This document shows, piece by piece, positions 1 through 64,000 of a DNA stretch of 64,000 bases. The first letter of the stretch is position 1, and each line of letters begins with the position of its first letter. Source of the stretch: Candidatus Latescibacterota bacterium (GTDB lineage Bacteria > Latescibacterota > UBA2968 > UBA8231); assembly GCA_965204725.1 (NCBI GenBank), contig OZ242005.1:4160001-4224000 (forward strand), read 5' to 3'. A program made the position numbers and the translations under genes. A model generated the notes under the pieces. The model made no database searches, had not been told where the DNA came from, and was given only the letters and a program-made list of their open reading frames with translations.

Positions 1-26
1 ACGAGTTGGAGGAGGTGATCCTTCAT
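1..26 (-). CDS. 5' start of probable AbiEii-family nucleotidyltransferase toxin (runs off window)
   Basis: ATG at 26-24 (MKDHLLQL...) overlaps the TGA of the AbiEi-like gene in an ATGA arrangement; identity inferred only from the partner gene. Confidence 0.4.
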
Positions 27-661
27 AGCGTCTCATAGCCCAACATCGCGTCTCGGGCCAGTGCGCGAATGCGCCGGGCGGCCCGCAGCAGTTTGGGACG
101 AGCGGCGATGGCCGCTAGGCGATCCAGCTCCTTTAGGTCAAAGGCCCCCAAGTCGAGGCGCAGTTCGTTGATATAAGCCGGTGCATCGCCCTGCGGCTGT
201 AGATAGATCAAATCGAGCAGGGCCTTTTCCGGCGCGGCGACAAAAGCCGACTGGCCCCGAGCCAACTCTACCTGTTGGTACCCGTAGAGCAGATCGGTCT
301 TGAGATGGCGAAAGGAAAAGCGCCCTAGCGGCGTCTGGCGGAGTTGGGGACGCTCGGCTGTCGCGCTGGTCACTTCCGGCACGTACTCGGGAATCATACC
401 GGCGTGTGCCAACGCCGACAAACCACTGACATAAGAGCCGCGCACTAGGCGATTGGCAACGAGGAAGGGATGGGGCGCGACTTGGCGATAGGGAGGAGCT
501 AGCGCATAAAGCCCGCGCCGCAGTTGGTACAGCTGTCCGGCTTGGGTCCAGCGCACGAGTTGTCGCCGCATAGCACTCGGGTTTACGGCCCCGGCCAAGA
601 GCAGGCCGGTTTCAAATAGCGGCTCATCAGCGACAATGGCGAGTAACTGATCGAATTTCAC
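23..661 (-). CDS. AbiEi-like type IV toxin-antitoxin antitoxin / transcriptional regulator
   Basis: N-terminal wHTH-like LVRWTQAGQLYQLRRGLY, SYVSGLSALAHAGMIPE and APEKALLDLIY are typical AbiEi segments. Confidence 0.8.
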   Translation of the reverse strand: MKFDQLLAIVADEPLFETGLLLAGAVNPSAMRRQLVRWTQAGQLYQLRRGLYALAPPYRQVAPHPFLVANRLVRGSYVSGLSALAHAGMIPEYVPEVTSATAERPQLRQTPLGRFSFRHLKTDLLYGYQQVELARGQSAFVAAPEKALLDLIYLQPQGDAPAYINELRLDLGAFDLKELDRLAAIAARPKLLRAARRIRALARDAMLGYETL

Positions 662-681
662 AACAACAATAGACCTTTAAT

Positions 682-705
682 GGCAACTTATTGTAATAAA
701 ATGCC
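682..705. promoter_or_regulatory. Imperfect inverted repeat upstream of abiEi-like gene, possible autoregulatory operator
   Basis: GGCA-ac-TTATTgtAATAA-aa-TGCC in the AT-rich region 20-45 bp upstream of the start. Confidence 0.3.
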
Positions 706-709
706 GCCA

Positions 710-746
710 CGGCGAGTGCTTGGCAACGAGCACCCCGCCGCTTTTT
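710..746 (+). terminator. Hairpin followed by T-run
   Basis: CGGCG.GTGCT ... AGCAC..CGCCG then CTTTTT. Confidence 0.3.
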
Positions 747-828
747 AACAGTAATGTTGGGCAGTAGCCAGAATTTTCGTATATACCAAGCAAAAGGGAA
801 ATGGCCCGCCGCTTAGATGGGAACTTCC

Positions 829-936
829 ATGGATTCTTCTTGTTTGCAGTACGCGCTGACCGAGGCTGAAAGCCTAGAATTCACACGGCGCGGCGTCGGC
901 CCCCGCGCTCGGCTGATCCGCGAGGCCGCGGCCTAA
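829..936 (+). pseudogene. 35-codon remnant, probably an internally deleted PhyH-family gene
   Basis: MDSSCLQYALTEAESLEFTRRGVGPRARLIREAAA*; LTxxExxxFxxxG resembles PhyH N-termini (compare LMTPEQRYFFDLTGY at 1955-2827); TAA overlaps the next ATG (TAATG). Confidence 0.5.
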
Positions 937-1934
937 TGCGGGCTTTGGTAACTGGCGGCACCGGCTTTGTCGGCGGAGCTTTGGTCCGCGCCCTCGTGGC
1001 TGATGGCGCACAAATCCGGGTGCTGGCGCGGCCCACCAGTCAGACTAAGGCACTGGAGAGTTTGGGCGTCGAGATCGTCCGCGGCGACATTCTCGTCCGT
1101 GCGAGCATTGAAGCCGCGCTCGAAGGGTGCGATACTCTCTTCCACGCCGCGGCACTCTACGACTTATGGGGGTTGGACGAGGCCGAACTTTTGGCCACGG
1201 AAACCGAGGGGACCCGCAATGCCATGGCCGCGGCGTTGGCGGCCGGCGTCGCCAAGGTCGTCTATACCAGCACTGCCGTCTGTATTGGCGAGGCCAAAGG
1301 CCAAGTCGCCACCGAGGCAACGGCTCATCGCGGCTACTTTCTCTCCAGTTATGAAAAAGCCAAACGCGCTGCCGAGCAGGTGGCGTTCGCGTATGCGGAA
1401 AAAGGGGTGCCGCTCATCTGCGTCCAGCCCGCTGCCATCTACGGTCCAGGCGATCGCAAGCCCACCGGGCGCTTTATCCTCAACCTACTCAACGGTCGGG
1501 TCCCCGCGCTCTTTCCCGGCAGGGTGAGCTTAGTGTACATCGACGACGCGGCTCGGGGGCACGTGCTGGCGGCTGAAAAGGGCCGGGTGGGGGAACGCTA
1601 TATACTCGCGGGCACGGTTGGCAAATTGACCGAACTCGGCCGACTGGTCTGTCGGTTAGCTGGGCGCTGGGTGCCGCCGACCATTCCCACTCCGCTGGCC
1701 GCACCCTACGCGCTCGGCGGCGAGGCCCTTTCGCGCCTGACCCGCCGACCGCCGGTCCTGTCTTGGGAAACCTACCGCCTCATCGCCCACGGCTTCTGCG
1801 CCGACGGAAGCCGGGCCACTGCTGAGTTGGGTCTGGCCTATACGCCCCAAGAGGAAGGGTTGACGCGGACGATCCATTGGTGCTGGGAGCAGGGCTTGCT
1901 TAGACGCCGACCAGCCTGCATCCGCGATCCGTAG
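936..1934 (+). CDS. NAD-dependent epimerase/dehydratase, HpnA/dihydroflavonol-reductase-like extended SDR
   Basis: TGGTGFVG Rossmann motif, FHAAA, YTST, YEKAK (YxxxK), IYGPGD. Confidence 0.9.
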   Translation: MRALVTGGTGFVGGALVRALVADGAQIRVLARPTSQTKALESLGVEIVRGDILVRASIEAALEGCDTLFHAAALYDLWGLDEAELLATETEGTRNAMAAALAAGVAKVVYTSTAVCIGEAKGQVATEATAHRGYFLSSYEKAKRAAEQVAFAYAEKGVPLICVQPAAIYGPGDRKPTGRFILNLLNGRVPALFPGRVSLVYIDDAARGHVLAAEKGRVGERYILAGTVGKLTELGRLVCRLAGRWVPPTIPTPLAAPYALGGEALSRLTRRPPVLSWETYRLIAHGFCADGSRATAELGLAYTPQEEGLTRTIHWCWEQGLLRRRPACIRDP

Positions 1935-1954
1935 TTGGGTTTCTCGCTCGTCCA

Positions 1955-2827
1955 TTAGGTACTCCCTCCGACACCCTCTCGTTCGACAATGCTTTTGATT
2001 GTTGGGAAGGGGGCCACTTCGATCAGTTCGAGCGTCTCGGGCGACAGCCGCGCCTTTACGCCCTCGGGCAAAGGATTGGAAGAGGGAATGTGCTGGCTGC
2101 AATAGCGCAGGGTCAAAAAGCGGCGCTGGCGGTCTTTGGGCTGCCAAGAAAGGGCACCGTGGACGACCAACTCGGAAATGACGACCACGTCCCCAGCCTT
2201 GGGGTTGAAATTGGCCACGCCCTCGGGGACCTCGGTCGAGTTGTAGGAGTCGTTGTACGTGCCATCCTTATAGCTGCCCGGGTAGAACATTTCCAGCGGG
2301 CGGGAGAAGTTGGCCTTGTGCGAGCCGGGCAGGACGATGAGACCGCCGTCGCCCGGCTGTACATCCGTTAGGTAAAAGAAAAAGACCAAGTCGTTGCAGG
2401 AAATGCGGCCGTTGTGGACTTGGTAGCGACGCCAGCCCGGCACGGCAGCCCGCAGCGAACTCTCGTGGCCGGAGTGCAGGGGGTGAAAGGGTTTGCCGTG
2501 GAAATCGACCATCATATTGCCGCCGCTGAGCCGCGGCCGATCATCGAGCAATTCTTTGATGATCGGCCAAGTCACCGGGTGCATGGTCAGGGCTTCAAGG
2601 GCTTTGTCAAAGGCAAAGGCGTGCAAATACCAGTTGAAGTGGCCGCGCTCAAGGTTGATCGCAAAGCCGTCGGGCACTTGCTCGGGGGGTGTGTCGATAT
2701 AGCGCTGCGCCGCCTCTTGGGCCTTTTGTAACGCTGCGCCTTGGAGTACTCCTTCGAGGTGCAGGTAGCCGGTCAAATCGAAGAAGTAGCGCTGTTCGGG
2801 GGTCATAAGTGCGTTCATTGCAGACAT
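1955..2827 (-). CDS. Phytanoyl-CoA dioxygenase (PhyH) family Fe(II)/2OG oxygenase
   Basis: FDLTGYL, LHSG, FYLTDV..GDGGLIVLPGSHK, AGDVVV..E.VVHG, RR. Confidence 0.85.
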   Translation of the reverse strand: MSAMNALMTPEQRYFFDLTGYLHLEGVLQGAALQKAQEAAQRYIDTPPEQVPDGFAINLERGHFNWYLHAFAFDKALEALTMHPVTWPIIKELLDDRPRLSGGNMMVDFHGKPFHPLHSGHESSLRAAVPGWRRYQVHNGRISCNDLVFFFYLTDVQPGDGGLIVLPGSHKANFSRPLEMFYPGSYKDGTYNDSYNSTEVPEGVANFNPKAGDVVVISELVVHGALSWQPKDRQRRFLTLRYCSQHIPSSNPLPEGVKARLSPETLELIEVAPFPTIKSIVEREGVGGST

Positions 2828-2837
2828 CTCCTAACGT

Positions 2838-3127
2838 TTAGATGAACCTAGACGTGATTTGCCCCACGAGTGCCTCGCCCCGCACGTAGCGGTCGAGGTT
2901 GGCGGCGGCCAAGTGCGCCCGCTTGCGCGAGGTGCCGTCGCGCCTCTCCGTAGCGGTGGGCGCACATGAGGATGAACATCATGGCACTCTGGGTCAACGC
3001 CACGCTGCCGAGCCGCCCGGGGCAATGGGCGAGCAACAGCCCGGCGTTGAGAGTCCCCTCGACATCGACGTGGTCGAGGCCGGTGGTCTGGACTTGGAGG
3101 AATTTGGTCCTTGATGCGGTTGTGCAT
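2838..3127 (-). pseudogene. Collapsed D-isomer-specific 2-hydroxyacid dehydrogenase
   Basis: RBS AGGAG plus ATG; one frame gives KFLQVQTTGLDHVDVEGTLNAGLLLAHCPGRLGSVALTQSAMMFILMCAHRY, another gives the C-terminus DGTSRKRAHLAAANLDRYVRGEALVGQITSRFI*; the nucleotide-binding domain is missing. Confidence 0.7.
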
Positions 3128-3135
3128 GTCGTCTC

Positions 3136-5028
3136 CTAACTCCACGGCCGGGCATAAGAGGGCTTGTTGACGAAACGCTCCATTCCCAAGTCGAGCCGAA
3201 TTGCCGCGCCCGCTTGGAGGCAGACGGTGAAGTGGCGATCCTGTACGGCGACCGTTTTGTCCACTAGCTGCCCCTGCACGGTCTGCTGATATTGGGCGGC
3301 GTGTGCATGCCCCAAGCCGGCCTCTTCAGCCGCGATGGCCCGGCGCTGCTGGTAGGCAACGCGGGTGAAGCGGTGCTCGCCAAAAGCACCGGCCTGTAGC
3401 AAGACCTCGCGCCCCTGAGTCGGGTGCAGGTTGACCAAGTGCAGGACGGCCCGCTCGGCGGCGAGCGACTCCACCAAGGCGGCCACGTCTGGCGGCAAGC
3501 CCGGCCGGCCGCGTTGCGGGTCGAAGTAGCGCAGGCGGGCCATGAGCAGGCCGCCGTTGTACATAAAGAGCGGGGCACCCATCGTCAACTGCACCAAGCC
3601 CTCAACGGTGATGGGGTTGCGGACTTGCAAATATGCGTCGCTGTACGTAGAAGGGTCTTGCTGGTCGTCGCGCATAAAGGCCAAGCGCTGATATACTTGC
3701 GCGTGGTTGTGTCGCAGGATATCTACCGGATATTCCGGGTATTCGCCTGCGAGATATGCGGTCCAAGCGGCTTCGTGGCCGCCGCCGTGCTTGGAAAAGT
3801 GCGAGCGCACCTGCCGCCAGTTGTCGGGGTCGCGCTGCTGTTTGAGCCGCTCCCAGTCCTCTTGCTCCATGCTCATGCACCAGAGGTGGGTTGTGGGCTG
3901 GGCCTGCATGGGGCTGTAGCCATCCCAGCCTTTGTCGTGGTAGAAGTGCGGCGCGTACAGCGTCTGTCCCCTCATTTCCCCTTGCTGCATCAGCACGTCA
4001 ATTTGGGAGCGCGGAAAGTCCATGTAGCGCGCGTCGCCGGAGAGCAAGGTCGCGTTTTCAGCGGCCGCAATGCAGGCGTCGCTCAGGTGGTGCCAGCCGT
4101 GCGGCCAAGTCCAGCCATAGTAGCCGCCGTACCACTTGCCGTCGATGTACTCGCCGATTTGCCCCGAAAGGCCGACGTTGTCGGGCAGGATGCCGTTGTT
4201 TTGCCGGGTGCGCTCGACCCAAGCATGGGTGTATTCCTCGACCCAAGCTCGGTACTTGTCGTCGCCGCTGCACAGATAGGCGTTGGTCACCATGCTGGTA
4301 GCGGCGAGGTTGCAGGCCACATCGCCGCGGCTCATCCGCTCGACGAGGATTTGGCCCATCTTCTCTTCCATGCCCGGCTTTTGCAAATCCTCGACCATCT
4401 CAATGCCGGGAACGTCGTGAAACGGCAAGGGCCAAGGCTTCCACTGGGCGTAGCGATAGGCCGTGTAGTGCTTTGCAAAATTGCGGTGCGCCGGCCCCAT
4501 ACTGCCGTTGTGGGCGCAGCGGATGAGCTTTTTCTCCGCGTCGTAATTGGGGGCCGCTGGGTCTTCGTTGAGATAGAAACCCGCATAGCGCTGAGCGCGC
4601 TCGACGTTCTTTTCGTGCGTTGGATCGGCGAGGCATAGCAAATAAAAAAACAAGTACCCCTCGCCTTGGTGCATCCAGTCGTACCCTTGCTCGTATTCTT
4701 TGACGACCATGGGGTGGCCGTGGCCGGTGTCGTACCGAGAAAACTGCCGGGTGATCCCCTCCCAAGCGCGATGGGAGTATTCTAGAATGTGATCGCCGCC
4801 GCCGAGCAAATAAAAGAGCGGCCAGTTGTGAAAACTCTCGTACGCGTCGTCGAGGCCGTCAATGCCACTGAAGTCCTCGCTGGGCGGCCACATCACCGAG
4901 CCGTCTGGACGCACGTAGCGCTCCCAGAGCGGATGGACAGCGTCGTCCATTAGGTCGATTAGGCTGCGCTCGAGAACGGCCCATTGGGGCGGCTCGACAA
5001 AAGGTATGTTCCCTTCAACTCTTATCAT
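3136..5028 (-). CDS. Conserved hypothetical protein (~630 aa), possible (alpha/alpha)6-barrel enzyme
   Basis: GAGGAGG RBS before ATG 5028; W/Y/H/D/E-rich helical sequence (DDAYESFHNWPLFY, YDWMHQGEG, GKWYGGYYGWTWPHGW); no signal peptide. Confidence 0.7.
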   Translation of the reverse strand: MIRVEGNIPFVEPPQWAVLERSLIDLMDDAVHPLWERYVRPDGSVMWPPSEDFSGIDGLDDAYESFHNWPLFYLLGGGDHILEYSHRAWEGITRQFSRYDTGHGHPMVVKEYEQGYDWMHQGEGYLFFYLLCLADPTHEKNVERAQRYAGFYLNEDPAAPNYDAEKKLIRCAHNGSMGPAHRNFAKHYTAYRYAQWKPWPLPFHDVPGIEMVEDLQKPGMEEKMGQILVERMSRGDVACNLAATSMVTNAYLCSGDDKYRAWVEEYTHAWVERTRQNNGILPDNVGLSGQIGEYIDGKWYGGYYGWTWPHGWHHLSDACIAAAENATLLSGDARYMDFPRSQIDVLMQQGEMRGQTLYAPHFYHDKGWDGYSPMQAQPTTHLWCMSMEQEDWERLKQQRDPDNWRQVRSHFSKHGGGHEAAWTAYLAGEYPEYPVDILRHNHAQVYQRLAFMRDDQQDPSTYSDAYLQVRNPITVEGLVQLTMGAPLFMYNGGLLMARLRYFDPQRGRPGLPPDVAALVESLAAERAVLHLVNLHPTQGREVLLQAGAFGEHRFTRVAYQQRRAIAAEEAGLGHAHAAQYQQTVQGQLVDKTVAVQDRHFTVCLQAGAAIRLDLGMERFVNKPSYARPWS

Positions 5029-5038
5029 TTCAGCCTCC

Positions 5039-6718
5039 TCATGTTTGGCGGACGAGGGCCTCCACCTGTGTGCGGAAGACCTCAATTTGCGCCGCGTATT
5101 GGTGGCGCAATTGGATGATGAACTGCCCAAAGAGCCGCTCCTGCTTTTGGCGGCGAACCAACGCCCGGGCGCGGTGCTCGGCTTGCGCGAAGGGCCTCGG
5201 GGCGGCGTCGATCGTCGAATCGAGCAAGCGGAAAATGGCGTAGTACGGGCCGCTAATCGGCTCGGGGCTTAGCACCTCGGCCGCAGCGACCTCCAAGGCA
5301 ATAGGACCGATGAGGGCACCGATTTTTTGCCCTTGCGCCGCCTCAAAGAGCGGGACGAACTGTTGCTTCTCCCAAGGATGCAGGTGAAACTCGCCTTGGT
5401 TCGCTCGGCCGCGCCGGCGCAGGGTGTGCTCGGCCGCGAGTGCGCCCAAGTTGCCGCCGCGCTCCACTTCCTCGCGCAACGCGAGTGCCTCCTCCTCGGT
5501 GCGGAGCAAAACCTCCTGCACGGTGATCGATTCGAGGGGGCGGAAAAGGTCTGGGTGGCGGTCGTAGAACGCACGAGCTTCTTCGCGGCTGGCGAAGACG
5601 CCATCAACCACGTCCCGACGCATGGCCACCAGCAGGTTGGACAGCCACCGCCTTTGAAACCAAGCCACCACTTCTTCTTCGCGGTCAATGCCTGCGGTAT
5701 GTGCGCCGGCCAAGAGCAGGGCGCGCGGCTCGACGATGTCATTGACGAACCAGTCGAACCGCTCGGGCGCGTCTGCTGGGAAGCCGACGCCTAGCGCACG
5801 GGCAAAATCGAGCAGGTCGCCGATGGTAAAGACGCCGCTCGCGTGCTCGTAGATAGGCTGCTCGCGCTCGGCCGCAGAAAACGCCTTCGCACCCTGCCCG
5901 ACGCGCCCGCGCACTCGCTCCAAGGCTTGCGCGTGAATCGCAAAATCGAGTTCCTGCCGCAAGCGGGCCGACAGTGCCTGCACGGCTGGCGGCAGCTTCT
6001 CCTTGAGCAACTCGGCCTCAATGACCGACTGTACAACCGAGAGCGCGACCGGTCTTTCGGCTGTCACCTCGTACACGCCGAATTGGTCGTTGAAGAACAC
6101 CGGCTCCGAGAACTGACCCGGTTCCAGCGGAAAGACTTCCTCCTGCAAGATGCGTGGATACAACTCGTCCTTGAGTAGGGAGCGCCCCCTCTCTAGCCGG
6201 GTCTCGGCGAGCAAGTTGCGGTCGGCATAGAGGTCAAAGTCGGCACCGCGCTCCAAGGCCGCCTTGATTGCGTACGCCTCTTGTCGCGTAGCTACGACGA
6301 TGCGCCGCACCTGCACGGCGCGATCTCGCCCTGTCTTTTGCTGGTGGGCCAGCATTTCCTCTTGCGTGTGGACGATCTTGTCGTGGACCTCTAGCTGCAA
6401 AAAACGGCGCAAGACGCGATCGCTATGTAGTTTGTCCATCTTGCGGCGGAAGTCGGCGCGCTGGTCGAGGCCCCGCTTTTTGGCCTCTAAGACCATGAGC
6501 TCCTTGTCGATCATGGTCTGCAAGTAGTCGAAATAGGCGTCAGCACCCGTCTTTTTGCTCCGCAGATCGGGGTGTAGCCTTTCTTCAAACTCCAGCAGTT
6601 GGGGAACGTCAATTTCCACCTCGCCGACTCGGGCCACCACCAAATCCTCGGTGGGTGGCCCGCAGGTCCATAAAACGAGGAGCCACAGCCAATATGCCGC
6701 CTGTTTCGCTCTACTCAC
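5039..6718 (-). CDS. SurA/PrsA-like foldase with two PpiC (parvulin) domains, probable lipoprotein
   Basis: Hydrophobic N-terminus ending WTC; VVARVG, YLQTMIDKELMVLEAKKRGLD; two parvulin-like repeats (VRRIVVATRQEA..IKAALERGADF; VQEVLLRTEEEA..LREEVERGGNLGALAAEHT). Confidence 0.8.
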   Translation of the reverse strand: MSRAKQAAYWLWLLVLWTCGPPTEDLVVARVGEVEIDVPQLLEFEERLHPDLRSKKTGADAYFDYLQTMIDKELMVLEAKKRGLDQRADFRRKMDKLHSDRVLRRFLQLEVHDKIVHTQEEMLAHQQKTGRDRAVQVRRIVVATRQEAYAIKAALERGADFDLYADRNLLAETRLERGRSLLKDELYPRILQEEVFPLEPGQFSEPVFFNDQFGVYEVTAERPVALSVVQSVIEAELLKEKLPPAVQALSARLRQELDFAIHAQALERVRGRVGQGAKAFSAAEREQPIYEHASGVFTIGDLLDFARALGVGFPADAPERFDWFVNDIVEPRALLLAGAHTAGIDREEEVVAWFQRRWLSNLLVAMRRDVVDGVFASREEARAFYDRHPDLFRPLESITVQEVLLRTEEEALALREEVERGGNLGALAAEHTLRRRGRANQGEFHLHPWEKQQFVPLFEAAQGQKIGALIGPIALEVAAAEVLSPEPISGPYYAIFRLLDSTIDAAPRPFAQAEHRARALVRRQKQERLFGQFIIQLRHQYAAQIEVFRTQVEALVRQT

Positions 6719-9566
6719 TAAGCCCTGCTTGTATGGTGACAAACGTCAAACCACTGGTTTCGGTCCTGGCCCTCTGCGCGGCGCGCTCGATCTGCCGCTT
6801 GTCGATGCGAAGCCCCACTTGCGACATCAGCTTATAGCCCAAGTACGAGGTCGTATTGGACAATTGCACGGCCAAGGACGTCTCGTCGTAGTCCCCGGTG
6901 GGATCGTCCGGGGTGACGGCACTCTCGTCCACGACCAAGTCGCGGAAGCGCAAGTACTCCGCGCCGAGTTGTATGACCGAGCGTTTCATAAAGGGCACCT
7001 TGACCAGTACCGAGGCCAGTACGCTCCAATCGCGCCGCTCGGCCATGGGAGCCCCGAGCTGCCGCTCGACATTGAACGGGGTGTCGTCCATGAACAGCTC
7101 TTGCTTGAGGCGCGGCAACGCGGTTATGCGGCCCAGATGCACTGGGTACTCGGCCTTGTTGATCAGCCCCAAGCGCCGCGCATTGCGTTGCAAGGGGCGG
7201 CCATCGCGGTCAACGGCATCTTCTCGCCGCTGCTGTATGAATTCGTACAGCAGCTTGCCCTCGCCGGCAAAGCCAGCGCGGCGACCCTCAGCCCCTATCC
7301 ACAGCTTGTTGACCAAGGCGTCGCCCATGCCCAGCGGATCGCGAATGGCGATCATGTTGCCCGAGGAATTGCTCGGGCGACCGAGCACGGGGCGCGGTTG
7401 AATCCACTGGACCAAGTCTTCGGCGATCGCGTCGGCCACCCACTTGAACGAATTATACGCCGTCAGTGTGCCCAATCCGGCAAAGCTCTGCTCGTACGCA
7501 AGCAAGGCATAGTACGTGCGGTTGCACGCCCCGGTCGTCGGCTCGCGCTCCCACACCTGCCCAGTCGTCAGCTTGAGCTCGGGCCGGAGGTCCGCGCTCA
7601 GATAGGCGTTGTACCCGCGCCGGTCGCGCTTGTAGGGGTAGTCGGGCTCATCGTCGTTTTCAAAGCGGTCGCCCCAGCCATTGTTGTTCAAGTCGAGGGC
7701 AAAAAGGTACTCGGGCCGATCGACATTGTAGCGGAGAAAAGGCTCTTCGTAGTCGGGCAGGAAATTGGGACGCTCGCGCAGATCGTTTTGATTGAAGTCG
7801 GAAATGAAGTCGTTGTTCTCGTCGAGACCCGGAAAGACCGCGTCGTCGGCAAAGCCCTCAAAGGTGCGGGCGCGGAGGCCGCGCTGGTCGGCGGTGCGCC
7901 CGTCGTCGAAGCGGCGCTTTTGGTCGTTGATGCGGTCGTTGTCGTCGTTGTCATCGACAAAGTCGTACCCGTGCCGCGACCGCGCTTCGGCGTCGTTGGA
8001 CCAATCCACCCGGCCGCTGCTATCGACAAAGCGCGGGCTCGTGTTGTACTCGGCATCTAGGCCGAATGCCTCGCCAAAAAAGAAAAACGGGGCAAAGCGA
8101 CGCGAGACATTGAGCATCCAGCCGAGGGCCGCGCGATCGCCGCCAATGCCCGAGGACGCCTTGTGCGTATCCCGCGTCCGCGTCGGGTACTGGGTGAATT
8201 GGTGGTTGACGTTGAATTCGCCATACACGCGGAAGCCAGCCCAATCGTCGGCCTGTAGCGTCAGCCCGGCCACCTGCGTCGCCGTCGGCAGCCCGTAGTC
8301 AAAGACGACCGTGCGCTGGTTGGAGTTGTCCCAGACGTTGCCCTCGGCTCGGGCGACGGTGCGAAACTGCGGCTGCTCGCCGCTGGGGTTGTTGTCGGTC
8401 TGGCGGTTGGACGTGACTTCTACCTTGTAGTCGTTGCCCAACACCAAGCGGAAGCGCACCCGGCTGATTTGGTTGACCAAGTCCGCGCTCGGCACTGCCG
8501 CCTCTAGGTCCAAGACCGCTGGATCGTCGTCGGAAAACACGTATTCGAGCAAGATCTGGCTCGCCTCGCCCCGGCCCTCGGCCGTCAGAAAACCACCCCG
8601 CTCAATGCCGCCGACGATGCGCGGCGCGAAGCCAATCTGGCTGCCAATCAGCAGGGTGTCGCGCTCGCCGATCCGCGTTTCAATTTCAATGTCGCTGCTA
8701 AACAGCACGGCCCCACCGCCCCCGTCTGCGGGCGAGTCGTCGGTCAGCCGCACCACGATGCGGTCGATGCGTCCGTCTAGCTGGCCGCTGGTCAGCTTGC
8801 CCTTGAGCGGGTGGCCTTCAAAGCGGTCGGAGGCGGTCCGGCCGTTGTGCGCGTTGAGAAAGGTGCCGCCGATCCTCGTCGTAGCACCCAAGTCCCAGAC
8901 CACGCGCCCGCCGACGAGGTTGGTGAAGTTGTCCTCTGTCACGGGAAAAGGGTCCGTGCGGAAAAGCGGCAGGTTGATCCGCGACATGAGCACGGTAGCC
9001 GTCAGGCGATCGGCCGCGTAGTTGAACATAACTCCATTATACGCGGTCTTGCGAAAGGTCATGGGCGTTAGCATGGCGAAGATCTCGTCGCCGATGAGCA
9101 CTGAGAAGTAGTGCTGGCCCTTGGCGTCGCCGGCAATGACCAAGTTGTTGAACCACGAACCGTATTGGCCAGCCTGCAAAATGCCCGAGCCGCCCGAGCC
9201 GATCGGCTGGACCTGACGCCAGTCGTAAATCAACCACCCCTTGTTCAAGAAGCGCCCGTAGAGGTCGTAGAAGTACCCGCCCTCCAAGGCGGGATCGAGG
9301 TAGCGCCGGTAGGGGTCGCGTGCGTAGTTGGTATAGCCCCACTGCCGGCGGTACTCGCCGGCAACTTCCGACGGCAGATACCACTTTTGCAATGAGGGAT
9401 AGACGGCCTCCATGCGGAGTCCCGTGCCGGCCGAATAGTAAATCGGCTGCCCCGCTTCGATGCGGCCCAAGCGGTGGCCGTAGTCCTCGCGTTGGGCGTT
9501 GAGCGGCGCGGCCCAGAGTAGCGCGACCGAGCAGAGCGCACCGACGCGGCGCAAGCGGGCGTTCAT
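6711..9566 (-). CDS. Large secreted/outer-membrane hypothetical protein B (951 aa), predicted beta-barrel with acidic Ca-binding-like loops
   Basis: Signal peptide; paralog of 9571-12327; DDNDDND, DENNDFISDFNQND, DLNNNGWGDRFENDD; alternating strands at the C-terminus ending TFVTIQAGLSE. Confidence 0.75.
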   Translation of the reverse strand: MNARLRRVGALCSVALLWAAPLNAQREDYGHRLGRIEAGQPIYYSAGTGLRMEAVYPSLQKWYLPSEVAGEYRRQWGYTNYARDPYRRYLDPALEGGYFYDLYGRFLNKGWLIYDWRQVQPIGSGGSGILQAGQYGSWFNNLVIAGDAKGQHYFSVLIGDEIFAMLTPMTFRKTAYNGVMFNYAADRLTATVLMSRINLPLFRTDPFPVTEDNFTNLVGGRVVWDLGATTRIGGTFLNAHNGRTASDRFEGHPLKGKLTSGQLDGRIDRIVVRLTDDSPADGGGGAVLFSSDIEIETRIGERDTLLIGSQIGFAPRIVGGIERGGFLTAEGRGEASQILLEYVFSDDDPAVLDLEAAVPSADLVNQISRVRFRLVLGNDYKVEVTSNRQTDNNPSGEQPQFRTVARAEGNVWDNSNQRTVVFDYGLPTATQVAGLTLQADDWAGFRVYGEFNVNHQFTQYPTRTRDTHKASSGIGGDRAALGWMLNVSRRFAPFFFFGEAFGLDAEYNTSPRFVDSSGRVDWSNDAEARSRHGYDFVDDNDDNDRINDQKRRFDDGRTADQRGLRARTFEGFADDAVFPGLDENNDFISDFNQNDLRERPNFLPDYEEPFLRYNVDRPEYLFALDLNNNGWGDRFENDDEPDYPYKRDRRGYNAYLSADLRPELKLTTGQVWEREPTTGACNRTYYALLAYEQSFAGLGTLTAYNSFKWVADAIAEDLVQWIQPRPVLGRPSNSSGNMIAIRDPLGMGDALVNKLWIGAEGRRAGFAGEGKLLYEFIQQRREDAVDRDGRPLQRNARRLGLINKAEYPVHLGRITALPRLKQELFMDDTPFNVERQLGAPMAERRDWSVLASVLVKVPFMKRSVIQLGAEYLRFRDLVVDESAVTPDDPTGDYDETSLAVQLSNTTSYLGYKLMSQVGLRIDKRQIERAAQRARTETSGLTFVTIQAGLSE

Positions 9567-9570
9567 GCCG

Positions 9571-12327
9571 CTACTCCAGCCCCGCGTACACGGTTATGAA
9601 ACTGGTGCTAAAGGCACTGATTTCACTGGCCCGCTCCAAGCCTTCATTCCCGACAATCACCCGCTCCTCCCACAGGCGCGTGTAACTAAAGCCAAACTGC
9701 GTCGTCAGCCGGTAGCCCAAGTAGGAGCTGGCACTGGACCATTGCAGGGCCAGCACCAAGTTGCGGAAGTCGCCCGTAGGCCCGGCCGGGCCGTTGGCGA
9801 GCTGGTCGTCCTCGTTGAGACCCAAGTCCCGGAATAGGGAAAATTCAACGCCCCCTTCTATCAGCGACTGGCTCAACAGCGGATGGCTCAGCAGCACGAT
9901 GCCCGTGCCAACCCACTCCTCGCGGTCCTCGGCGCGCGCTTCGAGCGCAGTCTGGTTGAGATACTCGCTCTTGACCTTGGGCTGCAACCTAAAGCCAGCC
10001 AAGCCACAGGTGTAATCCGCCTTATTGATCAACCCAATTAAGTGGCTGCCTCGGTTGAGCACCGGCCCTTTGACGCGGCTTTTGAACGCCTCGCCCTGCT
10101 GCCAAAAACGCTCGTACTTGAACTTGTTGCTCGCGTTTAGGTTGGCGAGCGGCTGATAATCGAGCTGTAAATAGGTCGTGTTGATCCACGTGTCCCGCGC
10201 CGGCAGAATGTCGCGCACCAGCGCGAGCGAGTTGACTTCGAGGTGGGGCGTCATCTCGCGCCGGTCGTCGGCGATATCGTCGGCCACGCGCCGCAGCATC
10301 TCAAAGGCTCGCAACCGGCCCCAAGTGAAGTCGCGGTCATAGGTCAGCAGACTATATGTGGCGCGGTTGCGCCGATCGGAGGCCATGCTCTTTTCGCTCA
10401 ACCTGCCCAACGTCAGCCGGGTGTGCGGGTTGAGGAAGACCCCGGCATACAGGTTGTAGCCCCGGCGATCGGCCTTGTAGGGGTAGTCGGGCAAGTCGTC
10501 GTTTTCAAAGCGGTCGATCCAACCATTGTTGTTTAGGTCGATGCCGAACAAAAACTCCGGGCGATCGGCCGCGTAGCGGAAGAACGGTTCTTCGTAGTCT
10601 GGGATGCGGTTGTTGAGAATGCGGTTGTCGTTTTGGTTGAAGTCGGAGACAAAGTCGTTGTTTTCGTCCCACCCCGGGAAGACGGCCACATCGCCGCCGC
10701 CCTGCGAGAAGCGGAACCAATCGGCCGAGCGGTCTTGGTCGTCGTTGTCGTCAACCAACTCGTACAGGGACGTGCGCGGATTGTCGTAGGTAATGCCCCC
10801 GTTGTCATCTACGATAAACGAACTCGTCGAGTACTCGGGGTCCATGCTGTACGCCTCGCCAAAAAAGTAAAACGGGGCGGCCACTTTTGCGGCGTTGATC
10901 ATCCAAGCCTCGGCGTCGCGGGCATGCGTGGCCAGCGAGCGGTCGGCGGCTTGTCGCGCCGGGTTGGGGTACTGGCTGTACGCACGGCTGACATCGAATT
11001 CCGCATATAGGTCAACGCCCTTAATATCCGCGGCGTCCAAGGTAAAGCCGTATATCAAGCGAGACGACGGCAGCCCGTAGTCGAAGACGACCCGCTGCTG
11101 ATTGGAATTGTCCTGCACATTGCCCTCCGCGCTGAGGACGTCGAACAACGCCGGGGATTGATCCTCAACGTCTTGGCCCGTCAGCGGCAAGACCGGCAGG
11201 GCGTACGTGCCCGTCTGCCGGTCGGACCAAACCTGCACCTTGTAGTCATTCGCCAAGACCAAGTCGAATTGTACCGCGACGATCTCCGAGGGGCGCGGGC
11301 CGGTGTAGGCAATATCCGCGAAGTCGTAGTTGATGACGATCTTTTCGTCGCCGTCGGCCGCTAAGGCCCCTTCCTTGGGCGCCCCGCCCGAGACCACGGG
11401 CCACCGCGCCGGATCGGCGACCACGTCGCGGAGCCTAAACTGCTCGCGCTCGCCCGTCTCTGGATCCTCGCTCGTCAATACGATGTCGTGCGAAAACAAG
11501 GTTGCCCCACCCCGCCCATCCTCGGGCGAGTCGTCGCTGAGGACGAGGGCAATGCCCGATATGGGCAGGCTGCCCTGATTGGCCGCGAGGGTCCCGACGA
11601 AGGGGTTGCGCTCAAACGCATCGGCCACGGTGGTAGAGTTGCGCGCATTGACCAAATTGGCCCCCACGGCCACGAAATCGCCGATCTGGACCACGGCGCG
11701 GCCAGCCATCAGGTTGGTCGCGTTGGAGACCGCACTGGGGTCGTCGGGCGTACTGCCGATGACCGGGCGGCTCACCCGCGAAAAGAGCAGCGTGCCCTCG
11801 TACTTGTCCGCAGCAAAGTCCATCTGCACGCCGCTGAAGGCCGGCTTGGAAAAGGTGAGCGGGGTTAGGGTCGTGCGGATGCGCTCGCCCACCGTGATCG
11901 CATAGTAGAACTGCCCCTGCGAGTCCGAGCTAATGGTGACCGCGTTGAACCAGTTGTTAAAGCGCTGATCTTTGAAGATGGACGAACCAAACTGGACGGG
12001 CTGGTTCTGGCTCCAGTCATAGATGAGCCAGCCGCGCGTCAAATAGTTGCCATACAGGTCGTAAAACGGCGAGCCTTCAATGGTAGTGCTGACGTAGCGT
12101 TCGTACGCGTCGCGGGCGTAGTTGGTGTACTGCCACTGCTGCCAACCATAGTCGGCAAACAGCTCCTGCGGCACGTACCAGCGCTTGACCGTTGGGTCCA
12201 AAGCGTCGAAAAGCACCCCCGGCCCGCGCGGTTCGTAGGTAATCTCCGCTCCCCAGCGCCGGCCTTGGGCATCGGCGCTCAGGGCCGCGCCGAGCAAGGC
12301 GGCGAGTATCCACCGTAGGTCTCTCAT
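9571..12327 (-). CDS. Large secreted/outer-membrane hypothetical protein A (918 aa), paralog of B
   Basis: Signal peptide MRDLRWILAALLGAALSADA; shared YTNYARD, FYDLYG..L..GWLIYDW, PDYEEPF, DLNNNGWIDRFENDD; ends SFITVYAGLE. Confidence 0.75.
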   Translation of the reverse strand: MRDLRWILAALLGAALSADAQGRRWGAEITYEPRGPGVLFDALDPTVKRWYVPQELFADYGWQQWQYTNYARDAYERYVSTTIEGSPFYDLYGNYLTRGWLIYDWSQNQPVQFGSSIFKDQRFNNWFNAVTISSDSQGQFYYAITVGERIRTTLTPLTFSKPAFSGVQMDFAADKYEGTLLFSRVSRPVIGSTPDDPSAVSNATNLMAGRAVVQIGDFVAVGANLVNARNSTTVADAFERNPFVGTLAANQGSLPISGIALVLSDDSPEDGRGGATLFSHDIVLTSEDPETGEREQFRLRDVVADPARWPVVSGGAPKEGALAADGDEKIVINYDFADIAYTGPRPSEIVAVQFDLVLANDYKVQVWSDRQTGTYALPVLPLTGQDVEDQSPALFDVLSAEGNVQDNSNQQRVVFDYGLPSSRLIYGFTLDAADIKGVDLYAEFDVSRAYSQYPNPARQAADRSLATHARDAEAWMINAAKVAAPFYFFGEAYSMDPEYSTSSFIVDDNGGITYDNPRTSLYELVDDNDDQDRSADWFRFSQGGGDVAVFPGWDENNDFVSDFNQNDNRILNNRIPDYEEPFFRYAADRPEFLFGIDLNNNGWIDRFENDDLPDYPYKADRRGYNLYAGVFLNPHTRLTLGRLSEKSMASDRRNRATYSLLTYDRDFTWGRLRAFEMLRRVADDIADDRREMTPHLEVNSLALVRDILPARDTWINTTYLQLDYQPLANLNASNKFKYERFWQQGEAFKSRVKGPVLNRGSHLIGLINKADYTCGLAGFRLQPKVKSEYLNQTALEARAEDREEWVGTGIVLLSHPLLSQSLIEGGVEFSLFRDLGLNEDDQLANGPAGPTGDFRNLVLALQWSSASSYLGYRLTTQFGFSYTRLWEERVIVGNEGLERASEISAFSTSFITVYAGLE

Positions 12328-12342
12328 TAAGGCCCTCCCTAA

Positions 12343-14508
12343 TCAGTACACCAACTCGACGACGCGGACCGCGCTCTCGCCGCCCGCATCGCTGGCCAAC
12401 GTCACGCGCACCAAGTAAATGCCCGGCGGCAGCGCGGCCCCACGCCCATCCGCACCGTCCCAAGGCATGGCGTACGAACCGCCGCCTTGGAGGCCGGAGA
12501 ATAGTTGGCGCACCCGGCGTCCGGCCAAATCGACGATTTCCACGTCAACCGGGGCCGGGCTGACCAACCGGCTCAGATCGTAGTACACGTGCGTCGCGTC
12601 GTTGATTCCATCGCCGTTGGGGCTAAAGGGCCGGGGCTCGGAGCGCACGTTGATCAGCAGGGGACTGCGGCCAGCCAGCGGCACATCGACCGAAAGGCCC
12701 CGGCTCGTCGCCGCGCCCACAGCCACAATATCGTCGTCGCCGGGCGCCAACGCGGCCACGTTGCCGGCGACGACCTCCTGCCCCACCTCTCCCTCGGCCC
12801 TGTTGAAGGCAAAACCGGCGAACTTGGTGCCGTAGCGCAACACGCGGCTGCGAAAGCGAATTCTGAGCTGGGCCGTCCGTCCGGTCGCCAGTTCGCTCTC
12901 GGCAATCAGGGGAAAGCGCACGCGAAAGCGACGCGCACCAACCGACTCAATGGCAAAGCGTCCGCTCTCGTCGGTCACCGGCAGCGCAGAAAGATCGGCC
13001 CTTGAAAAGTCTGCGGCCTCGACCCGACCATCGGCCGCTTCTACTTCGATGGACTCAATGGCCTCGACCTGCACCGGCGTGGCGATCTCAAAGCCGTCAA
13101 AGCCCGTATCTACGCCCGACCGAATGGAGGTTGGCATCACTGCATAGATGAAATCCACCGGCTTGCCCAAATCGACCTGCCGCGGAAAAATTTCTCCGAG
13201 AATCTGCGCGGCCGGCGGCGGCGTAGCCACGGTGAAGGCCAGCGGGCCGATGCCTGTGGCCCCGTCTAAGTCCTCGCTGAGAAAGTCGATGCGGAACTGT
13301 ATGTACCGCCTAGGCCCAGGCGAAACAATCGGCACGCCCAACTGGCCATCCTCAATTTCTGCCTCGGTCAACGCGGCCCCCAAATCGTAGGGTGAGGACC
13401 ACGGACTCCAAGCGTCTAGGTCGGCGACCACATTGCCCCGCTCGGCCCCCAAGCCCTTGTAGTCGTCCAGCGACAGCGAGATGGCGTTGCGCTCCGCCAG
13501 CGGCAGCGCACCAAAGAGCGCCCGCGCCCTCTCCAGATCGACTTGGTCGAGATTGACCTCGCCGCCCTCGGTCTCAACCGCGGCATTCTTTTGCCACGGC
13601 ACCTCGACTTGGGTCCCTTGAAAAAAGAAGCGCCGGGTATAGACCAAGGGATTGTCGTCCAAGCCCGTGCGGGTGCGGATGCGCGCACTGGAGAAACCAG
13701 CCGGGCCGACGCTTTCCTCCACCCAGCGAATGGTCCCCCACAAGCCCAAATCTGGGCCGAGGTCGAAGATGTTGGATAGGTATTCGGCCGTGGGCACGAA
13801 GCCGGTGCCAAAGACGCGGAACTCGGCGATCTCAAAACCGCTGCTGGTGCGCGACTGCAAGCGAATGAAGCGCACAAATTGCGGGGGAATGCTCAGACTG
13901 ACCAGCGCGTCTTGGTTGGCAGCATCCAACCGAAACGAGCGCCATTCCGGGCCGCCCGCGCCCTGCGTCTGTTCGCTGCCATCGTTGAAAAACAGTTCGT
14001 AGCCGCGGATGAAGTCCTCTTGGAAAGGCGCGGCGGGAAAGTCTGGGTGGCCGTTGCGCGGGAAAAACTGGACGCGCTGGACCCCAAAGCGAGCACCGAG
14101 GTCGAAGTCCATGGCCATGCCGCGGATGACAGCCACGTTCTTGCGCTCCAAGGCCGTTTCACCGTCGCCGTCAATCATCGTCTCTAGCTGCGACTCAATC
14201 CCCGCTTCGAGAACCGTCGGCGAGGTGACCGAGCCGCCGCGCCCGAGTATGCCGAGGGCTAGATTGGTGCCTTTGACGACGTTTTGCGGAAAAATCCAAC
14301 CCGCCCGTCCCTCGGGGTCAAAGTCGATCACTCCGCCCGGGGTGTTGCCGCGCTCGACGTCTCTGGCCCCGGTCGGGAAAATCGCCGGTATCTGGCCGCC
14401 GCCATCTTGCCAAGACGATCCGCTCGCGCCGCCGATGACAATGCTTTGCGTCTCGGCCATGCCTTGCAGGGCCGCTAGCAACAGCAGCGCGATCGGCAAC
14501 CCGTACAT
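12343..14508 (-). CDS. Secreted protein with discoidin-like domain and C-terminal FlgD-Ig/CHU_C-like domain (paralog 3)
   Basis: GGGAGG RBS before ATG 14508; signal peptide; FDLGARF, WSPWSSPY, SPGPRRYIQF; FSPNGDGIND...DLAGRRVR...WDGADGRG..LPPGIY. Confidence 0.75.
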   Translation of the reverse strand: MYGLPIALLLLAALQGMAETQSIVIGGASGSSWQDGGGQIPAIFPTGARDVERGNTPGGVIDFDPEGRAGWIFPQNVVKGTNLALGILGRGGSVTSPTVLEAGIESQLETMIDGDGETALERKNVAVIRGMAMDFDLGARFGVQRVQFFPRNGHPDFPAAPFQEDFIRGYELFFNDGSEQTQGAGGPEWRSFRLDAANQDALVSLSIPPQFVRFIRLQSRTSSGFEIAEFRVFGTGFVPTAEYLSNIFDLGPDLGLWGTIRWVEESVGPAGFSSARIRTRTGLDDNPLVYTRRFFFQGTQVEVPWQKNAAVETEGGEVNLDQVDLERARALFGALPLAERNAISLSLDDYKGLGAERGNVVADLDAWSPWSSPYDLGAALTEAEIEDGQLGVPIVSPGPRRYIQFRIDFLSEDLDGATGIGPLAFTVATPPPAAQILGEIFPRQVDLGKPVDFIYAVMPTSIRSGVDTGFDGFEIATPVQVEAIESIEVEAADGRVEAADFSRADLSALPVTDESGRFAIESVGARRFRVRFPLIAESELATGRTAQLRIRFRSRVLRYGTKFAGFAFNRAEGEVGQEVVAGNVAALAPGDDDIVAVGAATSRGLSVDVPLAGRSPLLINVRSEPRPFSPNGDGINDATHVYYDLSRLVSPAPVDVEIVDLAGRRVRQLFSGLQGGGSYAMPWDGADGRGAALPPGIYLVRVTLASDAGGESAVRVVELVY

Positions 14509-14519
14509 CGCAACCTCCC

Positions 14520-17012
14520 TCAATACGCCACGTGAACGAGGCGGTGCCTCGCCGTGCGTTCCACGTGCGAGTCGTCGTTGGGCACCACTCCCACCTCTAA
14601 TAGGTACAATCCGGGGGCGACCAACGCGCCGGATTGATCCTCGCACGACCAGCGCAGGGCGTACTCGCCGCTGACCAAGGGCCGCGTCTCCCGCCAGTGC
14701 CGAATCAGTCGGCCGGCTAGGTCGTAAATCCGCACGTGGAGCGGCTGAGTGCCGGTCAGCTTAGTGACCGCGAATGAGAACGCCAACTCGTCGTTGATCC
14801 CATCCCCATTCGGCGTCGCGATCCCACGGCCAATCCTCAGATCGCCCAGCACGTGCCGCCCGCCTTCCGGCCCTACCAACAGCATCCCCTGCCCGGTCGC
14901 CAACTCCGTTGCATCCGCTGGGTCAACCCGCTGCCAAGAATTTTCAAGGGCCGAATGTCCCAACGACGCCTTGAACACGGCACCGGGCAAAAAGAGGGCG
15001 GTGGTGAATTGCACCTCAATCAGGTCGGCTGAGGACGGACCGACGATCTCGTTTAAGCGCACCCACAAAGTGTCTGGAGCGGTCGCGACTACTTCGGCTG
15101 CGGTCGCTAGTTCCGCGCTCTCCCATTGGGCTTCGCGCCCCAAGCGCAGCCCGCCAAACTCCAACGCCATGTTGTCCGGTGCCCGTATCTGCACTTCGTC
15201 AAACCCCATGCTCTGGGGCGCGAAGCTCGGTTTGATGAAAAGCGAAAGCTCCTGCTTCTCGCCCAACGCGCCGACGACGCTCGGTTCGATCTCACCCAAC
15301 AGCCGGCGGGCCAGCGGCTCGACGAAGTGGAGCCGAATGGAGCGCAGCACGGCGGCGCGGTGTGGATCGCCCGAGAGCAAGCGGGCCTTGAGCAGCAGAA
15401 ATTGGCGCGGGCTTGGCGAAGTGATCGCCGCTCCCGACGCCTCGTAGGGCAAGCTCCACGCGCTCCAGTCGGCGCCGGGGGCTTCTGTCGTGTCGATCCG
15501 CCCTTTGCTGAAAAAGCCCAAGCCGGCGTATGCCTCAGCCGAAACTTCGCCGCCGCCGCTGTTGAAATAGCGGTACTCTTCGACCAACTCGCTGCCGGTG
15601 CGCGTCTGAATTTCGATAAAGGTCCCCAAGTCGGCGTCGCCATCCCACTCAAGCGAGACCAAGTTTTTCGAGCGGCCCAAGCGGATGAGCGGCGAAACCA
15701 GCTCGACCTCCGGCTGAAAGCCCTCGCCGTAGAACTGCACCTCGCGCGGTTTGAACTGTCCCCCGCCCCAGAACAAAATCCGCGCAAAGCGCGTGTGCGC
15801 CGGCGCGAACGCATCCACGTCGTACACGTCGCCGGTAAAGTGGCCAGAAGTGGCGCGATTGCGCCGCGAGACCTGCGTCGTCCACACCAGCGAGCCGTCC
15901 GCGGCCAGCGAACCGTCGGAAGTCTGCAAATCGTAATTGGGAAAGCGGCTGCGCTGGCGGTCGTAGTAAATCTGGTGCCGATCGATCCAGAAGGAAGAGC
16001 CTAAGTCGAAGAATAACTCCCGCACCTCGTCGGTGCTGGTAAAGGCCAAGGACGTCTCAAAGAGGCCGTCGAAGAAGGCCGTTGCCGGCGCGTTGTCCAA
16101 GAAGGTCAGCAGCGCGACGCCTTTGCGCTTGGCCAAGCCCAGCGAGATGTTTTCCCCAAGAGTCTGGACCTCTAATTCGGCCAGTCGCGGCCGCTCGCGG
16201 CGGTAGCGGCGGATCGCACCGCGCAACGCGGGGTCAACCACCTCGTACGTGGCCTCGCTGACCTGCACTTGGCCCGCGCCGGCCTTTTTGTAAAAATCCA
16301 CCGCGCCCCGGTCCACAGCCCCTAGCTGGTCGTATTGTTCAGCCGACACCTCGGCCGCGCGCGTACTATCCGTGCCGGTGATCGTCACGCGCACGAAGCG
16401 GATGTAGTCGCCCACCATGCGCCCTTCGCGGTCAAAGCGCGTGGGGCGCAGCTCAACTTCAAATTCTCGTTGGTCCTTGTTCGACTTCAAGGTGCGGAAG
16501 ACCGGGTTGAATCGGCGCTGACCTTTTGTTACCTCCCCGCCATCCGAGGTCAAAACCGCGAATTGCAAGAAGGGATCGCCCAGTTCCTCGTCGACGAATT
16601 TGAGCCGGATGTGGGTGGCCGCGACCAGCCGTCCCAAATCGACCTCAAACCACCATTGGCGCACTGGGCTGGCCGGATCGGGCTCCCAATAGGTGCTCAA
16701 GTCCCCGTCGAAAAGATGGACTAGATCCGCGGCCCGAGTGCCCGCGCTGAGGGCGTCGAGCAGGGTCGCGTCCTCCGAGCCTTTGCCGCGCTTGATAAAC
16801 GCCGCGATGTCTGACGTGGCCAGTATGTTCTTGGCCACAAAGTGCGGACGCACGGCCCCGGTTTCGTCTAGGTCGAGCGCACCGGCGGGAAAAGCCCACT
16901 GCTGCCAGTGCGCCTGCCGCTCAACGACGACCTCGTTCCCGGCAATGGTATGGCCCTGCCCCCAAGCGGCGACAACGCCCAAGATGCTCAGCAACAACGC
17001 AGCATTCAACAA
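14520..17012 (-). CDS. Secreted protein with two discoidin-like domains and C-terminal FlgD-Ig/CHU_C-like domain (paralog 2)
   Basis: Signal peptide; FDGDLSTYWEP..WWFEVDLG; WSAWSLPY, SPSPRQF; TPNGDGIND...IYDLAGRLIR...VAPGLY; ends in Y. Confidence 0.75.
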   Translation of the reverse strand: MLNAALLLSILGVVAAWGQGHTIAGNEVVVERQAHWQQWAFPAGALDLDETGAVRPHFVAKNILATSDIAAFIKRGKGSEDATLLDALSAGTRAADLVHLFDGDLSTYWEPDPASPVRQWWFEVDLGRLVAATHIRLKFVDEELGDPFLQFAVLTSDGGEVTKGQRRFNPVFRTLKSNKDQREFEVELRPTRFDREGRMVGDYIRFVRVTITGTDSTRAAEVSAEQYDQLGAVDRGAVDFYKKAGAGQVQVSEATYEVVDPALRGAIRRYRRERPRLAELEVQTLGENISLGLAKRKGVALLTFLDNAPATAFFDGLFETSLAFTSTDEVRELFFDLGSSFWIDRHQIYYDRQRSRFPNYDLQTSDGSLAADGSLVWTTQVSRRNRATSGHFTGDVYDVDAFAPAHTRFARILFWGGGQFKPREVQFYGEGFQPEVELVSPLIRLGRSKNLVSLEWDGDADLGTFIEIQTRTGSELVEEYRYFNSGGGEVSAEAYAGLGFFSKGRIDTTEAPGADWSAWSLPYEASGAAITSPSPRQFLLLKARLLSGDPHRAAVLRSIRLHFVEPLARRLLGEIEPSVVGALGEKQELSLFIKPSFAPQSMGFDEVQIRAPDNMALEFGGLRLGREAQWESAELATAAEVVATAPDTLWVRLNEIVGPSSADLIEVQFTTALFLPGAVFKASLGHSALENSWQRVDPADATELATGQGMLLVGPEGGRHVLGDLRIGRGIATPNGDGINDELAFSFAVTKLTGTQPLHVRIYDLAGRLIRHWRETRPLVSGEYALRWSCEDQSGALVAPGLYLLEVGVVPNDDSHVERTARHRLVHVAY

Positions 17013-17024
17013 GGCTCCTACTCC

Positions 17025-18974
17025 TCAATAAGCGACGGCAATGGGCCGGATATGCACTTGGCGTTCCCCGCCGCTTTCGACCTCGACTTGGCAGATATAC
17101 AGACCGGGGGCCACCGGCTGGCCGGCTTCGTCTCGCCCATCCCAGCGGCGCGGATGCCGCCCCGCGCCATCGGCCCCGGCATGTACGCGCCGCACCAAGC
17201 GACCGCTCAAATCCCGCACCAGCACCCGCACGGGCACCGGCTCGGTCACTTTGAGCAGCTCGTAGGCGATCTCCACCTGATCGTTGATTTGGTCGCCGTT
17301 GGGTGTAAACGCCGCGGCGCTCAGCGACACGGCCCCCAAGACCTTATCGTCTAGGGTCATTGCCTGAACCGAAAGTTGGTTGCCATCTACCAGCTCGTCG
17401 GCCTCGCCAGCGGCCACGAGTTGCCCGATCTCCTCTGGCTCTGTGCTGTCGATCACCCGGCCGGCAAAAATGGCCCCGTAGCGGAAAATTTCAGCGCGCA
17501 CATCCACTTCGAGCAGCTCTCGGCTGCGCGCAACGTCCAGCCGCGGGAACCCCAAAACGACGCCGGCATCCTCCGCTACGGCCCTGAAATCCGCCACCGG
17601 GACCCCGCTGAGGCGCACGGCCTCCACACCGGCGATCCGGCCGCCGACCAAGCGCAGGTCCAAACCGTCAAATCCTTTGTCGCCGGGTTCAATCGTCGGG
17701 CGCAAGGCATAGGTGAAAGTGCGTTCCTCAGCCACTGCGGCCCGCCAAGGATTGACCTCGCCCACTAAGCCGGTCACCAAGCGCGGAGAAACGGCGAATT
17801 CGAGATAGTCGAGCTGGCCGCCCGCTCGGCCAAAAGATTTGAATTCTATTCCGAACTGCACGTAGCGGTGGGAGCGCGTCGCCCGCAGGGCTACGCCCGC
17901 GCTGTCGGCGAATTCGTACGGCGACGACCACAGTTCCCATTGAGCGGTGTCGTCGGTGATGGCACCGCGTGCGATCGGCCCCAAGCGACCGTAGCTTTTG
18001 CGGGTCAGCAGCTTGCCGTCCTCGCCAAAGGGCACCTGCTCGTCGCCGCGGAAAGTCTTGCGCCAGTACACCAGCGGCGTCTCGTCGGCCCCAGCGCGCG
18101 AGCGGATCTCCACTCGCGCCCCTTCGTCCTGCCGCCCTCCCCAGCGCACCCAGCCCAAGTTGGCGAATTCGCCTAGGTCGAGAACATTGGACTGGTACGA
18201 GGCCGAGCCTTGGAAACCGCCGCCGTACACCTCCAATTCGGCCAAGTCCCAGATCTCGTCTTGCGGCATCACGTGGATCATCAAATAGCGGATGGGCGTT
18301 CCGTCTAGCTCGATGTCGAGTTGGGGGTTTTTGTTTTCCCGGATTTCCTCGACCACCTGTAGCTCAATGCCCTTTTTTTCGTCGGCCTCTCCCAGCGACC
18401 GATTCAGCGCACTCGCTCCGACGAATTCAATCTCGTCAATGCCGCCGCCGGCCTCGGTCTGCGCGGCAACGATGACGTGGGCGACCGAGCGCTCGCTGCC
18501 TGCCGGTGGGACGAAGCGGATCAACCGCGTCGCAAAATCGCCGCCGAGATCAAAGAAAAAAGCCGTGCCGCGGAAGGTATGGGCGTGTTCTCGCGGGCGG
18601 GTCTCTAAGAAAAACGTCGTCGGGTCCCCGTCGGTCACCACGCGCAGCTCGTCGCCGACATCTTCAAAGCCATTGTACGCGCCGTGCTGGAAATTGCCGC
18701 CGACCCCGCTCAAGCTGGTCGCCATATTATCGCGCTCGTTGTAGAAAAACGGCGTGATTTGCTCACTGAGCGAAAGCCCAAAGCTCTCGCCGCCCAAATT
18801 CTTGTCTAAGCCGGCCCAACTCAACTGGCGGAACTCGGCACCGGCCTCCACCTCGGCCGGCGGCGGCAGACTCTCGCCGCCGATGCGATAGACGACCAAG
18901 GCCGCGCTTGGCTGACCGCCGAGCAAGGCCAACAGGGCCGCGATGAGCCGCGTCGTGCGCTGCAATTTTTTCAC
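17025..18974 (-). CDS. Secreted protein with discoidin-like domain and C-terminal FlgD-Ig/CHU_C-like domain (paralog 1)
   Basis: GGAGG RBS, GTG start, signal peptide; TDGDPTT, FFDLGG, WELWSSPY; FTPNGDQIND...DLSGRLVR...WDGRDEAGQPVAPGLY. Confidence 0.75.
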   Translation of the reverse strand: MKKLQRTTRLIAALLALLGGQPSAALVVYRIGGESLPPPAEVEAGAEFRQLSWAGLDKNLGGESFGLSLSEQITPFFYNERDNMATSLSGVGGNFQHGAYNGFEDVGDELRVVTDGDPTTFFLETRPREHAHTFRGTAFFFDLGGDFATRLIRFVPPAGSERSVAHVIVAAQTEAGGGIDEIEFVGASALNRSLGEADEKKGIELQVVEEIRENKNPQLDIELDGTPIRYLMIHVMPQDEIWDLAELEVYGGGFQGSASYQSNVLDLGEFANLGWVRWGGRQDEGARVEIRSRAGADETPLVYWRKTFRGDEQVPFGEDGKLLTRKSYGRLGPIARGAITDDTAQWELWSSPYEFADSAGVALRATRSHRYVQFGIEFKSFGRAGGQLDYLEFAVSPRLVTGLVGEVNPWRAAVAEERTFTYALRPTIEPGDKGFDGLDLRLVGGRIAGVEAVRLSGVPVADFRAVAEDAGVVLGFPRLDVARSRELLEVDVRAEIFRYGAIFAGRVIDSTEPEEIGQLVAAGEADELVDGNQLSVQAMTLDDKVLGAVSLSAAAFTPNGDQINDQVEIAYELLKVTEPVPVRVLVRDLSGRLVRRVHAGADGAGRHPRRWDGRDEAGQPVAPGLYICQVEVESGGERQVHIRPIAVAY

Positions 18975-18995
18975 GTAACACCTCCAAGAAGAAGA

Positions 18996-19018
18996 GGGGA
19001 TGGAACCAGCCCATCCCC
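18996..19018 (-). terminator. Intergenic stem-loop after the first operon gene
   Basis: GGGGATGG-7nt-CCATCCCC, followed on the minus strand by TCTTCTTCTT and then the next RBS. Confidence 0.5.
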
Positions 19019-19049
19019 CCTCGTCCTTGCATCCTGCGATCCGGCCCGC

Positions 19050-20000
19050 TTACTGGACGTAAGCAGACTTGATGCGACCCCAGCTATTCGCCTCAACCGA
19101 GCTCTCAATCGCGCTGAAATCGACGCGGGGATCAACGGGTGCCAGCAGGAAATCCGTGGCCGAAGCCGTGGTTTTCCACACGTCGCTGGCGCCGGAAAGC
19201 GACCACTGGCCGGAGTGCTCGGCGTCTTGCCCAACGCCGCCGTCGGCCCCGGCTACATCGCTGTCGAAGACCGCCCAGCCCAAGCCGGTGATGTCGCCCT
19301 CGTTGTAGTCGTGGATGACGCTGCCTTCCGGGTCGTTAAAGAGAAAGTCGTCCCACGCCTGACGCCGCACCTCGATAAAGGCCGTGGCCTCGCCGCTGCC
19401 AATTTCGCCGTCCAAGCGAAAGCCGTGGTCGGCGTAGGGCAGTTCGTCGTGCCACTGCGCTTGGGTCATCCAAAACCACGACCAACTCTCTTGGCCATCG
19501 GGGCCGAGGTTCGGGAAGCGGGTGTGGTAGGACTGCGCCCAGCGGCCTTGGGCCAAGGTGCGCTCCTCTTCGTCCTCAATGTCGGCCGCGCCAAAGCGCA
19601 TCTGCTCGCCGCCGTGGTCGCCGTCAACGTGCATTTCCCAGCTATCGTCGCCGCCGGCCACGCCGCCCATGGCGTCGCGATCGTAGAAGTCGTCAAAGCG
19701 CTCCATCATAAAGTAGAGGCTGTTGGCCGCCTCGCTCCAACCGACGATGACGCGGAAGTTCAAGTCGCCGAAATCGGCCGGCTTTTCGCCGTTGAACGCG
19801 GTGTGATCGGCAAAGGAAATCAAGTAGTCCTCGGGCACGATCGACCATTCGGACAAGTCGCCATCCAGCGTTGGCTCAAGGCCCGCCGGCCACTGGAAGG
19901 CCGTGCGCACAGTCCCCTCGGGCACGTGCGCCGTAGCCGTGGCGACGACGCCCATGCACAGGGCCAGTGCGAGCAAAACAGTGATTCTCTTCAAAATCAT
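19050..20000 (-). CDS. Secreted CBM9/DOMON-like protein with C-terminal VE..SWGRIK motif
   Basis: AAGGAGG RBS, ATG 20000, signal peptide; PTLDGDLSEW, VIVGWSE..NSLY, DSWEMHVDGDH, ITGLGWAVFDSD; ends SVEANSWGRIKSAYVQ. Confidence 0.7.
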   Translation of the reverse strand: MILKRITVLLALALCMGVVATATAHVPEGTVRTAFQWPAGLEPTLDGDLSEWSIVPEDYLISFADHTAFNGEKPADFGDLNFRVIVGWSEAANSLYFMMERFDDFYDRDAMGGVAGGDDSWEMHVDGDHGGEQMRFGAADIEDEEERTLAQGRWAQSYHTRFPNLGPDGQESWSWFWMTQAQWHDELPYADHGFRLDGEIGSGEATAFIEVRRQAWDDFLFNDPEGSVIHDYNEGDITGLGWAVFDSDVAGADGGVGQDAEHSGQWSLSGASDVWKTTASATDFLLAPVDPRVDFSAIESSVEANSWGRIKSAYVQ

Positions 20001-20144
20001 CCTCCTTGGTTTAGTAAAAACGCCCGCCACAGCGGGTCCTCTCTGAATTAAAACATAATGCTTTCGTTGCACGACCTAACGGCCGCGAATGGGACGTTTC
20101 ACTGCAACTGCATTCAGGTAACGACCTCCTTTCTTGGTTGTAAT

Positions 20145-21668
20145 CTACTGAAGTGTTTGCAAGTGCGCGATGCGGCTCTGAGCCGCCGCCAGTGCCTTCT
20201 CGTCGCCGCGCCAGTGCCGGACAAAGGCCCCGTAGGCGAGGTGCGCCGCGGCGACCGCGCCCTGTTGCTCGTAGGCTTGGCCTAGCGCGTAGTGGGAGCG
20301 CGCATGCGTGGAATCGCGCCGCACGACCTCCTCAAACTGGGCGATGGCCTCGGCCAAGGACTCGCGCCGGGCCAAGGCCATGCCCAACCCGTAGTACGCG
20401 TCGCGCAATTCGGCGTCGCAAGCGAGAGCGGCTCGATAGGCGTCAATGGCTTTTTCCAAGTCGCCCCGCAGGGCATAGACATTGCCCAAGGCATTGTGCG
20501 CCTTGGCGTAGCAGGCGTCGATGTCGAGGGCGCGGGAAAACGCAGCCTCGGCCTCGCCCCAACGCTGTTTTTGAGCGTGGGCAAAGCCCATGGTAAAATG
20601 CGCTTCGGGCGCGTGCCGGCCCCGCGGCTCGTGCGCCGCGATTGTGCCGGCCAAGTGCGCGGCGCGCTCCACATCGCCCTGCCGCAAGTGGAGCTGGACC
20701 ACCGCGGCCAGCGCGTCAACGTGCTCAGGCTCGCGGCTGAGTACCTCCTGGTACGTGCTCAGCGCGTCGGCGTAGTGCCCCAAGCGCGCCTGCGCCCGGC
20801 CCAATCCCAACCGCGCTTCCACATTGCCGGGTTCTCTCTCCAGCACCTTTTCCAAGGTCTCCTCTCGGTCCGCCAAGTCGAGCAAGCCCTCTAGGCGCGT
20901 GAGCATGGCTTCGGCTTCGTCGTAGCGGCCTTGGGCCGAATACAAATTCGCCAAGTCGTGGTACGCCGCGCCGTAGTTGGCGTCGAGTGCCACGGCCCGG
21001 TTGAGCGCTTGCGCTGCTTCTTCGTACCGCTTCTCGTTCAAGTAGAGCCGGCCCATGTCTCGCCAGATTTCTTTGCGCTCCGGTGCCAACTCGGCCGCTT
21101 CCGTCAACACCTCTTCCGCTCGCGCATTGCGGCCCTGCTGGCTGTAGAGCAAAGCGAGGGCCTGCCGCGCTTCCACGTCTTTGGGGGCGATGTACAGTGC
21201 CCTCAGCAGGGCCTCTTCGGCGCGCTCGTATTGCCCTTGCTCCTTTGCGAGAAAGGCCAACAAGCGATAGGAGCTAGGCGATTGGGGATCGAAGCGCAGC
21301 GCGGCTTCTACCGCCTCTACGGCCTGCGGGTAGCGGCCTGCTTCGAGGTCGGCAATGGCCAAGTTGTGATAGGAGGGGATATACGTCGAATCCAGCGCAA
21401 TGGCCCGCGCAAAGTGCGGGGCGGCGGCCGTACTCTTGCGCTGCAGATGCGCCAAGCCCAAGTAAAAGTGCGCGTCGCGGGACAGGGAATCGCGGCGCAC
21501 GGCCTCTTGGTACACGGCCGCGGCTTGGTCGTAGCGGCCCTGATCCAAATACGTCCTCCCCACCGCGAGCAAGGGATCGTCCGTTGGCAACTCTTGCCGC
21601 GCTTGGTCGCATCCCCCCAGCGAGAGAAGGGCGAGAAGGGCGAGGCGATCCACGGGCGAAAAGGACAT
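20145..21668 (-). CDS. Tetratricopeptide-repeat lipoprotein
   Basis: Lipobox LSLGGC; many 34-aa repeats (AHFYLG, AYHDLA, AHNALG, AYYGLG, SHYALG). Confidence 0.9.
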   Translation of the reverse strand: MSFSPVDRLALLALLSLGGCDQARQELPTDDPLLAVGRTYLDQGRYDQAAAVYQEAVRRDSLSRDAHFYLGLAHLQRKSTAAAPHFARAIALDSTYIPSYHNLAIADLEAGRYPQAVEAVEAALRFDPQSPSSYRLLAFLAKEQGQYERAEEALLRALYIAPKDVEARQALALLYSQQGRNARAEEVLTEAAELAPERKEIWRDMGRLYLNEKRYEEAAQALNRAVALDANYGAAYHDLANLYSAQGRYDEAEAMLTRLEGLLDLADREETLEKVLEREPGNVEARLGLGRAQARLGHYADALSTYQEVLSREPEHVDALAAVVQLHLRQGDVERAAHLAGTIAAHEPRGRHAPEAHFTMGFAHAQKQRWGEAEAAFSRALDIDACYAKAHNALGNVYALRGDLEKAIDAYRAALACDAELRDAYYGLGMALARRESLAEAIAQFEEVVRRDSTHARSHYALGQAYEQQGAVAAAHLAYGAFVRHWRGDEKALAAAQSRIAHLQTLQ

Positions 21669-21770
21669 GTCGTAGATTCCAGAGTGGCGAGTACAAGTAC
21701 AAACGTTGCAAGTGTTTGTCGGGCAGGTAGTATATATATGTACCTACCAAAAACTAAGTCAAGAAAGAAA

Positions 21771-22946
21771 GTGCCTCGCAATTTGGCGTTTTTCGACCGG
21801 GCGGCGGTCTGTTTCCTCGCGCTCTTTTCTCTTTTTGCCGGCTGCGATCCTCCGCTCCCGCAACCTCAAGCGGACGCCGCGTACCACGTCTATCCGGGCG
21901 ACGACATCCAAGCGGCCCTCGAAGCGGCCGCCCGCGACCCAATCCACAAGACCGTCAAGGTACACGCGGGAACCTATCGGCCGCAGCGGCCCGGCCAAGC
22001 GCTGATCTTCTTCGCGGCCCGCCACGATGGCATCGCGCTCGAAGCGGTGGGGCGCGTGGTGCTGACGGCTGCCCATGCCGAGCGAGCCGACCCCAACGCG
22101 GCCAGTTACCCGGCCATCGTCAACCACGTGGTCTTTTTTGGCGATGGCATCTCCCGGCGCACCGTCCTACGCGGTTTCACCATCACCGGTGCCAACAACT
22201 TTGCCAGCCGCAACGAAGGCCCTGAGCCAATTCAGCCCGACTCCTCCAACGGCGTGCGCTGGGAAAAGGGACTGTTCTTTTACGCCGATGGCGGCGGCAT
22301 CAAGGTCTTTGGCCGCTCCTATCCAACCCTCAAAGACCTAGCAATCCACGACAACTACGCCAGCCCCTGCGGCGGCGGCATCTCCATCGAGCATCGCGGG
22401 TTCGACGCCGAGGCCGTGCGGATCGAGAACTCGGTTTTTCGCAACAATCGCTGCCAAATCACTGGCGCGGCCGTCGATGTGCTGCCCGGCAGCGCGGCCG
22501 TGCTCAACAACTGCCTCTTCGTCGGCAATGTCGCCAATCTCGGCCCCGACTACGTGGGCCGCGGCGGTGGAGGCGAATACAACAAGGCGCATGGCTCAGG
22601 GGCGTTGACGGTCTTTCCCGGAGCGCACGTCGAAGTGCGCGACTGCACCTTTACGGACAACTGGAACGGCGTTGACGACAAGGGCCGGGGCAGCGCGTAC
22701 CGCAATACCATTTTCTGGATGAACGTGCGCGCTGGGGGCATCGCCCCCGGCAGCCGCTACGAGGTCGATCTGCTCGACAGCCGCCGCTTCAGCGGCTGCT
22801 TCGTCCGCGGCCAGATTGACGACCTGCGCGGCACCTTGGACCCCAAGCGCAATGTGCTCCAAGCCCCCAACCCGCAATTCGACGAAAACTATCGGCCTCA
22901 AGCTCCCGCCTACGCCGGGGTGGGCTATCGGCCAGCGGAGGAATGA
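21771..22946 (+). CDS. Right-handed parallel beta-helix (pectin-lyase-like) lipoprotein
   Basis: Lipobox LFAGC; PGDDIQAAL..VHAGTY; LRGFTITG, GGGI repeats, NCLFVGN; start could be 21738. Confidence 0.75.
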   Translation: MPRNLAFFDRAAVCFLALFSLFAGCDPPLPQPQADAAYHVYPGDDIQAALEAAARDPIHKTVKVHAGTYRPQRPGQALIFFAARHDGIALEAVGRVVLTAAHAERADPNAASYPAIVNHVVFFGDGISRRTVLRGFTITGANNFASRNEGPEPIQPDSSNGVRWEKGLFFYADGGGIKVFGRSYPTLKDLAIHDNYASPCGGGISIEHRGFDAEAVRIENSVFRNNRCQITGAAVDVLPGSAAVLNNCLFVGNVANLGPDYVGRGGGGEYNKAHGSGALTVFPGAHVEVRDCTFTDNWNGVDDKGRGSAYRNTIFWMNVRAGGIAPGSRYEVDLLDSRRFSGCFVRGQIDDLRGTLDPKRNVLQAPNPQFDENYRPQAPAYAGVGYRPAEE

Positions 22947-23074
22947 TTACCCACCGGCAACCGGCTCGAACGGCAGGGGTTTGAGAAGCGCGTCAAAGAG
23001 TCGCATCGTATATTCACTAAGAAGCGGTCTGAAAACCCACCTTGGGGCCGTAGAGACGGTCTCCGTTCTTCCAA

Positions 23075-23121
23075 GGATCGAGGGCATCTTGCCCTCGTCG
23101 AGGGCGGGACGCCCTCGATCC
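23075..23121. repeat. REP-like double palindrome
   Basis: GGATCGAGGGC-atctt-GCCCTCG-t-CGAGGGC-gggac-GCCCTCGATCC: two hairpins inside an 11-bp outer inverted repeat. Confidence 0.65.
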
Positions 23122-23205
23122 CGGACGCAGTGGGAGCAGCAGAAAATGCGTACACAAAGCAAGTGTCGCGTACTTGTAAGATCTCTACGACTTGGGAGAG
23201 CAGTT

Positions 23206-25482
23206 ATGAAGAAAGACCATGTAGCTGACGATGACGCCTCTATCGTCGCGTCGCGGCCGATGGTCAAGCTCCATCGTCGGCTGAAACTGCTCTCGACCCT
23301 CGCCATCCTCTCGCTGGCGGCGTCGCACCACACCGGGGCACAGGGCACGGCTGCTATCCGCCAACAGCGGCTCGAATTGGACCGCACGGTCTGGTCGGAT
23401 GAGCGCCGCGCCCAGCAGTACGAGGCTGTCTTTGTCGCCTTATGGGATCGACTGCGTGCGGCCGAGGCAGCGCGGCCGGTGCTGGCCGCTTTTCCCTTTG
23501 ATCAACTGCTGCTCGGCACCCCACAGGACCGCGTCGAGCACGACTGGGACATCACCGAAACACACTATGGCGGCCCGCCGCGCACGCTCGACCCCGGACA
23601 GTGGTCGGCCCTGCTCAAACAGTGGGAAGACGAGGGCTTCGTTCTCGAACAATCCGAGTGGCACCACAAGCGGTTCACCCCGGCCGCGGACGGCCCGGCC
23701 CGCTCTTTAATAGAACTGAAACTACACGTCAAAAACCTAGCTAGGCGTCTAATCGTCAGCGGCGACCTGTCCGTCACTTGGAGCGAGCAGCAAGACGAGA
23801 CTGGGGACTACATCCCCGCCACCATCGACGCCTCGAATCTGACGCTGACCAAACGCCGCGGCGCACCCGCTTTTACCACCTCGGCCGTCTTGGCCGACGA
23901 CACCGCGCTCTCGCCCCTCATCGCCGCCGATCTCGACCGCGACGGGCGCGACGACTTGCTCACGCTGGGAGCCAACCTGCTCTACCGCAACCAAGGTGGA
24001 CGCTTTGCGCCCGAGCCGCTTTTGACGCATCCGCCCCGGGGTGGTCGCATCGAAGTCGCGCTCTTGGCCGATTTCACTGGCGACGACGCACCCGACCTAA
24101 TCGTCGGCGGTCCTGAGCAGCTATTGGGCCTCTACGAGGGCGGCAAGAGCTTTGACCAACCCGGTTTGGCCATTGCGACCCGGCCCCTGCAGTACCCAGA
24201 AGCCATGAGTGCGGGCGACATAGATTCCGATGGCGACCTCGATCTATGGGTCGGCCAGTACCGGCCGCCCTACCGCGAGGGCCAGATGCCCACGCCGTAC
24301 TACGACGCCAACGACGGCTATCCCGCGTACCTGCTGAGCAACGATGGGCGCGGGCGTTTCACCGACATCACGACCCGTGCGGGCCTCGAAACCAAGCGCG
24401 AGCGGCGCACCTACAGCGGCTCCTTGGCCGATCTCGACGGCGACGGCGACCTCGACCTGCTAGTCGTCAGCGACTTCGCTGGCATCGACCTGTACTACAA
24501 CGATGGCACCGGCACCTTTGCCGATGTCACCGCTCAGGCCGTCAGCGAGGCATCGACCTTTGGCATGTCCCACGTCTTTGGCGACTACAACGCCGATGGC
24601 CGCCTCGACATGTACGTGGTGGGCATGAGCTCGACCACGGCGCGCCGCCTCGACTACCTCGGCCTCGGGCGGGCGGAGTACCCCGAGCACCACCACCAGC
24701 GCCGGGCTATGGGCTTTGGCAACCGGCTTTACCTCGGGCGCGAGGACGCTCGGTTCAGCATGGCCCCGGGCACGGAGCGAGTGGCGCGCACCGGGTGGTC
24801 TTGGGGCGTGGCCTCTGCGGACTTCGACAACGATGGCGACGACGAAATCTACGTGGCCAACGGCCACCTCAGCGGCGAGACCGCCCAAGACTACTGCACT
24901 ACTTTCTGGACGCACGACATCTACACAGGTGGCTCGGAACCCAACCCGCAAATAGCCGAATTTTTCGACGAGATGATTGCGGATTGGAACAACGCGGGCA
25001 TCTCGTGGAACGGCTTTGAACACAACAAGCTCTACCTGAGCGGAGGAGGGCACTCCTTCGTCGAGATCGGCTATCTGATGGGCGTGGCTTTTGAATTCGA
25101 TGCGCGCACCGTGCTCGACATGGACATCGATGGCGACGGGCGCGTGGACTTGTTGGTCAGCGAGTGGGCCGGGACCCCGCGCCGCGAGCGGGTTCACGTC
25201 TTGCGCAATGTTTGGCCCGGCGACAACAACTGGCTCGGCGTGCGCCTGCGCGGGACGGGAGGCTCCCCTATCGGCGCACGCATCACCCTGCACACGCCTC
25301 AAGGCAACCAGACCGCGTGGATTTACACCGGGGAGTCCTTCGACGCTCAACGCCCGCCCGTCCGCCATTTTGGCCTCGGCGGCAACGAGCAGGTTGACGC
25401 AATCGAAGTGCGGTGGGCCGACGGACACGTGACGACCCTCGCCCATCCGGCAATCAACCGCTATCACGAACTGGAACCTTAG
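23206..25482 (+). CDS. CRTAC1-like FG-GAP repeat / ASPIC-UnbV protein with extra N-terminal domain
   Basis: Repeated DxDxDGxxDL loops; WSWGVASADFDNDG; C-terminal NNWLGVRL..IGARI...RHFGLG..VRWADG; start uncertain (23146/23206/23260). Confidence 0.85.
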   Translation: MKKDHVADDDASIVASRPMVKLHRRLKLLSTLAILSLAASHHTGAQGTAAIRQQRLELDRTVWSDERRAQQYEAVFVALWDRLRAAEAARPVLAAFPFDQLLLGTPQDRVEHDWDITETHYGGPPRTLDPGQWSALLKQWEDEGFVLEQSEWHHKRFTPAADGPARSLIELKLHVKNLARRLIVSGDLSVTWSEQQDETGDYIPATIDASNLTLTKRRGAPAFTTSAVLADDTALSPLIAADLDRDGRDDLLTLGANLLYRNQGGRFAPEPLLTHPPRGGRIEVALLADFTGDDAPDLIVGGPEQLLGLYEGGKSFDQPGLAIATRPLQYPEAMSAGDIDSDGDLDLWVGQYRPPYREGQMPTPYYDANDGYPAYLLSNDGRGRFTDITTRAGLETKRERRTYSGSLADLDGDGDLDLLVVSDFAGIDLYYNDGTGTFADVTAQAVSEASTFGMSHVFGDYNADGRLDMYVVGMSSTTARRLDYLGLGRAEYPEHHHQRRAMGFGNRLYLGREDARFSMAPGTERVARTGWSWGVASADFDNDGDDEIYVANGHLSGETAQDYCTTFWTHDIYTGGSEPNPQIAEFFDEMIADWNNAGISWNGFEHNKLYLSGGGHSFVEIGYLMGVAFEFDARTVLDMDIDGDGRVDLLVSEWAGTPRRERVHVLRNVWPGDNNWLGVRLRGTGGSPIGARITLHTPQGNQTAWIYTGESFDAQRPPVRHFGLGGNEQVDAIEVRWADGHVTTLAHPAINRYHELEP

Positions 25483-25490
25483 TCCGTCCA

Positions 25491-27449
25491 ATGCGCCCAT
25501 CCATCGCGCAAAACGCCCGCCCCCTCCGCGTTTATGCGATCGCCCTCTTGCCATTTCTTATTTGCGCCGCCATGGCCGATGCACAACAAGCACCGCCCAT
25601 CGTAGGCGTCCCCCCGGAAGTTTTGGACCCGCCTTGGCTGCAAAGCCGTCGCCAGAGCCAGCTCGCCGCGGCGAAGGGCTACGCAGTCTTTTGCGATTTT
25701 AGCTTCACCGACCGCCAGCCCACAAGCGGCATTGCCTTCCGCCACCGCATCGTCGATGACTCGGGGCGGCACTACCGGCCCAATCACTACGACCACGGCA
25801 ATGGGATTGCCTTGGCGGATGTCGATGGCGACGGGCGCACAGACCTCTACTTTGTCAACCAAGCGGGAGGCAATGGGCTGTGGCGCAACGTGGGCAGCGG
25901 CCAATTCGCCGACATCACTGAGCGGGGCGGCGTGGCACTTGCCGACCGCATTGGCGTGACCGCTTCCTTCGCCGACCTAGACAACGACGGAGCACCCGAC
26001 CTGTACGTCACCAACGTGCGCGTGGGCAATGTTCTCTTTCGCAATCAAGGCGACGGGTGCTTTGCGAACATTTCCCAAGGGTCTGGCCTCAATCACAAAG
26101 GGCATTCTTCGGCGGCCCTCTTCTTCGACTATGACCTCGACGGGCAGCTCGACCTCTTTTTAACCAATGTTGGGCAGTACACCGAGCGCGGCGAGCCGGT
26201 GGCGGTTGTTGGCTCTGCGCCCGAGGAGCAAACGGATCAGTACCGCTACTACGTCGGCTTTAAGGACGCCTTTGCCGGGCACCTCAAGCCCGAGCGCACC
26301 GAGCCGAGCCTGCTCTTTCGCAATGCGGGCGAAAACCGCTTTGTCGATGTGACCGAAGAAGTGGGCATCAGGGCACGCGGTTGGTCCGGCGACGCGGTGC
26401 CGCTCGACGCCAACGAAGATGGCTGGCCAGACCTGTACGTGCTAAACATGCAGGGGCACGACCAATACTACGAAAACGACCAAGGCCAGTGCTTTATCGA
26501 CAAGAGCCTAGCGGTCTTCCCGCGCACGCCGTGGGGGGCGATGTCGGCCCAGATCATCGACTTTGACAACGACGGCCACCAAGACCTCTACATCACCGAC
26601 ATGCACTCGGACATGAGCGAGGACATTGGGCCGGAGCGCGAAAAGAGCAAGTCGCGCATGCAGTGGAGCGAGAGTTTTCTCCGCTCGGGCGGGCGCAGCA
26701 TCTACGGCAACGCCTTTTACCACCGCCAAGCCGACGGCACCTACGCCGAGATCTCCGACTCCATCGGCGCGGAGAACTACTGGCCTTGGGGGCTGAGCGC
26801 GGGCGACCTCAACGCCGATGGATACGAAGATGTCTTTATCACCGCGAGCATGAACTACGCCTTCCGCTACGCAGTCAACGCCCTGTTGCTCAACGACCGC
26901 GGCCGAGGCTTCCTCGACGCCGAATTTGTTCTTGGGGCTGAGCCGCGCCGCGAAGGCCGCACGGCCATGCCTTGGTTTGCCTTAGATTGCGCTGGGGAAT
27001 ATGCAGCCCATCCCGACTGCGAGGGGCGCAGTGGCCCACACGTCTTCTGGGGGGCGTTAGGATCGCGTGCGTCGGCGCTGGCGGACTTGGACGACGACGG
27101 CGACTTAGACATCGTCACCAATGAATTCAATGCGCCGCCGCTGTTGCTGATTAGCGATCTGAGCGACCAAAAAGCGGACCTCAACTTCCTCAAGGTCCGC
27201 CTGATCGGCACCCGCTCCAACCGCAATGGCCTCGGCGCGGTGGTCGAGGTTCACACCCGCACTCAAACCTACACCCGAGCACACGACGGCAAGTCCGGCT
27301 ATCTTTCCCAGAGCCTCTTGCCGCTCTACTTCGGACTTGGCCCGGCCCGCACCGTCGAGCGCATCCAAGTGCAGTGGCCTTCTGGCGTCGCGCAAACCGT
27401 CGCTGGCCCCATCGAGAGCAACCAACTCCTCGAAATTAGGGAGCCGTAA
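25491..27449 (+). CDS. CRTAC1-like FG-GAP repeat / ASPIC-UnbV protein
   Basis: Signal peptide; DVDGDGRTDLY, DLDNDGAPDLY, DFDNDGHQDLY; SNRNGLGA..GYLSQS..LYFGLG..WPSG. Confidence 0.88.
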   Translation: MRPSIAQNARPLRVYAIALLPFLICAAMADAQQAPPIVGVPPEVLDPPWLQSRRQSQLAAAKGYAVFCDFSFTDRQPTSGIAFRHRIVDDSGRHYRPNHYDHGNGIALADVDGDGRTDLYFVNQAGGNGLWRNVGSGQFADITERGGVALADRIGVTASFADLDNDGAPDLYVTNVRVGNVLFRNQGDGCFANISQGSGLNHKGHSSAALFFDYDLDGQLDLFLTNVGQYTERGEPVAVVGSAPEEQTDQYRYYVGFKDAFAGHLKPERTEPSLLFRNAGENRFVDVTEEVGIRARGWSGDAVPLDANEDGWPDLYVLNMQGHDQYYENDQGQCFIDKSLAVFPRTPWGAMSAQIIDFDNDGHQDLYITDMHSDMSEDIGPEREKSKSRMQWSESFLRSGGRSIYGNAFYHRQADGTYAEISDSIGAENYWPWGLSAGDLNADGYEDVFITASMNYAFRYAVNALLLNDRGRGFLDAEFVLGAEPRREGRTAMPWFALDCAGEYAAHPDCEGRSGPHVFWGALGSRASALADLDDDGDLDIVTNEFNAPPLLLISDLSDQKADLNFLKVRLIGTRSNRNGLGAVVEVHTRTQTYTRAHDGKSGYLSQSLLPLYFGLGPARTVERIQVQWPSGVAQTVAGPIESNQLLEIREP

Positions 27450-27966
27450 GGCTGAGAACTCTTTGCAGGGATTTAGTAGCGAGGTCTTGGATTGCTATGG
27501 CGAGATTAACTTCCATGTTTGTTTTTGCAACATCTATTAACGCTTCATCGATTTCGTATTTTCTATTTTTGTTCATCCAGACCAGAATCTGAGATAGGTG
27601 CCACATTGTCGGTTTGCCAGTGCGTACTGGTGCGGGAAAGGTTGCACCAGCGCGAATCATGAGTTGGCGCATGTTCTGTCGAGTGAAACCCAACAGATCG
27701 GCAGTCTCTGTTAGCCCGACAAGGTCGGGAGCGGCTTCTATCAGCCTCGCATTGGGGAGCACCTTGCGAATATCTTCTATGGCACTTGAGACCGCTTCAT
27801 AAGCAGATGTCGATTCTCGGATAAAGCTGAACCCAATACGCCCGCATTGACCAGTGCCGATCAGTGCATCGTCGCATCCATTCCTACCCAATAATTCGAC
27901 GTATTCCTGCGGATCAGCTTGTGCGTTTTGCAGGGTGAATTTCAAGGTAAACTCGTACTCGGCCAT
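27436..27966 (-). CDS. Putative antitoxin / HTH DNA-binding protein (AlpA/excisionase-like HTH with N-terminal HicB-like domain)
   Basis: PDLVGLTETADLLGFTRQNMRQLM..FPAP..WHL HTH; AT-richer than flanks; directly downstream of a HicA-like gene. Confidence 0.65.
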   Translation of the reverse strand: MAEYEFTLKFTLQNAQADPQEYVELLGRNGCDDALIGTGQCGRIGFSFIRESTSAYEAVSSAIEDIRKVLPNARLIEAAPDLVGLTETADLLGFTRQNMRQLMIRAGATFPAPVRTGKPTMWHLSQILVWMNKNRKYEIDEALIDVAKTNMEVNLAIAIQDLATKSLQRVLSLTAP

Positions 27967-27968
27967 TT

Positions 27969-28232
27969 TCAGTTCTCGTCGTTTTCAGTCATTATGCGAG
28001 CAGTGCAATTGTTGACGACTCGGCGAATCTGTTTGGCATGGTTTTCCGGGTTGCGCGGGGTGCTCCAAATACTGGATATGCAGAATTCTCCACATCTACA
28101 CTCGCTGTCATTATAGGGACAGTAGATTTTACCCCATGCGTGACCACCCCCTACTTCGACTCTCCAGCCGTGTGTTTCTGCATACTTGAGAGCAGCCTCT
28201 ATTTCTCGTTTGGGATGAGCTCTTCTCGACAC
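27969..28232 (-). CDS. HicA-like small Cys-rich putative toxin
   Basis: HPKREIEAALKYAETHGWRVEVGGGHAWGKIYCP...CRCGEFC..SIWSTPRN; GW...GxH is HicA-like. Confidence 0.6.
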   Translation of the reverse strand: MSRRAHPKREIEAALKYAETHGWRVEVGGGHAWGKIYCPYNDSECRCGEFCISSIWSTPRNPENHAKQIRRVVNNCTARIMTENDEN

Positions 28233-28271
28233 TGGGATGCACTTTTTATAAAAAATGGCAGAGAGTCTATC

Positions 28272-28289
28272 GGTTGTCAAATGACAACC
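28272..28289. promoter_or_regulatory. Perfect palindromic operator upstream of the toxin-antitoxin pair
   Basis: GGTTGTCA-aa-TGACAACC about 40 bp upstream of the GTG start. Confidence 0.6.
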
Positions 28290-28332
28290 TGCGTTCGCCT
28301 AGTTCGTTGGGACCTGCAAGCCACCGCTACCA

Positions 28333-30849
28333 TCAACGTCCATTGGTCCCACCCATTCGCCTAATCCCGCGTAGCGCACCGCGCTCTTCAGGGTCTATCT
28401 CCCGCGCTCGTGCGAAGGCCGCCGCGGCTCGCTCTTCATCTTTTTCGAGCAGGGCAATCGTTCCGAGCACGGTGTGCCGCCGGGCGGCAAAGCGCCGTTC
28501 GAGGGCTTGGACGACCTCCGTAGGCGTGTTGGCCGGTAGATAGGGCCGGGGGTTGGCCACTAGGTGCTCGGCCAAGCTCTTGAGCACGGGGAGGCCACCG
28601 CTGGTGCCGCGGCGGCGGCGGTCGGTAAAGCTGATGTACGGGCGGTCGTCTGTGTTGATCGACCCGCTGCCCGCGTAGGCGGCTAGCTCCTTTTCGCCCA
28701 AGACCAAGGCACTCAAAAAAGAGGGCGGATCGCCCAGATCCACCGAGCGCAAACTCACCCGCACCCCTAGCGGCTCTAGCTTGCGTTCGAGCGCAGCGTA
28801 GTCTATGTGCAATGCGCCCGGCGTGCCCAGCAGGATCGAGTACTGGTGGGTCAGCCACAGCGAAGCGTGCGGATACACGGCCCGGAAAGTCCGCAGAATC
28901 ATCTTGTAGTCCTCCACCGCCAGCCCGTGCAGCGGCAGCCACTGCGCGACCAGTCCGTCCGCGCCGACGCGCCCGCGGCAGAGCCGGTAGAACTCCTCCG
29001 TATAGAGTACCCAGCTATCGGCCGTGCCCGGATGCGTGGCGTCGCAGATGATGGCGTCGTATTGCCGCTGCGTCCGCAGTACGTGGTTGCGGCCGTCCTC
29101 GGCGACCAGTTCGATGGGGGCTTGGTCGAGGCGGGTCGCGATCTGGCGGTTGTAGCGGGCAAAGTAGGGCGCGGCTCGCGGGACGCCCGGCACCAACTCG
29201 GCGCAATCGAGTCGCACTGGCTGGTGCAATTCGGCGGCGGACAGCGTGATACCACCGCCAAAAGCAATGACCAGCACTTGGGCTGGATCGGGGTGCAAAA
29301 CCAGCGGCAAGTGCCCCAGCAAGCGGAAGGTCTGTAGCGAGGCGTAGTCCGTGGGGACCTCACCGCCCCCGTTGACCTTGAGGATCCGCACACCGTCTTG
29401 TTTCTGGTGGACCGAGACCGTGGCACCAGCCCCCTCGTCCCAGTAGAGCAAGCGGCTGTTTGGCTCGGACCAGTGGAACAGCTCGACGAAGAGGCCAGCC
29501 GGCAAGAGCAGCGTCAGGGCCAAGCCTAGGGCCAAGCCGCAGGTCGTGCGCACGGCCTTTTTGCGCGGCGGTGCCGCTGGGTCCAGCGCCAAAACCACCG
29601 CACCGATGGCGATATTGACCCACGCCAACACCCCGATGCTCCGGTAAGTGCCCAGCAGCGGCAGCAGCACAAACCCGGCGACCAGTGCGCCGCCAATGGC
29701 CCCCAGCGTATTGGCGGCGTACACCGTGCCGACGCCGCGCCCCAGCTGTTCAATCCGCCGGATGCACACCTTGGCCGCAATGGGGAAGAGCAGCCCCATC
29801 AGCAGGGTCGCCGGGAGCATTACGACGAAGGCCGCGACGAACAGCTTGGACAGATGGCCTTCCCACGAGAGGGCACTACCCCACGCCTCGACGATATAGG
29901 GTATGCTACCAAAGGCGGCAATCGAGCTTAGGCCGCACAGCCCGATGAGCAGCTCTACCGCGCCAAAGGCCGCAAGCGGCGCACGCCAGCGATCGATCCA
30001 GCGCGCTCCGAGCGCGGCTCCACCAGCCAAGCCGAGTAGGAAGGCGACGAGGATCGTGCTCAGGCTTTGGGCGGTGGCACTTTGCAGGAGCATCGCCAAA
30101 AGCCGCGTCCACAGCACCTCGTATCCGAGGGCCACAAATCCCGAAAGCGCAAATCCCCCCAAGACCAGCCGCCCCTCTAAGGTGGCTGGGGCGGCATCCC
30201 GCTCTACGCCCGTTTGCTCTGGCTGGCCGTCGCGGCTCCAGCTCCAGCCATAGGCGACTACGGCGATGAGCAGGTTGCCGGCCGCCGCCGCGTAGGTGGT
30301 GCCCCTGACTCCGAGGTGTTCGAGCGCGAAAAAGGCGGCCACCGCGCATCCTGTGGCCGCGCCTAGGGTATTGGCTGCATATAGGCGTCCCATATCCTCG
30401 CCGACGCGCCCTAGACGATGCGCCACGGCTTTGCTCAGCGTCGGCAGAGTGGCCCCCATGAGGGTAGTCGGCACCAAGAGCAGCGCGAACGCGAGCAGCA
30501 AGCGGACTAGCACAAAAGCCCCGTCTATACCTTGCAGAGAGCCGTATAGTGCCGTGTATATCTCATCTAAGCCCGCAAGCAAAAGCGGGAATATCAGAGC
30601 GAAGACGCCTATGCCCAGTTCCAACAGCGCGTAGAGCCGCAAGCCGTTGCTCCGGCGGTCGGCAACCCGTCCGCACCAGTAGCTGCCCAAGGCGAGACCG
30701 GCCATGAAGGCGGCTAGGACCGTGCTGACGGCAAAGGTGCTGACGCCGAACACGGGCATCAACATACGCACCCAGACGACTTGATAGACGAGGGAGCTGG
30801 CTCCAGAAAAAAAGAACAGGATCAGCGGGGCTAGGGGGAGTTTGCTCAT
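28333..30849 (-). CDS. Fused membrane (MFS-like) / spermidine synthase-like SAM-dependent transferase
   Basis: Many TM helices (FFSGASSLVYQVVWVRML, LYAANTLGA); VLVIAFGGGIT, EDGRNHV, YDAIICDATHP, INTDDRPYI; short TPR tail. Confidence 0.85.
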   Translation of the reverse strand: MSKLPLAPLILFFFSGASSLVYQVVWVRMLMPVFGVSTFAVSTVLAAFMAGLALGSYWCGRVADRRSNGLRLYALLELGIGVFALIFPLLLAGLDEIYTALYGSLQGIDGAFVLVRLLLAFALLLVPTTLMGATLPTLSKAVAHRLGRVGEDMGRLYAANTLGAATGCAVAAFFALEHLGVRGTTYAAAAGNLLIAVVAYGWSWSRDGQPEQTGVERDAAPATLEGRLVLGGFALSGFVALGYEVLWTRLLAMLLQSATAQSLSTILVAFLLGLAGGAALGARWIDRWRAPLAAFGAVELLIGLCGLSSIAAFGSIPYIVEAWGSALSWEGHLSKLFVAAFVVMLPATLLMGLLFPIAAKVCIRRIEQLGRGVGTVYAANTLGAIGGALVAGFVLLPLLGTYRSIGVLAWVNIAIGAVVLALDPAAPPRKKAVRTTCGLALGLALTLLLPAGLFVELFHWSEPNSRLLYWDEGAGATVSVHQKQDGVRILKVNGGGEVPTDYASLQTFRLLGHLPLVLHPDPAQVLVIAFGGGITLSAAELHQPVRLDCAELVPGVPRAAPYFARYNRQIATRLDQAPIELVAEDGRNHVLRTQRQYDAIICDATHPGTADSWVLYTEEFYRLCRGRVGADGLVAQWLPLHGLAVEDYKMILRTFRAVYPHASLWLTHQYSILLGTPGALHIDYAALERKLEPLGVRVSLRSVDLGDPPSFLSALVLGEKELAAYAGSGSINTDDRPYISFTDRRRRGTSGGLPVLKSLAEHLVANPRPYLPANTPTEVVQALERRFAARRHTVLGTIALLEKDEERAAAAFARAREIDPEERGALRGIRRMGGTNGR

Positions 30850-31271
30850 AGCCGACTCTTTGTATGGCAATCCGCAGTCATTTATAAATGATAAGCATGG
30901 GTTGATTCCCCAACACGTTCAAAAAGTCATTCTGGCGCGATCCAGAATTCAGGGGGACGGTCTAAGTTGCGATTTTTGAACCAAGTTCGCACCGAGCAAT
31001 TTCGCGCTATTTACGCTCTTGAGTAAAATTACTCAGTCTTGGCGCGCTATCTCGATTTGCTCGCGAGCGCCGACTTGCTTGCCGATCATCGTTTTCAATC
31101 GGCTGGTGGAGTCGTTGACCGCAAACACTTGACAGGGTGCCGGTGATACGACACGTTAGGCACGACTAGCTTCTTGTGTCCCCCTTAGAAGCGAACGTTT
31201 CTTAGATCGGGTTCGCATCAGCCAAAGCTCTTGCTCGCTGGAAATACGGACGCGAAACTGCAAGGACAACG

Positions 31272-32051
31272 ATGGCATACGAAACACAAAGTTTCAAAAT
31301 TCCCAATCAGTCCGATGATTACTCGGAGTGCTCGAGTTTCGTCACGACCACTATTGAAGCGATCATCAAAGAAGCGATTGAACAGAGAAAAAACAAAATT
31401 TTTATTAATACAAATTTGAAGCGAGGTCTCCCGATGGAGAATATCAATAAAATCGCTGGGCCGTTTATTGAAGCATGGGCTGCCCAAACGTTTTATGATG
31501 CTCTTGAAGATAATAACAATAAATATCAACTGATTAATGTGGAAGCAGTTGAACGCCTACATATAGCGGATATCATATTACAGTTCCAGAAACAGAGAAA
31601 AATTGAAAGTGGAGTGACAGCAGAGATCGATGTTAAGGCAACAGCGGAAGACATAGAATCTAGCGGCAAGTCACCGAATATCACTTCATACGCTCGTATT
31701 CGTACCGCCTATATCGAAGACCCCGATTATATATTCGTCATCCTGTCTTTGAAACACCGTGTGTATTCAAAGCGCAGCAAAACCACAGGGTTAATGGACG
31801 GAATTATGGAGGTTGTTGCGTATAACGCTTACGATCTAAAATATCTTTCTTCAAGCGACATTAGCTATAACCCTGCACTTGGAACGGGACAAATCCAAGT
31901 ACGGGATATTCACTATGTTGAACTTGAAGAAAGAACCACATGGGAATTTTGTCAGTTACTCGATCGGAAATACCTTCAGTCTGCCCGGAGGTCATTTGAT
32001 CAATGGCTTGAATTAGCCAATAAAAATGGATGGATAAAATCCAGTGATTGA
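31272..32051 (+). CDS. Putative type II restriction endonuclease (PD-(D/E)xK)
   Basis: AT-rich; IADIIL...AEIDVKAT catalytic-type motif; overlaps the methyltransferase gene. Confidence 0.7.
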   Translation: MAYETQSFKIPNQSDDYSECSSFVTTTIEAIIKEAIEQRKNKIFINTNLKRGLPMENINKIAGPFIEAWAAQTFYDALEDNNNKYQLINVEAVERLHIADIILQFQKQRKIESGVTAEIDVKATAEDIESSGKSPNITSYARIRTAYIEDPDYIFVILSLKHRVYSKRSKTTGLMDGIMEVVAYNAYDLKYLSSSDISYNPALGTGQIQVRDIHYVELEERTTWEFCQLLDRKYLQSARRSFDQWLELANKNGWIKSSD

Positions 32052-32985
32052 ACAAAAAATAATCTTGGGAGAGGCCGTCTCTGAAATGCAAAAGATCGGC
32101 TCTGAGACTTTTGATCTTATCATTGCCGATCCCCCTTATAATTTGGGAAAAGACTATGGCAATAATCGTGATACTAAAGGCTTTGAAGAATATTTGGCAT
32201 TCTCAAAAAATTGGATCAAAGAAGCCCATAGACTCCTAAAGGCCGATGGAACGATTTATGTTTTTATGGGATTCCGGTTTATTTCTTCTCTGTACGATCT
32301 ATTAGATAGAGAATTTGGAATGTTCTTCAATAGCTGGATCGTGTGGCACTATACGCAAGGGATAGGTAAAAAGAGGGGCTTCTCTCCTCGCCACGACGAT
32401 ATTCTAATGTTCACAAAAACAAAAAATTTTATTTTTAATTTAGATGATATTCGCGTACCGCAAAAATACTATCGTGAGCGCAACAACATGCGAGGGGCAA
32501 ATCCAGGCGATGTTTGGGAGTTTTCGCACATTCACTACTGTAATGAGAATAGGCAGAATCATCCAACTCAAAAACCGGAAGGGCTAATGGAGCGAATGAT
32601 ACTGGCTTCAAGTAATGAAGGATCGCTGGTTCTCGACCCATTCCTAGGTAGTGGAACCACACTTAGAGTATGCCAACAACTCAACCGAGTCGGCGTCGGG
32701 ATTGAATTGAACCCTGACTACATAGAAATGTCGCAAGACCGCTTGCAAAAGGAGTTTGTAGGATTCGATAGTATTGATCCAAGGATGGAACGCGTTCCCC
32801 TTGATTTGCGTAACGAGTCTATTAGAAAGGCGTATCTTGAAAATCATAAACATTGGTTCTTGCGCGGCCACGAGAACGCTCTTAGAGACTTTGAGAAATC
32901 CATTGAGTCTCTTTATCCAAATAAGCCGAAAAAACCGAAAAAACTGACATTACTCGAACAAAAAGAGCAATATAAGACCCAATGA
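32044..32985 (+). CDS. Site-specific DNA methyltransferase, N4-C/N6-A beta class
   Basis: Motif IV DPPY precedes HPTQKPEGL and motif I LDPFLGSGTT. Confidence 0.92.
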   Translation: MIEQKIILGEAVSEMQKIGSETFDLIIADPPYNLGKDYGNNRDTKGFEEYLAFSKNWIKEAHRLLKADGTIYVFMGFRFISSLYDLLDREFGMFFNSWIVWHYTQGIGKKRGFSPRHDDILMFTKTKNFIFNLDDIRVPQKYYRERNNMRGANPGDVWEFSHIHYCNENRQNHPTQKPEGLMERMILASSNEGSLVLDPFLGSGTTLRVCQQLNRVGVGIELNPDYIEMSQDRLQKEFVGFDSIDPRMERVPLDLRNESIRKAYLENHKHWFLRGHENALRDFEKSIESLYPNKPKKPKKLTLLEQKEQYKTQ

Positions 32986-33023
32986 GAGGACGCCGGATCT
33001 CATAATGGACCAACACCCATAGC

Positions 33024-33854
33024 CTAAAGGCCGATCTGCTCGGCGGGCGCGTTGGGCATGCCCGGATGCGAGCCGCCGGCGTTTTTGGCGAGGTTGCCGC
33101 CGTCTAGAGGGAGCATCGCACCGGTGATCCAAGCCGAGGCGGCCGAGGCGAGGAAAATCGCTGCCCCCTTGATGTCGTTGGAGTCGCCAAGGCGGCCCAT
33201 GGGGAGGCCGCGCAAATAGGTTTCGCCCAGCGCGGGATCCGCGGCGATGCGCTCTTTGAGGTCCGCGTTCATTAGCTGGGCGCAGACAATGGCGTTGACG
33301 CGCACGCCCTTGGCGGCCCACTCCGTGCTCAGTTCGCGGGTCATCTGCGCGGCACCGGCCATGCCCATGCTGTACGCGAGGTGGTTGCGGCCGAGGGCGT
33401 TGATGCCGGCGATCGACACGAGGTTGATGATGCTGCCGCCGTCGCCCGAGGCCATCATGCGCCGGCCGGCCTCTTGACAACAGACCAAGCGGCCAACGAC
33501 GAGGTTTTGCAGGGTAAACTCGACCTGTTCGGGCGTCAGGTCGAGCGGGGTATTGCGCCGCGCATTGCCGGCAACGTTGCCGACGATGTCAATGCGACCA
33601 CACTCTGCGTCTATCAATTCAAACAGGGTGCGGATCTGATCGGGTTGGGACATGTCGCACGTCACCGGGAGGACGCGGCGGCCCAAGGCACCCATTTCGC
33701 GAGCCGCTGTGGCCAAGCCATCGGCGTTGAGGTCAGCCAAGACGAGGTCGGCCCCTGCTTCGGCAAAGCCCGTAGCCATGGCCTTGCCGAGGCCACGAGC
33801 CGCACCCGAGACTAAGGCGACGCGATTGGATAGGTCGAAGAGTGGATGGGACAT
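33024..33854 (-). CDS. SDR family oxidoreductase (gluconate 5-dehydrogenase/FabG-like)
   Basis: SGAARGLG, GSIINLVS, GVRVNAI, LPLDGG; catalytic YxxxK appears as YSMGM. Confidence 0.85.
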   Translation of the reverse strand: MSHPLFDLSNRVALVSGAARGLGKAMATGFAEAGADLVLADLNADGLATAAREMGALGRRVLPVTCDMSQPDQIRTLFELIDAECGRIDIVGNVAGNARRNTPLDLTPEQVEFTLQNLVVGRLVCCQEAGRRMMASGDGGSIINLVSIAGINALGRNHLAYSMGMAGAAQMTRELSTEWAAKGVRVNAIVCAQLMNADLKERIAADPALGETYLRGLPMGRLGDSNDIKGAAIFLASAASAWITGAMLPLDGGNLAKNAGGSHPGMPNAPAEQIGL

Positions 33855-33998
33855 GACAGCCTCCTGACTTTGTTGGGCTTCAGAACATAGGGGCACGAGT
33901 AGCCGAGGCCAAGCCCTGCTGAGCTTGCGGCGATTTGTTCGCACGCTCTATATTTGCTGCCGCAAAAGCCAATATGACCCCTGCCAGAGGAGGATTCG

Positions 33999-34370
33999 AT
34001 GGTACACAAAATCCACAAGATCGCGGTCATAACTGATGATATTGAAGGAGCCGTGGCGTTTTACACGCAGAAACTGGGGCTGACCGTGGTGGAGCGCTTT
34101 GCAACCGAGGACGACGAAGACTATGTCTTCCTCGACGCCGGCGGTATCCTGCTCGAACTCATGCCGCAAAAGACGGTGGAGCAGGCCCCCGGCTTCCACC
34201 ACATCTCTTTTGCGGTTGATAGTGTGGAGGACAGCGCACAGGAGTTGAAGGACAAGGGGGTCACCATCACCAAGGAGCCTTTTGACGTCGGCGGAGGGAC
34301 CGGTATTACCTTGGGGTTTTTCGAGGGGCCGAACCAACTGAACCTACAACTCTTCCACCGCGAGCAATGA
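33999..34370 (+). CDS. VOC/glyoxalase family protein
   Basis: IAVITDDIEGAVAFYTQKLG, LELM, GFHHISFAVDSVE, FFEGP. Confidence 0.85.
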   Translation: MVHKIHKIAVITDDIEGAVAFYTQKLGLTVVERFATEDDEDYVFLDAGGILLELMPQKTVEQAPGFHHISFAVDSVEDSAQELKDKGVTITKEPFDVGGGTGITLGFFEGPNQLNLQLFHREQ

Positions 34371-34377
34371 GGCCGTC

Positions 34378-35196
34378 ATGCGCGTAGCGAGAGCCGACCG
34401 GGCGAACATGCAGGAACTGAGCGACGTCCACGGCGGCACCGGGACGATCCTCTTCAATAGCCTGTGGGGCCGCGCCGATTTTGAGACGCCCTTCGCCTTC
34501 GTCCACAGCGCGATCCTCTTGCCCGGCGGCGGGATTGGCTACCACCGACACGACGACAGCGAGGAAATTTTCATCGCCATTGACAACGCCTCGCAGTTCA
34601 CCCACAACGGGCGCACGGCCCTAGTCGAGGGCGGGGCCGCAGTGCCTTTGCGCTCGGGCGAAACCCACGCCATCTACAACCACACCGACCGCGAGACGCG
34701 CTGGTTCAACGTCCACTGTGTAGTTCCCGGCGGCACTCCCAAATCAACCGATCTGGGCGACGATCGGGTCGGTGCTGAATTGGAATCCACCGACCGCCTG
34801 CCGGTGGGGCGGCTGGACCGCACGGCCCTGAAATACGGCCAAGCGCACGGCGGCCAAGGCAACGTCGGCGGCCGATGTATATGGGGGCCGGAGGATTTCC
34901 GCAGCAATTTCTACAGTTTGGTCCACTGCCTGTTGCCGCCGGGCACATCGCTCGGCTACCACCGGCACGAAGGCGTCGAGGAGGTCTATATCATCATCGA
35001 GGGCAGTGGGCGGATGACAGTGGACGAGGAGACGCAGGAGGTCGCTCAGTGGGACGCGATTCCCAGTCGGCTGGGAGGCAGCCACGGCCTCTATAACCAC
35101 ACGCGAGAACATCTCGAATTGTTGGTCGTCGCCGTCTGTGCCGAGAAGGGGCAGTTCGACTCAACGGACCTCGGCGACGATCTAAGCCAACGCTAA
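34378..35196 (+). CDS. Bicupin protein
   Basis: Two internal repeats: GYHRHDDSEE...HAIYNHT...STDLGDD and GYHRHEGVEE...HGLYNHT...STDLGDD. Confidence 0.85.
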   Translation: MRVARADRANMQELSDVHGGTGTILFNSLWGRADFETPFAFVHSAILLPGGGIGYHRHDDSEEIFIAIDNASQFTHNGRTALVEGGAAVPLRSGETHAIYNHTDRETRWFNVHCVVPGGTPKSTDLGDDRVGAELESTDRLPVGRLDRTALKYGQAHGGQGNVGGRCIWGPEDFRSNFYSLVHCLLPPGTSLGYHRHEGVEEVYIIIEGSGRMTVDEETQEVAQWDAIPSRLGGSHGLYNHTREHLELLVVAVCAEKGQFDSTDLGDDLSQR

Positions 35197-35214
35197 CAGA
35201 AAGGACCAATCCTT

Positions 35215-36012
35215 ATGGCATCCGTGAAGATCACTTTTATCGGCCACGCTTCTTTTCGCTTTGAGTCCGACAAAGGCTCAGTCACTTACTTCGACGCTTG
35301 GCTCGACGACAATCCCACGGCCAAGATGAAGCTCAGTCAGGTTAAAGAAGCCGACATCGTCATCGCCAGCCACGGCCACAGCGACCACATCGGCGATTCC
35401 TACGAGATATGCAAGCGCACCAAGGCCAAGTTCGTCGGCAACTACGAGCTGTGCTCGGTCGCCGAGACCGTGCATGGGCTCAAGATGGGCTCGCGGGCGT
35501 TGTCGATGAACCCCGGCGGCGCAGTCAAGGTCAAGGACGCCACGATCACCATGGTACAGGGCCACCACTCCCAGTCGCTATCGCCGCACGTGATCGGCGG
35601 CGAGCTGCCGGCGGGGCTGCTCTTCCATCCCGACAGCGCAGTCAACGGCTTCGTCGTGGCTTATAACAACGGCATCTCCATCTACGACACGGCCGATACC
35701 TGCTTGTTCAGCGATATGCAGCTCATCGGCCAGATGTACGGACCGCAGATCGCGATTATGCCGGTGGGCGGGCAGTACACCATGGGGATCCGCGAGGCGG
35801 CGCGGGCGGCAAGCCTGATTCGCCCCGACATCGTCATTCCCTGCCACTACGGGCCGATTATGAAGCAACCGGCTGACATCGGCGCGTTGAGCGAAGCGGT
35901 GAAGTTTCTCTCGCCGAATACTAAGGTGGTAGAGATGCAGCCCGGGCAGACGCTGACCTATACGGCGAGTACCTATCGGATCGGTCGCCCAGGTGCTCGG
36001 CGCAAGCAGTAG
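35215..36012 (+). CDS. Metallo-beta-lactamase-fold hydrolase (UPF0173-like)
   Basis: GHASF, SHGHSDHIGD, DTCLFSDM, MPVGG.YTMG, IPCHY. Confidence 0.88.
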   Translation: MASVKITFIGHASFRFESDKGSVTYFDAWLDDNPTAKMKLSQVKEADIVIASHGHSDHIGDSYEICKRTKAKFVGNYELCSVAETVHGLKMGSRALSMNPGGAVKVKDATITMVQGHHSQSLSPHVIGGELPAGLLFHPDSAVNGFVVAYNNGISIYDTADTCLFSDMQLIGQMYGPQIAIMPVGGQYTMGIREAARAASLIRPDIVIPCHYGPIMKQPADIGALSEAVKFLSPNTKVVEMQPGQTLTYTASTYRIGRPGARRKQ

Positions 36013-36077
36013 GTCGGCACCAACCCTGTTCTCCTTTCCGCAACGGACCGTCCATCTGTAACCAAAGGATTACTGCC

Positions 36078-37202
36078 ATGTCGAGCACTCAAGCCCCCAT
36101 CGGTCCCAACGATGCGATTAAGGTCACCCAGATCGAGACGTTCGTCCTCAAAAACTCTTGGGTTTTCGTCAAAGTTTCGACGGACGCGGGCATTGCCGGT
36201 TGGGGCGAAATGCTCAAGGACGACGCCAAAGCCTGTGCGGCGGGTGCGCTCGAAGTTGCCGCTTACCTAGTGGGTAAAGACCCCCGTCCAGTCACCCACC
36301 ACTGGCAAGCCATTCACCGCGGTGCCTTCTATCGCGGCGGCCCGATCAAAACCGCGATTTCCTCCGGCATTGATATGGCCCTTTGGGACATCGCCGGAAA
36401 ATGCTATGGCGTGCCTGTGTACAAACTGCTCGGCGGTCCTACGCGCGAGCGGATTCGGGTCTATGGCGAAGTGAGCGAGCAGACCGGGGTCAACGCCATG
36501 AAGGTGGGGCCGGGCACGTCGCGTTCCCCCTTCAAATACATCGAGGGGCAAAAGTTCGTCGATGAGGTCGTCGAGCGGTTCAAGGCGCTCCGCGAACAAC
36601 ACGGCTCCGGCGTTGATATAGCCGTTGACTTTCACGGCGCGGTGCAGCCTCCGACCGCCCTGCTGCTCATCAAAGCACTCGAACCGTATCATCCTTGGTT
36701 CTACGAGGAAGTTGTGCAGGCCCTCAACGTCGATGTCATGGCCGAGCTCGCCGAAAAGACCCACATCCCCATTGCCACTGGCGAGCGCATCTTTACCAAG
36801 TGGGGGTTCAAGGAAATTCTCGAAAAGCGCGCCGCCCACATCCTCCAACCGGATGTTTGCTATGCCGGCGGCATCACCGAATTGAAGATCATCGCCGGCA
36901 TGGCCGAGGCGTACTACTCGCCGCTGGCCCCGCACAATCCCCAAGGCCCCTGTTCGCTGGCCGCGAGTTTGCAGGTGGCCGCTGCCATCCCCAACTTTCT
37001 CATCCAAGAGCGCGGCGACAACGAATACGCAGACCTGCTCGCCAAACCCTTGACCCCGGTCACCAACGGCCACCGACCCCTGCCCACCGATCCCGGTCTC
37101 GGCATCACCATCGACGAAGCCAAGCTCAGGGACCAAGTCGGCGAACCGCGCCCCTACCAAGCCCGCCTTGACCCCGACGACGGGTCGGTCGTGGACTGGT
37201 AG
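36078..37202 (+). CDS. Galactonate dehydratase-like enolase-superfamily enzyme
   Basis: GWGE, FYRGGP, IDMALWDIAGK..GVPVYKLLGG, VDFHG, IATGER, LQPD..GGITE, APHNPQGP. Confidence 0.85.
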   Translation: MSSTQAPIGPNDAIKVTQIETFVLKNSWVFVKVSTDAGIAGWGEMLKDDAKACAAGALEVAAYLVGKDPRPVTHHWQAIHRGAFYRGGPIKTAISSGIDMALWDIAGKCYGVPVYKLLGGPTRERIRVYGEVSEQTGVNAMKVGPGTSRSPFKYIEGQKFVDEVVERFKALREQHGSGVDIAVDFHGAVQPPTALLLIKALEPYHPWFYEEVVQALNVDVMAELAEKTHIPIATGERIFTKWGFKEILEKRAAHILQPDVCYAGGITELKIIAGMAEAYYSPLAPHNPQGPCSLAASLQVAAAIPNFLIQERGDNEYADLLAKPLTPVTNGHRPLPTDPGLGITIDEAKLRDQVGEPRPYQARLDPDDGSVVDW

Positions 37203-37299
37203 GAATGCCATGACACAAACTGAGCGATGTGCCTGCTATCGCGTCCAGCACTGCGGATAGGTCAGGGTGCCGGGGCTAGGTTCTTTCAACGAGACCACG

Positions 37300-38871
37300 A
37301 TGCGTTTTTTTAACACGAGTGGTCCGGTGGTGGCCGACGATCACTACTGCATCCCGCCGTTGGAGCGGCTGAACCTTGCTGAGGTGCGCCGGCTCATTCG
37401 CGACAAACGCTACTTCGTCCTACATGCGCCGCGACAGACGGGCAAGACCTCGGCCCTGCTGGCTCTGCGCGACCTGCTCAACGCCGAAGGGAACTATGGC
37501 TGCGTGTACGTCAACGTGGAGGGCGCACAAGCCCTGCGCGGAGACGTGGAACAGGCGATGCAGGTCATCTTAGGCGAACTGGCGTCTTGGGCGCGTTCGA
37601 CGCTGGGCGACGAGTTTCTGAACGATATTTGGTCGGACATCCTCGCCCAATTCGGCGCGGGTGCGCTGCGCGAGGCCCTGACGCGCTGGTCGGCGGCGGC
37701 TACCAAACCGCTGGTGCTGCTGATCGACGAAATCGATGCCCTGATCGGCGATTCGCTGCTGTCGGTGCTGCGGCAGTTGCGGGCGGGCTACGTGCGTCGG
37801 CCCGGAGAATTTCCGCAGAGCGTGGTGTTGTGCGGGGTGCGCGACGTGCGCGATTACCGCATTCAATCAACGGCCGAGAACGCCATCATCACCGGCGGCA
37901 GCGCGTTCAACATCAAGGCGCGGTCGTTGCGGCTGGGCGACTTTTCCCGCGAGGAGGTGTTCGCCTTGCTGGGTCAGCACACCGCCGAGACCGGCCAAGC
38001 ATTCACCGCCGAGGCGGTGGAGACGGTGTGGACGCAGACCCAAGGGCAGCCGTGGCTAGTCAACGCACTGGCCGACGAAGCCTGCTTTTACGGCGACGCC
38101 CAAGACCGACGCCATCCGGTCACGGCCGATGCCATCCTCGCCGCGCAAGAGCAACTCATTCTGCGGCGCGAGACCCATCTGGACCAGTTGGCCGATAAGC
38201 TGCAAGAAGAGCGCGTCCGGCGCGTCGTCGAGCCTTTGCTGAGCGGCAGTCAAGCGCACTCCATGCCCTCCGACGACTTGATGTATGTCCGCGATTTGGG
38301 CCTGCTCAGCGCAGACAACCCGGCGCGTATTGCCAATCCCATATACCGAGAGGTCATTCCACGCGAGCTGATCCACACTACTCAAGCGACATTGGCCCAA
38401 GACCCGGCTTGGTATGTGGATGCGGCCGGCGGCTTGGACTTGGGTAAGCTGTTGTCGGCGTTTCAGGCGTTCTTCCGCGAGCACTCCGAGCACTGGGTGG
38501 AGCGGTTCGACTACAAGGAAGCGGGGCCGCAGCTTCTGCTACAAGCCTTTTTGCAGCGCATCGTCAACAGCGGGGGGCGGATCGAGCGGGAGTATGGCTT
38601 GGGGCGGATGCGCACGGATTTGCTCATTGTATGGCCGCAAGGGGAGCAGACGCGCCGGTTCGTCATTGAGTGCAAGGTGCTGCACCAGAGCTTGGAGCAG
38701 ACGATCGTCGCCGGGTTGACGCAGACAGCGGAATACTTGGACCGCTGCGGGGCCGAGGCGGGGCATCTGGTGATTTTCGACCGGCGCGAAGGTCGGCGTT
38801 GGGCCGACAAAGTATTTCACTGCCGCCGGGTAGCCGACAGCGGGGTGGAGATGGATGTTTGGGGAATGTGA
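37300..38871 (+). CDS. AAA ATPase fused to C-terminal PD-(D/E)xK-type nuclease
   Basis: FFNTSGP, Walker A APRQTGKT, Walker B LLIDEID, GQPWLVN; C-terminal REYGLGRMRTDL...FVIECK. Confidence 0.85.
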   Translation: MRFFNTSGPVVADDHYCIPPLERLNLAEVRRLIRDKRYFVLHAPRQTGKTSALLALRDLLNAEGNYGCVYVNVEGAQALRGDVEQAMQVILGELASWARSTLGDEFLNDIWSDILAQFGAGALREALTRWSAAATKPLVLLIDEIDALIGDSLLSVLRQLRAGYVRRPGEFPQSVVLCGVRDVRDYRIQSTAENAIITGGSAFNIKARSLRLGDFSREEVFALLGQHTAETGQAFTAEAVETVWTQTQGQPWLVNALADEACFYGDAQDRRHPVTADAILAAQEQLILRRETHLDQLADKLQEERVRRVVEPLLSGSQAHSMPSDDLMYVRDLGLLSADNPARIANPIYREVIPRELIHTTQATLAQDPAWYVDAAGGLDLGKLLSAFQAFFREHSEHWVERFDYKEAGPQLLLQAFLQRIVNSGGRIEREYGLGRMRTDLLIVWPQGEQTRRFVIECKVLHQSLEQTIVAGLTQTAEYLDRCGAEAGHLVIFDRREGRRWADKVFHCRRVADSGVEMDVWGM

Positions 38872-38880
38872 GCGGGAGGC

Positions 38881-38912
38881 AGGGCTTGATTGCGAGGCCC
38901 GAATCAAGCCCT
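38881..38912. terminator. 11-bp stem hairpin after the AAA gene
   Basis: AGGGCTTGATT-10nt-AATCAAGCCCT. Confidence 0.55.
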
Positions 38913-38954
38913 CTCCTAACAGCCTGCTTTCGCTTTTGGGCAACGACCGCGACC

Positions 38955-39179
38955 GCTTCTAACCATCGGGCGGTCCACGAAATCCCGCCAGCCCTCTCCG
39001 GCGAGGAAATTCAGGGCCGTAGAAAGGAGAACCGTGGAGTCTATGCCGACCGCGGTGCCGTAGGTAGCGGTGCGGACGAGGATGTGTGCGGTGCCAGGTT
39101 GGGGCCATCAGAATATACTGCGGGGATACCCCCGCTTCAATCGCTGGGACAGCCTTTTCCCGTCGTCAACTTGGGGCAT
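38955..39179 (-). pseudogene. Truncated 5' fragment of a paralog of the adjacent GT-C-like membrane gene
   Basis: Encodes GTAHILVRTATYGTAVGIDSTVLLSTALNFLAGEGWRDF, highly similar to ~40990-41105. Confidence 0.75.
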
Positions 39180-39185
39180 CCGGTA

Positions 39186-41169
39186 TCACCGGCCCGGCGA
39201 AAACTCCGCTTCCCAGACGGTGCGGTTGTCTTTGGAGATCCACTGGCCGGTCTGGATGCGGTCGATGGGGTAAGTGGGGAGATGGGCGATCGCAATACAC
39301 TGGTCGCCCAGCCGGAAGTTGAGGGATTTCCAAAGAGAACTCCAGCGGAAATAGAAGTCGAGATTCTCCGAACCGTACGGTTGGCGGTCGGCGGGCAGGT
39401 CGGCCGGGTCGGCCGGGACGACGTGCAAAATGAACTTGGCCTGCACGTCGGCGGGGGCGCATGGCTCTTTGCGGTAGATCAGCTTGCGTCCGGTGCGGTA
39501 CACGGTCCAGCCGGCACGGACCACTCGCTCGCTGGCCTGTTGGATGAGTTGGTTCACGTAGCGTTGTTTCCGAGCGCGAATCCTATCTTCGTCGAAGGGT
39601 GCGGCGGCTGTGCGGCGGAGTACGAAGCCGTCGGGCAGTTCGGCTACGACTTCTATGCCGGGCAGGAGACGGAGGTCCAAGGTGTCGTAGCCGAGAGAAG
39701 CTCGATAGGGCGACTTACCAAACCAAACGATATGCGCTCCGACCTCGATCTCGGCCCACCTCATCTTGCGCGGGATGTTTCTGTACTCTCTCGACTTTCT
39801 TAGGGCGGCAGTCCGATCCCAAAACCAAGCAATCCCGTCCCTGTTGCTGTAAATCCTGCCCTCGATATTGTCCCGGATATATTTCAGGGTCTCGGAGTGT
39901 TGGAAGCGGGCGGCATTGTACGGCCAGTCGCTGTACCCGGTGCCATAAGCTTGGGCGGTACGACCGAGGTTTGCTCGCGCCGAGAAGCCGACGTGGGCGA
40001 GGGTGGCCAGCACGACGAGGGACGCCAACCCGTAGCGGCCAGCCCCCAGCCAGCCCGTCGCCTTGATGGACAGGAACCGATCGAGCAAAAACACGGCCGT
40101 CAACAGCAGCGGCACGTATATCGGCAGTAGGTAGCGGCTATCGATGCCCTGTGCAACCGTGAGCGGCACGACGACGATGAGAAATACGAGGTAGAGCACG
40201 GCGAACCCCCCGAAAGGGAGAACCGGTCCCAACCCGAAGGACAGCGGCGCGGCCTCTGGGTCCTTCCGGCCGTTGTCGCTTGGGATGCGGGCGGCGCGGA
40301 GGATGACCGCCCCGCTGGCGAGGCCGACCGCGGCGACCGCCAGCCCCAGCAGATACGCCAACCCATCCGGCGTTGGGGGGACGATCCACGTGCGGAATTC
40401 CTCGACGGTCTGGCGCAGCCCATCGTCTGGGTACTGCCCCAGAGGCCTTAGGTGCCTTGTTCTGTCCCCGGTGGCTTGGGTCAGGTGCCCGGTGGCCGCC
40501 CAGTTGTGCGCCAATACCGCCAGCAGGGGCACAGACGAGATCGCGCCAAAGACGACGGTTTGCTTGCGCCGGGTGAGGCAGCAGGATGAGGACGCCAGTG
40601 CCAATCAACGCCACACCCGGCCAGCGGGTCAGGGCGGCCAGCGCGGTGAAAACCGCGCCTAACAGCAGGGGCGCGGTCGTCCTTCGGTTGAGGAAGGCCG
40701 CCAATTGGATCAAGGCGAGGAGCGTCAACAGGACAAAGAGGGGCTCGGTTATGAGGTGAGACGCCCAATAGGTCAAGGGCAAGGAAGCCACGAGGGTCGC
40801 AGTGGCGGCCAGCACCAACCACTGCGACCGGAGATTTGAGCGCAGCCAGCCCCCCGCGGCGAGGATGGTCAGCCCGAAGGCCGCGGCGTTGATCCACCGA
40901 CCTGCTTCCAGCGGATCGAGGCCGACCCAACCGAAGGCCGCCAGCAACAGGGGGAACAAGGGCGGCCATCCTACCATCGGGCCGCCCGAAAAATCCCGCC
41001 AGCCCTCTCCCGCAAGGAAGTTCAGGGGCGTGGATAGGAAAATTATAGAGTCCACGGTGATGACCGGGCCGTAGGTGGCGGTGCGGACGAGGATGTGTGC
41101 GGTGCCCAGCCCGGCGAGGACGACGATGAGCAGGGGGAAGCGGGCGAGCCACTTCTCCCCCTCTCTCAT
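39186..41169 (-). pseudogene. Frameshifted ArnT/PMT (GT-C, GT39-like) membrane glycosyltransferase with C-terminal soluble domain
   Basis: N-half (DS..F, WPPLFPLLLA, TEPLF, ALTRWPG) and C-half (DSRYLLPIYVP) are in different frames, shift near 40577; could be a sequencing error. Confidence 0.7.
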
Positions 41170-41346
41170 AAATTTATAAAAAACAATCACTTACGTCTTT
41201 AGTAGCCAAAAATTAGTGAACGTTTGGGAAGGAATTTTTAGGTCGGCCAGAACTTATCTATGCGCTTCTAGCCCTGTTCTATCGAGTTGACAATCAGATG
41301 CTTGCCGTGCCGAAACATCCGCAAGCGGTGCGTGATAATTCTCTTT

Positions 41347-44295
41347 TTAGCGGGTGCCCGCCTGCCCTCCGGCGGCCTCATGGTGCGCCCTGAGCAGTTC
41401 GTCGAGAGCTTTAGAGGTATCCAAGTAATTGGACCATTCATAAGGCGTCATGCCAAAGCGCCGATCCCCCACCAGTGGGTCCGCGCCCCGCGCCAAGAGC
41501 AGGCGAGCGATCGCTAGCTGGTCGGCCATGACGGTTTTGTGCAGCGACGTACTGCCGCGGTCGTACCGGCTAAACCCACCGGCCAACCCATTAACATCTG
41601 CACCACGATCCAGCAGGAACTCCGCCGCTTCCAGCGCGCCGCTATAAGCCGCAAAATTGAGTGCTTCTACCATAATCTGCTCGGCGGTAAGCACGGCGTC
41701 CGGGTCCGGGTGGTAGAGGTGGCTAATCCCCTCTTTTAGCCTGCCCTCCGAGTCGAAGAACTCGGCCATCAGGTCAACGCGGTTGACGCCAGCGGCAAAG
41801 CGCAAATCTACGGCCGCCCCCTCGGCGACCAACATGTGCGCCAAGTCTAGATCCCTCTCCCTGAGCGCGTTCCATAACATTCGTCCCCGGTCGCGGTTCA
41901 CATCCACGCCGTTGGACACTAGGAGTCGGACCATTTCGGGCTTGCGCTCGGCCCATTCGAGTTGATCGCTTTCTATGAACAGGTCCAGCACGGAGACCGA
42001 GTCGTACGTGGCGGCGTTGGGGTCGGCACCGGCTGAGAGCAGAGCCGCGGCCAGTTCAGCCGCGTTTGCGGGCAGCGGCACTCGCTGTGGCTCGCCGGCC
42101 AAGTGGTGCAAGAGCGTGGCACCGCGAAAGCGCGGGTATTCGTAATACTCGTCGAAGTAGCCGCGAGCCGTCGTTAGCTCGGGGTACTCGGCGAGTAGCT
42201 TCTCAAGGGTCTCAACGTCGCCAGCATCAAGGGCTTCTACTGCTTCGTAGTAGGCTTGGTGGTCAGCGTCGCCGCGGTCTCGGCCTTGAGGCGGCAGTTC
42301 CTCGCCGTCGTGCGGAATGGCTAAGGCGACTAATTCGGGCGGACGCCTCCGGTTGCCCAGCGGCACGACCACGTATTGGCGACCGCCGGCTGTATAGCTC
42401 ATCGGCGCACCATAGGCGTTGCTGGGCAATTCGACGCGGCCAATCTCCGCACCGGACGCCAGTTCGTACGCCCGCAGATACGCATCGCGATCTACGAAGT
42501 AATCCTCGCCAACGTCGGCTAGGTCGCGTGGGTCCTGCGAAGTCGCCAACAGGAGGTTCGGCGTCGCCAAGATGAAGGTGCGGTTGTCCCAGCCCATATC
42601 GGGCAAGTCGAGGTCCTTGAGGGCCGGGTGATCGACCGGACCTTTGCCCACCGTCGCCCGCCATATATGCTCCCCGTTGTTGAGGTCAATCGCCGTGATG
42701 CTGCCGTAGGGCGGCTTGACCAGCGGCAAGCCCCGAGGGCCGACGACATCCTCATCAACGCGAGCAGAAAACGCCGAATGAGCCTCTAGATCCTCTACTC
42801 GGCGCAACTGCACGGTGGTGATGGCCTTATGCGACGGCACGTACAGTACGCCGGTGCGCGGATCGGCCGCACCGCCTGCCCAGTCGGCACCACCCCTTTG
42901 ACCGGGGACTGACAAGACGCTCTTCTCGGTCGGCGGCGTGTAAAGCGGGCCGTAGTCGTATTCAGCGAGAATGGCCTTAGCTTCCTCGCGCAACTCAGGC
43001 GTGAAGTCAATCAGGTCCTCCTCGCGGATGCCTTGAAGCTCAAAGGCCGCTGGTTTGGTCGGAAAAGGCTGTGTCGGCGAAGTCTGTTCCCCCACTACCT
43101 GCGACTGCGGAACTGGCTTTTCGACAATCGGCCAGATCGGCTCGCCCGTAATGCGGTCAAAGACAAAGCAGAAAGCCTGTTTGGTGAGCTGGGCGACAAC
43201 TTTGCGCGCTTGGCCATTGACGACCACGTCTAGCAGCAGGGGAGCAGCCGGCGGGTCATAGTCCCACAGACCGTGGTGAACCAACTGATAATGCCACACC
43301 CGCTCGCCGGTCTCTGCTCTCAGACACACCACTGACTCGCTGAACAGGTTGTCGCCGGGACGCTCGCCGCCGTAGTAGTCATGGCTAGCCGTGCTCACCG
43401 GCAGGTAGAGATAGCCCAACTCCTCGTCGGCTGTCATCGTCGCCCAGACATTGGCCGCGCCGTATTTCTTCCACGCCTCGTTTTCCCATGTCTCGTTGCC
43501 GTACTCGCCCTCCTGCGGGATCGTGTGGAATTCCCACACCTTCTCGCCGGTACGCACGTCAAAGGCTTGCACATCGCCCGGGGGTATGTACTCGGCTGGC
43601 GGCCGACCCCGCACATCTACGATCGCCGAGCCAACGGCAACCACATCGCGGCATACCACGGGCGGTGCCGTAACTCCGTAGCCCCTGCGATCCTGTTCGC
43701 TCAACGGCCGACGCAGCAGGGCACCCAAATCAACGCGCCCGCCCTCGCCAAAAGTCGAGTCGGGAATGCCGGTCTTAGCGTCAATGGAATATAGATGGGC
43801 GGTCGACGTCGCCAGAAACACCCGCTCAACCTCGCCATCGGTCCAATAGCTCACCCCGCGCGAGTTGCCCAAGAAAAAGGAACCAGCCTTCCAAGCCTCC
43901 GGGTCGAAAGCCCACAACTCCTCGCCACTTTGGCCGTCAATGGCCGAGAGGATGTTGAAGGGCGAGCCATAGTAGAGCACACCATTCACGGCGACCGGCG
44001 TGGCGCGGTTATTGTCGAAACGGAGGCTAGAACGACCGCGCCGCCGACCTCCCCGGCCCCGATCCCGGCCTCGGCTCGCTCTAGCCGTCTCGTAGAGCTG
44101 CTGATCGCGGGGCCGATAACGCCAGACCACGCGCAACGAATCGAAGTTGTCGCGATGGATCTGGTCCGCCGGGGTGTAGCGGGTGCCACCCTGATCGGCC
44201 CCGTAGTACGGCCAATCAACCTCGTCGGCAAACGCCGCCGCGGCGAGCAACAGCGACAACAAGATCGACAAGGTCCTACAGGCGCGTTTATTCAT
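41347..44295 (-). CDS. PQQ-dependent (glucose/quinate-type) dehydrogenase fused to C-terminal ankyrin repeats, copy 2
   Basis: Signal peptide MNKRAC; WPYYGAD..GTRY, NVWATMTADEELG, WHYQLVHHGLWDYD, KPPYG; ankyrin motifs GATLLHH, GADPNA, LLDRGADVN, STSLH. Confidence 0.88.
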   Translation of the reverse strand: MNKRACRTLSILLSLLLAAAAFADEVDWPYYGADQGGTRYTPADQIHRDNFDSLRVVWRYRPRDQQLYETARASRGRDRGRGGRRRGRSSLRFDNNRATPVAVNGVLYYGSPFNILSAIDGQSGEELWAFDPEAWKAGSFFLGNSRGVSYWTDGEVERVFLATSTAHLYSIDAKTGIPDSTFGEGGRVDLGALLRRPLSEQDRRGYGVTAPPVVCRDVVAVGSAIVDVRGRPPAEYIPPGDVQAFDVRTGEKVWEFHTIPQEGEYGNETWENEAWKKYGAANVWATMTADEELGYLYLPVSTASHDYYGGERPGDNLFSESVVCLRAETGERVWHYQLVHHGLWDYDPPAAPLLLDVVVNGQARKVVAQLTKQAFCFVFDRITGEPIWPIVEKPVPQSQVVGEQTSPTQPFPTKPAAFELQGIREEDLIDFTPELREEAKAILAEYDYGPLYTPPTEKSVLSVPGQRGGADWAGGAADPRTGVLYVPSHKAITTVQLRRVEDLEAHSAFSARVDEDVVGPRGLPLVKPPYGSITAIDLNNGEHIWRATVGKGPVDHPALKDLDLPDMGWDNRTFILATPNLLLATSQDPRDLADVGEDYFVDRDAYLRAYELASGAEIGRVELPSNAYGAPMSYTAGGRQYVVVPLGNRRRPPELVALAIPHDGEELPPQGRDRGDADHQAYYEAVEALDAGDVETLEKLLAEYPELTTARGYFDEYYEYPRFRGATLLHHLAGEPQRVPLPANAAELAAALLSAGADPNAATYDSVSVLDLFIESDQLEWAERKPEMVRLLVSNGVDVNRDRGRMLWNALRERDLDLAHMLVAEGAAVDLRFAAGVNRVDLMAEFFDSEGRLKEGISHLYHPDPDAVLTAEQIMVEALNFAAYSGALEAAEFLLDRGADVNGLAGGFSRYDRGSTSLHKTVMADQLAIARLLLARGADPLVGDRRFGMTPYEWSNYLDTSKALDELLRAHHEAAGGQAGTR

Positions 44296-44432
44296 CGGAT
44301 TTTCCTTTTCCGTGCTGGATGCCGCTTCAAGAACTTCGCGCAGGGCGTCGTTACCGTAGGGCGTGAGGCGTCTCGTCCCAGCACACGGAACCGATTCAAG
44401 GAGCCGCGCTCCGGCGGTCAAGTAGCGGCATC

Positions 44433-47354
44433 CTAGCGGGTGCCCGCCTTCTCTACGGCGGCCTCATGGTGCGCTCTGAGCAACTCGTCAAGAGCCTTAG
44501 AAGTATCCAAGTAGTTGGTCCACCCATAAGGCGTGGTGTCATAGCTTTGGTCCCCCACGAGCGGGTTCGCCCCCCGCGCCAAAAGGAACTGGGCCATCGC
44601 TAGCTGGTCGGCCATGACGGTTTTGTGCAGCGGCGTACTGCCATGGTCGTACCGATGAAACTCACCGGCAAAGCCGTCAATGTCCGCACCGCGATCCAGC
44701 AAAAACTCCGCCGCTTCCAACGCGCCGCTATAAGCCGCAAAATTGAGTGCTTCCACCACAATCTGCTCGGCGGTGAGCACGGTGTCCGGGTCCGGGTGGT
44801 AGAGGTGTCCGATTCCTTCTTTCAACTGGCCCTCCGGGTCAAAGAACTCGGCCATCAGGTCAACGCGGTTGACCCCAGCGGCAAAGCGCAAATCTACGGC
44901 CGCGCCCGCCGCAACCAACATGCGGGCCAACGCCAAGTCTCTCTCGATAAGCGCGTCCCACAAAACCCGGCCCCGGTTGTGATCTAAATCCACGCCCTCT
45001 GCGACTAAGAGCTGGACCATTTCAGGCTTGCCCTCAGCCCATTCAAGCTGGGCACTTCTTATCACCAAGTCCAGCACGGCGACCGAATCGAGAGTGGCAG
45101 CGTTGGGATCGGCACCTGCTGAGAGCAGGATCGCGGCTAGCTCAGCCGCGTTTTCGGGCAGCGGCACTCGCTGTGGTTCGCCAGCCAGATGGTGCAAGAG
45201 CGTGGCCCCGCGAAAGTACGGATACTCGTAATACTCGTCGAAGTAGCCGCGAGCCGTCGTTAGCTCGGGGTACTCGGTGAGCAGCTTCTCAAGGGCCTCA
45301 ATGTCGCCAGCATCAAGGGCTTCTACCGCCTCGTAAAAGGCTTTGTGGTCAGCGTCGCCACGGTCTCGGCCTTGGGGCGGCAGTTCCTCGCCTTCGCGTG
45401 GAATGGCCAAGGCGACCAATTCGGGCGGACGACCCGCCTCGCCTAGATAGTTGCCCAACGGCACGACCACGTACTGACGACCACCAGCCGTATAGCTCAT
45501 CGGCGCACCATAGGCGTTGCTGGGCAATTCGACGCGGCCTATCTCCGCGCCGGACGCCAGTTCGTACGCCCGCAGATACGCATCGCGATCGACGAAATAA
45601 TCCTCGCCAGCGTCGGCTAGGCCGTGCGGGTCCTGCGAAGTGGCCAACAAGAGGTTCGGCGTGGCTAAGACGAAGGTGCGGTTGTCCCAGCCCATATCCG
45701 GCAAATCGAGGTCCTTGAGCGCCGGGTGATTGACCGGACCTTTGCCCACCGTCGTCCGCCATACATGCTCCCCACTGTTGAGGTCAATGGCCGTGATGCT
45801 ACCGTAGGGCGGCTTGACCAGCGGCAGGCCCCGAGGACCGACGACGTGCATGTTGTTGCTAGCATAAAACGCCGAATGAGCCTCCGGGTCCTCTACCCGA
45901 TGCAGCTTCACGGTGGTGATGGCCTTATGCGACGGCACGTACAGCACACCAGTGCGCGGATCGGCCGCACCGCCCGCCCAGTCGGCACCACCCCATTGGC
46001 CGGGAACCGACAAGACGCCCTTCTCAGTCGGCGGCGTGTAGAGCGGACCGTAGTCATATTCGGCGAGAATGGCCTTAGCTTCCTCGCGCAACTCAGGCGT
46101 GAAGTCAATCAGGTCCTCCTCGCGGATGCCTTGAAGCTCAAAGGCCGCTGGTTTGGTCGGAAAAGGCTGCGTCGGCGCGGTCTGTTCGCTTGGCACCTGC
46201 GATTGAGGCACCGGCTTTTCGACAATCGGCCAGATCGGCTCGCCAGTAACGCGGTCAAAGACAAAGCAAAAGCCCTGCTTGGTAAGCTGGGCGACGACCT
46301 TGCGCGCTTGACCATCGACGACCACGTCCAACAGCAGGGGAGCAGTCGGCGGGTCGTAGTCCCACAGACCGTGGTGAACCAACTGATAGTGCCACACCCG
46401 CTCGCCGGTCTCGGCCTCTAGACAGACCACCGACTCGCTGAACAGGTTGTCGCCGGGACGCTCGCCGCCGTAGTAGTCGTGGCTGGCCGTGCTCACCGGC
46501 AGGTAGAGGTAGCCCAACTCCTCGTCGGCGGTCATCGTCGCCCAGACATTGGCCGCACCGTATTTCTTCCACGCCTCGTTTTCCCACGTTTCGTTGCCGT
46601 ATTCGCCCTCTAACGGAATCGTGTGAAACTCCCACACCTTCTCGCCGGTACGCACGTCGAAGGCCTGCACGTCGCCGGGGGGCGTGTACTCGGCCGGCGG
46701 CCCAAAGCGCCAGTCGCCCATGGCCGAGCCAACAGCGACCACGCCGCGACAAATCACGGGCGGGGACGTGACTCCGTAGTTCCAGCGGTCCTCCATGCCC
46801 AGCGGCCGACGCAACGAGGCCCCCAAATCGACGCGCCCGCCTTCGCCAAAAGTCGAGTCGGGAACGCCTGTCTTGGCGTCGATGGAATACAGATAGGAGG
46901 TCGAAGTCGCCAGAAATACCCGCTCGACCTCGCCATCGGTCCAATAGCTCACCCCGCGCAAATTGCCCAAGAAGCGGAAATTCATCTGCCAAGCCTCTGG
47001 GTCAAAGGTCCACAGTTCCTCACCGCTTTGGCCGTCGAGGGCCACGAGAATGTTGAAGGGCGAGCCATAGTAGAGCACGCCATTCACGGCGAGCGGTGTG
47101 CCGCGGTTGTTGTCAAAGTGGAGATTGCGTCCCACCGGATTGGGGCCAGCCGTCTCGTAGAGCTGCTGGTCGGGGGGCCGGTAGCGCCAGATCACGCGCA
47201 ACTGATCGAAGTTGTCGCGATGGAGCTGGTCCGCCGGGGTGTAACGGGTGCCGCCTTGGTCGGCTCCGTAGTACGGCCAACCAACATCGCCGGCAAACGC
47301 CGCCACCGCGACCGACAACAACGCCAGCAAAGCCCCACAGGCTCGTTTGTTCAT
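44433..47354 (-). CDS. PQQ-dependent dehydrogenase fused to C-terminal ankyrin repeats, copy 1
   Basis: Same architecture; long stretches near-identical to 41347-44295; ankyrin TPLH motif. Confidence 0.88.
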   Translation of the reverse strand: MNKRACGALLALLSVAVAAFAGDVGWPYYGADQGGTRYTPADQLHRDNFDQLRVIWRYRPPDQQLYETAGPNPVGRNLHFDNNRGTPLAVNGVLYYGSPFNILVALDGQSGEELWTFDPEAWQMNFRFLGNLRGVSYWTDGEVERVFLATSTSYLYSIDAKTGVPDSTFGEGGRVDLGASLRRPLGMEDRWNYGVTSPPVICRGVVAVGSAMGDWRFGPPAEYTPPGDVQAFDVRTGEKVWEFHTIPLEGEYGNETWENEAWKKYGAANVWATMTADEELGYLYLPVSTASHDYYGGERPGDNLFSESVVCLEAETGERVWHYQLVHHGLWDYDPPTAPLLLDVVVDGQARKVVAQLTKQGFCFVFDRVTGEPIWPIVEKPVPQSQVPSEQTAPTQPFPTKPAAFELQGIREEDLIDFTPELREEAKAILAEYDYGPLYTPPTEKGVLSVPGQWGGADWAGGAADPRTGVLYVPSHKAITTVKLHRVEDPEAHSAFYASNNMHVVGPRGLPLVKPPYGSITAIDLNSGEHVWRTTVGKGPVNHPALKDLDLPDMGWDNRTFVLATPNLLLATSQDPHGLADAGEDYFVDRDAYLRAYELASGAEIGRVELPSNAYGAPMSYTAGGRQYVVVPLGNYLGEAGRPPELVALAIPREGEELPPQGRDRGDADHKAFYEAVEALDAGDIEALEKLLTEYPELTTARGYFDEYYEYPYFRGATLLHHLAGEPQRVPLPENAAELAAILLSAGADPNAATLDSVAVLDLVIRSAQLEWAEGKPEMVQLLVAEGVDLDHNRGRVLWDALIERDLALARMLVAAGAAVDLRFAAGVNRVDLMAEFFDPEGQLKEGIGHLYHPDPDTVLTAEQIVVEALNFAAYSGALEAAEFLLDRGADIDGFAGEFHRYDHGSTPLHKTVMADQLAMAQFLLARGANPLVGDQSYDTTPYGWTNYLDTSKALDELLRAHHEAAVEKAGTR

Positions 47355-47479
47355 GCTTTCTCCTCTCTACGGCTTGTTCACACGCCCCGAGGTGGATTTC
47401 AGACAGCTTCTAAGCGAAGGACGAGTTGGTATTAAACAGTGTCAACGGGGCCGTTCGTCGCAACGACCCTCTACGAGCT

Positions 47480-48223
47480 TCAGCGGAACTGGTCCAAATT
47501 CCCCTTGTACTCCAAGCCCAACACCTCTCGGCCCCGCGCCGTATTGCAAGTGGCGTCGGCTTCGGGCATGCCGACGATGTGCAGCACGTCGAACTTCACT
47601 TGGTCCCTTTCCAAGGCCAGCCGGCAGGCTTCGGCCAAATCGTGGCGGCAGACCAAGCCGTTGCGGATGTTCTGCAATGGCTCCCGGTGTCGGCCGATTC
47701 CCAAGCGCGAATCCACGATATAGTCGGGCCGCAAGACCACGATAGCCAGCCCAAAGGCTTCGTGAAACTGGCGGCACATTTCCTCCTGTAATCGCTTGCC
47801 CACCGCGTACAGGCTGCCATCGGGCCGCCGCACCTCCGCGGAGAAAAAAATTCCCTCGGGATGCACGGTCTGGCACGAGCCGATGTGTACTACTTTGCGG
47901 ACGCCCTGCTCTTGGGCCGCTTGCAGGACATTCCACAAACCCTTGAGGTTGACGAGGAAGGGCTTGTCGTCGTCCGGGTCGCAGCCGGAGTAAACCGCTG
48001 TGTGAATGACGCAATCTACGCCGCTGACGGCTCGCTCCACCGCGTGGTAATCGACTATATCGCCGTGGATCACTTCTCCGCCGTTCCAAGCACCGTCTAG
48101 GTCGCGCCAAGCCTCCCACGCTTGGGGGCCGTAATCAAAGGCGCGGACATCGTGTTTGCCAGCCAAATTTTGCAAGACAGCGCGACCCAACCAACCGGCA
48201 GCACCAAAGACCACTGTTTTCAT
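47480..48223 (-). CDS. NAD-dependent epimerase/dehydratase (uronate dehydrogenase-like)
   Basis: GAAGWLG, GVDCVIHTA, VNLKG, YAVGK (YxxxK). Confidence 0.85.
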   Translation of the reverse strand: MKTVVFGAAGWLGRAVLQNLAGKHDVRAFDYGPQAWEAWRDLDGAWNGGEVIHGDIVDYHAVERAVSGVDCVIHTAVYSGCDPDDDKPFLVNLKGLWNVLQAAQEQGVRKVVHIGSCQTVHPEGIFFSAEVRRPDGSLYAVGKRLQEEMCRQFHEAFGLAIVVLRPDYIVDSRLGIGRHREPLQNIRNGLVCRHDLAEACRLALERDQVKFDVLHIVGMPEADATCNTARGREVLGLEYKGNLDQFR

Positions 48224-48269
48224 AGGGAACTCCTTTCTCAAAGTCGCCGCGGCCAAAGGCAGCACGACC

Positions 48270-48316
48270 GTCGCTCGCTATTCACCGCTGTTCATAGCGG
48301 TCGGCGCGATGGCGAC
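48270..48316. repeat. Direct repeat copy 1 (att-like duplicate of the phyH 3' end)
   Basis: GTCGCTCGCTATTCACCGCTGTTCATAGCGGTCGGCGCGATGGCGAC matches 53999-54051. Confidence 0.9.
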
Positions 48317-48509
48317 GTGCCAGAAATTTTTCTTGAATTTACATAAATAAAACATTTATTTGAAGAATACGAAAGAATACAAAGCGGTTTCAAAACTAGC
48401 GTCGGGCCGTCTCAAGGGGCGTCCGGTGCCTTCTCATAAATTCCTTTTTTTTCCAAACAAGAAACCGAACCCAGAGTTTTGGGACCACCTCTAGTGAATA
48501 GATGAGCTA

Positions 48510-50351
48510 ATGGACAAAGAGAAAAAAATAGAACTCGAATCTTGGTGGCCTTCTATCAAAGAGTTAAAAAGTGCTAGTACGGCGATAGGTAAAACTGCGG
48601 TAATGATATGGCAGGTGGCACCACTGTCTTTATTGTCTGGCATGGCCATTCTGACCCTCATACAAAGTATATTACCGGCCTTGAAACTTTATTTGATGAA
48701 ATTTGTGATCGATGATGCTATCAAAATCTCCAAGATGGAAAACAGAGACATCGACTCCATTTTATTCTGGCTTATAGCATTGGTGTGCGTCGTTGTCTTG
48801 ACCGCGATTACTTCCCCTATCGCTTTAGCTCTGCAAAGTATTTTAGGGGATAAAATGAAAGGTTACATCGCGACCTTGACGATGGATGCGGTCGACGGGT
48901 TGCCCGATCTGGCGCATTTTGAAAACCCGAAATTCCACGACCAATTACGGCAAATTCAAAGGATTCAGCCCAACGTTGCGAATGTGGTTATATTTGGCTT
49001 TGATACATGCAAATACATACTACAAATAGTATTTGTCGCTTTATTTTTAAGCACCCTCGATTTTGTTTTTACTGGTTTTTTTCTTTTGACAATAATACCG
49101 TATGCTTTAGTGAATTACAGCTTCACCAATAGGGCAGGCATTGCTATACAACATCAGGCTCCTGAAGCGAGGAAGCTCGACTATTACCGCAATCAGATGC
49201 TTTCGTATGAAGTCGCTAAGGATGTAAAATTACTGGGACTGTACCGTTTCTTTTTATTGCGGTACGATGAGACTTTCAAGAAGATAACGGCGACCCTGTG
49301 GAATGTCCGTTTCAGAGAGTTTCTCTGGCTGTCCTTATGTACCGTAGTTGGTAGCGTGGGCCTATATGCAGTCTATAGTCATCTAGTCCATCAAGCCACT
49401 GAAGGATTGCTAACTATCGGATCTTTAGTCGCTTATCTAACGGCTGCGATACAGTTGTGGATGTATTCAAATGAGTGCATGTTCGGCGTTGCTATGCTTT
49501 TCCAAAGAGGTAGGCTTCTCTCTCATCTCTTTGCACTTCTGCAAGCCAAACCTGCGATTGAAATAATTTCCAATCAAAAAATCAGATCCTTCCCAGATTT
49601 TATCGAGCGCGTTGACTTTAAGGAGGTGAGTTTTAGATACCCCGGAACAGACCGTCTAATACTAAATCAGGTGTCCTTCTCGATCAATTTCAACGAATCG
49701 ATTTCCCTAGTGGGAAGAAACGGCGCTGGCAAGACCACTATTGTCAAACTCTTGGCCCGTTTGTACGATCCGCACAGCGGACAGATTCTGATCAATGGGA
49801 TTCCAATCAGCCACTTTGACCTCGATGAACTGCGAAAGAATATAGGAATTGTTTTTCAAGACTATAACCGCTATCAATTGACGGTCGAAGAAAACATAGG
49901 GCTAGGGAATTTAAGCCTTATAGAAAAGAAGAAGGTAAAAGAGGCCGCAGACCAAGCAGGAGCTGATTTTATTGAAGAACTTCCAAATAAATTTGCCACC
50001 CTCCTCGGGAAACAATTTGAGGGAGGCACTGAATTGTCCATTGGTCAATGGCAAAAACTGGCTATCGCTCGTGCTTTCTTCAGAGATGCACGGATTTTGA
50101 TTCTGGATGAACCCACGGCAGCGTTAGATGTACAAAGCGAATATGAAACATACCTCCACTTTCGCGATTTAACGAAGAACAAGGTCACGTTGATCATCTC
50201 CCACCGGCTATCTACAGCCCATGTAGTGGATAGAATCATAGTCTTGGAAGGGGGCCGCATCGTAGAAGAAGGCAACCATAGTTCTCTGATCGATCTCCAA
50301 GGAGTTTACTCCGATTTGTATAATATGCAAGCGAAACAATATAAAAGATGA
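48510..50351 (+). CDS. ABC exporter, fused permease/ATPase (peptide/RiPP-exporter-like)
   Basis: About 6 TM helices; GRNGAGKTT, ELSIGQWQKLAIAR, ILDEPTAALD, ISHRLS. Confidence 0.92.
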   Translation: MDKEKKIELESWWPSIKELKSASTAIGKTAVMIWQVAPLSLLSGMAILTLIQSILPALKLYLMKFVIDDAIKISKMENRDIDSILFWLIALVCVVVLTAITSPIALALQSILGDKMKGYIATLTMDAVDGLPDLAHFENPKFHDQLRQIQRIQPNVANVVIFGFDTCKYILQIVFVALFLSTLDFVFTGFFLLTIIPYALVNYSFTNRAGIAIQHQAPEARKLDYYRNQMLSYEVAKDVKLLGLYRFFLLRYDETFKKITATLWNVRFREFLWLSLCTVVGSVGLYAVYSHLVHQATEGLLTIGSLVAYLTAAIQLWMYSNECMFGVAMLFQRGRLLSHLFALLQAKPAIEIISNQKIRSFPDFIERVDFKEVSFRYPGTDRLILNQVSFSINFNESISLVGRNGAGKTTIVKLLARLYDPHSGQILINGIPISHFDLDELRKNIGIVFQDYNRYQLTVEENIGLGNLSLIEKKKVKEAADQAGADFIEELPNKFATLLGKQFEGGTELSIGQWQKLAIARAFFRDARILILDEPTAALDVQSEYETYLHFRDLTKNKVTLIISHRLSTAHVVDRIIVLEGGRIVEEGNHSSLIDLQGVYSDLYNMQAKQYKR

Positions 50352-50477
50352 ACCGGCTAATCAATCAAACTAAGCAACTGGTAAGAGCTAGTGGTAGTAT
50401 TATTTACTTAGCATGGAAAGCTGATGCCTTTCTGACAATCGTGTTTATTCTTTTGCTTATTTTAGCAAGAAGCTATC

Positions 50478-50960
50478 TCATAAATACCGTAGCAGTATGA
50501 GGATGCATCCGAGTTGTACAAAGCCGAGGTAGTTTTCAGCATAGTATTCGTATCGAACCACGATGCGGCGGAAGTTATGCAACCAAGCAAACAGTCTTTC
50601 TATTTTCCAGCGTCTTTTGTAGCCCCGCAACCGCCGCCCGTCCTGGGTTTTGGCCTGCGTACGATTGCGGCGATGCGGCGCGATCATCTCAATGCCTTGG
50701 TCGGCCAGGCTCGCATCCAATCGATCCGAGTCGTAGGCTCGGTCCCCGATGAGTCGTTGCGGTCGGGGCTGGACCCATCGGTTTTCCAGGGTGGCTTCTA
50801 CGAGGGTGACTTCGTGCGGCGAAGCACTTTGGATGAGTACGGCGATAGGAAGACCAGCGCGGTCTGCCACTGCCATGAGCTTCGTACCTTTGCCCCGCTT
50901 GGTCGGACCCACTTGGTCCCCCCTTTTTTCGCCGCGACAAACAGGCCATCGATGAAGCAT
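50478..50960 (-). CDS. IS5 transposase ORF B (DDE part), probably joined to ORF A by -1 frameshift
   Basis: [28 protein letters not shown]; A6G6 run at 50929-50918. Confidence 0.88.
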
Positions 50961-51247
50961 TCGCTCACATCAAGGCCCCCGCGCTCATGCAAGTCGTGCG
51001 CGAGGGTGCGCAGAATATGTTCAAAGGTGCCATCAGACGACCACTGTTGGAATCGACGATGGCAGGTCTGGTAGGACGGATAGCGAGCAGGCAGGTCATG
51101 CCCAGGCGCCCCGGTGCGGAGAATCCACAGAATACCATTGAGCACCGCTCGGTTACAACGCCACGGACGACCCCGGCCATCGCGGCGTTTGGGACACGCC
51201 GGCAGCAGTGGGGACACTATCGACCACTGTTCGTCTGTAAGATCCAT
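50798..51247 (-). CDS. IS5 transposase ORF A (N-terminal part)
   Basis: [35 protein letters not shown]. Confidence 0.9.
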
Positions 51248-52795
51248 AAGAGATACCTCCGAAAGGGAATACCACTAACGTAGCACAGCCAGACTATTTA
51301 TGAGATAGCTTCAAGTATCCTACCGGGGCTATCGGCTTTAGTCGTCAAGTACGTCGTCGATCAAATCTCGTACTCGATTATAGATACCAACCAAGCACAG
51401 GAAGATGGTGCTACGTATCGCCACATCTTTTGGGGAGGTATTTTTATTTTTTCTCAAGTAGCCTATTTCATTATAAACCCGGCGAGTGAAGCGATTAGAA
51501 CAACTCTGTGCGATCGTTTGCAAAGAAAAGTCGATCAAATGATTATGGAGACTTCAGCCTCTTTACCCGGACTTTTCTATTTTGAAACCCCTAAATTCTA
51601 CGACCTCCTTCAGTACCTGCAACGTCATACGTTTCTACCTGAAGTTATGCTCTGGCTCATCTCAGCCTCAATTCGCAATTTCGTCACGCTGATTTTTATT
51701 TTGTTCCTCTTATTCAAAATAGACTGGGTTATACCTTTGGTATTAGTGATTGTTTCTGTACCTCACCTGATTGTCCAGTTTCGCCATTATAAAAAATCGT
51801 ACGATGTCATGTGGAGCAATGTGCCGGAATCTCGTAAGCTCGACTATTACTTCCAGATAATGGTCGATCCCAAGACCATTAAAGAAATAAAGACATTAAA
51901 TATCGGAAAGTATTTCATAAACCGATACAGCACGGGGTTCGACAAAATTCTAAAAGCAGTAAAGGCTGTAAAAACAGATCACGCTCACTTAACGTCAAAA
52001 TTTGCCTTGTTGAGTGGGATCGGGCTAGCTAGTATGTATGTCTATGTGACGTACCTCGTCACTAGAGGAGATATAACACCGGGCGATATCGCGCTTTATT
52101 TTTCATCAGTTACAACCGTTCAAGAAACTCTTTGGATGTTCACCTTGATGAGTGGTCGATTATCCGAGGTGGCCTTTCAATATAGAGATTTTATGAAATT
52201 TTTGAATCTCAAACCTATACTGACCAAGGCCGCACTGGAAATACACGAGCACCAAAAATCTCTTTCTACTATTGAATTTAGAAATGTCCACTTCTCTTAT
52301 CCAGAAAGCGCAACTGAAATTTTAAGAGGGATATCTTTCACCATAAACGCCGGTGAGACTGTCGCCTTGATAGGAGACAACGGAGCCGGGAAAAGCACTA
52401 TTGTCAAATTGCTGTGTCGCTTCTACGATCCGACGAGCGGATGTATCCTTACCAATGGAGTTGATTTGAGGCAATGCGAAGTCGATCCTTGGAGGAACAA
52501 CATTTCAGCTATTTTTCAAGACTTCTCGCGTTTTAGTCTGACGGTACGCGAGAATATAGGAATCGGAAAAGTAGAAAATGTGGACGACCTAGCCTTAATA
52601 AAAGAAGCTGCCGAGAAGGGTATGGCTACCCCTCTCATCGCCAAGCTAGCTAACGGCTACTCCACTCTATTAGGCAGACAATTCGCCGGCGGCGTTGATC
52701 TATCTGAAGGAGAATGGCAGAAGGTTGCGATGGCGAGAGCTTTCATCAGAAGCGATGCGGGTTTACTCATTCTCGATGAACCTACATCTGCCTTA

Positions 52796-53719
52796 GAAGC
52801 CTTTTTAAAACTCCTTTTTTGCTTGGATTTGACGTAGGCGTACTCACCGAACACCTTCAGGTTTCGCCTAAGAACCCTGAACGAAAGGTCTCCGATGAGT
52901 ACGCCATATCAATATCCGACCGACCTAACAGACGCGCAATGGCAGCGGCTGTCTCCCTTCTTGCCCTCGCGTCGTTGGCGTCGTGGGGGTCCGGGTCGTC
53001 CGCCCCGGACTCTACGTTTGGTGCTCAATGGGATCCTCTATCGGGCTAAAACCGGCTGTCCGTGGCCGATGCTGCCGCCGACGTTTGGGCCGTGGCAAAC
53101 AGTGTATGGATACTTCAATCGCTGGCGGCGAGACGGGCACTGGCCCCGGATACTGGACGCCTTGACCCGCCAACAGCGCACCCAACAAGGCCGCCGGCCA
53201 ACCCCGTCGGCCGGCGGCATCGACGCCCAGAGTGTTAAGACCGCAACCCAAGGCCGAGCCATCGGCTACGACGCCGGGAAACGGGTCAAAGGACGCAAAC
53301 GCCACCTGTTAGTCGATAGCCAAGGATCGATCCTGCAATGTAAGGTCACCGCCGCCGATGTCTCCGACGCCGACGGCCTAAAGGCCCTGTTGAGGGACTA
53401 TTTCTCCGCCGGCGTCCAACGGCTGAGAAGAGTATGGGTCGATGCCGGTTACCGAGGGGAGGCGCTCAACGCATGGGTCGCCAACTTAAAACAAACCTAT
53501 AAAATCCGATTGGACGTCCGTGAAAAACCACGTCCAGGCTTTACCCTACTCAAGCGCCGATGGGTCGTCGAACGAACCTTTGCTTGGTTGGGTAACTATC
53601 GTATCCACGCCAAAGACTATGAAACCTTAACCGACAATAGCCAAGCCTTTATACATATCGTTATGATCCATCTGTTGCTCAAGCGAAAAAACAAAGAAAA
53701 AGAGTTTTAAAAAGGCTTC
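52796..53719 (+). mobile_element. IS5-family element (IS1031-like)
   Basis: Perfect 18-bp IRs GAAGCCTTTTTAAAACTC; TTA target duplication at 52793-52795 and 53720-53722. Confidence 0.93.
52895..53710 (+). CDS. IS5-family transposase
   Basis: YPTDLTDAQW, IDAQSVK, GYDAGKRVKGRKRH, DAGY, RRWVVERTFAW. Confidence 0.93.
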   Translation: MSTPYQYPTDLTDAQWQRLSPFLPSRRWRRGGPGRPPRTLRLVLNGILYRAKTGCPWPMLPPTFGPWQTVYGYFNRWRRDGHWPRILDALTRQQRTQQGRRPTPSAGGIDAQSVKTATQGRAIGYDAGKRVKGRKRHLLVDSQGSILQCKVTAADVSDADGLKALLRDYFSAGVQRLRRVWVDAGYRGEALNAWVANLKQTYKIRLDVREKPRPGFTLLKRRWVVERTFAWLGNYRIHAKDYETLTDNSQAFIHIVMIHLLLKRKNKEKEF

Positions 53720-53998
53720 TTAGATGCCGAGGCGGAGTATTCTATGTATCTTCGGTTCAAAGAATTGACGCAGGGCAAGATAACATTGCTCATATCCCAC
53801 CGGCTTTCCACCGTCAAAATGGCCGATCGCATTATCGTTCTGGACAAAGGGAGTATTGCCGAAAACGGCAGTCACGCGGAACTCATGGCGGCGGATGGGA
53901 AGTATGCTTCAATGTTCAAAATGCAGGCCGATAGATATAAATAGGACGGGGAAGGTGCCTATGCGGAGACAGGGGTCTTGATCTGGGCGGCTCGCGCT

Positions 53999-54051
53999 GT
54001 CGCTCGCTATTCCTATTCACCGCTGTTCATAGCGATCGGCGCGATGGCGAC
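53999..54051. repeat. Direct repeat copy 2 (phyH 3' end)
   Basis: Same as 48270-48316 with one substitution and a 6-bp CTATTC duplication. Confidence 0.9.
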
Positions 54052-54772
54052 CCAACAGACCCGGGCATAGGCGGCGGAACTCCTCGGGCATGCGTTCGTA
54101 CGTCTCCGGCCACAGCGGTTGGTGGCCGCCTTCAATCCAATTGTTAAACCAAGGCGGGTAGTATGCTATATTCAGCCCTATCCGCATGTCCCCACTCTGG
54201 TTGGCCCGGGCTTGGTGCAGGAGCCCCCCATGCCACAGCATCACCGAACCAGCCCGGCCTTCCACGGGCTTGATCAACCCGCTATCAGCATCCATATCGA
54301 GCGGCGGGCCGGGCCGCCGCGACCTGTGGCTCATGGGCACGACGCCGGTGGCACCGTTGGCCGCGGTAAAATCCGTGAGCATCCAGATGCTGTTGATCAT
54401 CCACGGCACATCGGGCACTTGGACAAACGCACCCGCAGAATCAGCGTGTAAATTCTGAGCAGGTGCCCCAGGCCACGTAGGCTTGGAGCACGCTTCAACG
54501 ACGCGGCAGCGCGGCCCCAAAAAATGCCGCGCAAGGGCCACGGAATCCGGGTGGAAGGCGCAGGTCCAAACCTCGTCGTCTTGGTTGAGCATACCGAACA
54601 AGGTCTGATAGTAAGCGTCGCCCGTGATATAGTCCTGACAGCGCGGGTCGCTGTGCAGCTTCAGACAGCGGCGGCCCAACGCCAAGGCGGTCTTGCGGGA
54701 CATGCGGTCTTTTAGCACACAGTACCCATATACGTCTAGATGCTCGGCCGCGGCCTGTAATTCTTCGTTCAT
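54017..54772 (-). CDS. Phytanoyl-CoA dioxygenase (PhyH) family protein
   Basis: LDVYGYCVL, QNLHAD (HxD), WMLTDFTAANGATGVVPMSH, GLLHQARAN..R. Confidence 0.88.
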   Translation of the reverse strand: MNEELQAAAEHLDVYGYCVLKDRMSRKTALALGRRCLKLHSDPRCQDYITGDAYYQTLFGMLNQDDEVWTCAFHPDSVALARHFLGPRCRVVEACSKPTWPGAPAQNLHADSAGAFVQVPDVPWMINSIWMLTDFTAANGATGVVPMSHRSRRPGPPLDMDADSGLIKPVEGRAGSVMLWHGGLLHQARANQSGDMRIGLNIAYYPPWFNNWIEGGHQPLWPETYERMPEEFRRLCPGLLGRHRADRYEQR

Positions 54773-54808
54773 GCCGCTACCTCCACGCCTGCTTTTGGGG
54801 CGACCATT

Positions 54809-56431
54809 TCACTCCACGACGAAGGTCGCACGAGTCTCTTCGCTCTCCCGGTATCCAATGCGGATCGCCTTGGCCCGCAAGGTGGCTGTCCCAACCTCCA
54901 TGCGCAGCGGCTCCGTGTACAGTTGCCAGTGCGGACCGTCGTCCAAGGTATAAGCAATAGAAGCACCCTGCGTGGCGCAGTGGAGCTGCACCAGCAGCGG
55001 CCCCCGGAATGTACCGCCTTCCGGCGCGGGCTCGGTCCCGGGGTGGTCGGCGCAAATGGGTACGCATACCGGCGGGGCTGTCTGTGGCTGTTCGCCATCG
55101 GGATACCACTGTCGCACCATTTCGCTTTCCGTCATTCGGCCCATGTCGCCCACTTCGCTCAGCCACTCGTCCAAGGCACCGCGCAGGCGATCCCGCTCCG
55201 GCTGGTACTGGGGATTGGCCGCCAAGTTGTCGATCTCGTGCGGATCGGCTGCGGTGTCGTACAGCTCTTCAACCGGCCTCGGGTATCGGAACATGGCCGA
55301 TTGCGTCTCGTCCAGCTCGCCAGCCAAGTGCAAGCGCCACATCTCCTGCATAATGGGGTGCCGATTGCGGTACGGGATCCACGACAAATAGGGGAGGTCG
55401 GGCTGGTAGTTGCGGATGTACTTAAAGCGGCGGTCGCGCACGGCTCGCACCATGTCGTACGCCACGTCGTGCCGATCCCGGCTCGCGTATATGAACTCTC
55501 GCGGCGGCTGGGCTTGGCGGCCCAAAAACGCCCGGCCTTGTACATGGGCGGGCACTTCGATCCCTGCGAGCGAGAGCACCGTGGGGCCAAGATCAACCGT
55601 GCTTACCAAGTCCTCGCACACCCGCCCCGCTTCCATGCCCGGGCCGCGGACGATCAGGGGCACGTGAATGCCCGCGTCATACGGCCAGCGCTTGCCTCGC
55701 GGCAGCGGGCCGTGATCGCTCCAGTGAAAGACGTACGTATTATCGGACAGGCCATCTTCGTCGAGCTGTTGCAGGAGCTGGGCAAGCTCTCGGTCGCTGC
55801 GCTCAATGTGCGTGTACATCCGCGCCATGGCTTGGCGCACGGAGGGGGTATCGGGAAAATAGGGCGGCAGCGGGATAGCGTCTGGATCGAACTCTGGCTC
55901 AGGGCACTTTTCGGGCCACATGCCGCTTTCGTGGGTGCGCGTGGGGTTGAAGACTGCGAAAAAGGGCTGGTCTGGAGCCAAACGGTCGCGCCAGTGAGCA
56001 TCCGGGCCGAGCGCGTCCCAAGCGGTCAGTGGGGGATCAAACTGGTAGTCGGTCTTTGCGTTGTTGCTACAGTAGTAGCCGGCCGCCCGCAGGTATTCCG
56101 TGAAGCACTTTACGTAGTGCGGCACAACGGCCGAATACGGCGTGGGCATCTCTGGAGTGGCGCGATTGGTGTGCGTCGTGCGCATCTGGTGGGTGCCGAT
56201 GGAGATCGAGTACATGCCGGTGATAATGGCCGAGCGCGCCGGGGCGCAGACGCCGGCAGTGGAAAAGCAACGCGTCCAGCGGCACCCCTCGGCCGCGAGC
56301 CGGTCCAACGTGGGCGTACGCGCCACCGGGTCGCCGTAGCACCCGTACCGGGGGTTGGTATCCTCGAATGAAACCCACAGAAAGTTGGGTTTGTCTCGAC
56401 TCAACGTCGAGGGGAAGCGTTCCGTCGCCAT
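54809..56431 (-). CDS. Sulfatase with C-terminal Fn3-associated/chitobiase-like domain
   Basis: PNFLW..ED, CAPARSAIITG (CxPxR), SDHG, EELYD..DPHE; tail CATQGASIAYTLD...LRAKAIRIGY. Confidence 0.92.
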   Translation of the reverse strand: MATERFPSTLSRDKPNFLWVSFEDTNPRYGCYGDPVARTPTLDRLAAEGCRWTRCFSTAGVCAPARSAIITGMYSISIGTHQMRTTHTNRATPEMPTPYSAVVPHYVKCFTEYLRAAGYYCSNNAKTDYQFDPPLTAWDALGPDAHWRDRLAPDQPFFAVFNPTRTHESGMWPEKCPEPEFDPDAIPLPPYFPDTPSVRQAMARMYTHIERSDRELAQLLQQLDEDGLSDNTYVFHWSDHGPLPRGKRWPYDAGIHVPLIVRGPGMEAGRVCEDLVSTVDLGPTVLSLAGIEVPAHVQGRAFLGRQAQPPREFIYASRDRHDVAYDMVRAVRDRRFKYIRNYQPDLPYLSWIPYRNRHPIMQEMWRLHLAGELDETQSAMFRYPRPVEELYDTAADPHEIDNLAANPQYQPERDRLRGALDEWLSEVGDMGRMTESEMVRQWYPDGEQPQTAPPVCVPICADHPGTEPAPEGGTFRGPLLVQLHCATQGASIAYTLDDGPHWQLYTEPLRMEVGTATLRAKAIRIGYRESEETRATFVVE

Positions 56432-56465
56432 AGATTCCTAGCCTTTATTGGAGGGGACAAAGTGA

Positions 56466-56565
56466 TATAGCAGTCCTAAGTGACTTGAAAGCACGGATTT
56501 TTGCCTATAAGGGGTCATTCCCGCGAAAGCGGGAATCCAGTCTCAAAGGATGTAGGATTGCTATA
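56466..56565. mobile_element. ~100-bp MITE with TATAG ends carrying an ATTCCC-N8-GGGAAT hairpin
   Basis: TATAGCAGTCCTA ... TAGGATTGCTATA (1 mismatch); internal GTCATTCCCGCGAAAGCGGGAATCCAG. Confidence 0.7.
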
Positions 56566-56740
56566 GTTAGCGCTTCTCGCGCTGCGCCGAAAGTTGCAGC
56601 AGGCCGCGGCGTACTGTCAAGCGAGCGACTCACCTGCACCTCAGCCGTTTGTCCATCATCACAGGGTTGTTTGCCGCACATTCGTTACGCATACTATGCG
56701 CTACCATTTCTCAAGATAGACGCCGCCAAAAAAACCGACC

Positions 56741-57859
56741 ATGAACCAAAATGCCTATCGCCGCAAAATAGAAGAACTGCTCAAAGAGGCCGATGTGCGC
56801 ATCGGCGGAGATCGGCCTTGGGATGTAGCGGTTCACGACGACCGATTTTTCGCGCACGTGCTGGGCCACGGGTCGCTGGGCGCGGGCGAGTCGTACATGG
56901 ATGGGTGGTGGGACTGCCCGCAGCTAGACGAGCTTTGTGCGCGGGTCTTGCATGCCGAGCTGGACCAAAAGTTGCGCGGTCGGCACCTGTTTCTGCCCCA
57001 CCTCAAGGCGCGTCTGCTCAACCTGCAAACGCCCGCCCGCTCCTTCCAAGTCGGCCAGCATCACTACGACAAAGGGAACGATCTGTACCGAGCGATGCTC
57101 GACCAGCGCATGATCTATAGCTGCGGGTACTGGCGCAATGCCGCCAATTTAGACGAAGCGCAAGAAGCCAAGCTCGATTTGTGCTGCCGCAAGCTGGGGC
57201 TGGAGCCGGGGATGCGCCTGCTCGACATCGGCTGCGGCTGGGGAGGCACCCTGCGGTTTGCCGTCCAACGCTACGGCGTCAAAGGGGTGGGCGTCACCGT
57301 CTCTAAGGAGCAGGCAAAACTGGCTGAGGAGACGTGCCGCGGGCTGCCGGTGGAGATTCGCTTGCAGGACTACCGATCCTTAGATGAGCACTTCGACCGC
57401 GTCTTGTCGATCGGCATGTTCGAGCACGTGGGCGTCAAGAACTACTCAACCTTCATGCACACGGTCAAACGCTGCCTCGCCCCAGACGGGCGTTTTTTAT
57501 TGCACACCATTGGCCGCAACAGTTCGGCGGCCAGTAACGACCTTTGGATTGAGCACTACATCTTTCCCAACTCCGTGCTGCCGTCGGCCAAGCAGATTGC
57601 CACGGCGGCTGAGGGGTACTTCGTCTTAGAGGACTGGCACGCTTTCGGGCCGCATTACGACCGGACGCTGATGGCTTGGTATGACAACTTCAACGAGGCT
57701 TGGAGCGAGCTCAAGGCCCAGTACGATGACCGCTTCTACCGGATGTGGACGTTCTACTTGCTGACCTGTGCCGGCTCTTTTCGCGCCCGGTCGAACCAAC
57801 TCTGGCAAGTGCTCTTCTCGCCCAGCGGGATTAGAGGGTCTTACGAAGTACCGCGATAA
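56741..57859 (+). CDS. cfa: Cyclopropane fatty acyl phospholipid synthase
   Basis: LGAGESYMDGWW, HYDKGNDLY, YSCGYW, LDIGCGWGG, SIGMFEHVG..NY, YIFPN. Confidence 0.93.
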   Translation: MNQNAYRRKIEELLKEADVRIGGDRPWDVAVHDDRFFAHVLGHGSLGAGESYMDGWWDCPQLDELCARVLHAELDQKLRGRHLFLPHLKARLLNLQTPARSFQVGQHHYDKGNDLYRAMLDQRMIYSCGYWRNAANLDEAQEAKLDLCCRKLGLEPGMRLLDIGCGWGGTLRFAVQRYGVKGVGVTVSKEQAKLAEETCRGLPVEIRLQDYRSLDEHFDRVLSIGMFEHVGVKNYSTFMHTVKRCLAPDGRFLLHTIGRNSSAASNDLWIEHYIFPNSVLPSAKQIATAAEGYFVLEDWHAFGPHYDRTLMAWYDNFNEAWSELKAQYDDRFYRMWTFYLLTCAGSFRARSNQLWQVLFSPSGIRGSYEVPR

Positions 57860-57905
57860 AGGCGGTAACAATGCCCACAGAGACAAAACGTTCAGGAGGT
57901 CGATC

Positions 57906-58463
57906 TTGACTGAGGTCAAACACCTATCCATGGAAGCACTAACCGCCGGGCTAGACGACATTCGTCAGTCGCCCAAAGCCGTCGGCGTACTGGAACTCAT
58001 CGTGCGGCGGCCGCAGACGGAAATGCGAGAAGTCTTAGACGTGGGGGAACTCGATCTAGCCGAAGGGCTAGTGGGCGACAATTGGAAACGGCGCGGTAGC
58101 TCGACAACCGCAGATGGATCGGCGCACCCGGACATGCAACTCACGGTGACCAATGCCCGCTTAATGGCCCTAGTGGCCCAAGAGAGAAAGCATTGGCCTC
58201 TAGCAGGGGATCAGCTATACATTGACTTCGATCTGAGCGCGGATAACGCGCCTCCCGGGACTCGCCTGTCCATAGGCGCGGCCGTGATTCAAATCACGGC
58301 ACCACCACACACAGGTTGTAAAAAATTCGCGGCCCGCTTTGGGCTGGACGCCCTGAAATTTATCAGTTCTCCGGTGGGCAAACAGCTTCAGCTACGCGGG
58401 GTCAACGCCAAGATCATTCGCCGAGGCGTGATACGGGTTAAAGACGTCGTAAAAAAGCTGTGA
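57906..58463 (+). CDS. MOSC-domain protein
   Basis: AGGAGG RBS plus TTG; GLVGDNW, AGDQLYIDFDLS, PHTGCKKFAARFG, RGVNA. Confidence 0.8.
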   Translation: MTEVKHLSMEALTAGLDDIRQSPKAVGVLELIVRRPQTEMREVLDVGELDLAEGLVGDNWKRRGSSTTADGSAHPDMQLTVTNARLMALVAQERKHWPLAGDQLYIDFDLSADNAPPGTRLSIGAAVIQITAPPHTGCKKFAARFGLDALKFISSPVGKQLQLRGVNAKIIRRGVIRVKDVVKKL

Positions 58464-58527
58464 GCGTCCGTGCCTTTTTCCGGCTCATCCCGCCCTTATA
58501 AAACAGTTGAAGATGGGGCAAAAGTAG

Positions 58528-58830
58528 CTACCCCGGATAAGGTAGGTTAGGCTCTATCGCATCCCTAATCGCCTGTTGGACGCCTTCGATAAATACCCGG
58601 AAACTGTGAGACTTGTTCGAGTCCATCGACATCATTGGACCAATAGCCCTTGATCCCGAAATCTTCTGATAAGCGTCACGGGTGATCTTCTTCAACTCGA
58701 TAGCCGGATGGTGAATTCTATCGGGAACCCTGTACTTGCTCGCGTTCCCGTAACAGGGCAGTACGCGCGGAAGCAACCCCTTCAGCATTTCACGCGCCGA
58801 CGGTTCCTCTAAAAAGAACACCAAATTCAT
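58528..58830 (-). pseudogene. DUF4276-like (TOPRIM-like) protein with in-frame internal deletion
   Basis: N-terminus LVFFLEEPSAREMLKGLLPRVLP joins directly to the C-terminal YRVPD...YQKISGSRAIG..NKSHSFRVF; only 100 aa. Confidence 0.6.
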
Positions 58831-60017
58831 CCTCGCGGATCGGCTCCCTCAAAAAAACCTTGCTTCCATAGGTAGCCCATCTGATCGCCATCCTGCATAT
58901 AGGCCGCAATTTGCTCGTTCTCGCTCGCTCTTTTTAGGGTGGCGTAACCGCCTTCTTTTTGCAGCCAGAAAACCTCTTCCAACTCAGCACCATTGAGAAA
59001 GTCAGGGGAGTGTGTAGAGACAAAAACTTGGCCGCCGCGATGCGCGTAGGCGCGAAACTCCTCTACCAGTTCCAAGAGCAAGGTCGGATAGAGTTGGTTT
59101 TCCGGCTCTTCAACGCATAATAGCGGGTGTGGTTCGGGATCGTATAGAAGAACCAAGTAAGCCAGCATCTTGATCGTTCCATCGGAGACATAGCGGGCAA
59201 GGAACGGATCCTCAAAGGCACCGTCTTGGAACCTCAGTAAAATGCGGCCTTCCTCCGTCTGTTTGGATTCCACTTGGGTAATGCCCGGAACGCGCACTTT
59301 CAGCCTGTCCATAATCTCTGACAAAACCGCTGAATGGTTGTCGTGCAAGTATTCGATGACAAGTGAAAGATTCTCGCCTTCCCGCGACAGATGTTCCGCA
59401 TAGCCGGACTCTTGCTCGGACCGCGCCCGACTCACATGGAAGTCGGATACGTGCCAGCGCTCAATCAGATTGCCCAAGGCGACGACAGCGGGGAAGCGCT
59501 CAAATTGAGCCAAGCCCTTTATCGCCAGCAGGTCGGGCGACTTCAATGCCTGTTCTTCGCGTTTGAGTTGTGTTTCGTCCGTCACCTCCTCGGCTTCATT
59601 TGTTACGGCAAAACCTTTACCCTCTTTGAAGTCCAAGAAGTGCCAAGGCTTGCCGCGGCTGAATCTCCTATACCGCAAAATTTCGCGTTCGACGACCGGC
59701 TTGTTTCCAGCCCATCCGATTGACACCGAATAAGTCACCAGCGGACTCCCGGACTTCACGCGGTATTTGATCTCAATCTCGATCGGACCATTGGAATTTC
59801 GGCTCTTCACCTCGCTGAAGCCGCGGCTCCCCCCGAGCTTGGACAAGGCCGTTCTGATGTTCGAGTTCATGGCGTCGCGGAGAAACCCGAACACCGAGAA
59901 CAGAGTGGACTTGCCGGTGCCGTTCGCGCCGACGAGGATGGCGAGGCGAGGTATGTTGCGCATCTCCACATCCTTAAAGACGCGAAAGTTTTTTATCCGA
60001 ATTTGCTCAATCTGCAT
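58827..60017 (-). CDS. AAA_21/ABC-type ATPase (defence-associated type)
   Basis: IKNFRVF, VGANGTGKST, SDGT signature, VEEPENQLYP, STHSP. Confidence 0.88.
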   Translation of the reverse strand: MQIEQIRIKNFRVFKDVEMRNIPRLAILVGANGTGKSTLFSVFGFLRDAMNSNIRTALSKLGGSRGFSEVKSRNSNGPIEIEIKYRVKSGSPLVTYSVSIGWAGNKPVVEREILRYRRFSRGKPWHFLDFKEGKGFAVTNEAEEVTDETQLKREEQALKSPDLLAIKGLAQFERFPAVVALGNLIERWHVSDFHVSRARSEQESGYAEHLSREGENLSLVIEYLHDNHSAVLSEIMDRLKVRVPGITQVESKQTEEGRILLRFQDGAFEDPFLARYVSDGTIKMLAYLVLLYDPEPHPLLCVEEPENQLYPTLLLELVEEFRAYAHRGGQVFVSTHSPDFLNGAELEEVFWLQKEGGYATLKRASENEQIAAYMQDGDQMGYLWKQGFFEGADPRG

Positions 60018-60052
60018 GGGCTGTTACCGAGGGGGCTTCGGTCCTGCCAAGC

Positions 60053-61534
60053 TCAGTACGTCCACTGTCGTGGCAGCGGCCGCTCGCGCGCTAGCAGCCG
60101 TTCTAGCAGTCGCTTGCGAACCGCTTGCAAGCGAGTGGCGTATTCGCGGTCGCCCGCCACATTTTGGTAAGCCTGTGGGTCGCGCTCCAAGTCGAAGAGT
60201 GCCTCCGCTCCATCGGCATCCACCACGTAGCGCAACCCCTCCGTGCGCAGCGTTTTCCAGTGCCGCTTGGGCTGGGTCATTTCCGTGATGGCGCAACCGG
60301 GGCCGGCACCGACTAGCTGCCGGTGGGTGCGGAGACCTGCAACAGGGGTCATTTCCGTAATGGCGCAGCCGGGGCCGGCGCCTTCCTCGCAACGCAAGTC
60401 GGGCAGTAGGGAGCTGCCTTGCAAGGCAGCCGGCCGCTGAATTGCGGCAGCCTCCAGTAGCGTGGGCACCACGTCTAATGCCTCGACGATGCGGGAGCAG
60501 TGCCCACCAGCACTTGCCCCAGCGGGCCAGCGCATCAGCAGGGGAACGCGCGTGACCGCATCGTGCCCGGGGTAGCCCTTGCCATAGCGCAGGTGTTGGC
60601 CGAGCCACTCGCCGTGGTCGGACGTGAAGACGACGATGGTGTTGTCCGCAATGCCGAGGGCGTCGAGCCGGTCGAGGATGCGGCCGACGTGGTGATCAAC
60701 CTCGGATACCATGGCGTAATAGCCGTGGTGCGCGGACCGCAGTTCGTCGTCGGAAAAGTGCTGTGGCCCTCGGCGGGCGTCGAGGGCCGGGGGGAAGGAC
60801 GGCAGCGTCAGGGTCGCTGGATCATAGAGATCGAGGAACTCCTGCGGGGCCACCCACGGATCGTGCGGCGAGTAGAAGCCGGCGACGCAGAGGAAAGGGC
60901 CTCCCCTGTGGCGCGTCAAAAACTCCATGGTCTGCTCGGCGACAAACGCCGTGTGGGTCAGTTCACTGCGGCAGCGGCTGGCTAGGGCGCGCTTGACAAA
61001 ACGCTCTTCTGGATGCGCGATCCCGTCGCGGACATTCATAATTCGCTTCCACTCAATTGAACTGGGGGCCTCGCCGAGGCTGATGTAGTCGAGTTGCTCA
61101 GGAGCCTGCGCCGCCACCCAAGCGCGGTACGCATCGTGGTAGGAACCCGGCTCGTCCGAGATTTCCAAGTGATCGAATCCGTAGTCGGGATGAGGCTGGC
61201 GGTGGTCGCGGTTGGCGTGCGGCAGAAAGTGGAGCTTGCCAATCTGGCCGCTGTAATAGCCGTAGTTGCGCAACAAGCGCGGCAGGGTCGGCGCGTCCGC
61301 AGGCACGGGTACTCCCATGTGCGAAAGCCCTAGCGTGGATGGATACTGCCCCGTGAGAAAGCTCACGCGGCTGGGCATACAGACCGGATTCTGCACAAAG
61401 CAATGGTCGAAATTTACCCCGGCAGCAGCCAGCCGGTCCAAGTGCGGCGTCTGGATCTCGGCGTTGCCGTTGGCCCCGAGGGCGTCCCACCGCTGCTGGT
61501 CGGTGTAGAGTATGAGGATATTCGGTCGCTGCAT
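60053..61534 (-). CDS. Sulfatase (choline-sulfatase-like)
   Basis: PNILILYTDQQR, CMPSR.S.LTG, GKLH, FTSDHGE. Confidence 0.92.
   Translation of the reverse strand: MQRPNILILYTDQQRWDALGANGNAEIQTPHLDRLAAAGVNFDHCFVQNPVCMPSRVSFLTGQYPSTLGLSHMGVPVPADAPTLPRLLRNYGYYSGQIGKLHFLPHANRDHRQPHPDYGFDHLEISDEPGSYHDAYRAWVAAQAPEQLDYISLGEAPSSIEWKRIMNVRDGIAHPEERFVKRALASRCRSELTHTAFVAEQTMEFLTRHRGGPFLCVAGFYSPHDPWVAPQEFLDLYDPATLTLPSFPPALDARRGPQHFSDDELRSAHHGYYAMVSEVDHHVGRILDRLDALGIADNTIVVFTSDHGEWLGQHLRYGKGYPGHDAVTRVPLLMRWPAGASAGGHCSRIVEALDVVPTLLEAAAIQRPAALQGSSLLPDLRCEEGAGPGCAITEMTPVAGLRTHRQLVGAGPGCAITEMTQPKRHWKTLRTEGLRYVVDADGAEALFDLERDPQAYQNVAGDREYATRLQAVRKRLLERLLARERPLPRQWTY
60274..60382. repeat. 37-bp imperfect direct repeat (72-bp period) within the sulfatase
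   Basis: GAGPGCAITEMT encoded twice; three mismatches between copies. Confidence 0.9.
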
Positions 61535-61727
61535 GGGTTGAGTGGAGTCCTTGGCGACGCCGAGCAGATGGGCTATGGCTCGGTCTGGGGTAATGTCTGC
61601 TTGGTACGCCCGGATTTGCGCCGACCCCTAAACAGAAAGCACAGCGGAAAGTCTGGGCCGATGAGCGGATTCAGCGGAAACCAAAGCAGGGCGTGGACGA
61701 CCTTGATTATTTTGTACAGGACGCTTC

Positions 61728-62354
61728 TCATGGTTTTTCTGCCTCGGCGAAGAGTTGATCGGTTACCGCTGCCATTAGCTCTGGGCCGTCGCTCCGGCGG
61801 AAAAGGAACCGCACCTTGCCCTGCTGATCAATCAGGTAGGTATAAGTCGAGTGATCCACCAAGTAGGCCGCCTGCTCCGCTCCGAGGGAGTAATGAGCGC
61901 CATACTGGCGAACCACTTGGTCAATTTCTTCCTTGTTGCCGCGCAGGCCAATCGCATCAATGGCGAAGTAGTCGAGATATTCCGCCAGCTTCTCCTGAGT
62001 ATCGCGCTTGGGGTCCACGGTGACGAATAGGGTCGTCAGCTCCTGCTGGTGCTCGTCTAGGAGCTGATAGACGCGGCCCATCTTCGATAGGGTCACTGGG
62101 CAGATGTCGGGGCAATAGGTGTACCCGAAGAAGAGCATGGCGGCTTGGCCGCGCAAACTTTGCAACTCAAAGGGGGTGCCGTGCTGATCGACGAGCGCGA
62201 AGTCGCCGCCAATGCCGCCAAAATCCTGCAAGGGGGGGACCTCCACAAGAGCGGGGGGTTCGGCGACCGGGGCCTTGTGGGCCTCTGGCTGAGCACGGCA
62301 TGCTCCGAGCAGCGCGAAAACCGCGCAAAAGACCAGCGCGTCAGTCGCCCTCAT
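61728..62354 (-). CDS. SCO1/SenC family copper-binding lipoprotein
   Basis: Lipobox LLGAC; FGYTYCPDICP (CxxxC), TVDPKRD, VDHS. Confidence 0.92.
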   Translation of the reverse strand: MRATDALVFCAVFALLGACRAQPEAHKAPVAEPPALVEVPPLQDFGGIGGDFALVDQHGTPFELQSLRGQAAMLFFGYTYCPDICPVTLSKMGRVYQLLDEHQQELTTLFVTVDPKRDTQEKLAEYLDYFAIDAIGLRGNKEEIDQVVRQYGAHYSLGAEQAAYLVDHSTYTYLIDQQGKVRFLFRRSDGPELMAAVTDQLFAEAEKP

Positions 62355-62796
62355 AAAGCCCTTTCTTCCGCACCGGCACCTGTATGCGTTTTTCCGTTCC
62401 ATTGCCAAAGCGCAGTAGCAACTCTACCTCATCGCCGTCCCGTAGCGGCCGACGCAGTTCCATCAGCATCAAATGGGCACCGCCCGGCTTCAGTGCAACC
62501 TCCTCGCCCGCTGGAACCTGTAGCTCTCCGACTTGGCGCATCGTCATCCGGTCGTCTTTGTGTTCCATTATGTGTATCTCGGTTTGCGCGGCGGCCTCGG
62601 TCGTCAAAGCGACCAACGTGACGGGCTCGCCGCCTCGGTTTTCAATGACCAAGTAACCAGCGGCTGGGCTGCGCGGCGGAGGCTCGCGGATCCAGGCGTC
62701 GCGCACGACGATGGGATCGCCGGTGTGCTCTGGGCCGCATCCGACGACCATGAGCAAAAGCGCAGAGACGGTTTTCACCAAAGCGTTCCCTTTCAC
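62341..62796 (-). CDS. Copper chaperone PCu(A)C
   Basis: DAWIRE, AAGYL.IEN, EIHIM...MTMR...LKPGGAHLMLM. Confidence 0.9.
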   Translation of the reverse strand: MKGNALVKTVSALLLMVVGCGPEHTGDPIVVRDAWIREPPPRSPAAGYLVIENRGGEPVTLVALTTEAAAQTEIHIMEHKDDRMTMRQVGELQVPAGEEVALKPGGAHLMLMELRRPLRDGDEVELLLRFGNGTEKRIQVPVRKKGLYEGD

Positions 62797-64000
62797 GCTG
62801 GGGGCGGGATCAGGTACTCGCCCTCGCGGATCCCATAGCTTTCCCCGAGCGCGGGGAAGTCAACCCCCGCTCGGCCATTCCAATCCCAGACCACTTCGCC
62901 ATCCTTGACGGTTAGTTCGCAAAACAGCCGCTTGTGGCCTTCCAACCGGCCGCCGAAAGAATCGGCGTAGCCAAAATCCCCCTCCATCTGCTTCAGGGCC
63001 GTCACATCAGCCACGGCCCCCACCGACAGGTGCCCCAACTCGGGGTGGCCGATCTCCCGTGCTGGGTTGATGGTTGAGGCGCGGACGACATCGCCGAGCG
63101 GCATGCCCATCACCAGAAACTTCGACATGGTGGTCGCCATGTCGAGCATACCCATATTCATGCAGAGGGCGTGCAGGTCGGTCGAGATCGAATCTGGATA
63201 GAAGCCTTGGGCAATAGCAGGGACCGCGTTGCGGAAACAGAAACTGCCGGCACCGTGGCCCACGTCCAGGACGATGCCCCGTGCCCGGGCCTCGTGCAAG
63301 TAGGACAGCACCTTGCCCTGTGAGTCAAACCACGGCGTCGGCCCGCGGAAGATGTGAGTGCTTATGTCGCCCGGGCGCAGTTTTTCGCCCAAGAGTTGGT
63401 AGTAAGGGCGTTCCTTTCTGAAGTAGCCGAAGTCAATCATCACCCGCGTCGCGGCCTTTTCGGCGGCCGCGAGCGTACGATTGACCGAAACCCATTCGGG
63501 GCCTATGTAGTGCGCCGTCTTGATGCCGACGACTACGTCCTCGTTTTCTCGCGCCACGCCCGCGGTCTTGTCGGGGTCCATGTCGTACGGATTCTGCTCG
63601 TGGTCAGTTGAAGTCATCCCGGTGCCGGCGATATTGACCAGCGCGAAGAGCCGCGTCTGGCAGCGGTCGATTACCCGGTAGCGAAAGTCCTCAAAGTTGC
63701 GCCAGCCCGCGCTCCCGGTATCGACCAGCGTCGTCACTCCGGTGCGAAAACTAAAGCCATCGGGCAGGATGCTGTTGTCGCCAGCCCACGTGTTGCGGTG
63801 CCCGGCCGTGGCATAGGCGTGGATGTGAATATCCACTAGCCCCGGCGTCACGTAGAGTCCGCTCACGTCAATGACCTGCCCGGCCCCCTCAGTCGGCAAC
63901 GCTGCATCTACGGCCGCGACCACCTTCCCCTTGATGCCGATGTCCTTGGGCGCGTCAATGCCGTTTTGGGGGTCAATCAGATGCCCGCCCTTGAGTACCA
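62793..64000 (-). CDS. Amidohydrolase/deacetylase family metallohydrolase (dihydroorotase-like), 5' end outside the window
   Basis: LKGGHLIDP, PGLVDIHIH, GVTTLVDTGS, DVGHGAGSF, ISTDLH. Confidence 0.9.
   Translation of the reverse strand, partial: VLKGGHLIDPQNGIDAPKDIGIKGKVVAAVDAALPTEGAGQVIDVSGLYVTPGLVDIHIHAYATAGHRNTWAGDNSILPDGFSFRTGVTTLVDTGSAGWRNFEDFRYRVIDRCQTRLFALVNIAGTGMTSTDHEQNPYDMDPDKTAGVARENEDVVVGIKTAHYIGPEWVSVNRTLAAAEKAATRVMIDFGYFRKERPYYQLLGEKLRPGDISTHIFRGPTPWFDSQGKVLSYLHEARARGIVLDVGHGAGSFCFRNAVPAIAQGFYPDSISTDLHALCMNMGMLDMATTMSKFLVMGMPLGDVVRASTINPAREIGHPELGHLSVGAVADVTALKQMEGDFGYADSFGGRLEGHKRLFCELTVKDGEVVWDWNGRAGVDFPALGESYGIREGEYLIPPPA

Follow-up and report, generated by a model that had tools for sequence, protein, structure and literature searches.

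The locus described here belongs to a putative cell-surface cassette that exists in many copies in the Latescibacterota, and this cassette may be the phylum's own means of glycan capture at the cell surface. Within a window of 64,000 nucleotides from a Candidatus Latescibacterota genome, seven tightly packed genes on the minus strand (5039–20000, from gene coordinates and translations) encode a secreted protein with a predicted CBM9 fold (A), three secreted proteins with discoidin or FlgD-Ig domains (B1–B3), two predicted giant β-barrels (C1 and C2) and a lipoprotein with a parvulin match (D). The genome contains 38 C, 99 full-length B, 26 D and 23 A genes, and the cassette occurs at 28 loci that together make up 395 kb, or 7.3% of the DNA. 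No description of the cassette was found in the literature.

Gene order, copies and spread

The features of the locus are collected in Table 1. An earlier note, made from the letters of the DNA, had described seven packed and co-oriented genes that all carry export signals, and both points hold. From A to C2, the intergenic gaps are 75, 12, 11, 15 and 4 nt, after which C2 and D overlap by 32 nt. Sec-type signal peptides could be read directly from the translations of A, B1–B3, C1 and C2, and D has a lipobox. The seven genes are all present, but the unit probably comprises eight, with E added after D; a TPR lipoprotein gene lies upstream, and the locus is one of 28. For A, the listed open reading frame extends to 20072 and the start at 20000 was taken from 316-aa orthologs that begin at the internal ATG. 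For B3, the listed frame extends to 14646 and an internal start was used.

Table 1. Features of the locus, with positions given in the window.
Feature	Position	Strand	Basis or remark
TPR-repeat lipoprotein, 507 aa	20145..21668	-	Pfam TPR families (TPR_2, E 1e-55); signal ends in lipobox
A: CBM9-fold secreted protein (predicted), 316 aa	19050..20000	-	AF2 model and fold match
B1: secreted, 649 aa, FlgD-Ig / T9SS-like C-terminal domain	17025..18974	-	FlgD_ig E 2.3e-11
B2: secreted, 830 aa, discoidin (F5/8 type C) domain and weaker C-terminal domain	14520..17012	-	Pfam
B3: secreted, 721 aa from internal start	12343..14508	-	FlgD_ig 37 bits
C1: predicted outer-membrane β-barrel, unnamed family, 918 aa	9571..12327	-	AF2 model
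C2: C1 paralog, 951 aa	6711..9566	-	41% identity to C1
D: parvulin-type lipoprotein peptidyl-prolyl isomerase (by sequence match), 567 aa	5039..6742	-	Rotamase_2 E 8.7e-14
E: 630 aa, family without known match, 10 nt downstream of D	3136..5028	-	kept in orthologous loci only
FG-GAP / UnbV_ASPIC (CRTAC1-like) gene 1	22816..25482	+	Pfam FG-GAP_3 and UnbV_ASPIC
FG-GAP / UnbV_ASPIC (CRTAC1-like) gene 2	25413..27449	+	BLAST seed relation

The search for syntenic copies suggested by the earlier note was productive both within the genome, where 72 B, 21 D and 18 A genes of the totals given above fall inside the 28 loci, and in related genomes, where the gene order is conserved. The order T-A-B1-B2-B3-C1-C2-D-E (T being the TPR lipoprotein) was retained in 11 of 14 orthologous loci, with two of the other three cut by contig ends, and the order A-B-B-B-C-C-D in 24 of 29 loci at 59–71% C1 identity. 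Among 80 related loci, a B gene is present in 79 and a D gene in 64, and 78 ORFs of the C2 subfamily follow C1. The position of the B1 subfamily is also maintained, and B3-type ORFs (74 in the 80 loci) always stand directly upstream of C1-type barrels and end just before the C1 start.

The C family was identified in 96 of 151 sampled genomes of the phylum and in 12 of 14 families, including all 64 genomes of the window's own family, with up to about 90 first-look C candidates per genome. The family is concentrated in one phylum, in line with the probably lineage-specific system that had been supposed. The similarity of C pairs correlates with that of their D partners (r = 0.41) and A partners (r = 0.39), each value being above all 200 shuffles; the value for B partners (r = 0.23) was not above the best shuffle (0.24). 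Judged by sequence similarity, cassettes tend to duplicate as blocks.

Twelve of the 14 orthologous loci have a TPR match upstream of A, and 45 of the 85 TPR-family ORFs in the genome are near C genes; the models that the TPR protein matches are all generic TPR ones. Searches of Pfam, NCBIfam and the PDB gave nothing for E. Twelve of the 13 E-type ORFs lie in orthologous loci at 89–94% identity, and the genome has six copies of E, two of them near cassettes. Contigs from four RNA libraries of two studies (90–95% identity), which come from relatives and not from this strain and may contain DNA, reach 23–28 of the 30 bins into which the locus was divided and run across the E/D, C1/B3 and B3/B2 junctions.

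Predicted folds and relatives of the cassette proteins

From the AF2 model of C1 (pLDDT = 85.7, pTM = 0.82), a barrel of about 24 strands, the C proteins are predicted to be outer-membrane barrels. C1 is made up of a conserved N-terminal segment (22–129 in the C proteins, modelled at low confidence), a β-sandwich insert (about 233–410) and an acidic EF-hand-like loop region (about 496–620). According to a reading of the DSSP list, the connections on the side that is periplasmic by standard barrel topology are 2–6 residues long and all long insertions are on the outer side. Conservation is higher in the outward acidic loop (0.58) than in the strands (0.36–0.50), and the acidic region probably binds calcium. 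The description of C1 and C2 as paralogs of about 930 aa with acidic loops and β-strand C-termini was accurate; their identity is 41%.

A search with C1 recovered 1046 homologs at E ≤ 0.001, every one unnamed or "hypothetical", and the family contains 720 cluster representatives (clusters at 50% identity). C1 has no relative in Pfam, NCBIfam or the sequences of the PDB, against which the family profiles were also searched, and C2 has no Pfam match even at E ≤ 1. The TonB plug and the TonB_dep_Rec barrel signatures are absent from both proteins (Pfam at E ≤ 0.01 and at E ≤ 1), though the Pfam barrel model for TonB-dependent receptors finds 17 genes over its cut-off elsewhere in the genome, none of which is a C gene. 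Neither C1 nor C2 has an NCBIfam match to PorP/SprF (TIGR03519), and SusD/RagB gave no Pfam or NCBIfam match among the ten proteins scanned; the lack of TonB plug, SusD and PorP signatures remarked on in the earlier note is upheld. Pfam matches to usher and PapD are absent from the locus, as are usher, POTRA and TPS signatures from C. Since no full-length match of the barrels to a characterised family was found in Pfam, NCBIfam or the PDB and the gene order is conserved elsewhere, neither of the two findings that the note had named as speaking against its reading was obtained.

The best fold matches of C1 (SlpA, LptD, MtrB, usher and SprA barrels) are generic only. The top Foldseek match is the SlpA barrel (8ae1, E = 1.5e-7), with TM-scores to SlpA of about 0.2. 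By VIA, 408 residues align with 7zgx (Z = 11.5), and the longest alignments are with XusA (9gbc, 418 residues, Z = 9.2) and BtuB (8p97, 415 residues, Z = 9.0). The fold matches further include usher (FimD, PapC) and FhaC/TamA-type barrels. The SlpA_C model (PF21620) gave no match to C1 or C2 at E ≤ 1, nor was there an SLH match; in two distant C-family members SlpA_C scored 22.7 and 15.8 bits, short of its cut-off of 35. A distant C subfamily, homologous over its full length (hhalign probability 100), lies beside ExbB-like and giant TPR genes, with two small ORFs between the subfamily and the ExbB-like genes.

The B proteins had been called three discoidin/FlgD-Ig paralogs, and the paralogy is real, with B1 and B2 being 28% and 25% identical to B3, respectively. 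FlgD_ig is over its cut-off in B1 (43.9 bits, cut-off 27) and B3, and F5/8 type C is over cut-off in B2 only (F5_F8_type_C_2, 32.2 bits; F5_F8_type_C, 29.6 bits), where FlgD_ig stays under cut-off at 19.3 bits. A profile of the B family aligns with F5/8-C domains of known structure (7jnb, E = 1e-6). Conservation within the family is highest in the C-terminal domain (0.54). When 39 B sequences were compared with domain models, FlgD_ig matched all 39 and CHU_C matched 37 at E ≤ 0.01; the PorU C-terminal region was matched by 32, type B TIGR04131 by 23 and type A TIGR04183 by 11, where a cut-off is given among these NCBIfam models only for type A (17.7 versus 23 bits) and PorU. In the window, CHU_C reaches 19 bits in B1 (19.2) and B3, under the curated cut-off of 27. 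The tails have their highest scores with FlgD_ig, whose fold is not peculiar to T9SS.

The AF2 model of A (pLDDT = 75.3, pTM = 0.79) was compared to the CBM9 domain of T. maritima Xyn10A (1i82) with VIA (Z = 20.1, rmsd 2.3, 187 of 189 residues aligned, 18% identity) and Foldseek (E = 6e-9, TM = 0.76 on target). At the level of the predicted model, the CBM9 β-sandwich fold is confirmed, in agreement with the earlier CBM9/DOMON-like call, though Pfam is silent: CBM9_1 is absent from 24 of 24 A-family sequences at E ≤ 1, with no other Pfam match either. One other tail-bearing ORF in the genome does match CBM9_1 (1.4e-9). The C-terminal tail of A reads ..SWGRIKSAYVQ (WGxIK tail) and, together with the N-terminal region 23–60, is best conserved (0.71 and 0.69, respectively). 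The predicted mature N-terminus is a conserved His. The conservation of the C acidic loop, the B C-terminal domain and the N-terminus and tail of A would be the pattern expected of a common assembly interface.

By its Pfam match, D carries a parvulin PPIase domain (Rotamase_2, 52.8 bits, cut-off 27, residues 385–522). A second stretch (151–216) scores 21.1 bits with Rotamase, just under the cut-off of 21.7, such that the proposed two-parvulin chaperone is secure in one domain and falls slightly short in the other. Equivalence to SurA, PrsA or PpiD was rejected (best NCBIfam scores of 36, 33 and 22 bits versus cut-offs of 303, 109 and 493), and there was no PDB sequence match at E ≤ 0.01. The lipobox is present in nearly all 26 paralogs.

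Export, neighbourhood and possible function

The earlier note saw in these genes a self-contained machine or secretion system, a view that the survey of the genome did not support; the cassette is probably not self-contained. SprA (485 and 116 bits) and PorU (623 bits) are encoded over cut-off, and a PorV-like gene adjoins PorU (150 bits, cut-off 250). Given these genes and the T9SS-like B tails, B proteins are most likely exported by the general system. Outside the cassettes, a C-terminal domain of the kind seen in B occurs at the end of about 50 further ORFs. The check for T9SS core genes suggested by the note thus found SprA, PorU and the PorV-like gene, but GldL, GldM and GldN gave no match in genome searches whose controls were silent too. 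The GldK search returned FGE-like matches only (66 bits, cut-off 350), and two weak PorP-like genes were identified elsewhere (44 and 43 bits, cut-off 90.55). SprA is found in 150 of the 151 genomes of the phylum compared to 96 for C; thus, C does not track T9SS.

Two families are statistically tied to the cassettes, again contrary to a self-contained machine. Of the 42 members of the FG-GAP/ASPIC family, 28 lie no further than 10 kb from a cassette, and 17% of the genome falls within that distance (binomial p = 1.5e-12); the gene at 25413–27449 was placed in this family since, as a BLAST seed, it recovers the 42 members. DUF6785 polytopic inner-membrane proteins (9–12 hydrophobic segments) lie within 10 kb in 15 of 29 cases. 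The cassette flanks also contain parts of ABC sugar transporters, GFO/IDH/MocA oxidoreductases, sulfatases and GDSL esterases, and classical glycoside hydrolases are not prominent among the 170 of 255 flank ORFs scanned. A glycan theme recurs in the CBM9 fold of A and the discoidin/CBM32-like domains of B.

The reading preferred here, with a probability of roughly 0.4, is that lectin-like proteins sorted by T9SS attach to cognate giant barrels in the manner of type-B cargo on PorP/SprF and serve in glycan capture, which may feed uptake. In the outline that follows, we infer localisation, protein–protein contacts, T9SS dependence, ligand, substrate and transport through the barrels. All cassette products would cross the inner membrane via Sec. 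C1 and C2 would each form an outer-membrane barrel with some 24 strands, the long loops (the β-sandwich insert and the strongly conserved acidic region) facing outward. The three B proteins, composed of a lectin-like discoidin domain, β-sandwich spacers and a T9SS-like C-terminal domain nearest to type B, would pass the outer membrane through the genome's general SprA-type translocon and be held on the cell by docking on cognate barrels, as SprB on SprF and PG1035 on PorP; the barrels may display lectin-like partners. A would bring in a binding module of the CBM9 type, along with a conserved C-terminal tag of its own. D, as a periplasmic lipoprotein parvulin, would aid the folding or hand-over of barrels or cargo; a solved extended SprA translocon includes a PPIase, to judge by the title of 8gl8. 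The finished complex would capture glycans and, with neighbouring DUF6785 proteins or ABC importers, may feed uptake as a functional counterpart of Bacteroidota PULs that works without a TonB-dependent transporter.

Were C1 and C2 primarily import pores for oligosaccharides or large solutes, TonB-independent or served by another motor, then B and A would be surface binders held by other means such as PorU-type attachment, and the barrels would be transporters and not anchors. The size of the predicted barrel and its resemblance to the wide-lumen SlpA, LptD and MtrB are consistent with this, as are the enrichment of DUF6785 proteins and presence of ABC sugar importers nearby, and the ExbB-like and giant TPR genes beside the distant C subfamily. 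PULs show a comparable expansion of paralogous loci. A pore role of this kind is nevertheless judged unlikely, for C has no plug or TonB-dependent receptor signature, its most conserved part is the outward acidic loop and not a feature of the lumen, and the cassette in the window has no motor genes. Attachment to particles, host matrix or cells, and not nutrition, would be served if the proteins were lectin adhesins or an S-layer-like coat on SlpA-like barrels. The Foldseek match to SlpA and the weak SlpA_C scores of distant members point this way but have to be set against a TM-score of about 0.2, the lack of SLH or coiled-coil parts and the silence of SlpA_C on C1 and C2. FG-GAP/ASPIC, discoidin and Ig-like modules are characteristic of adhesins, SprB (a known type B cargo) is called the major gliding-motility adhesin in an excerpt of PMC9143113, and two of the four RNA runs with related sequence are labelled sponge metagenome. 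With a C family so widespread in the phylum and an association with membrane-transporter and sugar-metabolism genes that would be unexpected for pure adhesins, a purely adhesive role seems improbable.

A dedicated exporter, along the lines of the secretion system in the earlier note, in which C1 and C2 would secrete or assemble B and A independently of T9SS in an usher-like or two-partner-like manner with D as periplasmic chaperone, appears very unlikely. It accommodates the frequent presence of D in related loci, the usher and FhaC/TamA-type fold matches, the conserved tag of A and the missing GldLMN matches (with their silent controls), but SprA, PorU and a PorV-like gene are present, and C lacks the signatures of such exporters and has generic fold matches. 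Moreover, because the ORFs outside cassettes share the B-type C-terminal domain, a general pathway must read that domain. A broader reading, in which the Latescibacterota have a third kind of outer-membrane nutrient-capture machine apart from SusCD and porin-based uptake, is as a whole rather doubtful. T9SS-sorted lectins and the tagged CBM9 protein would assemble on heteromeric giant-barrel pairs through the conserved calcium-binding surface loop, the barrels would serve both to retain the lectins and to pass captured glycan inward to importers of the DUF6785 type, and the 28 cassettes, at 7% of the genome, would be the phylum's main substrate-acquisition system. On this reading the conserved His at the start of mature A could even indicate a metal (copper) site of an oxidative helper.

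If docking of sorted lectins on cognate barrels is correct, the barrels would constitute a large outer-membrane family that has no name yet (720 clusters at 50% identity), and the T9SS logic of sorted cargo plus cognate barrel would be scaled up outside the Bacteroidota into a modular surface system with a genomic weight comparable to PULs. The barrel acidic loop, the type-B-like lectin tail and the new C-terminal tag would provide testable handles on polymer acquisition by an abundant uncultured phylum, and DUF6785/DUF6784, the CRTAC1-like FG-GAP/ASPIC proteins and a 250-aa lipoprotein family would gain a context.

Comparison with known systems

DUF5916 proteins also combine a CBM9-type module with a large barrel; in the cassette, however, the CBM9 module is a separate gene. 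To our knowledge, DUF5916 itself has no known function. The possibility that C is a DUF5916 (PF19313) barrel was rejected, since the C-family profile and one DUF5916 barrel are unrelated by hhalign (E = 0.34). The DUF5916 model has three matches elsewhere in the genome (two full-length genes), none of which is a C gene, and there is a weak alignment between the A-family profile and the N-terminus of one of these proteins (E = 0.026). The SlpA-type barrels of Deinococcus-Thermus (8ae1, 7zgx, 8agd) include the best Foldseek match of C1 and are echoed in the distant C members, but the cassette barrels have no coiled-coil stalk and no profile match to PDB sequences.

Bacteroidota PULs (SusC/SusD) resemble the cassettes in having dozens of paralogous loci per genome and in bringing together a large outer-membrane barrel and carbohydrate-binding-type surface proteins, with transport and sugar-metabolism genes nearby. 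In contrast to PULs, the cassette has no TonB-dependent receptor signature, plug or SusD, its binding proteins have putative C-terminal sorting domains in place of lipid anchors, the window shows neither a hybrid two-component nor an ECF sensor, and few glycoside hydrolases occur in the scanned flanks.

The T9SS pairs of type B cargo and PorP/SprF barrel (SprB-SprF of Flavobacterium johnsoniae and PG1035-PorP-PorE of Porphyromonas gingivalis) can be compared with the cassette gene by gene. Excerpts of two papers (PMC9143113, PMC12618676) describe type B cargo as anchored by, and genetically linked to, PorP/SprF-like barrels. Whereas the PorP model spans 292 positions, the cassette barrel has about 920–950 aa and about 24 predicted strands, with an inserted β-sandwich and an acidic loop of the calcium type; C exceeds PorP/SprF about threefold in size and does not match the PorP model. 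The cassette also differs in its three cargo subfamilies and often two barrels, which form a fixed set with a CBM9 protein and a parvulin lipoprotein, in B tails that score under the family cut-offs and in a host outside the Bacteroidota. What the two share is the gene of a secreted protein with a C-terminal domain resembling type B immediately upstream of the barrel gene, many such pairs per genome, and a genome that encodes SprA, PorU and a PorV-like protein.

Gene row and recurrence of the cassette

Nine co-oriented genes occupy the minus strand of the window at 3136–21668 and are listed in the table below. The earlier note had described seven of them: a CBM9/DOMON-like WGxIK protein (A), three discoidin/FlgD-Ig paralogs (B1–B3), two barrel paralogs of ~930 aa (C1 and C2) and a two-parvulin SurA/PrsA-like chaperone (D). 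The coordinates, together with the signal peptides and lipoboxes found in the translations, confirm these seven genes, the order in which they lie and the presence of export signals. A TPR lipoprotein gene lies upstream of A and a further gene, E, downstream of D. From A to E, the genes are separated by 75, 12, 11, 15 and 4 nt, a 32-nt overlap and 10 nt. C1 and C2 are 41% identical, while B1 and B2 share 28% and 25% identity with B3, respectively. A promoter and terminator scan of the locus gave no more than chance would (3 found, 2.9 expected; 16 found, 19.4 expected). A terminator-like hairpin is present at 20036–20023 on the minus strand, in the interval that separates the stop of the TPR gene from the probable start of A.

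Features of the gene row (window positions) and outer-face insertions predicted in the C1 model (residues)
Feature	Position	Strand	Remark
TPR lipoprotein	20145–21668	-	lipobox in translation
A	19050–20000	-	Sec-type signal peptide in translation
B1	17025–18974	-	Sec-type signal peptide in translation
B2	14520–17012	-	Sec-type signal peptide in translation
B3	12343–14508	-	Sec-type signal peptide in translation
C1	9571–12327	-	Sec-type signal peptide in translation
C2	6711–9566	-	Sec-type signal peptide in translation
D	5039–6742	-	lipobox in translation
E	3136–5028	-	co-oriented with the cassette
Two FG-GAP/ASPIC genes	22816–25482, 25413–27449
C1 outer insertion	185–201
C1 outer insertion	233–410		beta-sandwich
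C1 outer insertion	453–466
C1 outer insertion	496–620		acidic, loop fits EF-hand pattern
C1 outer insertions	684–712, 744–759
C1 outer insertions	793–801, 835–848

In four RNA libraries, drawn from two studies, contigs 90–95% identical to the window covered 23–28 of the 30 bins of 3000–21700; these contigs come from relatives, may include DNA and cannot show transcript ends or levels. Single contigs bridged the E/D (3930–5840), C1/B3 (11771–14804) and B3/B2 (12946–16155) junctions. For the RNA runs X1 and X3, contig word depth was 126–366 over 18600–19850 (A) and about 10–30 in the rest of the cassette. Since depth in contigs is no basis for ranking genes, this hints only weakly that the transcript of A is the most abundant.

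In the genome of the window (5.43 Mb; completeness 94%, contamination 10%) there are 38 C genes, spread over 28 loci, along with 99 full-length B, 26 D and 23 A genes; the four families add up to 395 kb, or 7.3% of the genome. The two-barrel layout A-B1-B2-B3-C1-C2-D is found at 6 loci. In a second layout there is a single barrel, and a further lipoprotein of ~250 aa frequently separates A from the first B. Eight of the nine copies of this lipoprotein family, which is without any Pfam match, lie near C genes, as at the cassette loci L102 and L103.

A scan for related loci with a 25-sequence C alignment as the query, taking one genome per species, yielded at least 565 confirmed relatives among at least 620 candidate stretches. 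By title, the best 80 loci comprise 62 from Latescibacterota/Latescibacteria, 16 beginning with Gemmatimonad-, one from Bryobacterales and one "uncultured bacterium". Fourteen of these 80 are orthologous loci with a C1 identity of 93–96%, and 11 of the 14 retain the whole row TPR-A-B-B-B-C-C-D-E; two of the others are cut by contig ends and one has no D and E matches. At 59–71% identity, A-B-B-B-C-C-D is kept in 24 of 29 loci. Throughout the best 80 loci a B gene is present in 79 and a D gene in 64, and B1, B2, B3, C1 and C2 each form a subfamily of their own, with the order relative to one another preserved. Of the 151 genomes sampled from the phylum, 96 have C, among them all 64 of the family to which the window belongs; it was found in 0/48 genomes of two other families.

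The C barrel family

Neither C1 nor C2 has a match in Pfam, even at E ≤ 1, or in NCBIfam, and querying the PDB with a profile of either C subfamily brought up nothing relevant. At E ≤ 0.001, 1046 relatives were collected in 90% clusters; in the best 120 of these, the named ones are "hypothetical" and none carries a precomputed Pfam domain. The family has 720 representatives at 50% identity. Membership tests of C as a TonB-dependent receptor, PorP, SlpA_C or usher failed, as did that for SusD at the locus, and a relationship of C to DUF5916 was rejected by comparison. Forms of C that are longer and fused were sought and none turned up, which is weak evidence.

The C1 model, which is confident (pLDDT = 85.7, pTM = 0.82, from a 78-sequence alignment), consists almost wholly of long beta hairpins and would form a barrel of about 24 strands. 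With the topology taken from the DSSP list and a standard outer-membrane layout assumed (both termini periplasmic, short periplasmic turns), the turns assigned to the periplasm are all 2–6 residues in length and the long insertions are all on the outer face. One loop within residues 496–620 conforms to the EF-hand pattern. Foldseek matched the model to SlpA, LptD, MtrB, SprA and ushers (E about 1e-7 to 1e-5, TM 0.17–0.24), and VIA to CymA (Z = 13.5) and to SlpA/SDBC (Z = 11.5 over 408 residues). All of these matches are to generic barrels. A complex prediction of C1 (residues 22–918) with the C-terminal domain of B3, made without controls, scored 0.00 in both runs, which speaks neither for nor against an interaction.

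A distant, longer C subfamily (about 970–1030 aa) proves homologous from end to end (hhalign probability 100). In the window's genome, G000, members of about 890–1036 aa are found at G000:C1:90000-110400 and 2155000-2167300, where they adjoin ExbB-like genes, two 139-aa ORFs and TPR/YfiO-like genes of 1040–1090 aa. This neighbourhood hints at an energised variant of the system.

Conservation was measured as the mean frequency of the commonest residue across each family. In C, the outward acidic region at 496–620 is best conserved (0.58), with the strand blocks at 0.36–0.50 and two other loops at 0.23. The best conserved part of B is its C-terminal domain (0.54), and those of A are residues 23–60 (0.69) and the last 16 residues (0.71). 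From these profiles, the parts common to all paralogous cassettes are candidates for a shared assembly interface, and the more variable parts could carry specificity. How similar two C proteins are correlates with how similar their D partners (r = 0.41) and their A partners (r = 0.39) are, exceeding all 200 shuffles; with the nearest B there is no such excess, r being 0.23 and the best shuffle 0.24. The C-D and C-A correlation is explained by block duplication and is therefore no demonstration of contact.

The A, B and D proteins and type IX secretion

Protein A has no match in Pfam or NCBIfam. Modeled with 24 relatives (pLDDT = 75.3, pTM = 0.79), it aligned with the CBM9 of Thermotoga maritima Xyn10A over 187 of 189 residues (VIA Z = 20.1, RMSD: 2.3; Foldseek E = 6e-9). 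The next-best folds were a putative carbohydrate-binding protein of Bacteroides (Z = 16.8) and the DOMON-like EbdC (Z = 11.6) and NxrC (Z = 11.2). Cleavage of the signal peptide is predicted at A-x-A, followed by H, at about 19925–19935 of the window. Cut at this predicted site, the mature protein would begin with His in about 20 of the 23 A paralogs and in 23 of the 24 aligned relatives. A metal-binding role for this N-terminus is conceivable. An analogy may be the histidine brace of copper enzymes.

At the other end of A (window 19050–19100) stands the tag T-S-V-E-x-x-S-W-G-x-I-K plus 3–8 residues. Such a tail forms the C-terminus of 33 ORFs of the genome by a strict pattern and 51 by a loose one. 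Members of the A family account for 19 of the 33, and the remaining tail-bearing ORFs include small secreted proteins, FGE-sulfatase-like ones among them. For 21 of the 33, a T9SS-like tail (T9SS: type IX secretion system) is carried by an ORF within two genes, against a background of 10%. The tag looks like a putative sorting or docking signal.

FlgD_ig matches 39/39 B relatives, and CHU_C, a T9SS signal domain, matches 37/39 but falls below its cut-off for the B proteins of the window. From NCBIfam, the relatives matched the PorU C-terminal region (32/39), the type B sorting domain (23/39) and the type A domain (11/39). Judged by sequence, the B tail is T9SS-like yet below the family cut-offs. 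Residues 91–246 of the B-family profile match solved F5/8 type C domains (7jnb, E = 1e-6). D has one parvulin domain above the cut-off and a second just below; the NCBIfam cut-offs for a SurA, PrsA or PpiD equivalent were not reached. PDB searches with D alone and with E alone gave no match.

The genome encodes SprA (485 + 116 bits, above the cut-off) and PorU (623 bits), the latter adjoined by a PorV-like gene that scores 150 bits, under its cut-off of 250. A PorU-C-terminal-like domain stands at the end of about 50 more ORFs. Searches of the genome for GldL, GldM and GldN were without a match, the controls being silent as well, and that for GldK returned FGE-sulfatase-like matches only. SprA is present in 150 of the 151 genomes sampled from the phylum; C would thus be accessory in bacteria that have a T9SS, rather than a core part of it. 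For D, a precedent may be the PPIase in the extended SprA translocon named in the title of PDB entry 8gl8.

Genomic surroundings and interpretation

The zone within 10 kb of cassettes makes up 17% of the genome. It contains 28 of the 42 FG-GAP/UnbV_ASPIC genes (p = 1.5e-12) and 15 of the 29 DUF6785+DUF6784 genes (p = 2e-5), with no enrichment of PhyH or E. The DUF6785+DUF6784 proteins have 9–12 hydrophobic segments, and no mention of the family was found in the literature searched. Pfam matches in the flanks (170 of 255 ORFs) include ABC sugar-transporter parts, GFO/IDH/MocA oxidoreductases, GDSL esterases, a sulfatase and a sodium:solute symporter, with few classical glycoside hydrolases.

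Several other features of the window may be described. A listed ORF on the plus strand (20931–22946) includes a stretch of right-handed beta-helix (Pfam Beta_helix, E = 5e-9). The TPR gene, on the opposite strand, overlaps the 5' part of this ORF, and the two FG-GAP/ASPIC genes come after the ORF. An internal lipoprotein-like signal suggests that the true start of the ORF is later. The products of two tandem minus-strand genes (41347–44421 and 44433–47354), about 1000 aa each, are PQQ-dependent dehydrogenase beta-propellers (E = 1e-182 and 1e-185) with ankyrin repeats fused at the C-terminus, an unusual architecture. GC content drops to 52% at 30000–34000, where an N6/N4 DNA methylase is encoded (32044–32985), and to 45–51% at 48000–54000, where two ABC-ATPase-type ORFs and an IS4/5 transposase (52895–53710) are found; it is about 62% elsewhere. 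Both stretches are probably acquired DNA. Two sulfatase genes on the minus strand (54809–56431 and 60053–61534), one with a chitobiase/hexosaminidase C-terminal domain, and a further PhyH dioxygenase gene (54017–54772) fit a sulfated-glycan lifestyle.

No description of the cassette was found in the openly accessible literature searched, and a term look-up in PMC12993501 returned none of secretion, outer membrane or TonB. The protein family around which the finding is built is itself undescribed in the literature searched.

The cassette may be read, with a probability of roughly 0.4, as a T9SS-dependent lectin complex that docks on its cognate giant barrels to capture glycans and may feed uptake. 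The contacts, localisation and ligand in this reading are putative. With sugar-transporter parts encoded in the flanks, the barrels could instead be the import channel proper, which is considered unlikely. SlpA was among the folds retrieved with C1, and a system that serves adhesion or forms a coat, with SlpA-like tethers, is similarly doubtful. A dedicated exporter that works independently of the T9SS, in a genome that encodes SprA and PorU, is improbable.

In genomic style the cassette resembles PULs; if it is indeed a lectin complex on giant barrels, type B cargo with PorP/SprF would be the system most alike in working. According to PMC9143113 and PMC12618676, PorP/SprF-like barrels anchor the type B cargo of Bacteroidota, and the two are linked genetically. 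The adjacency of B3 and C1 would follow the same logic, although with a barrel that is three times larger.
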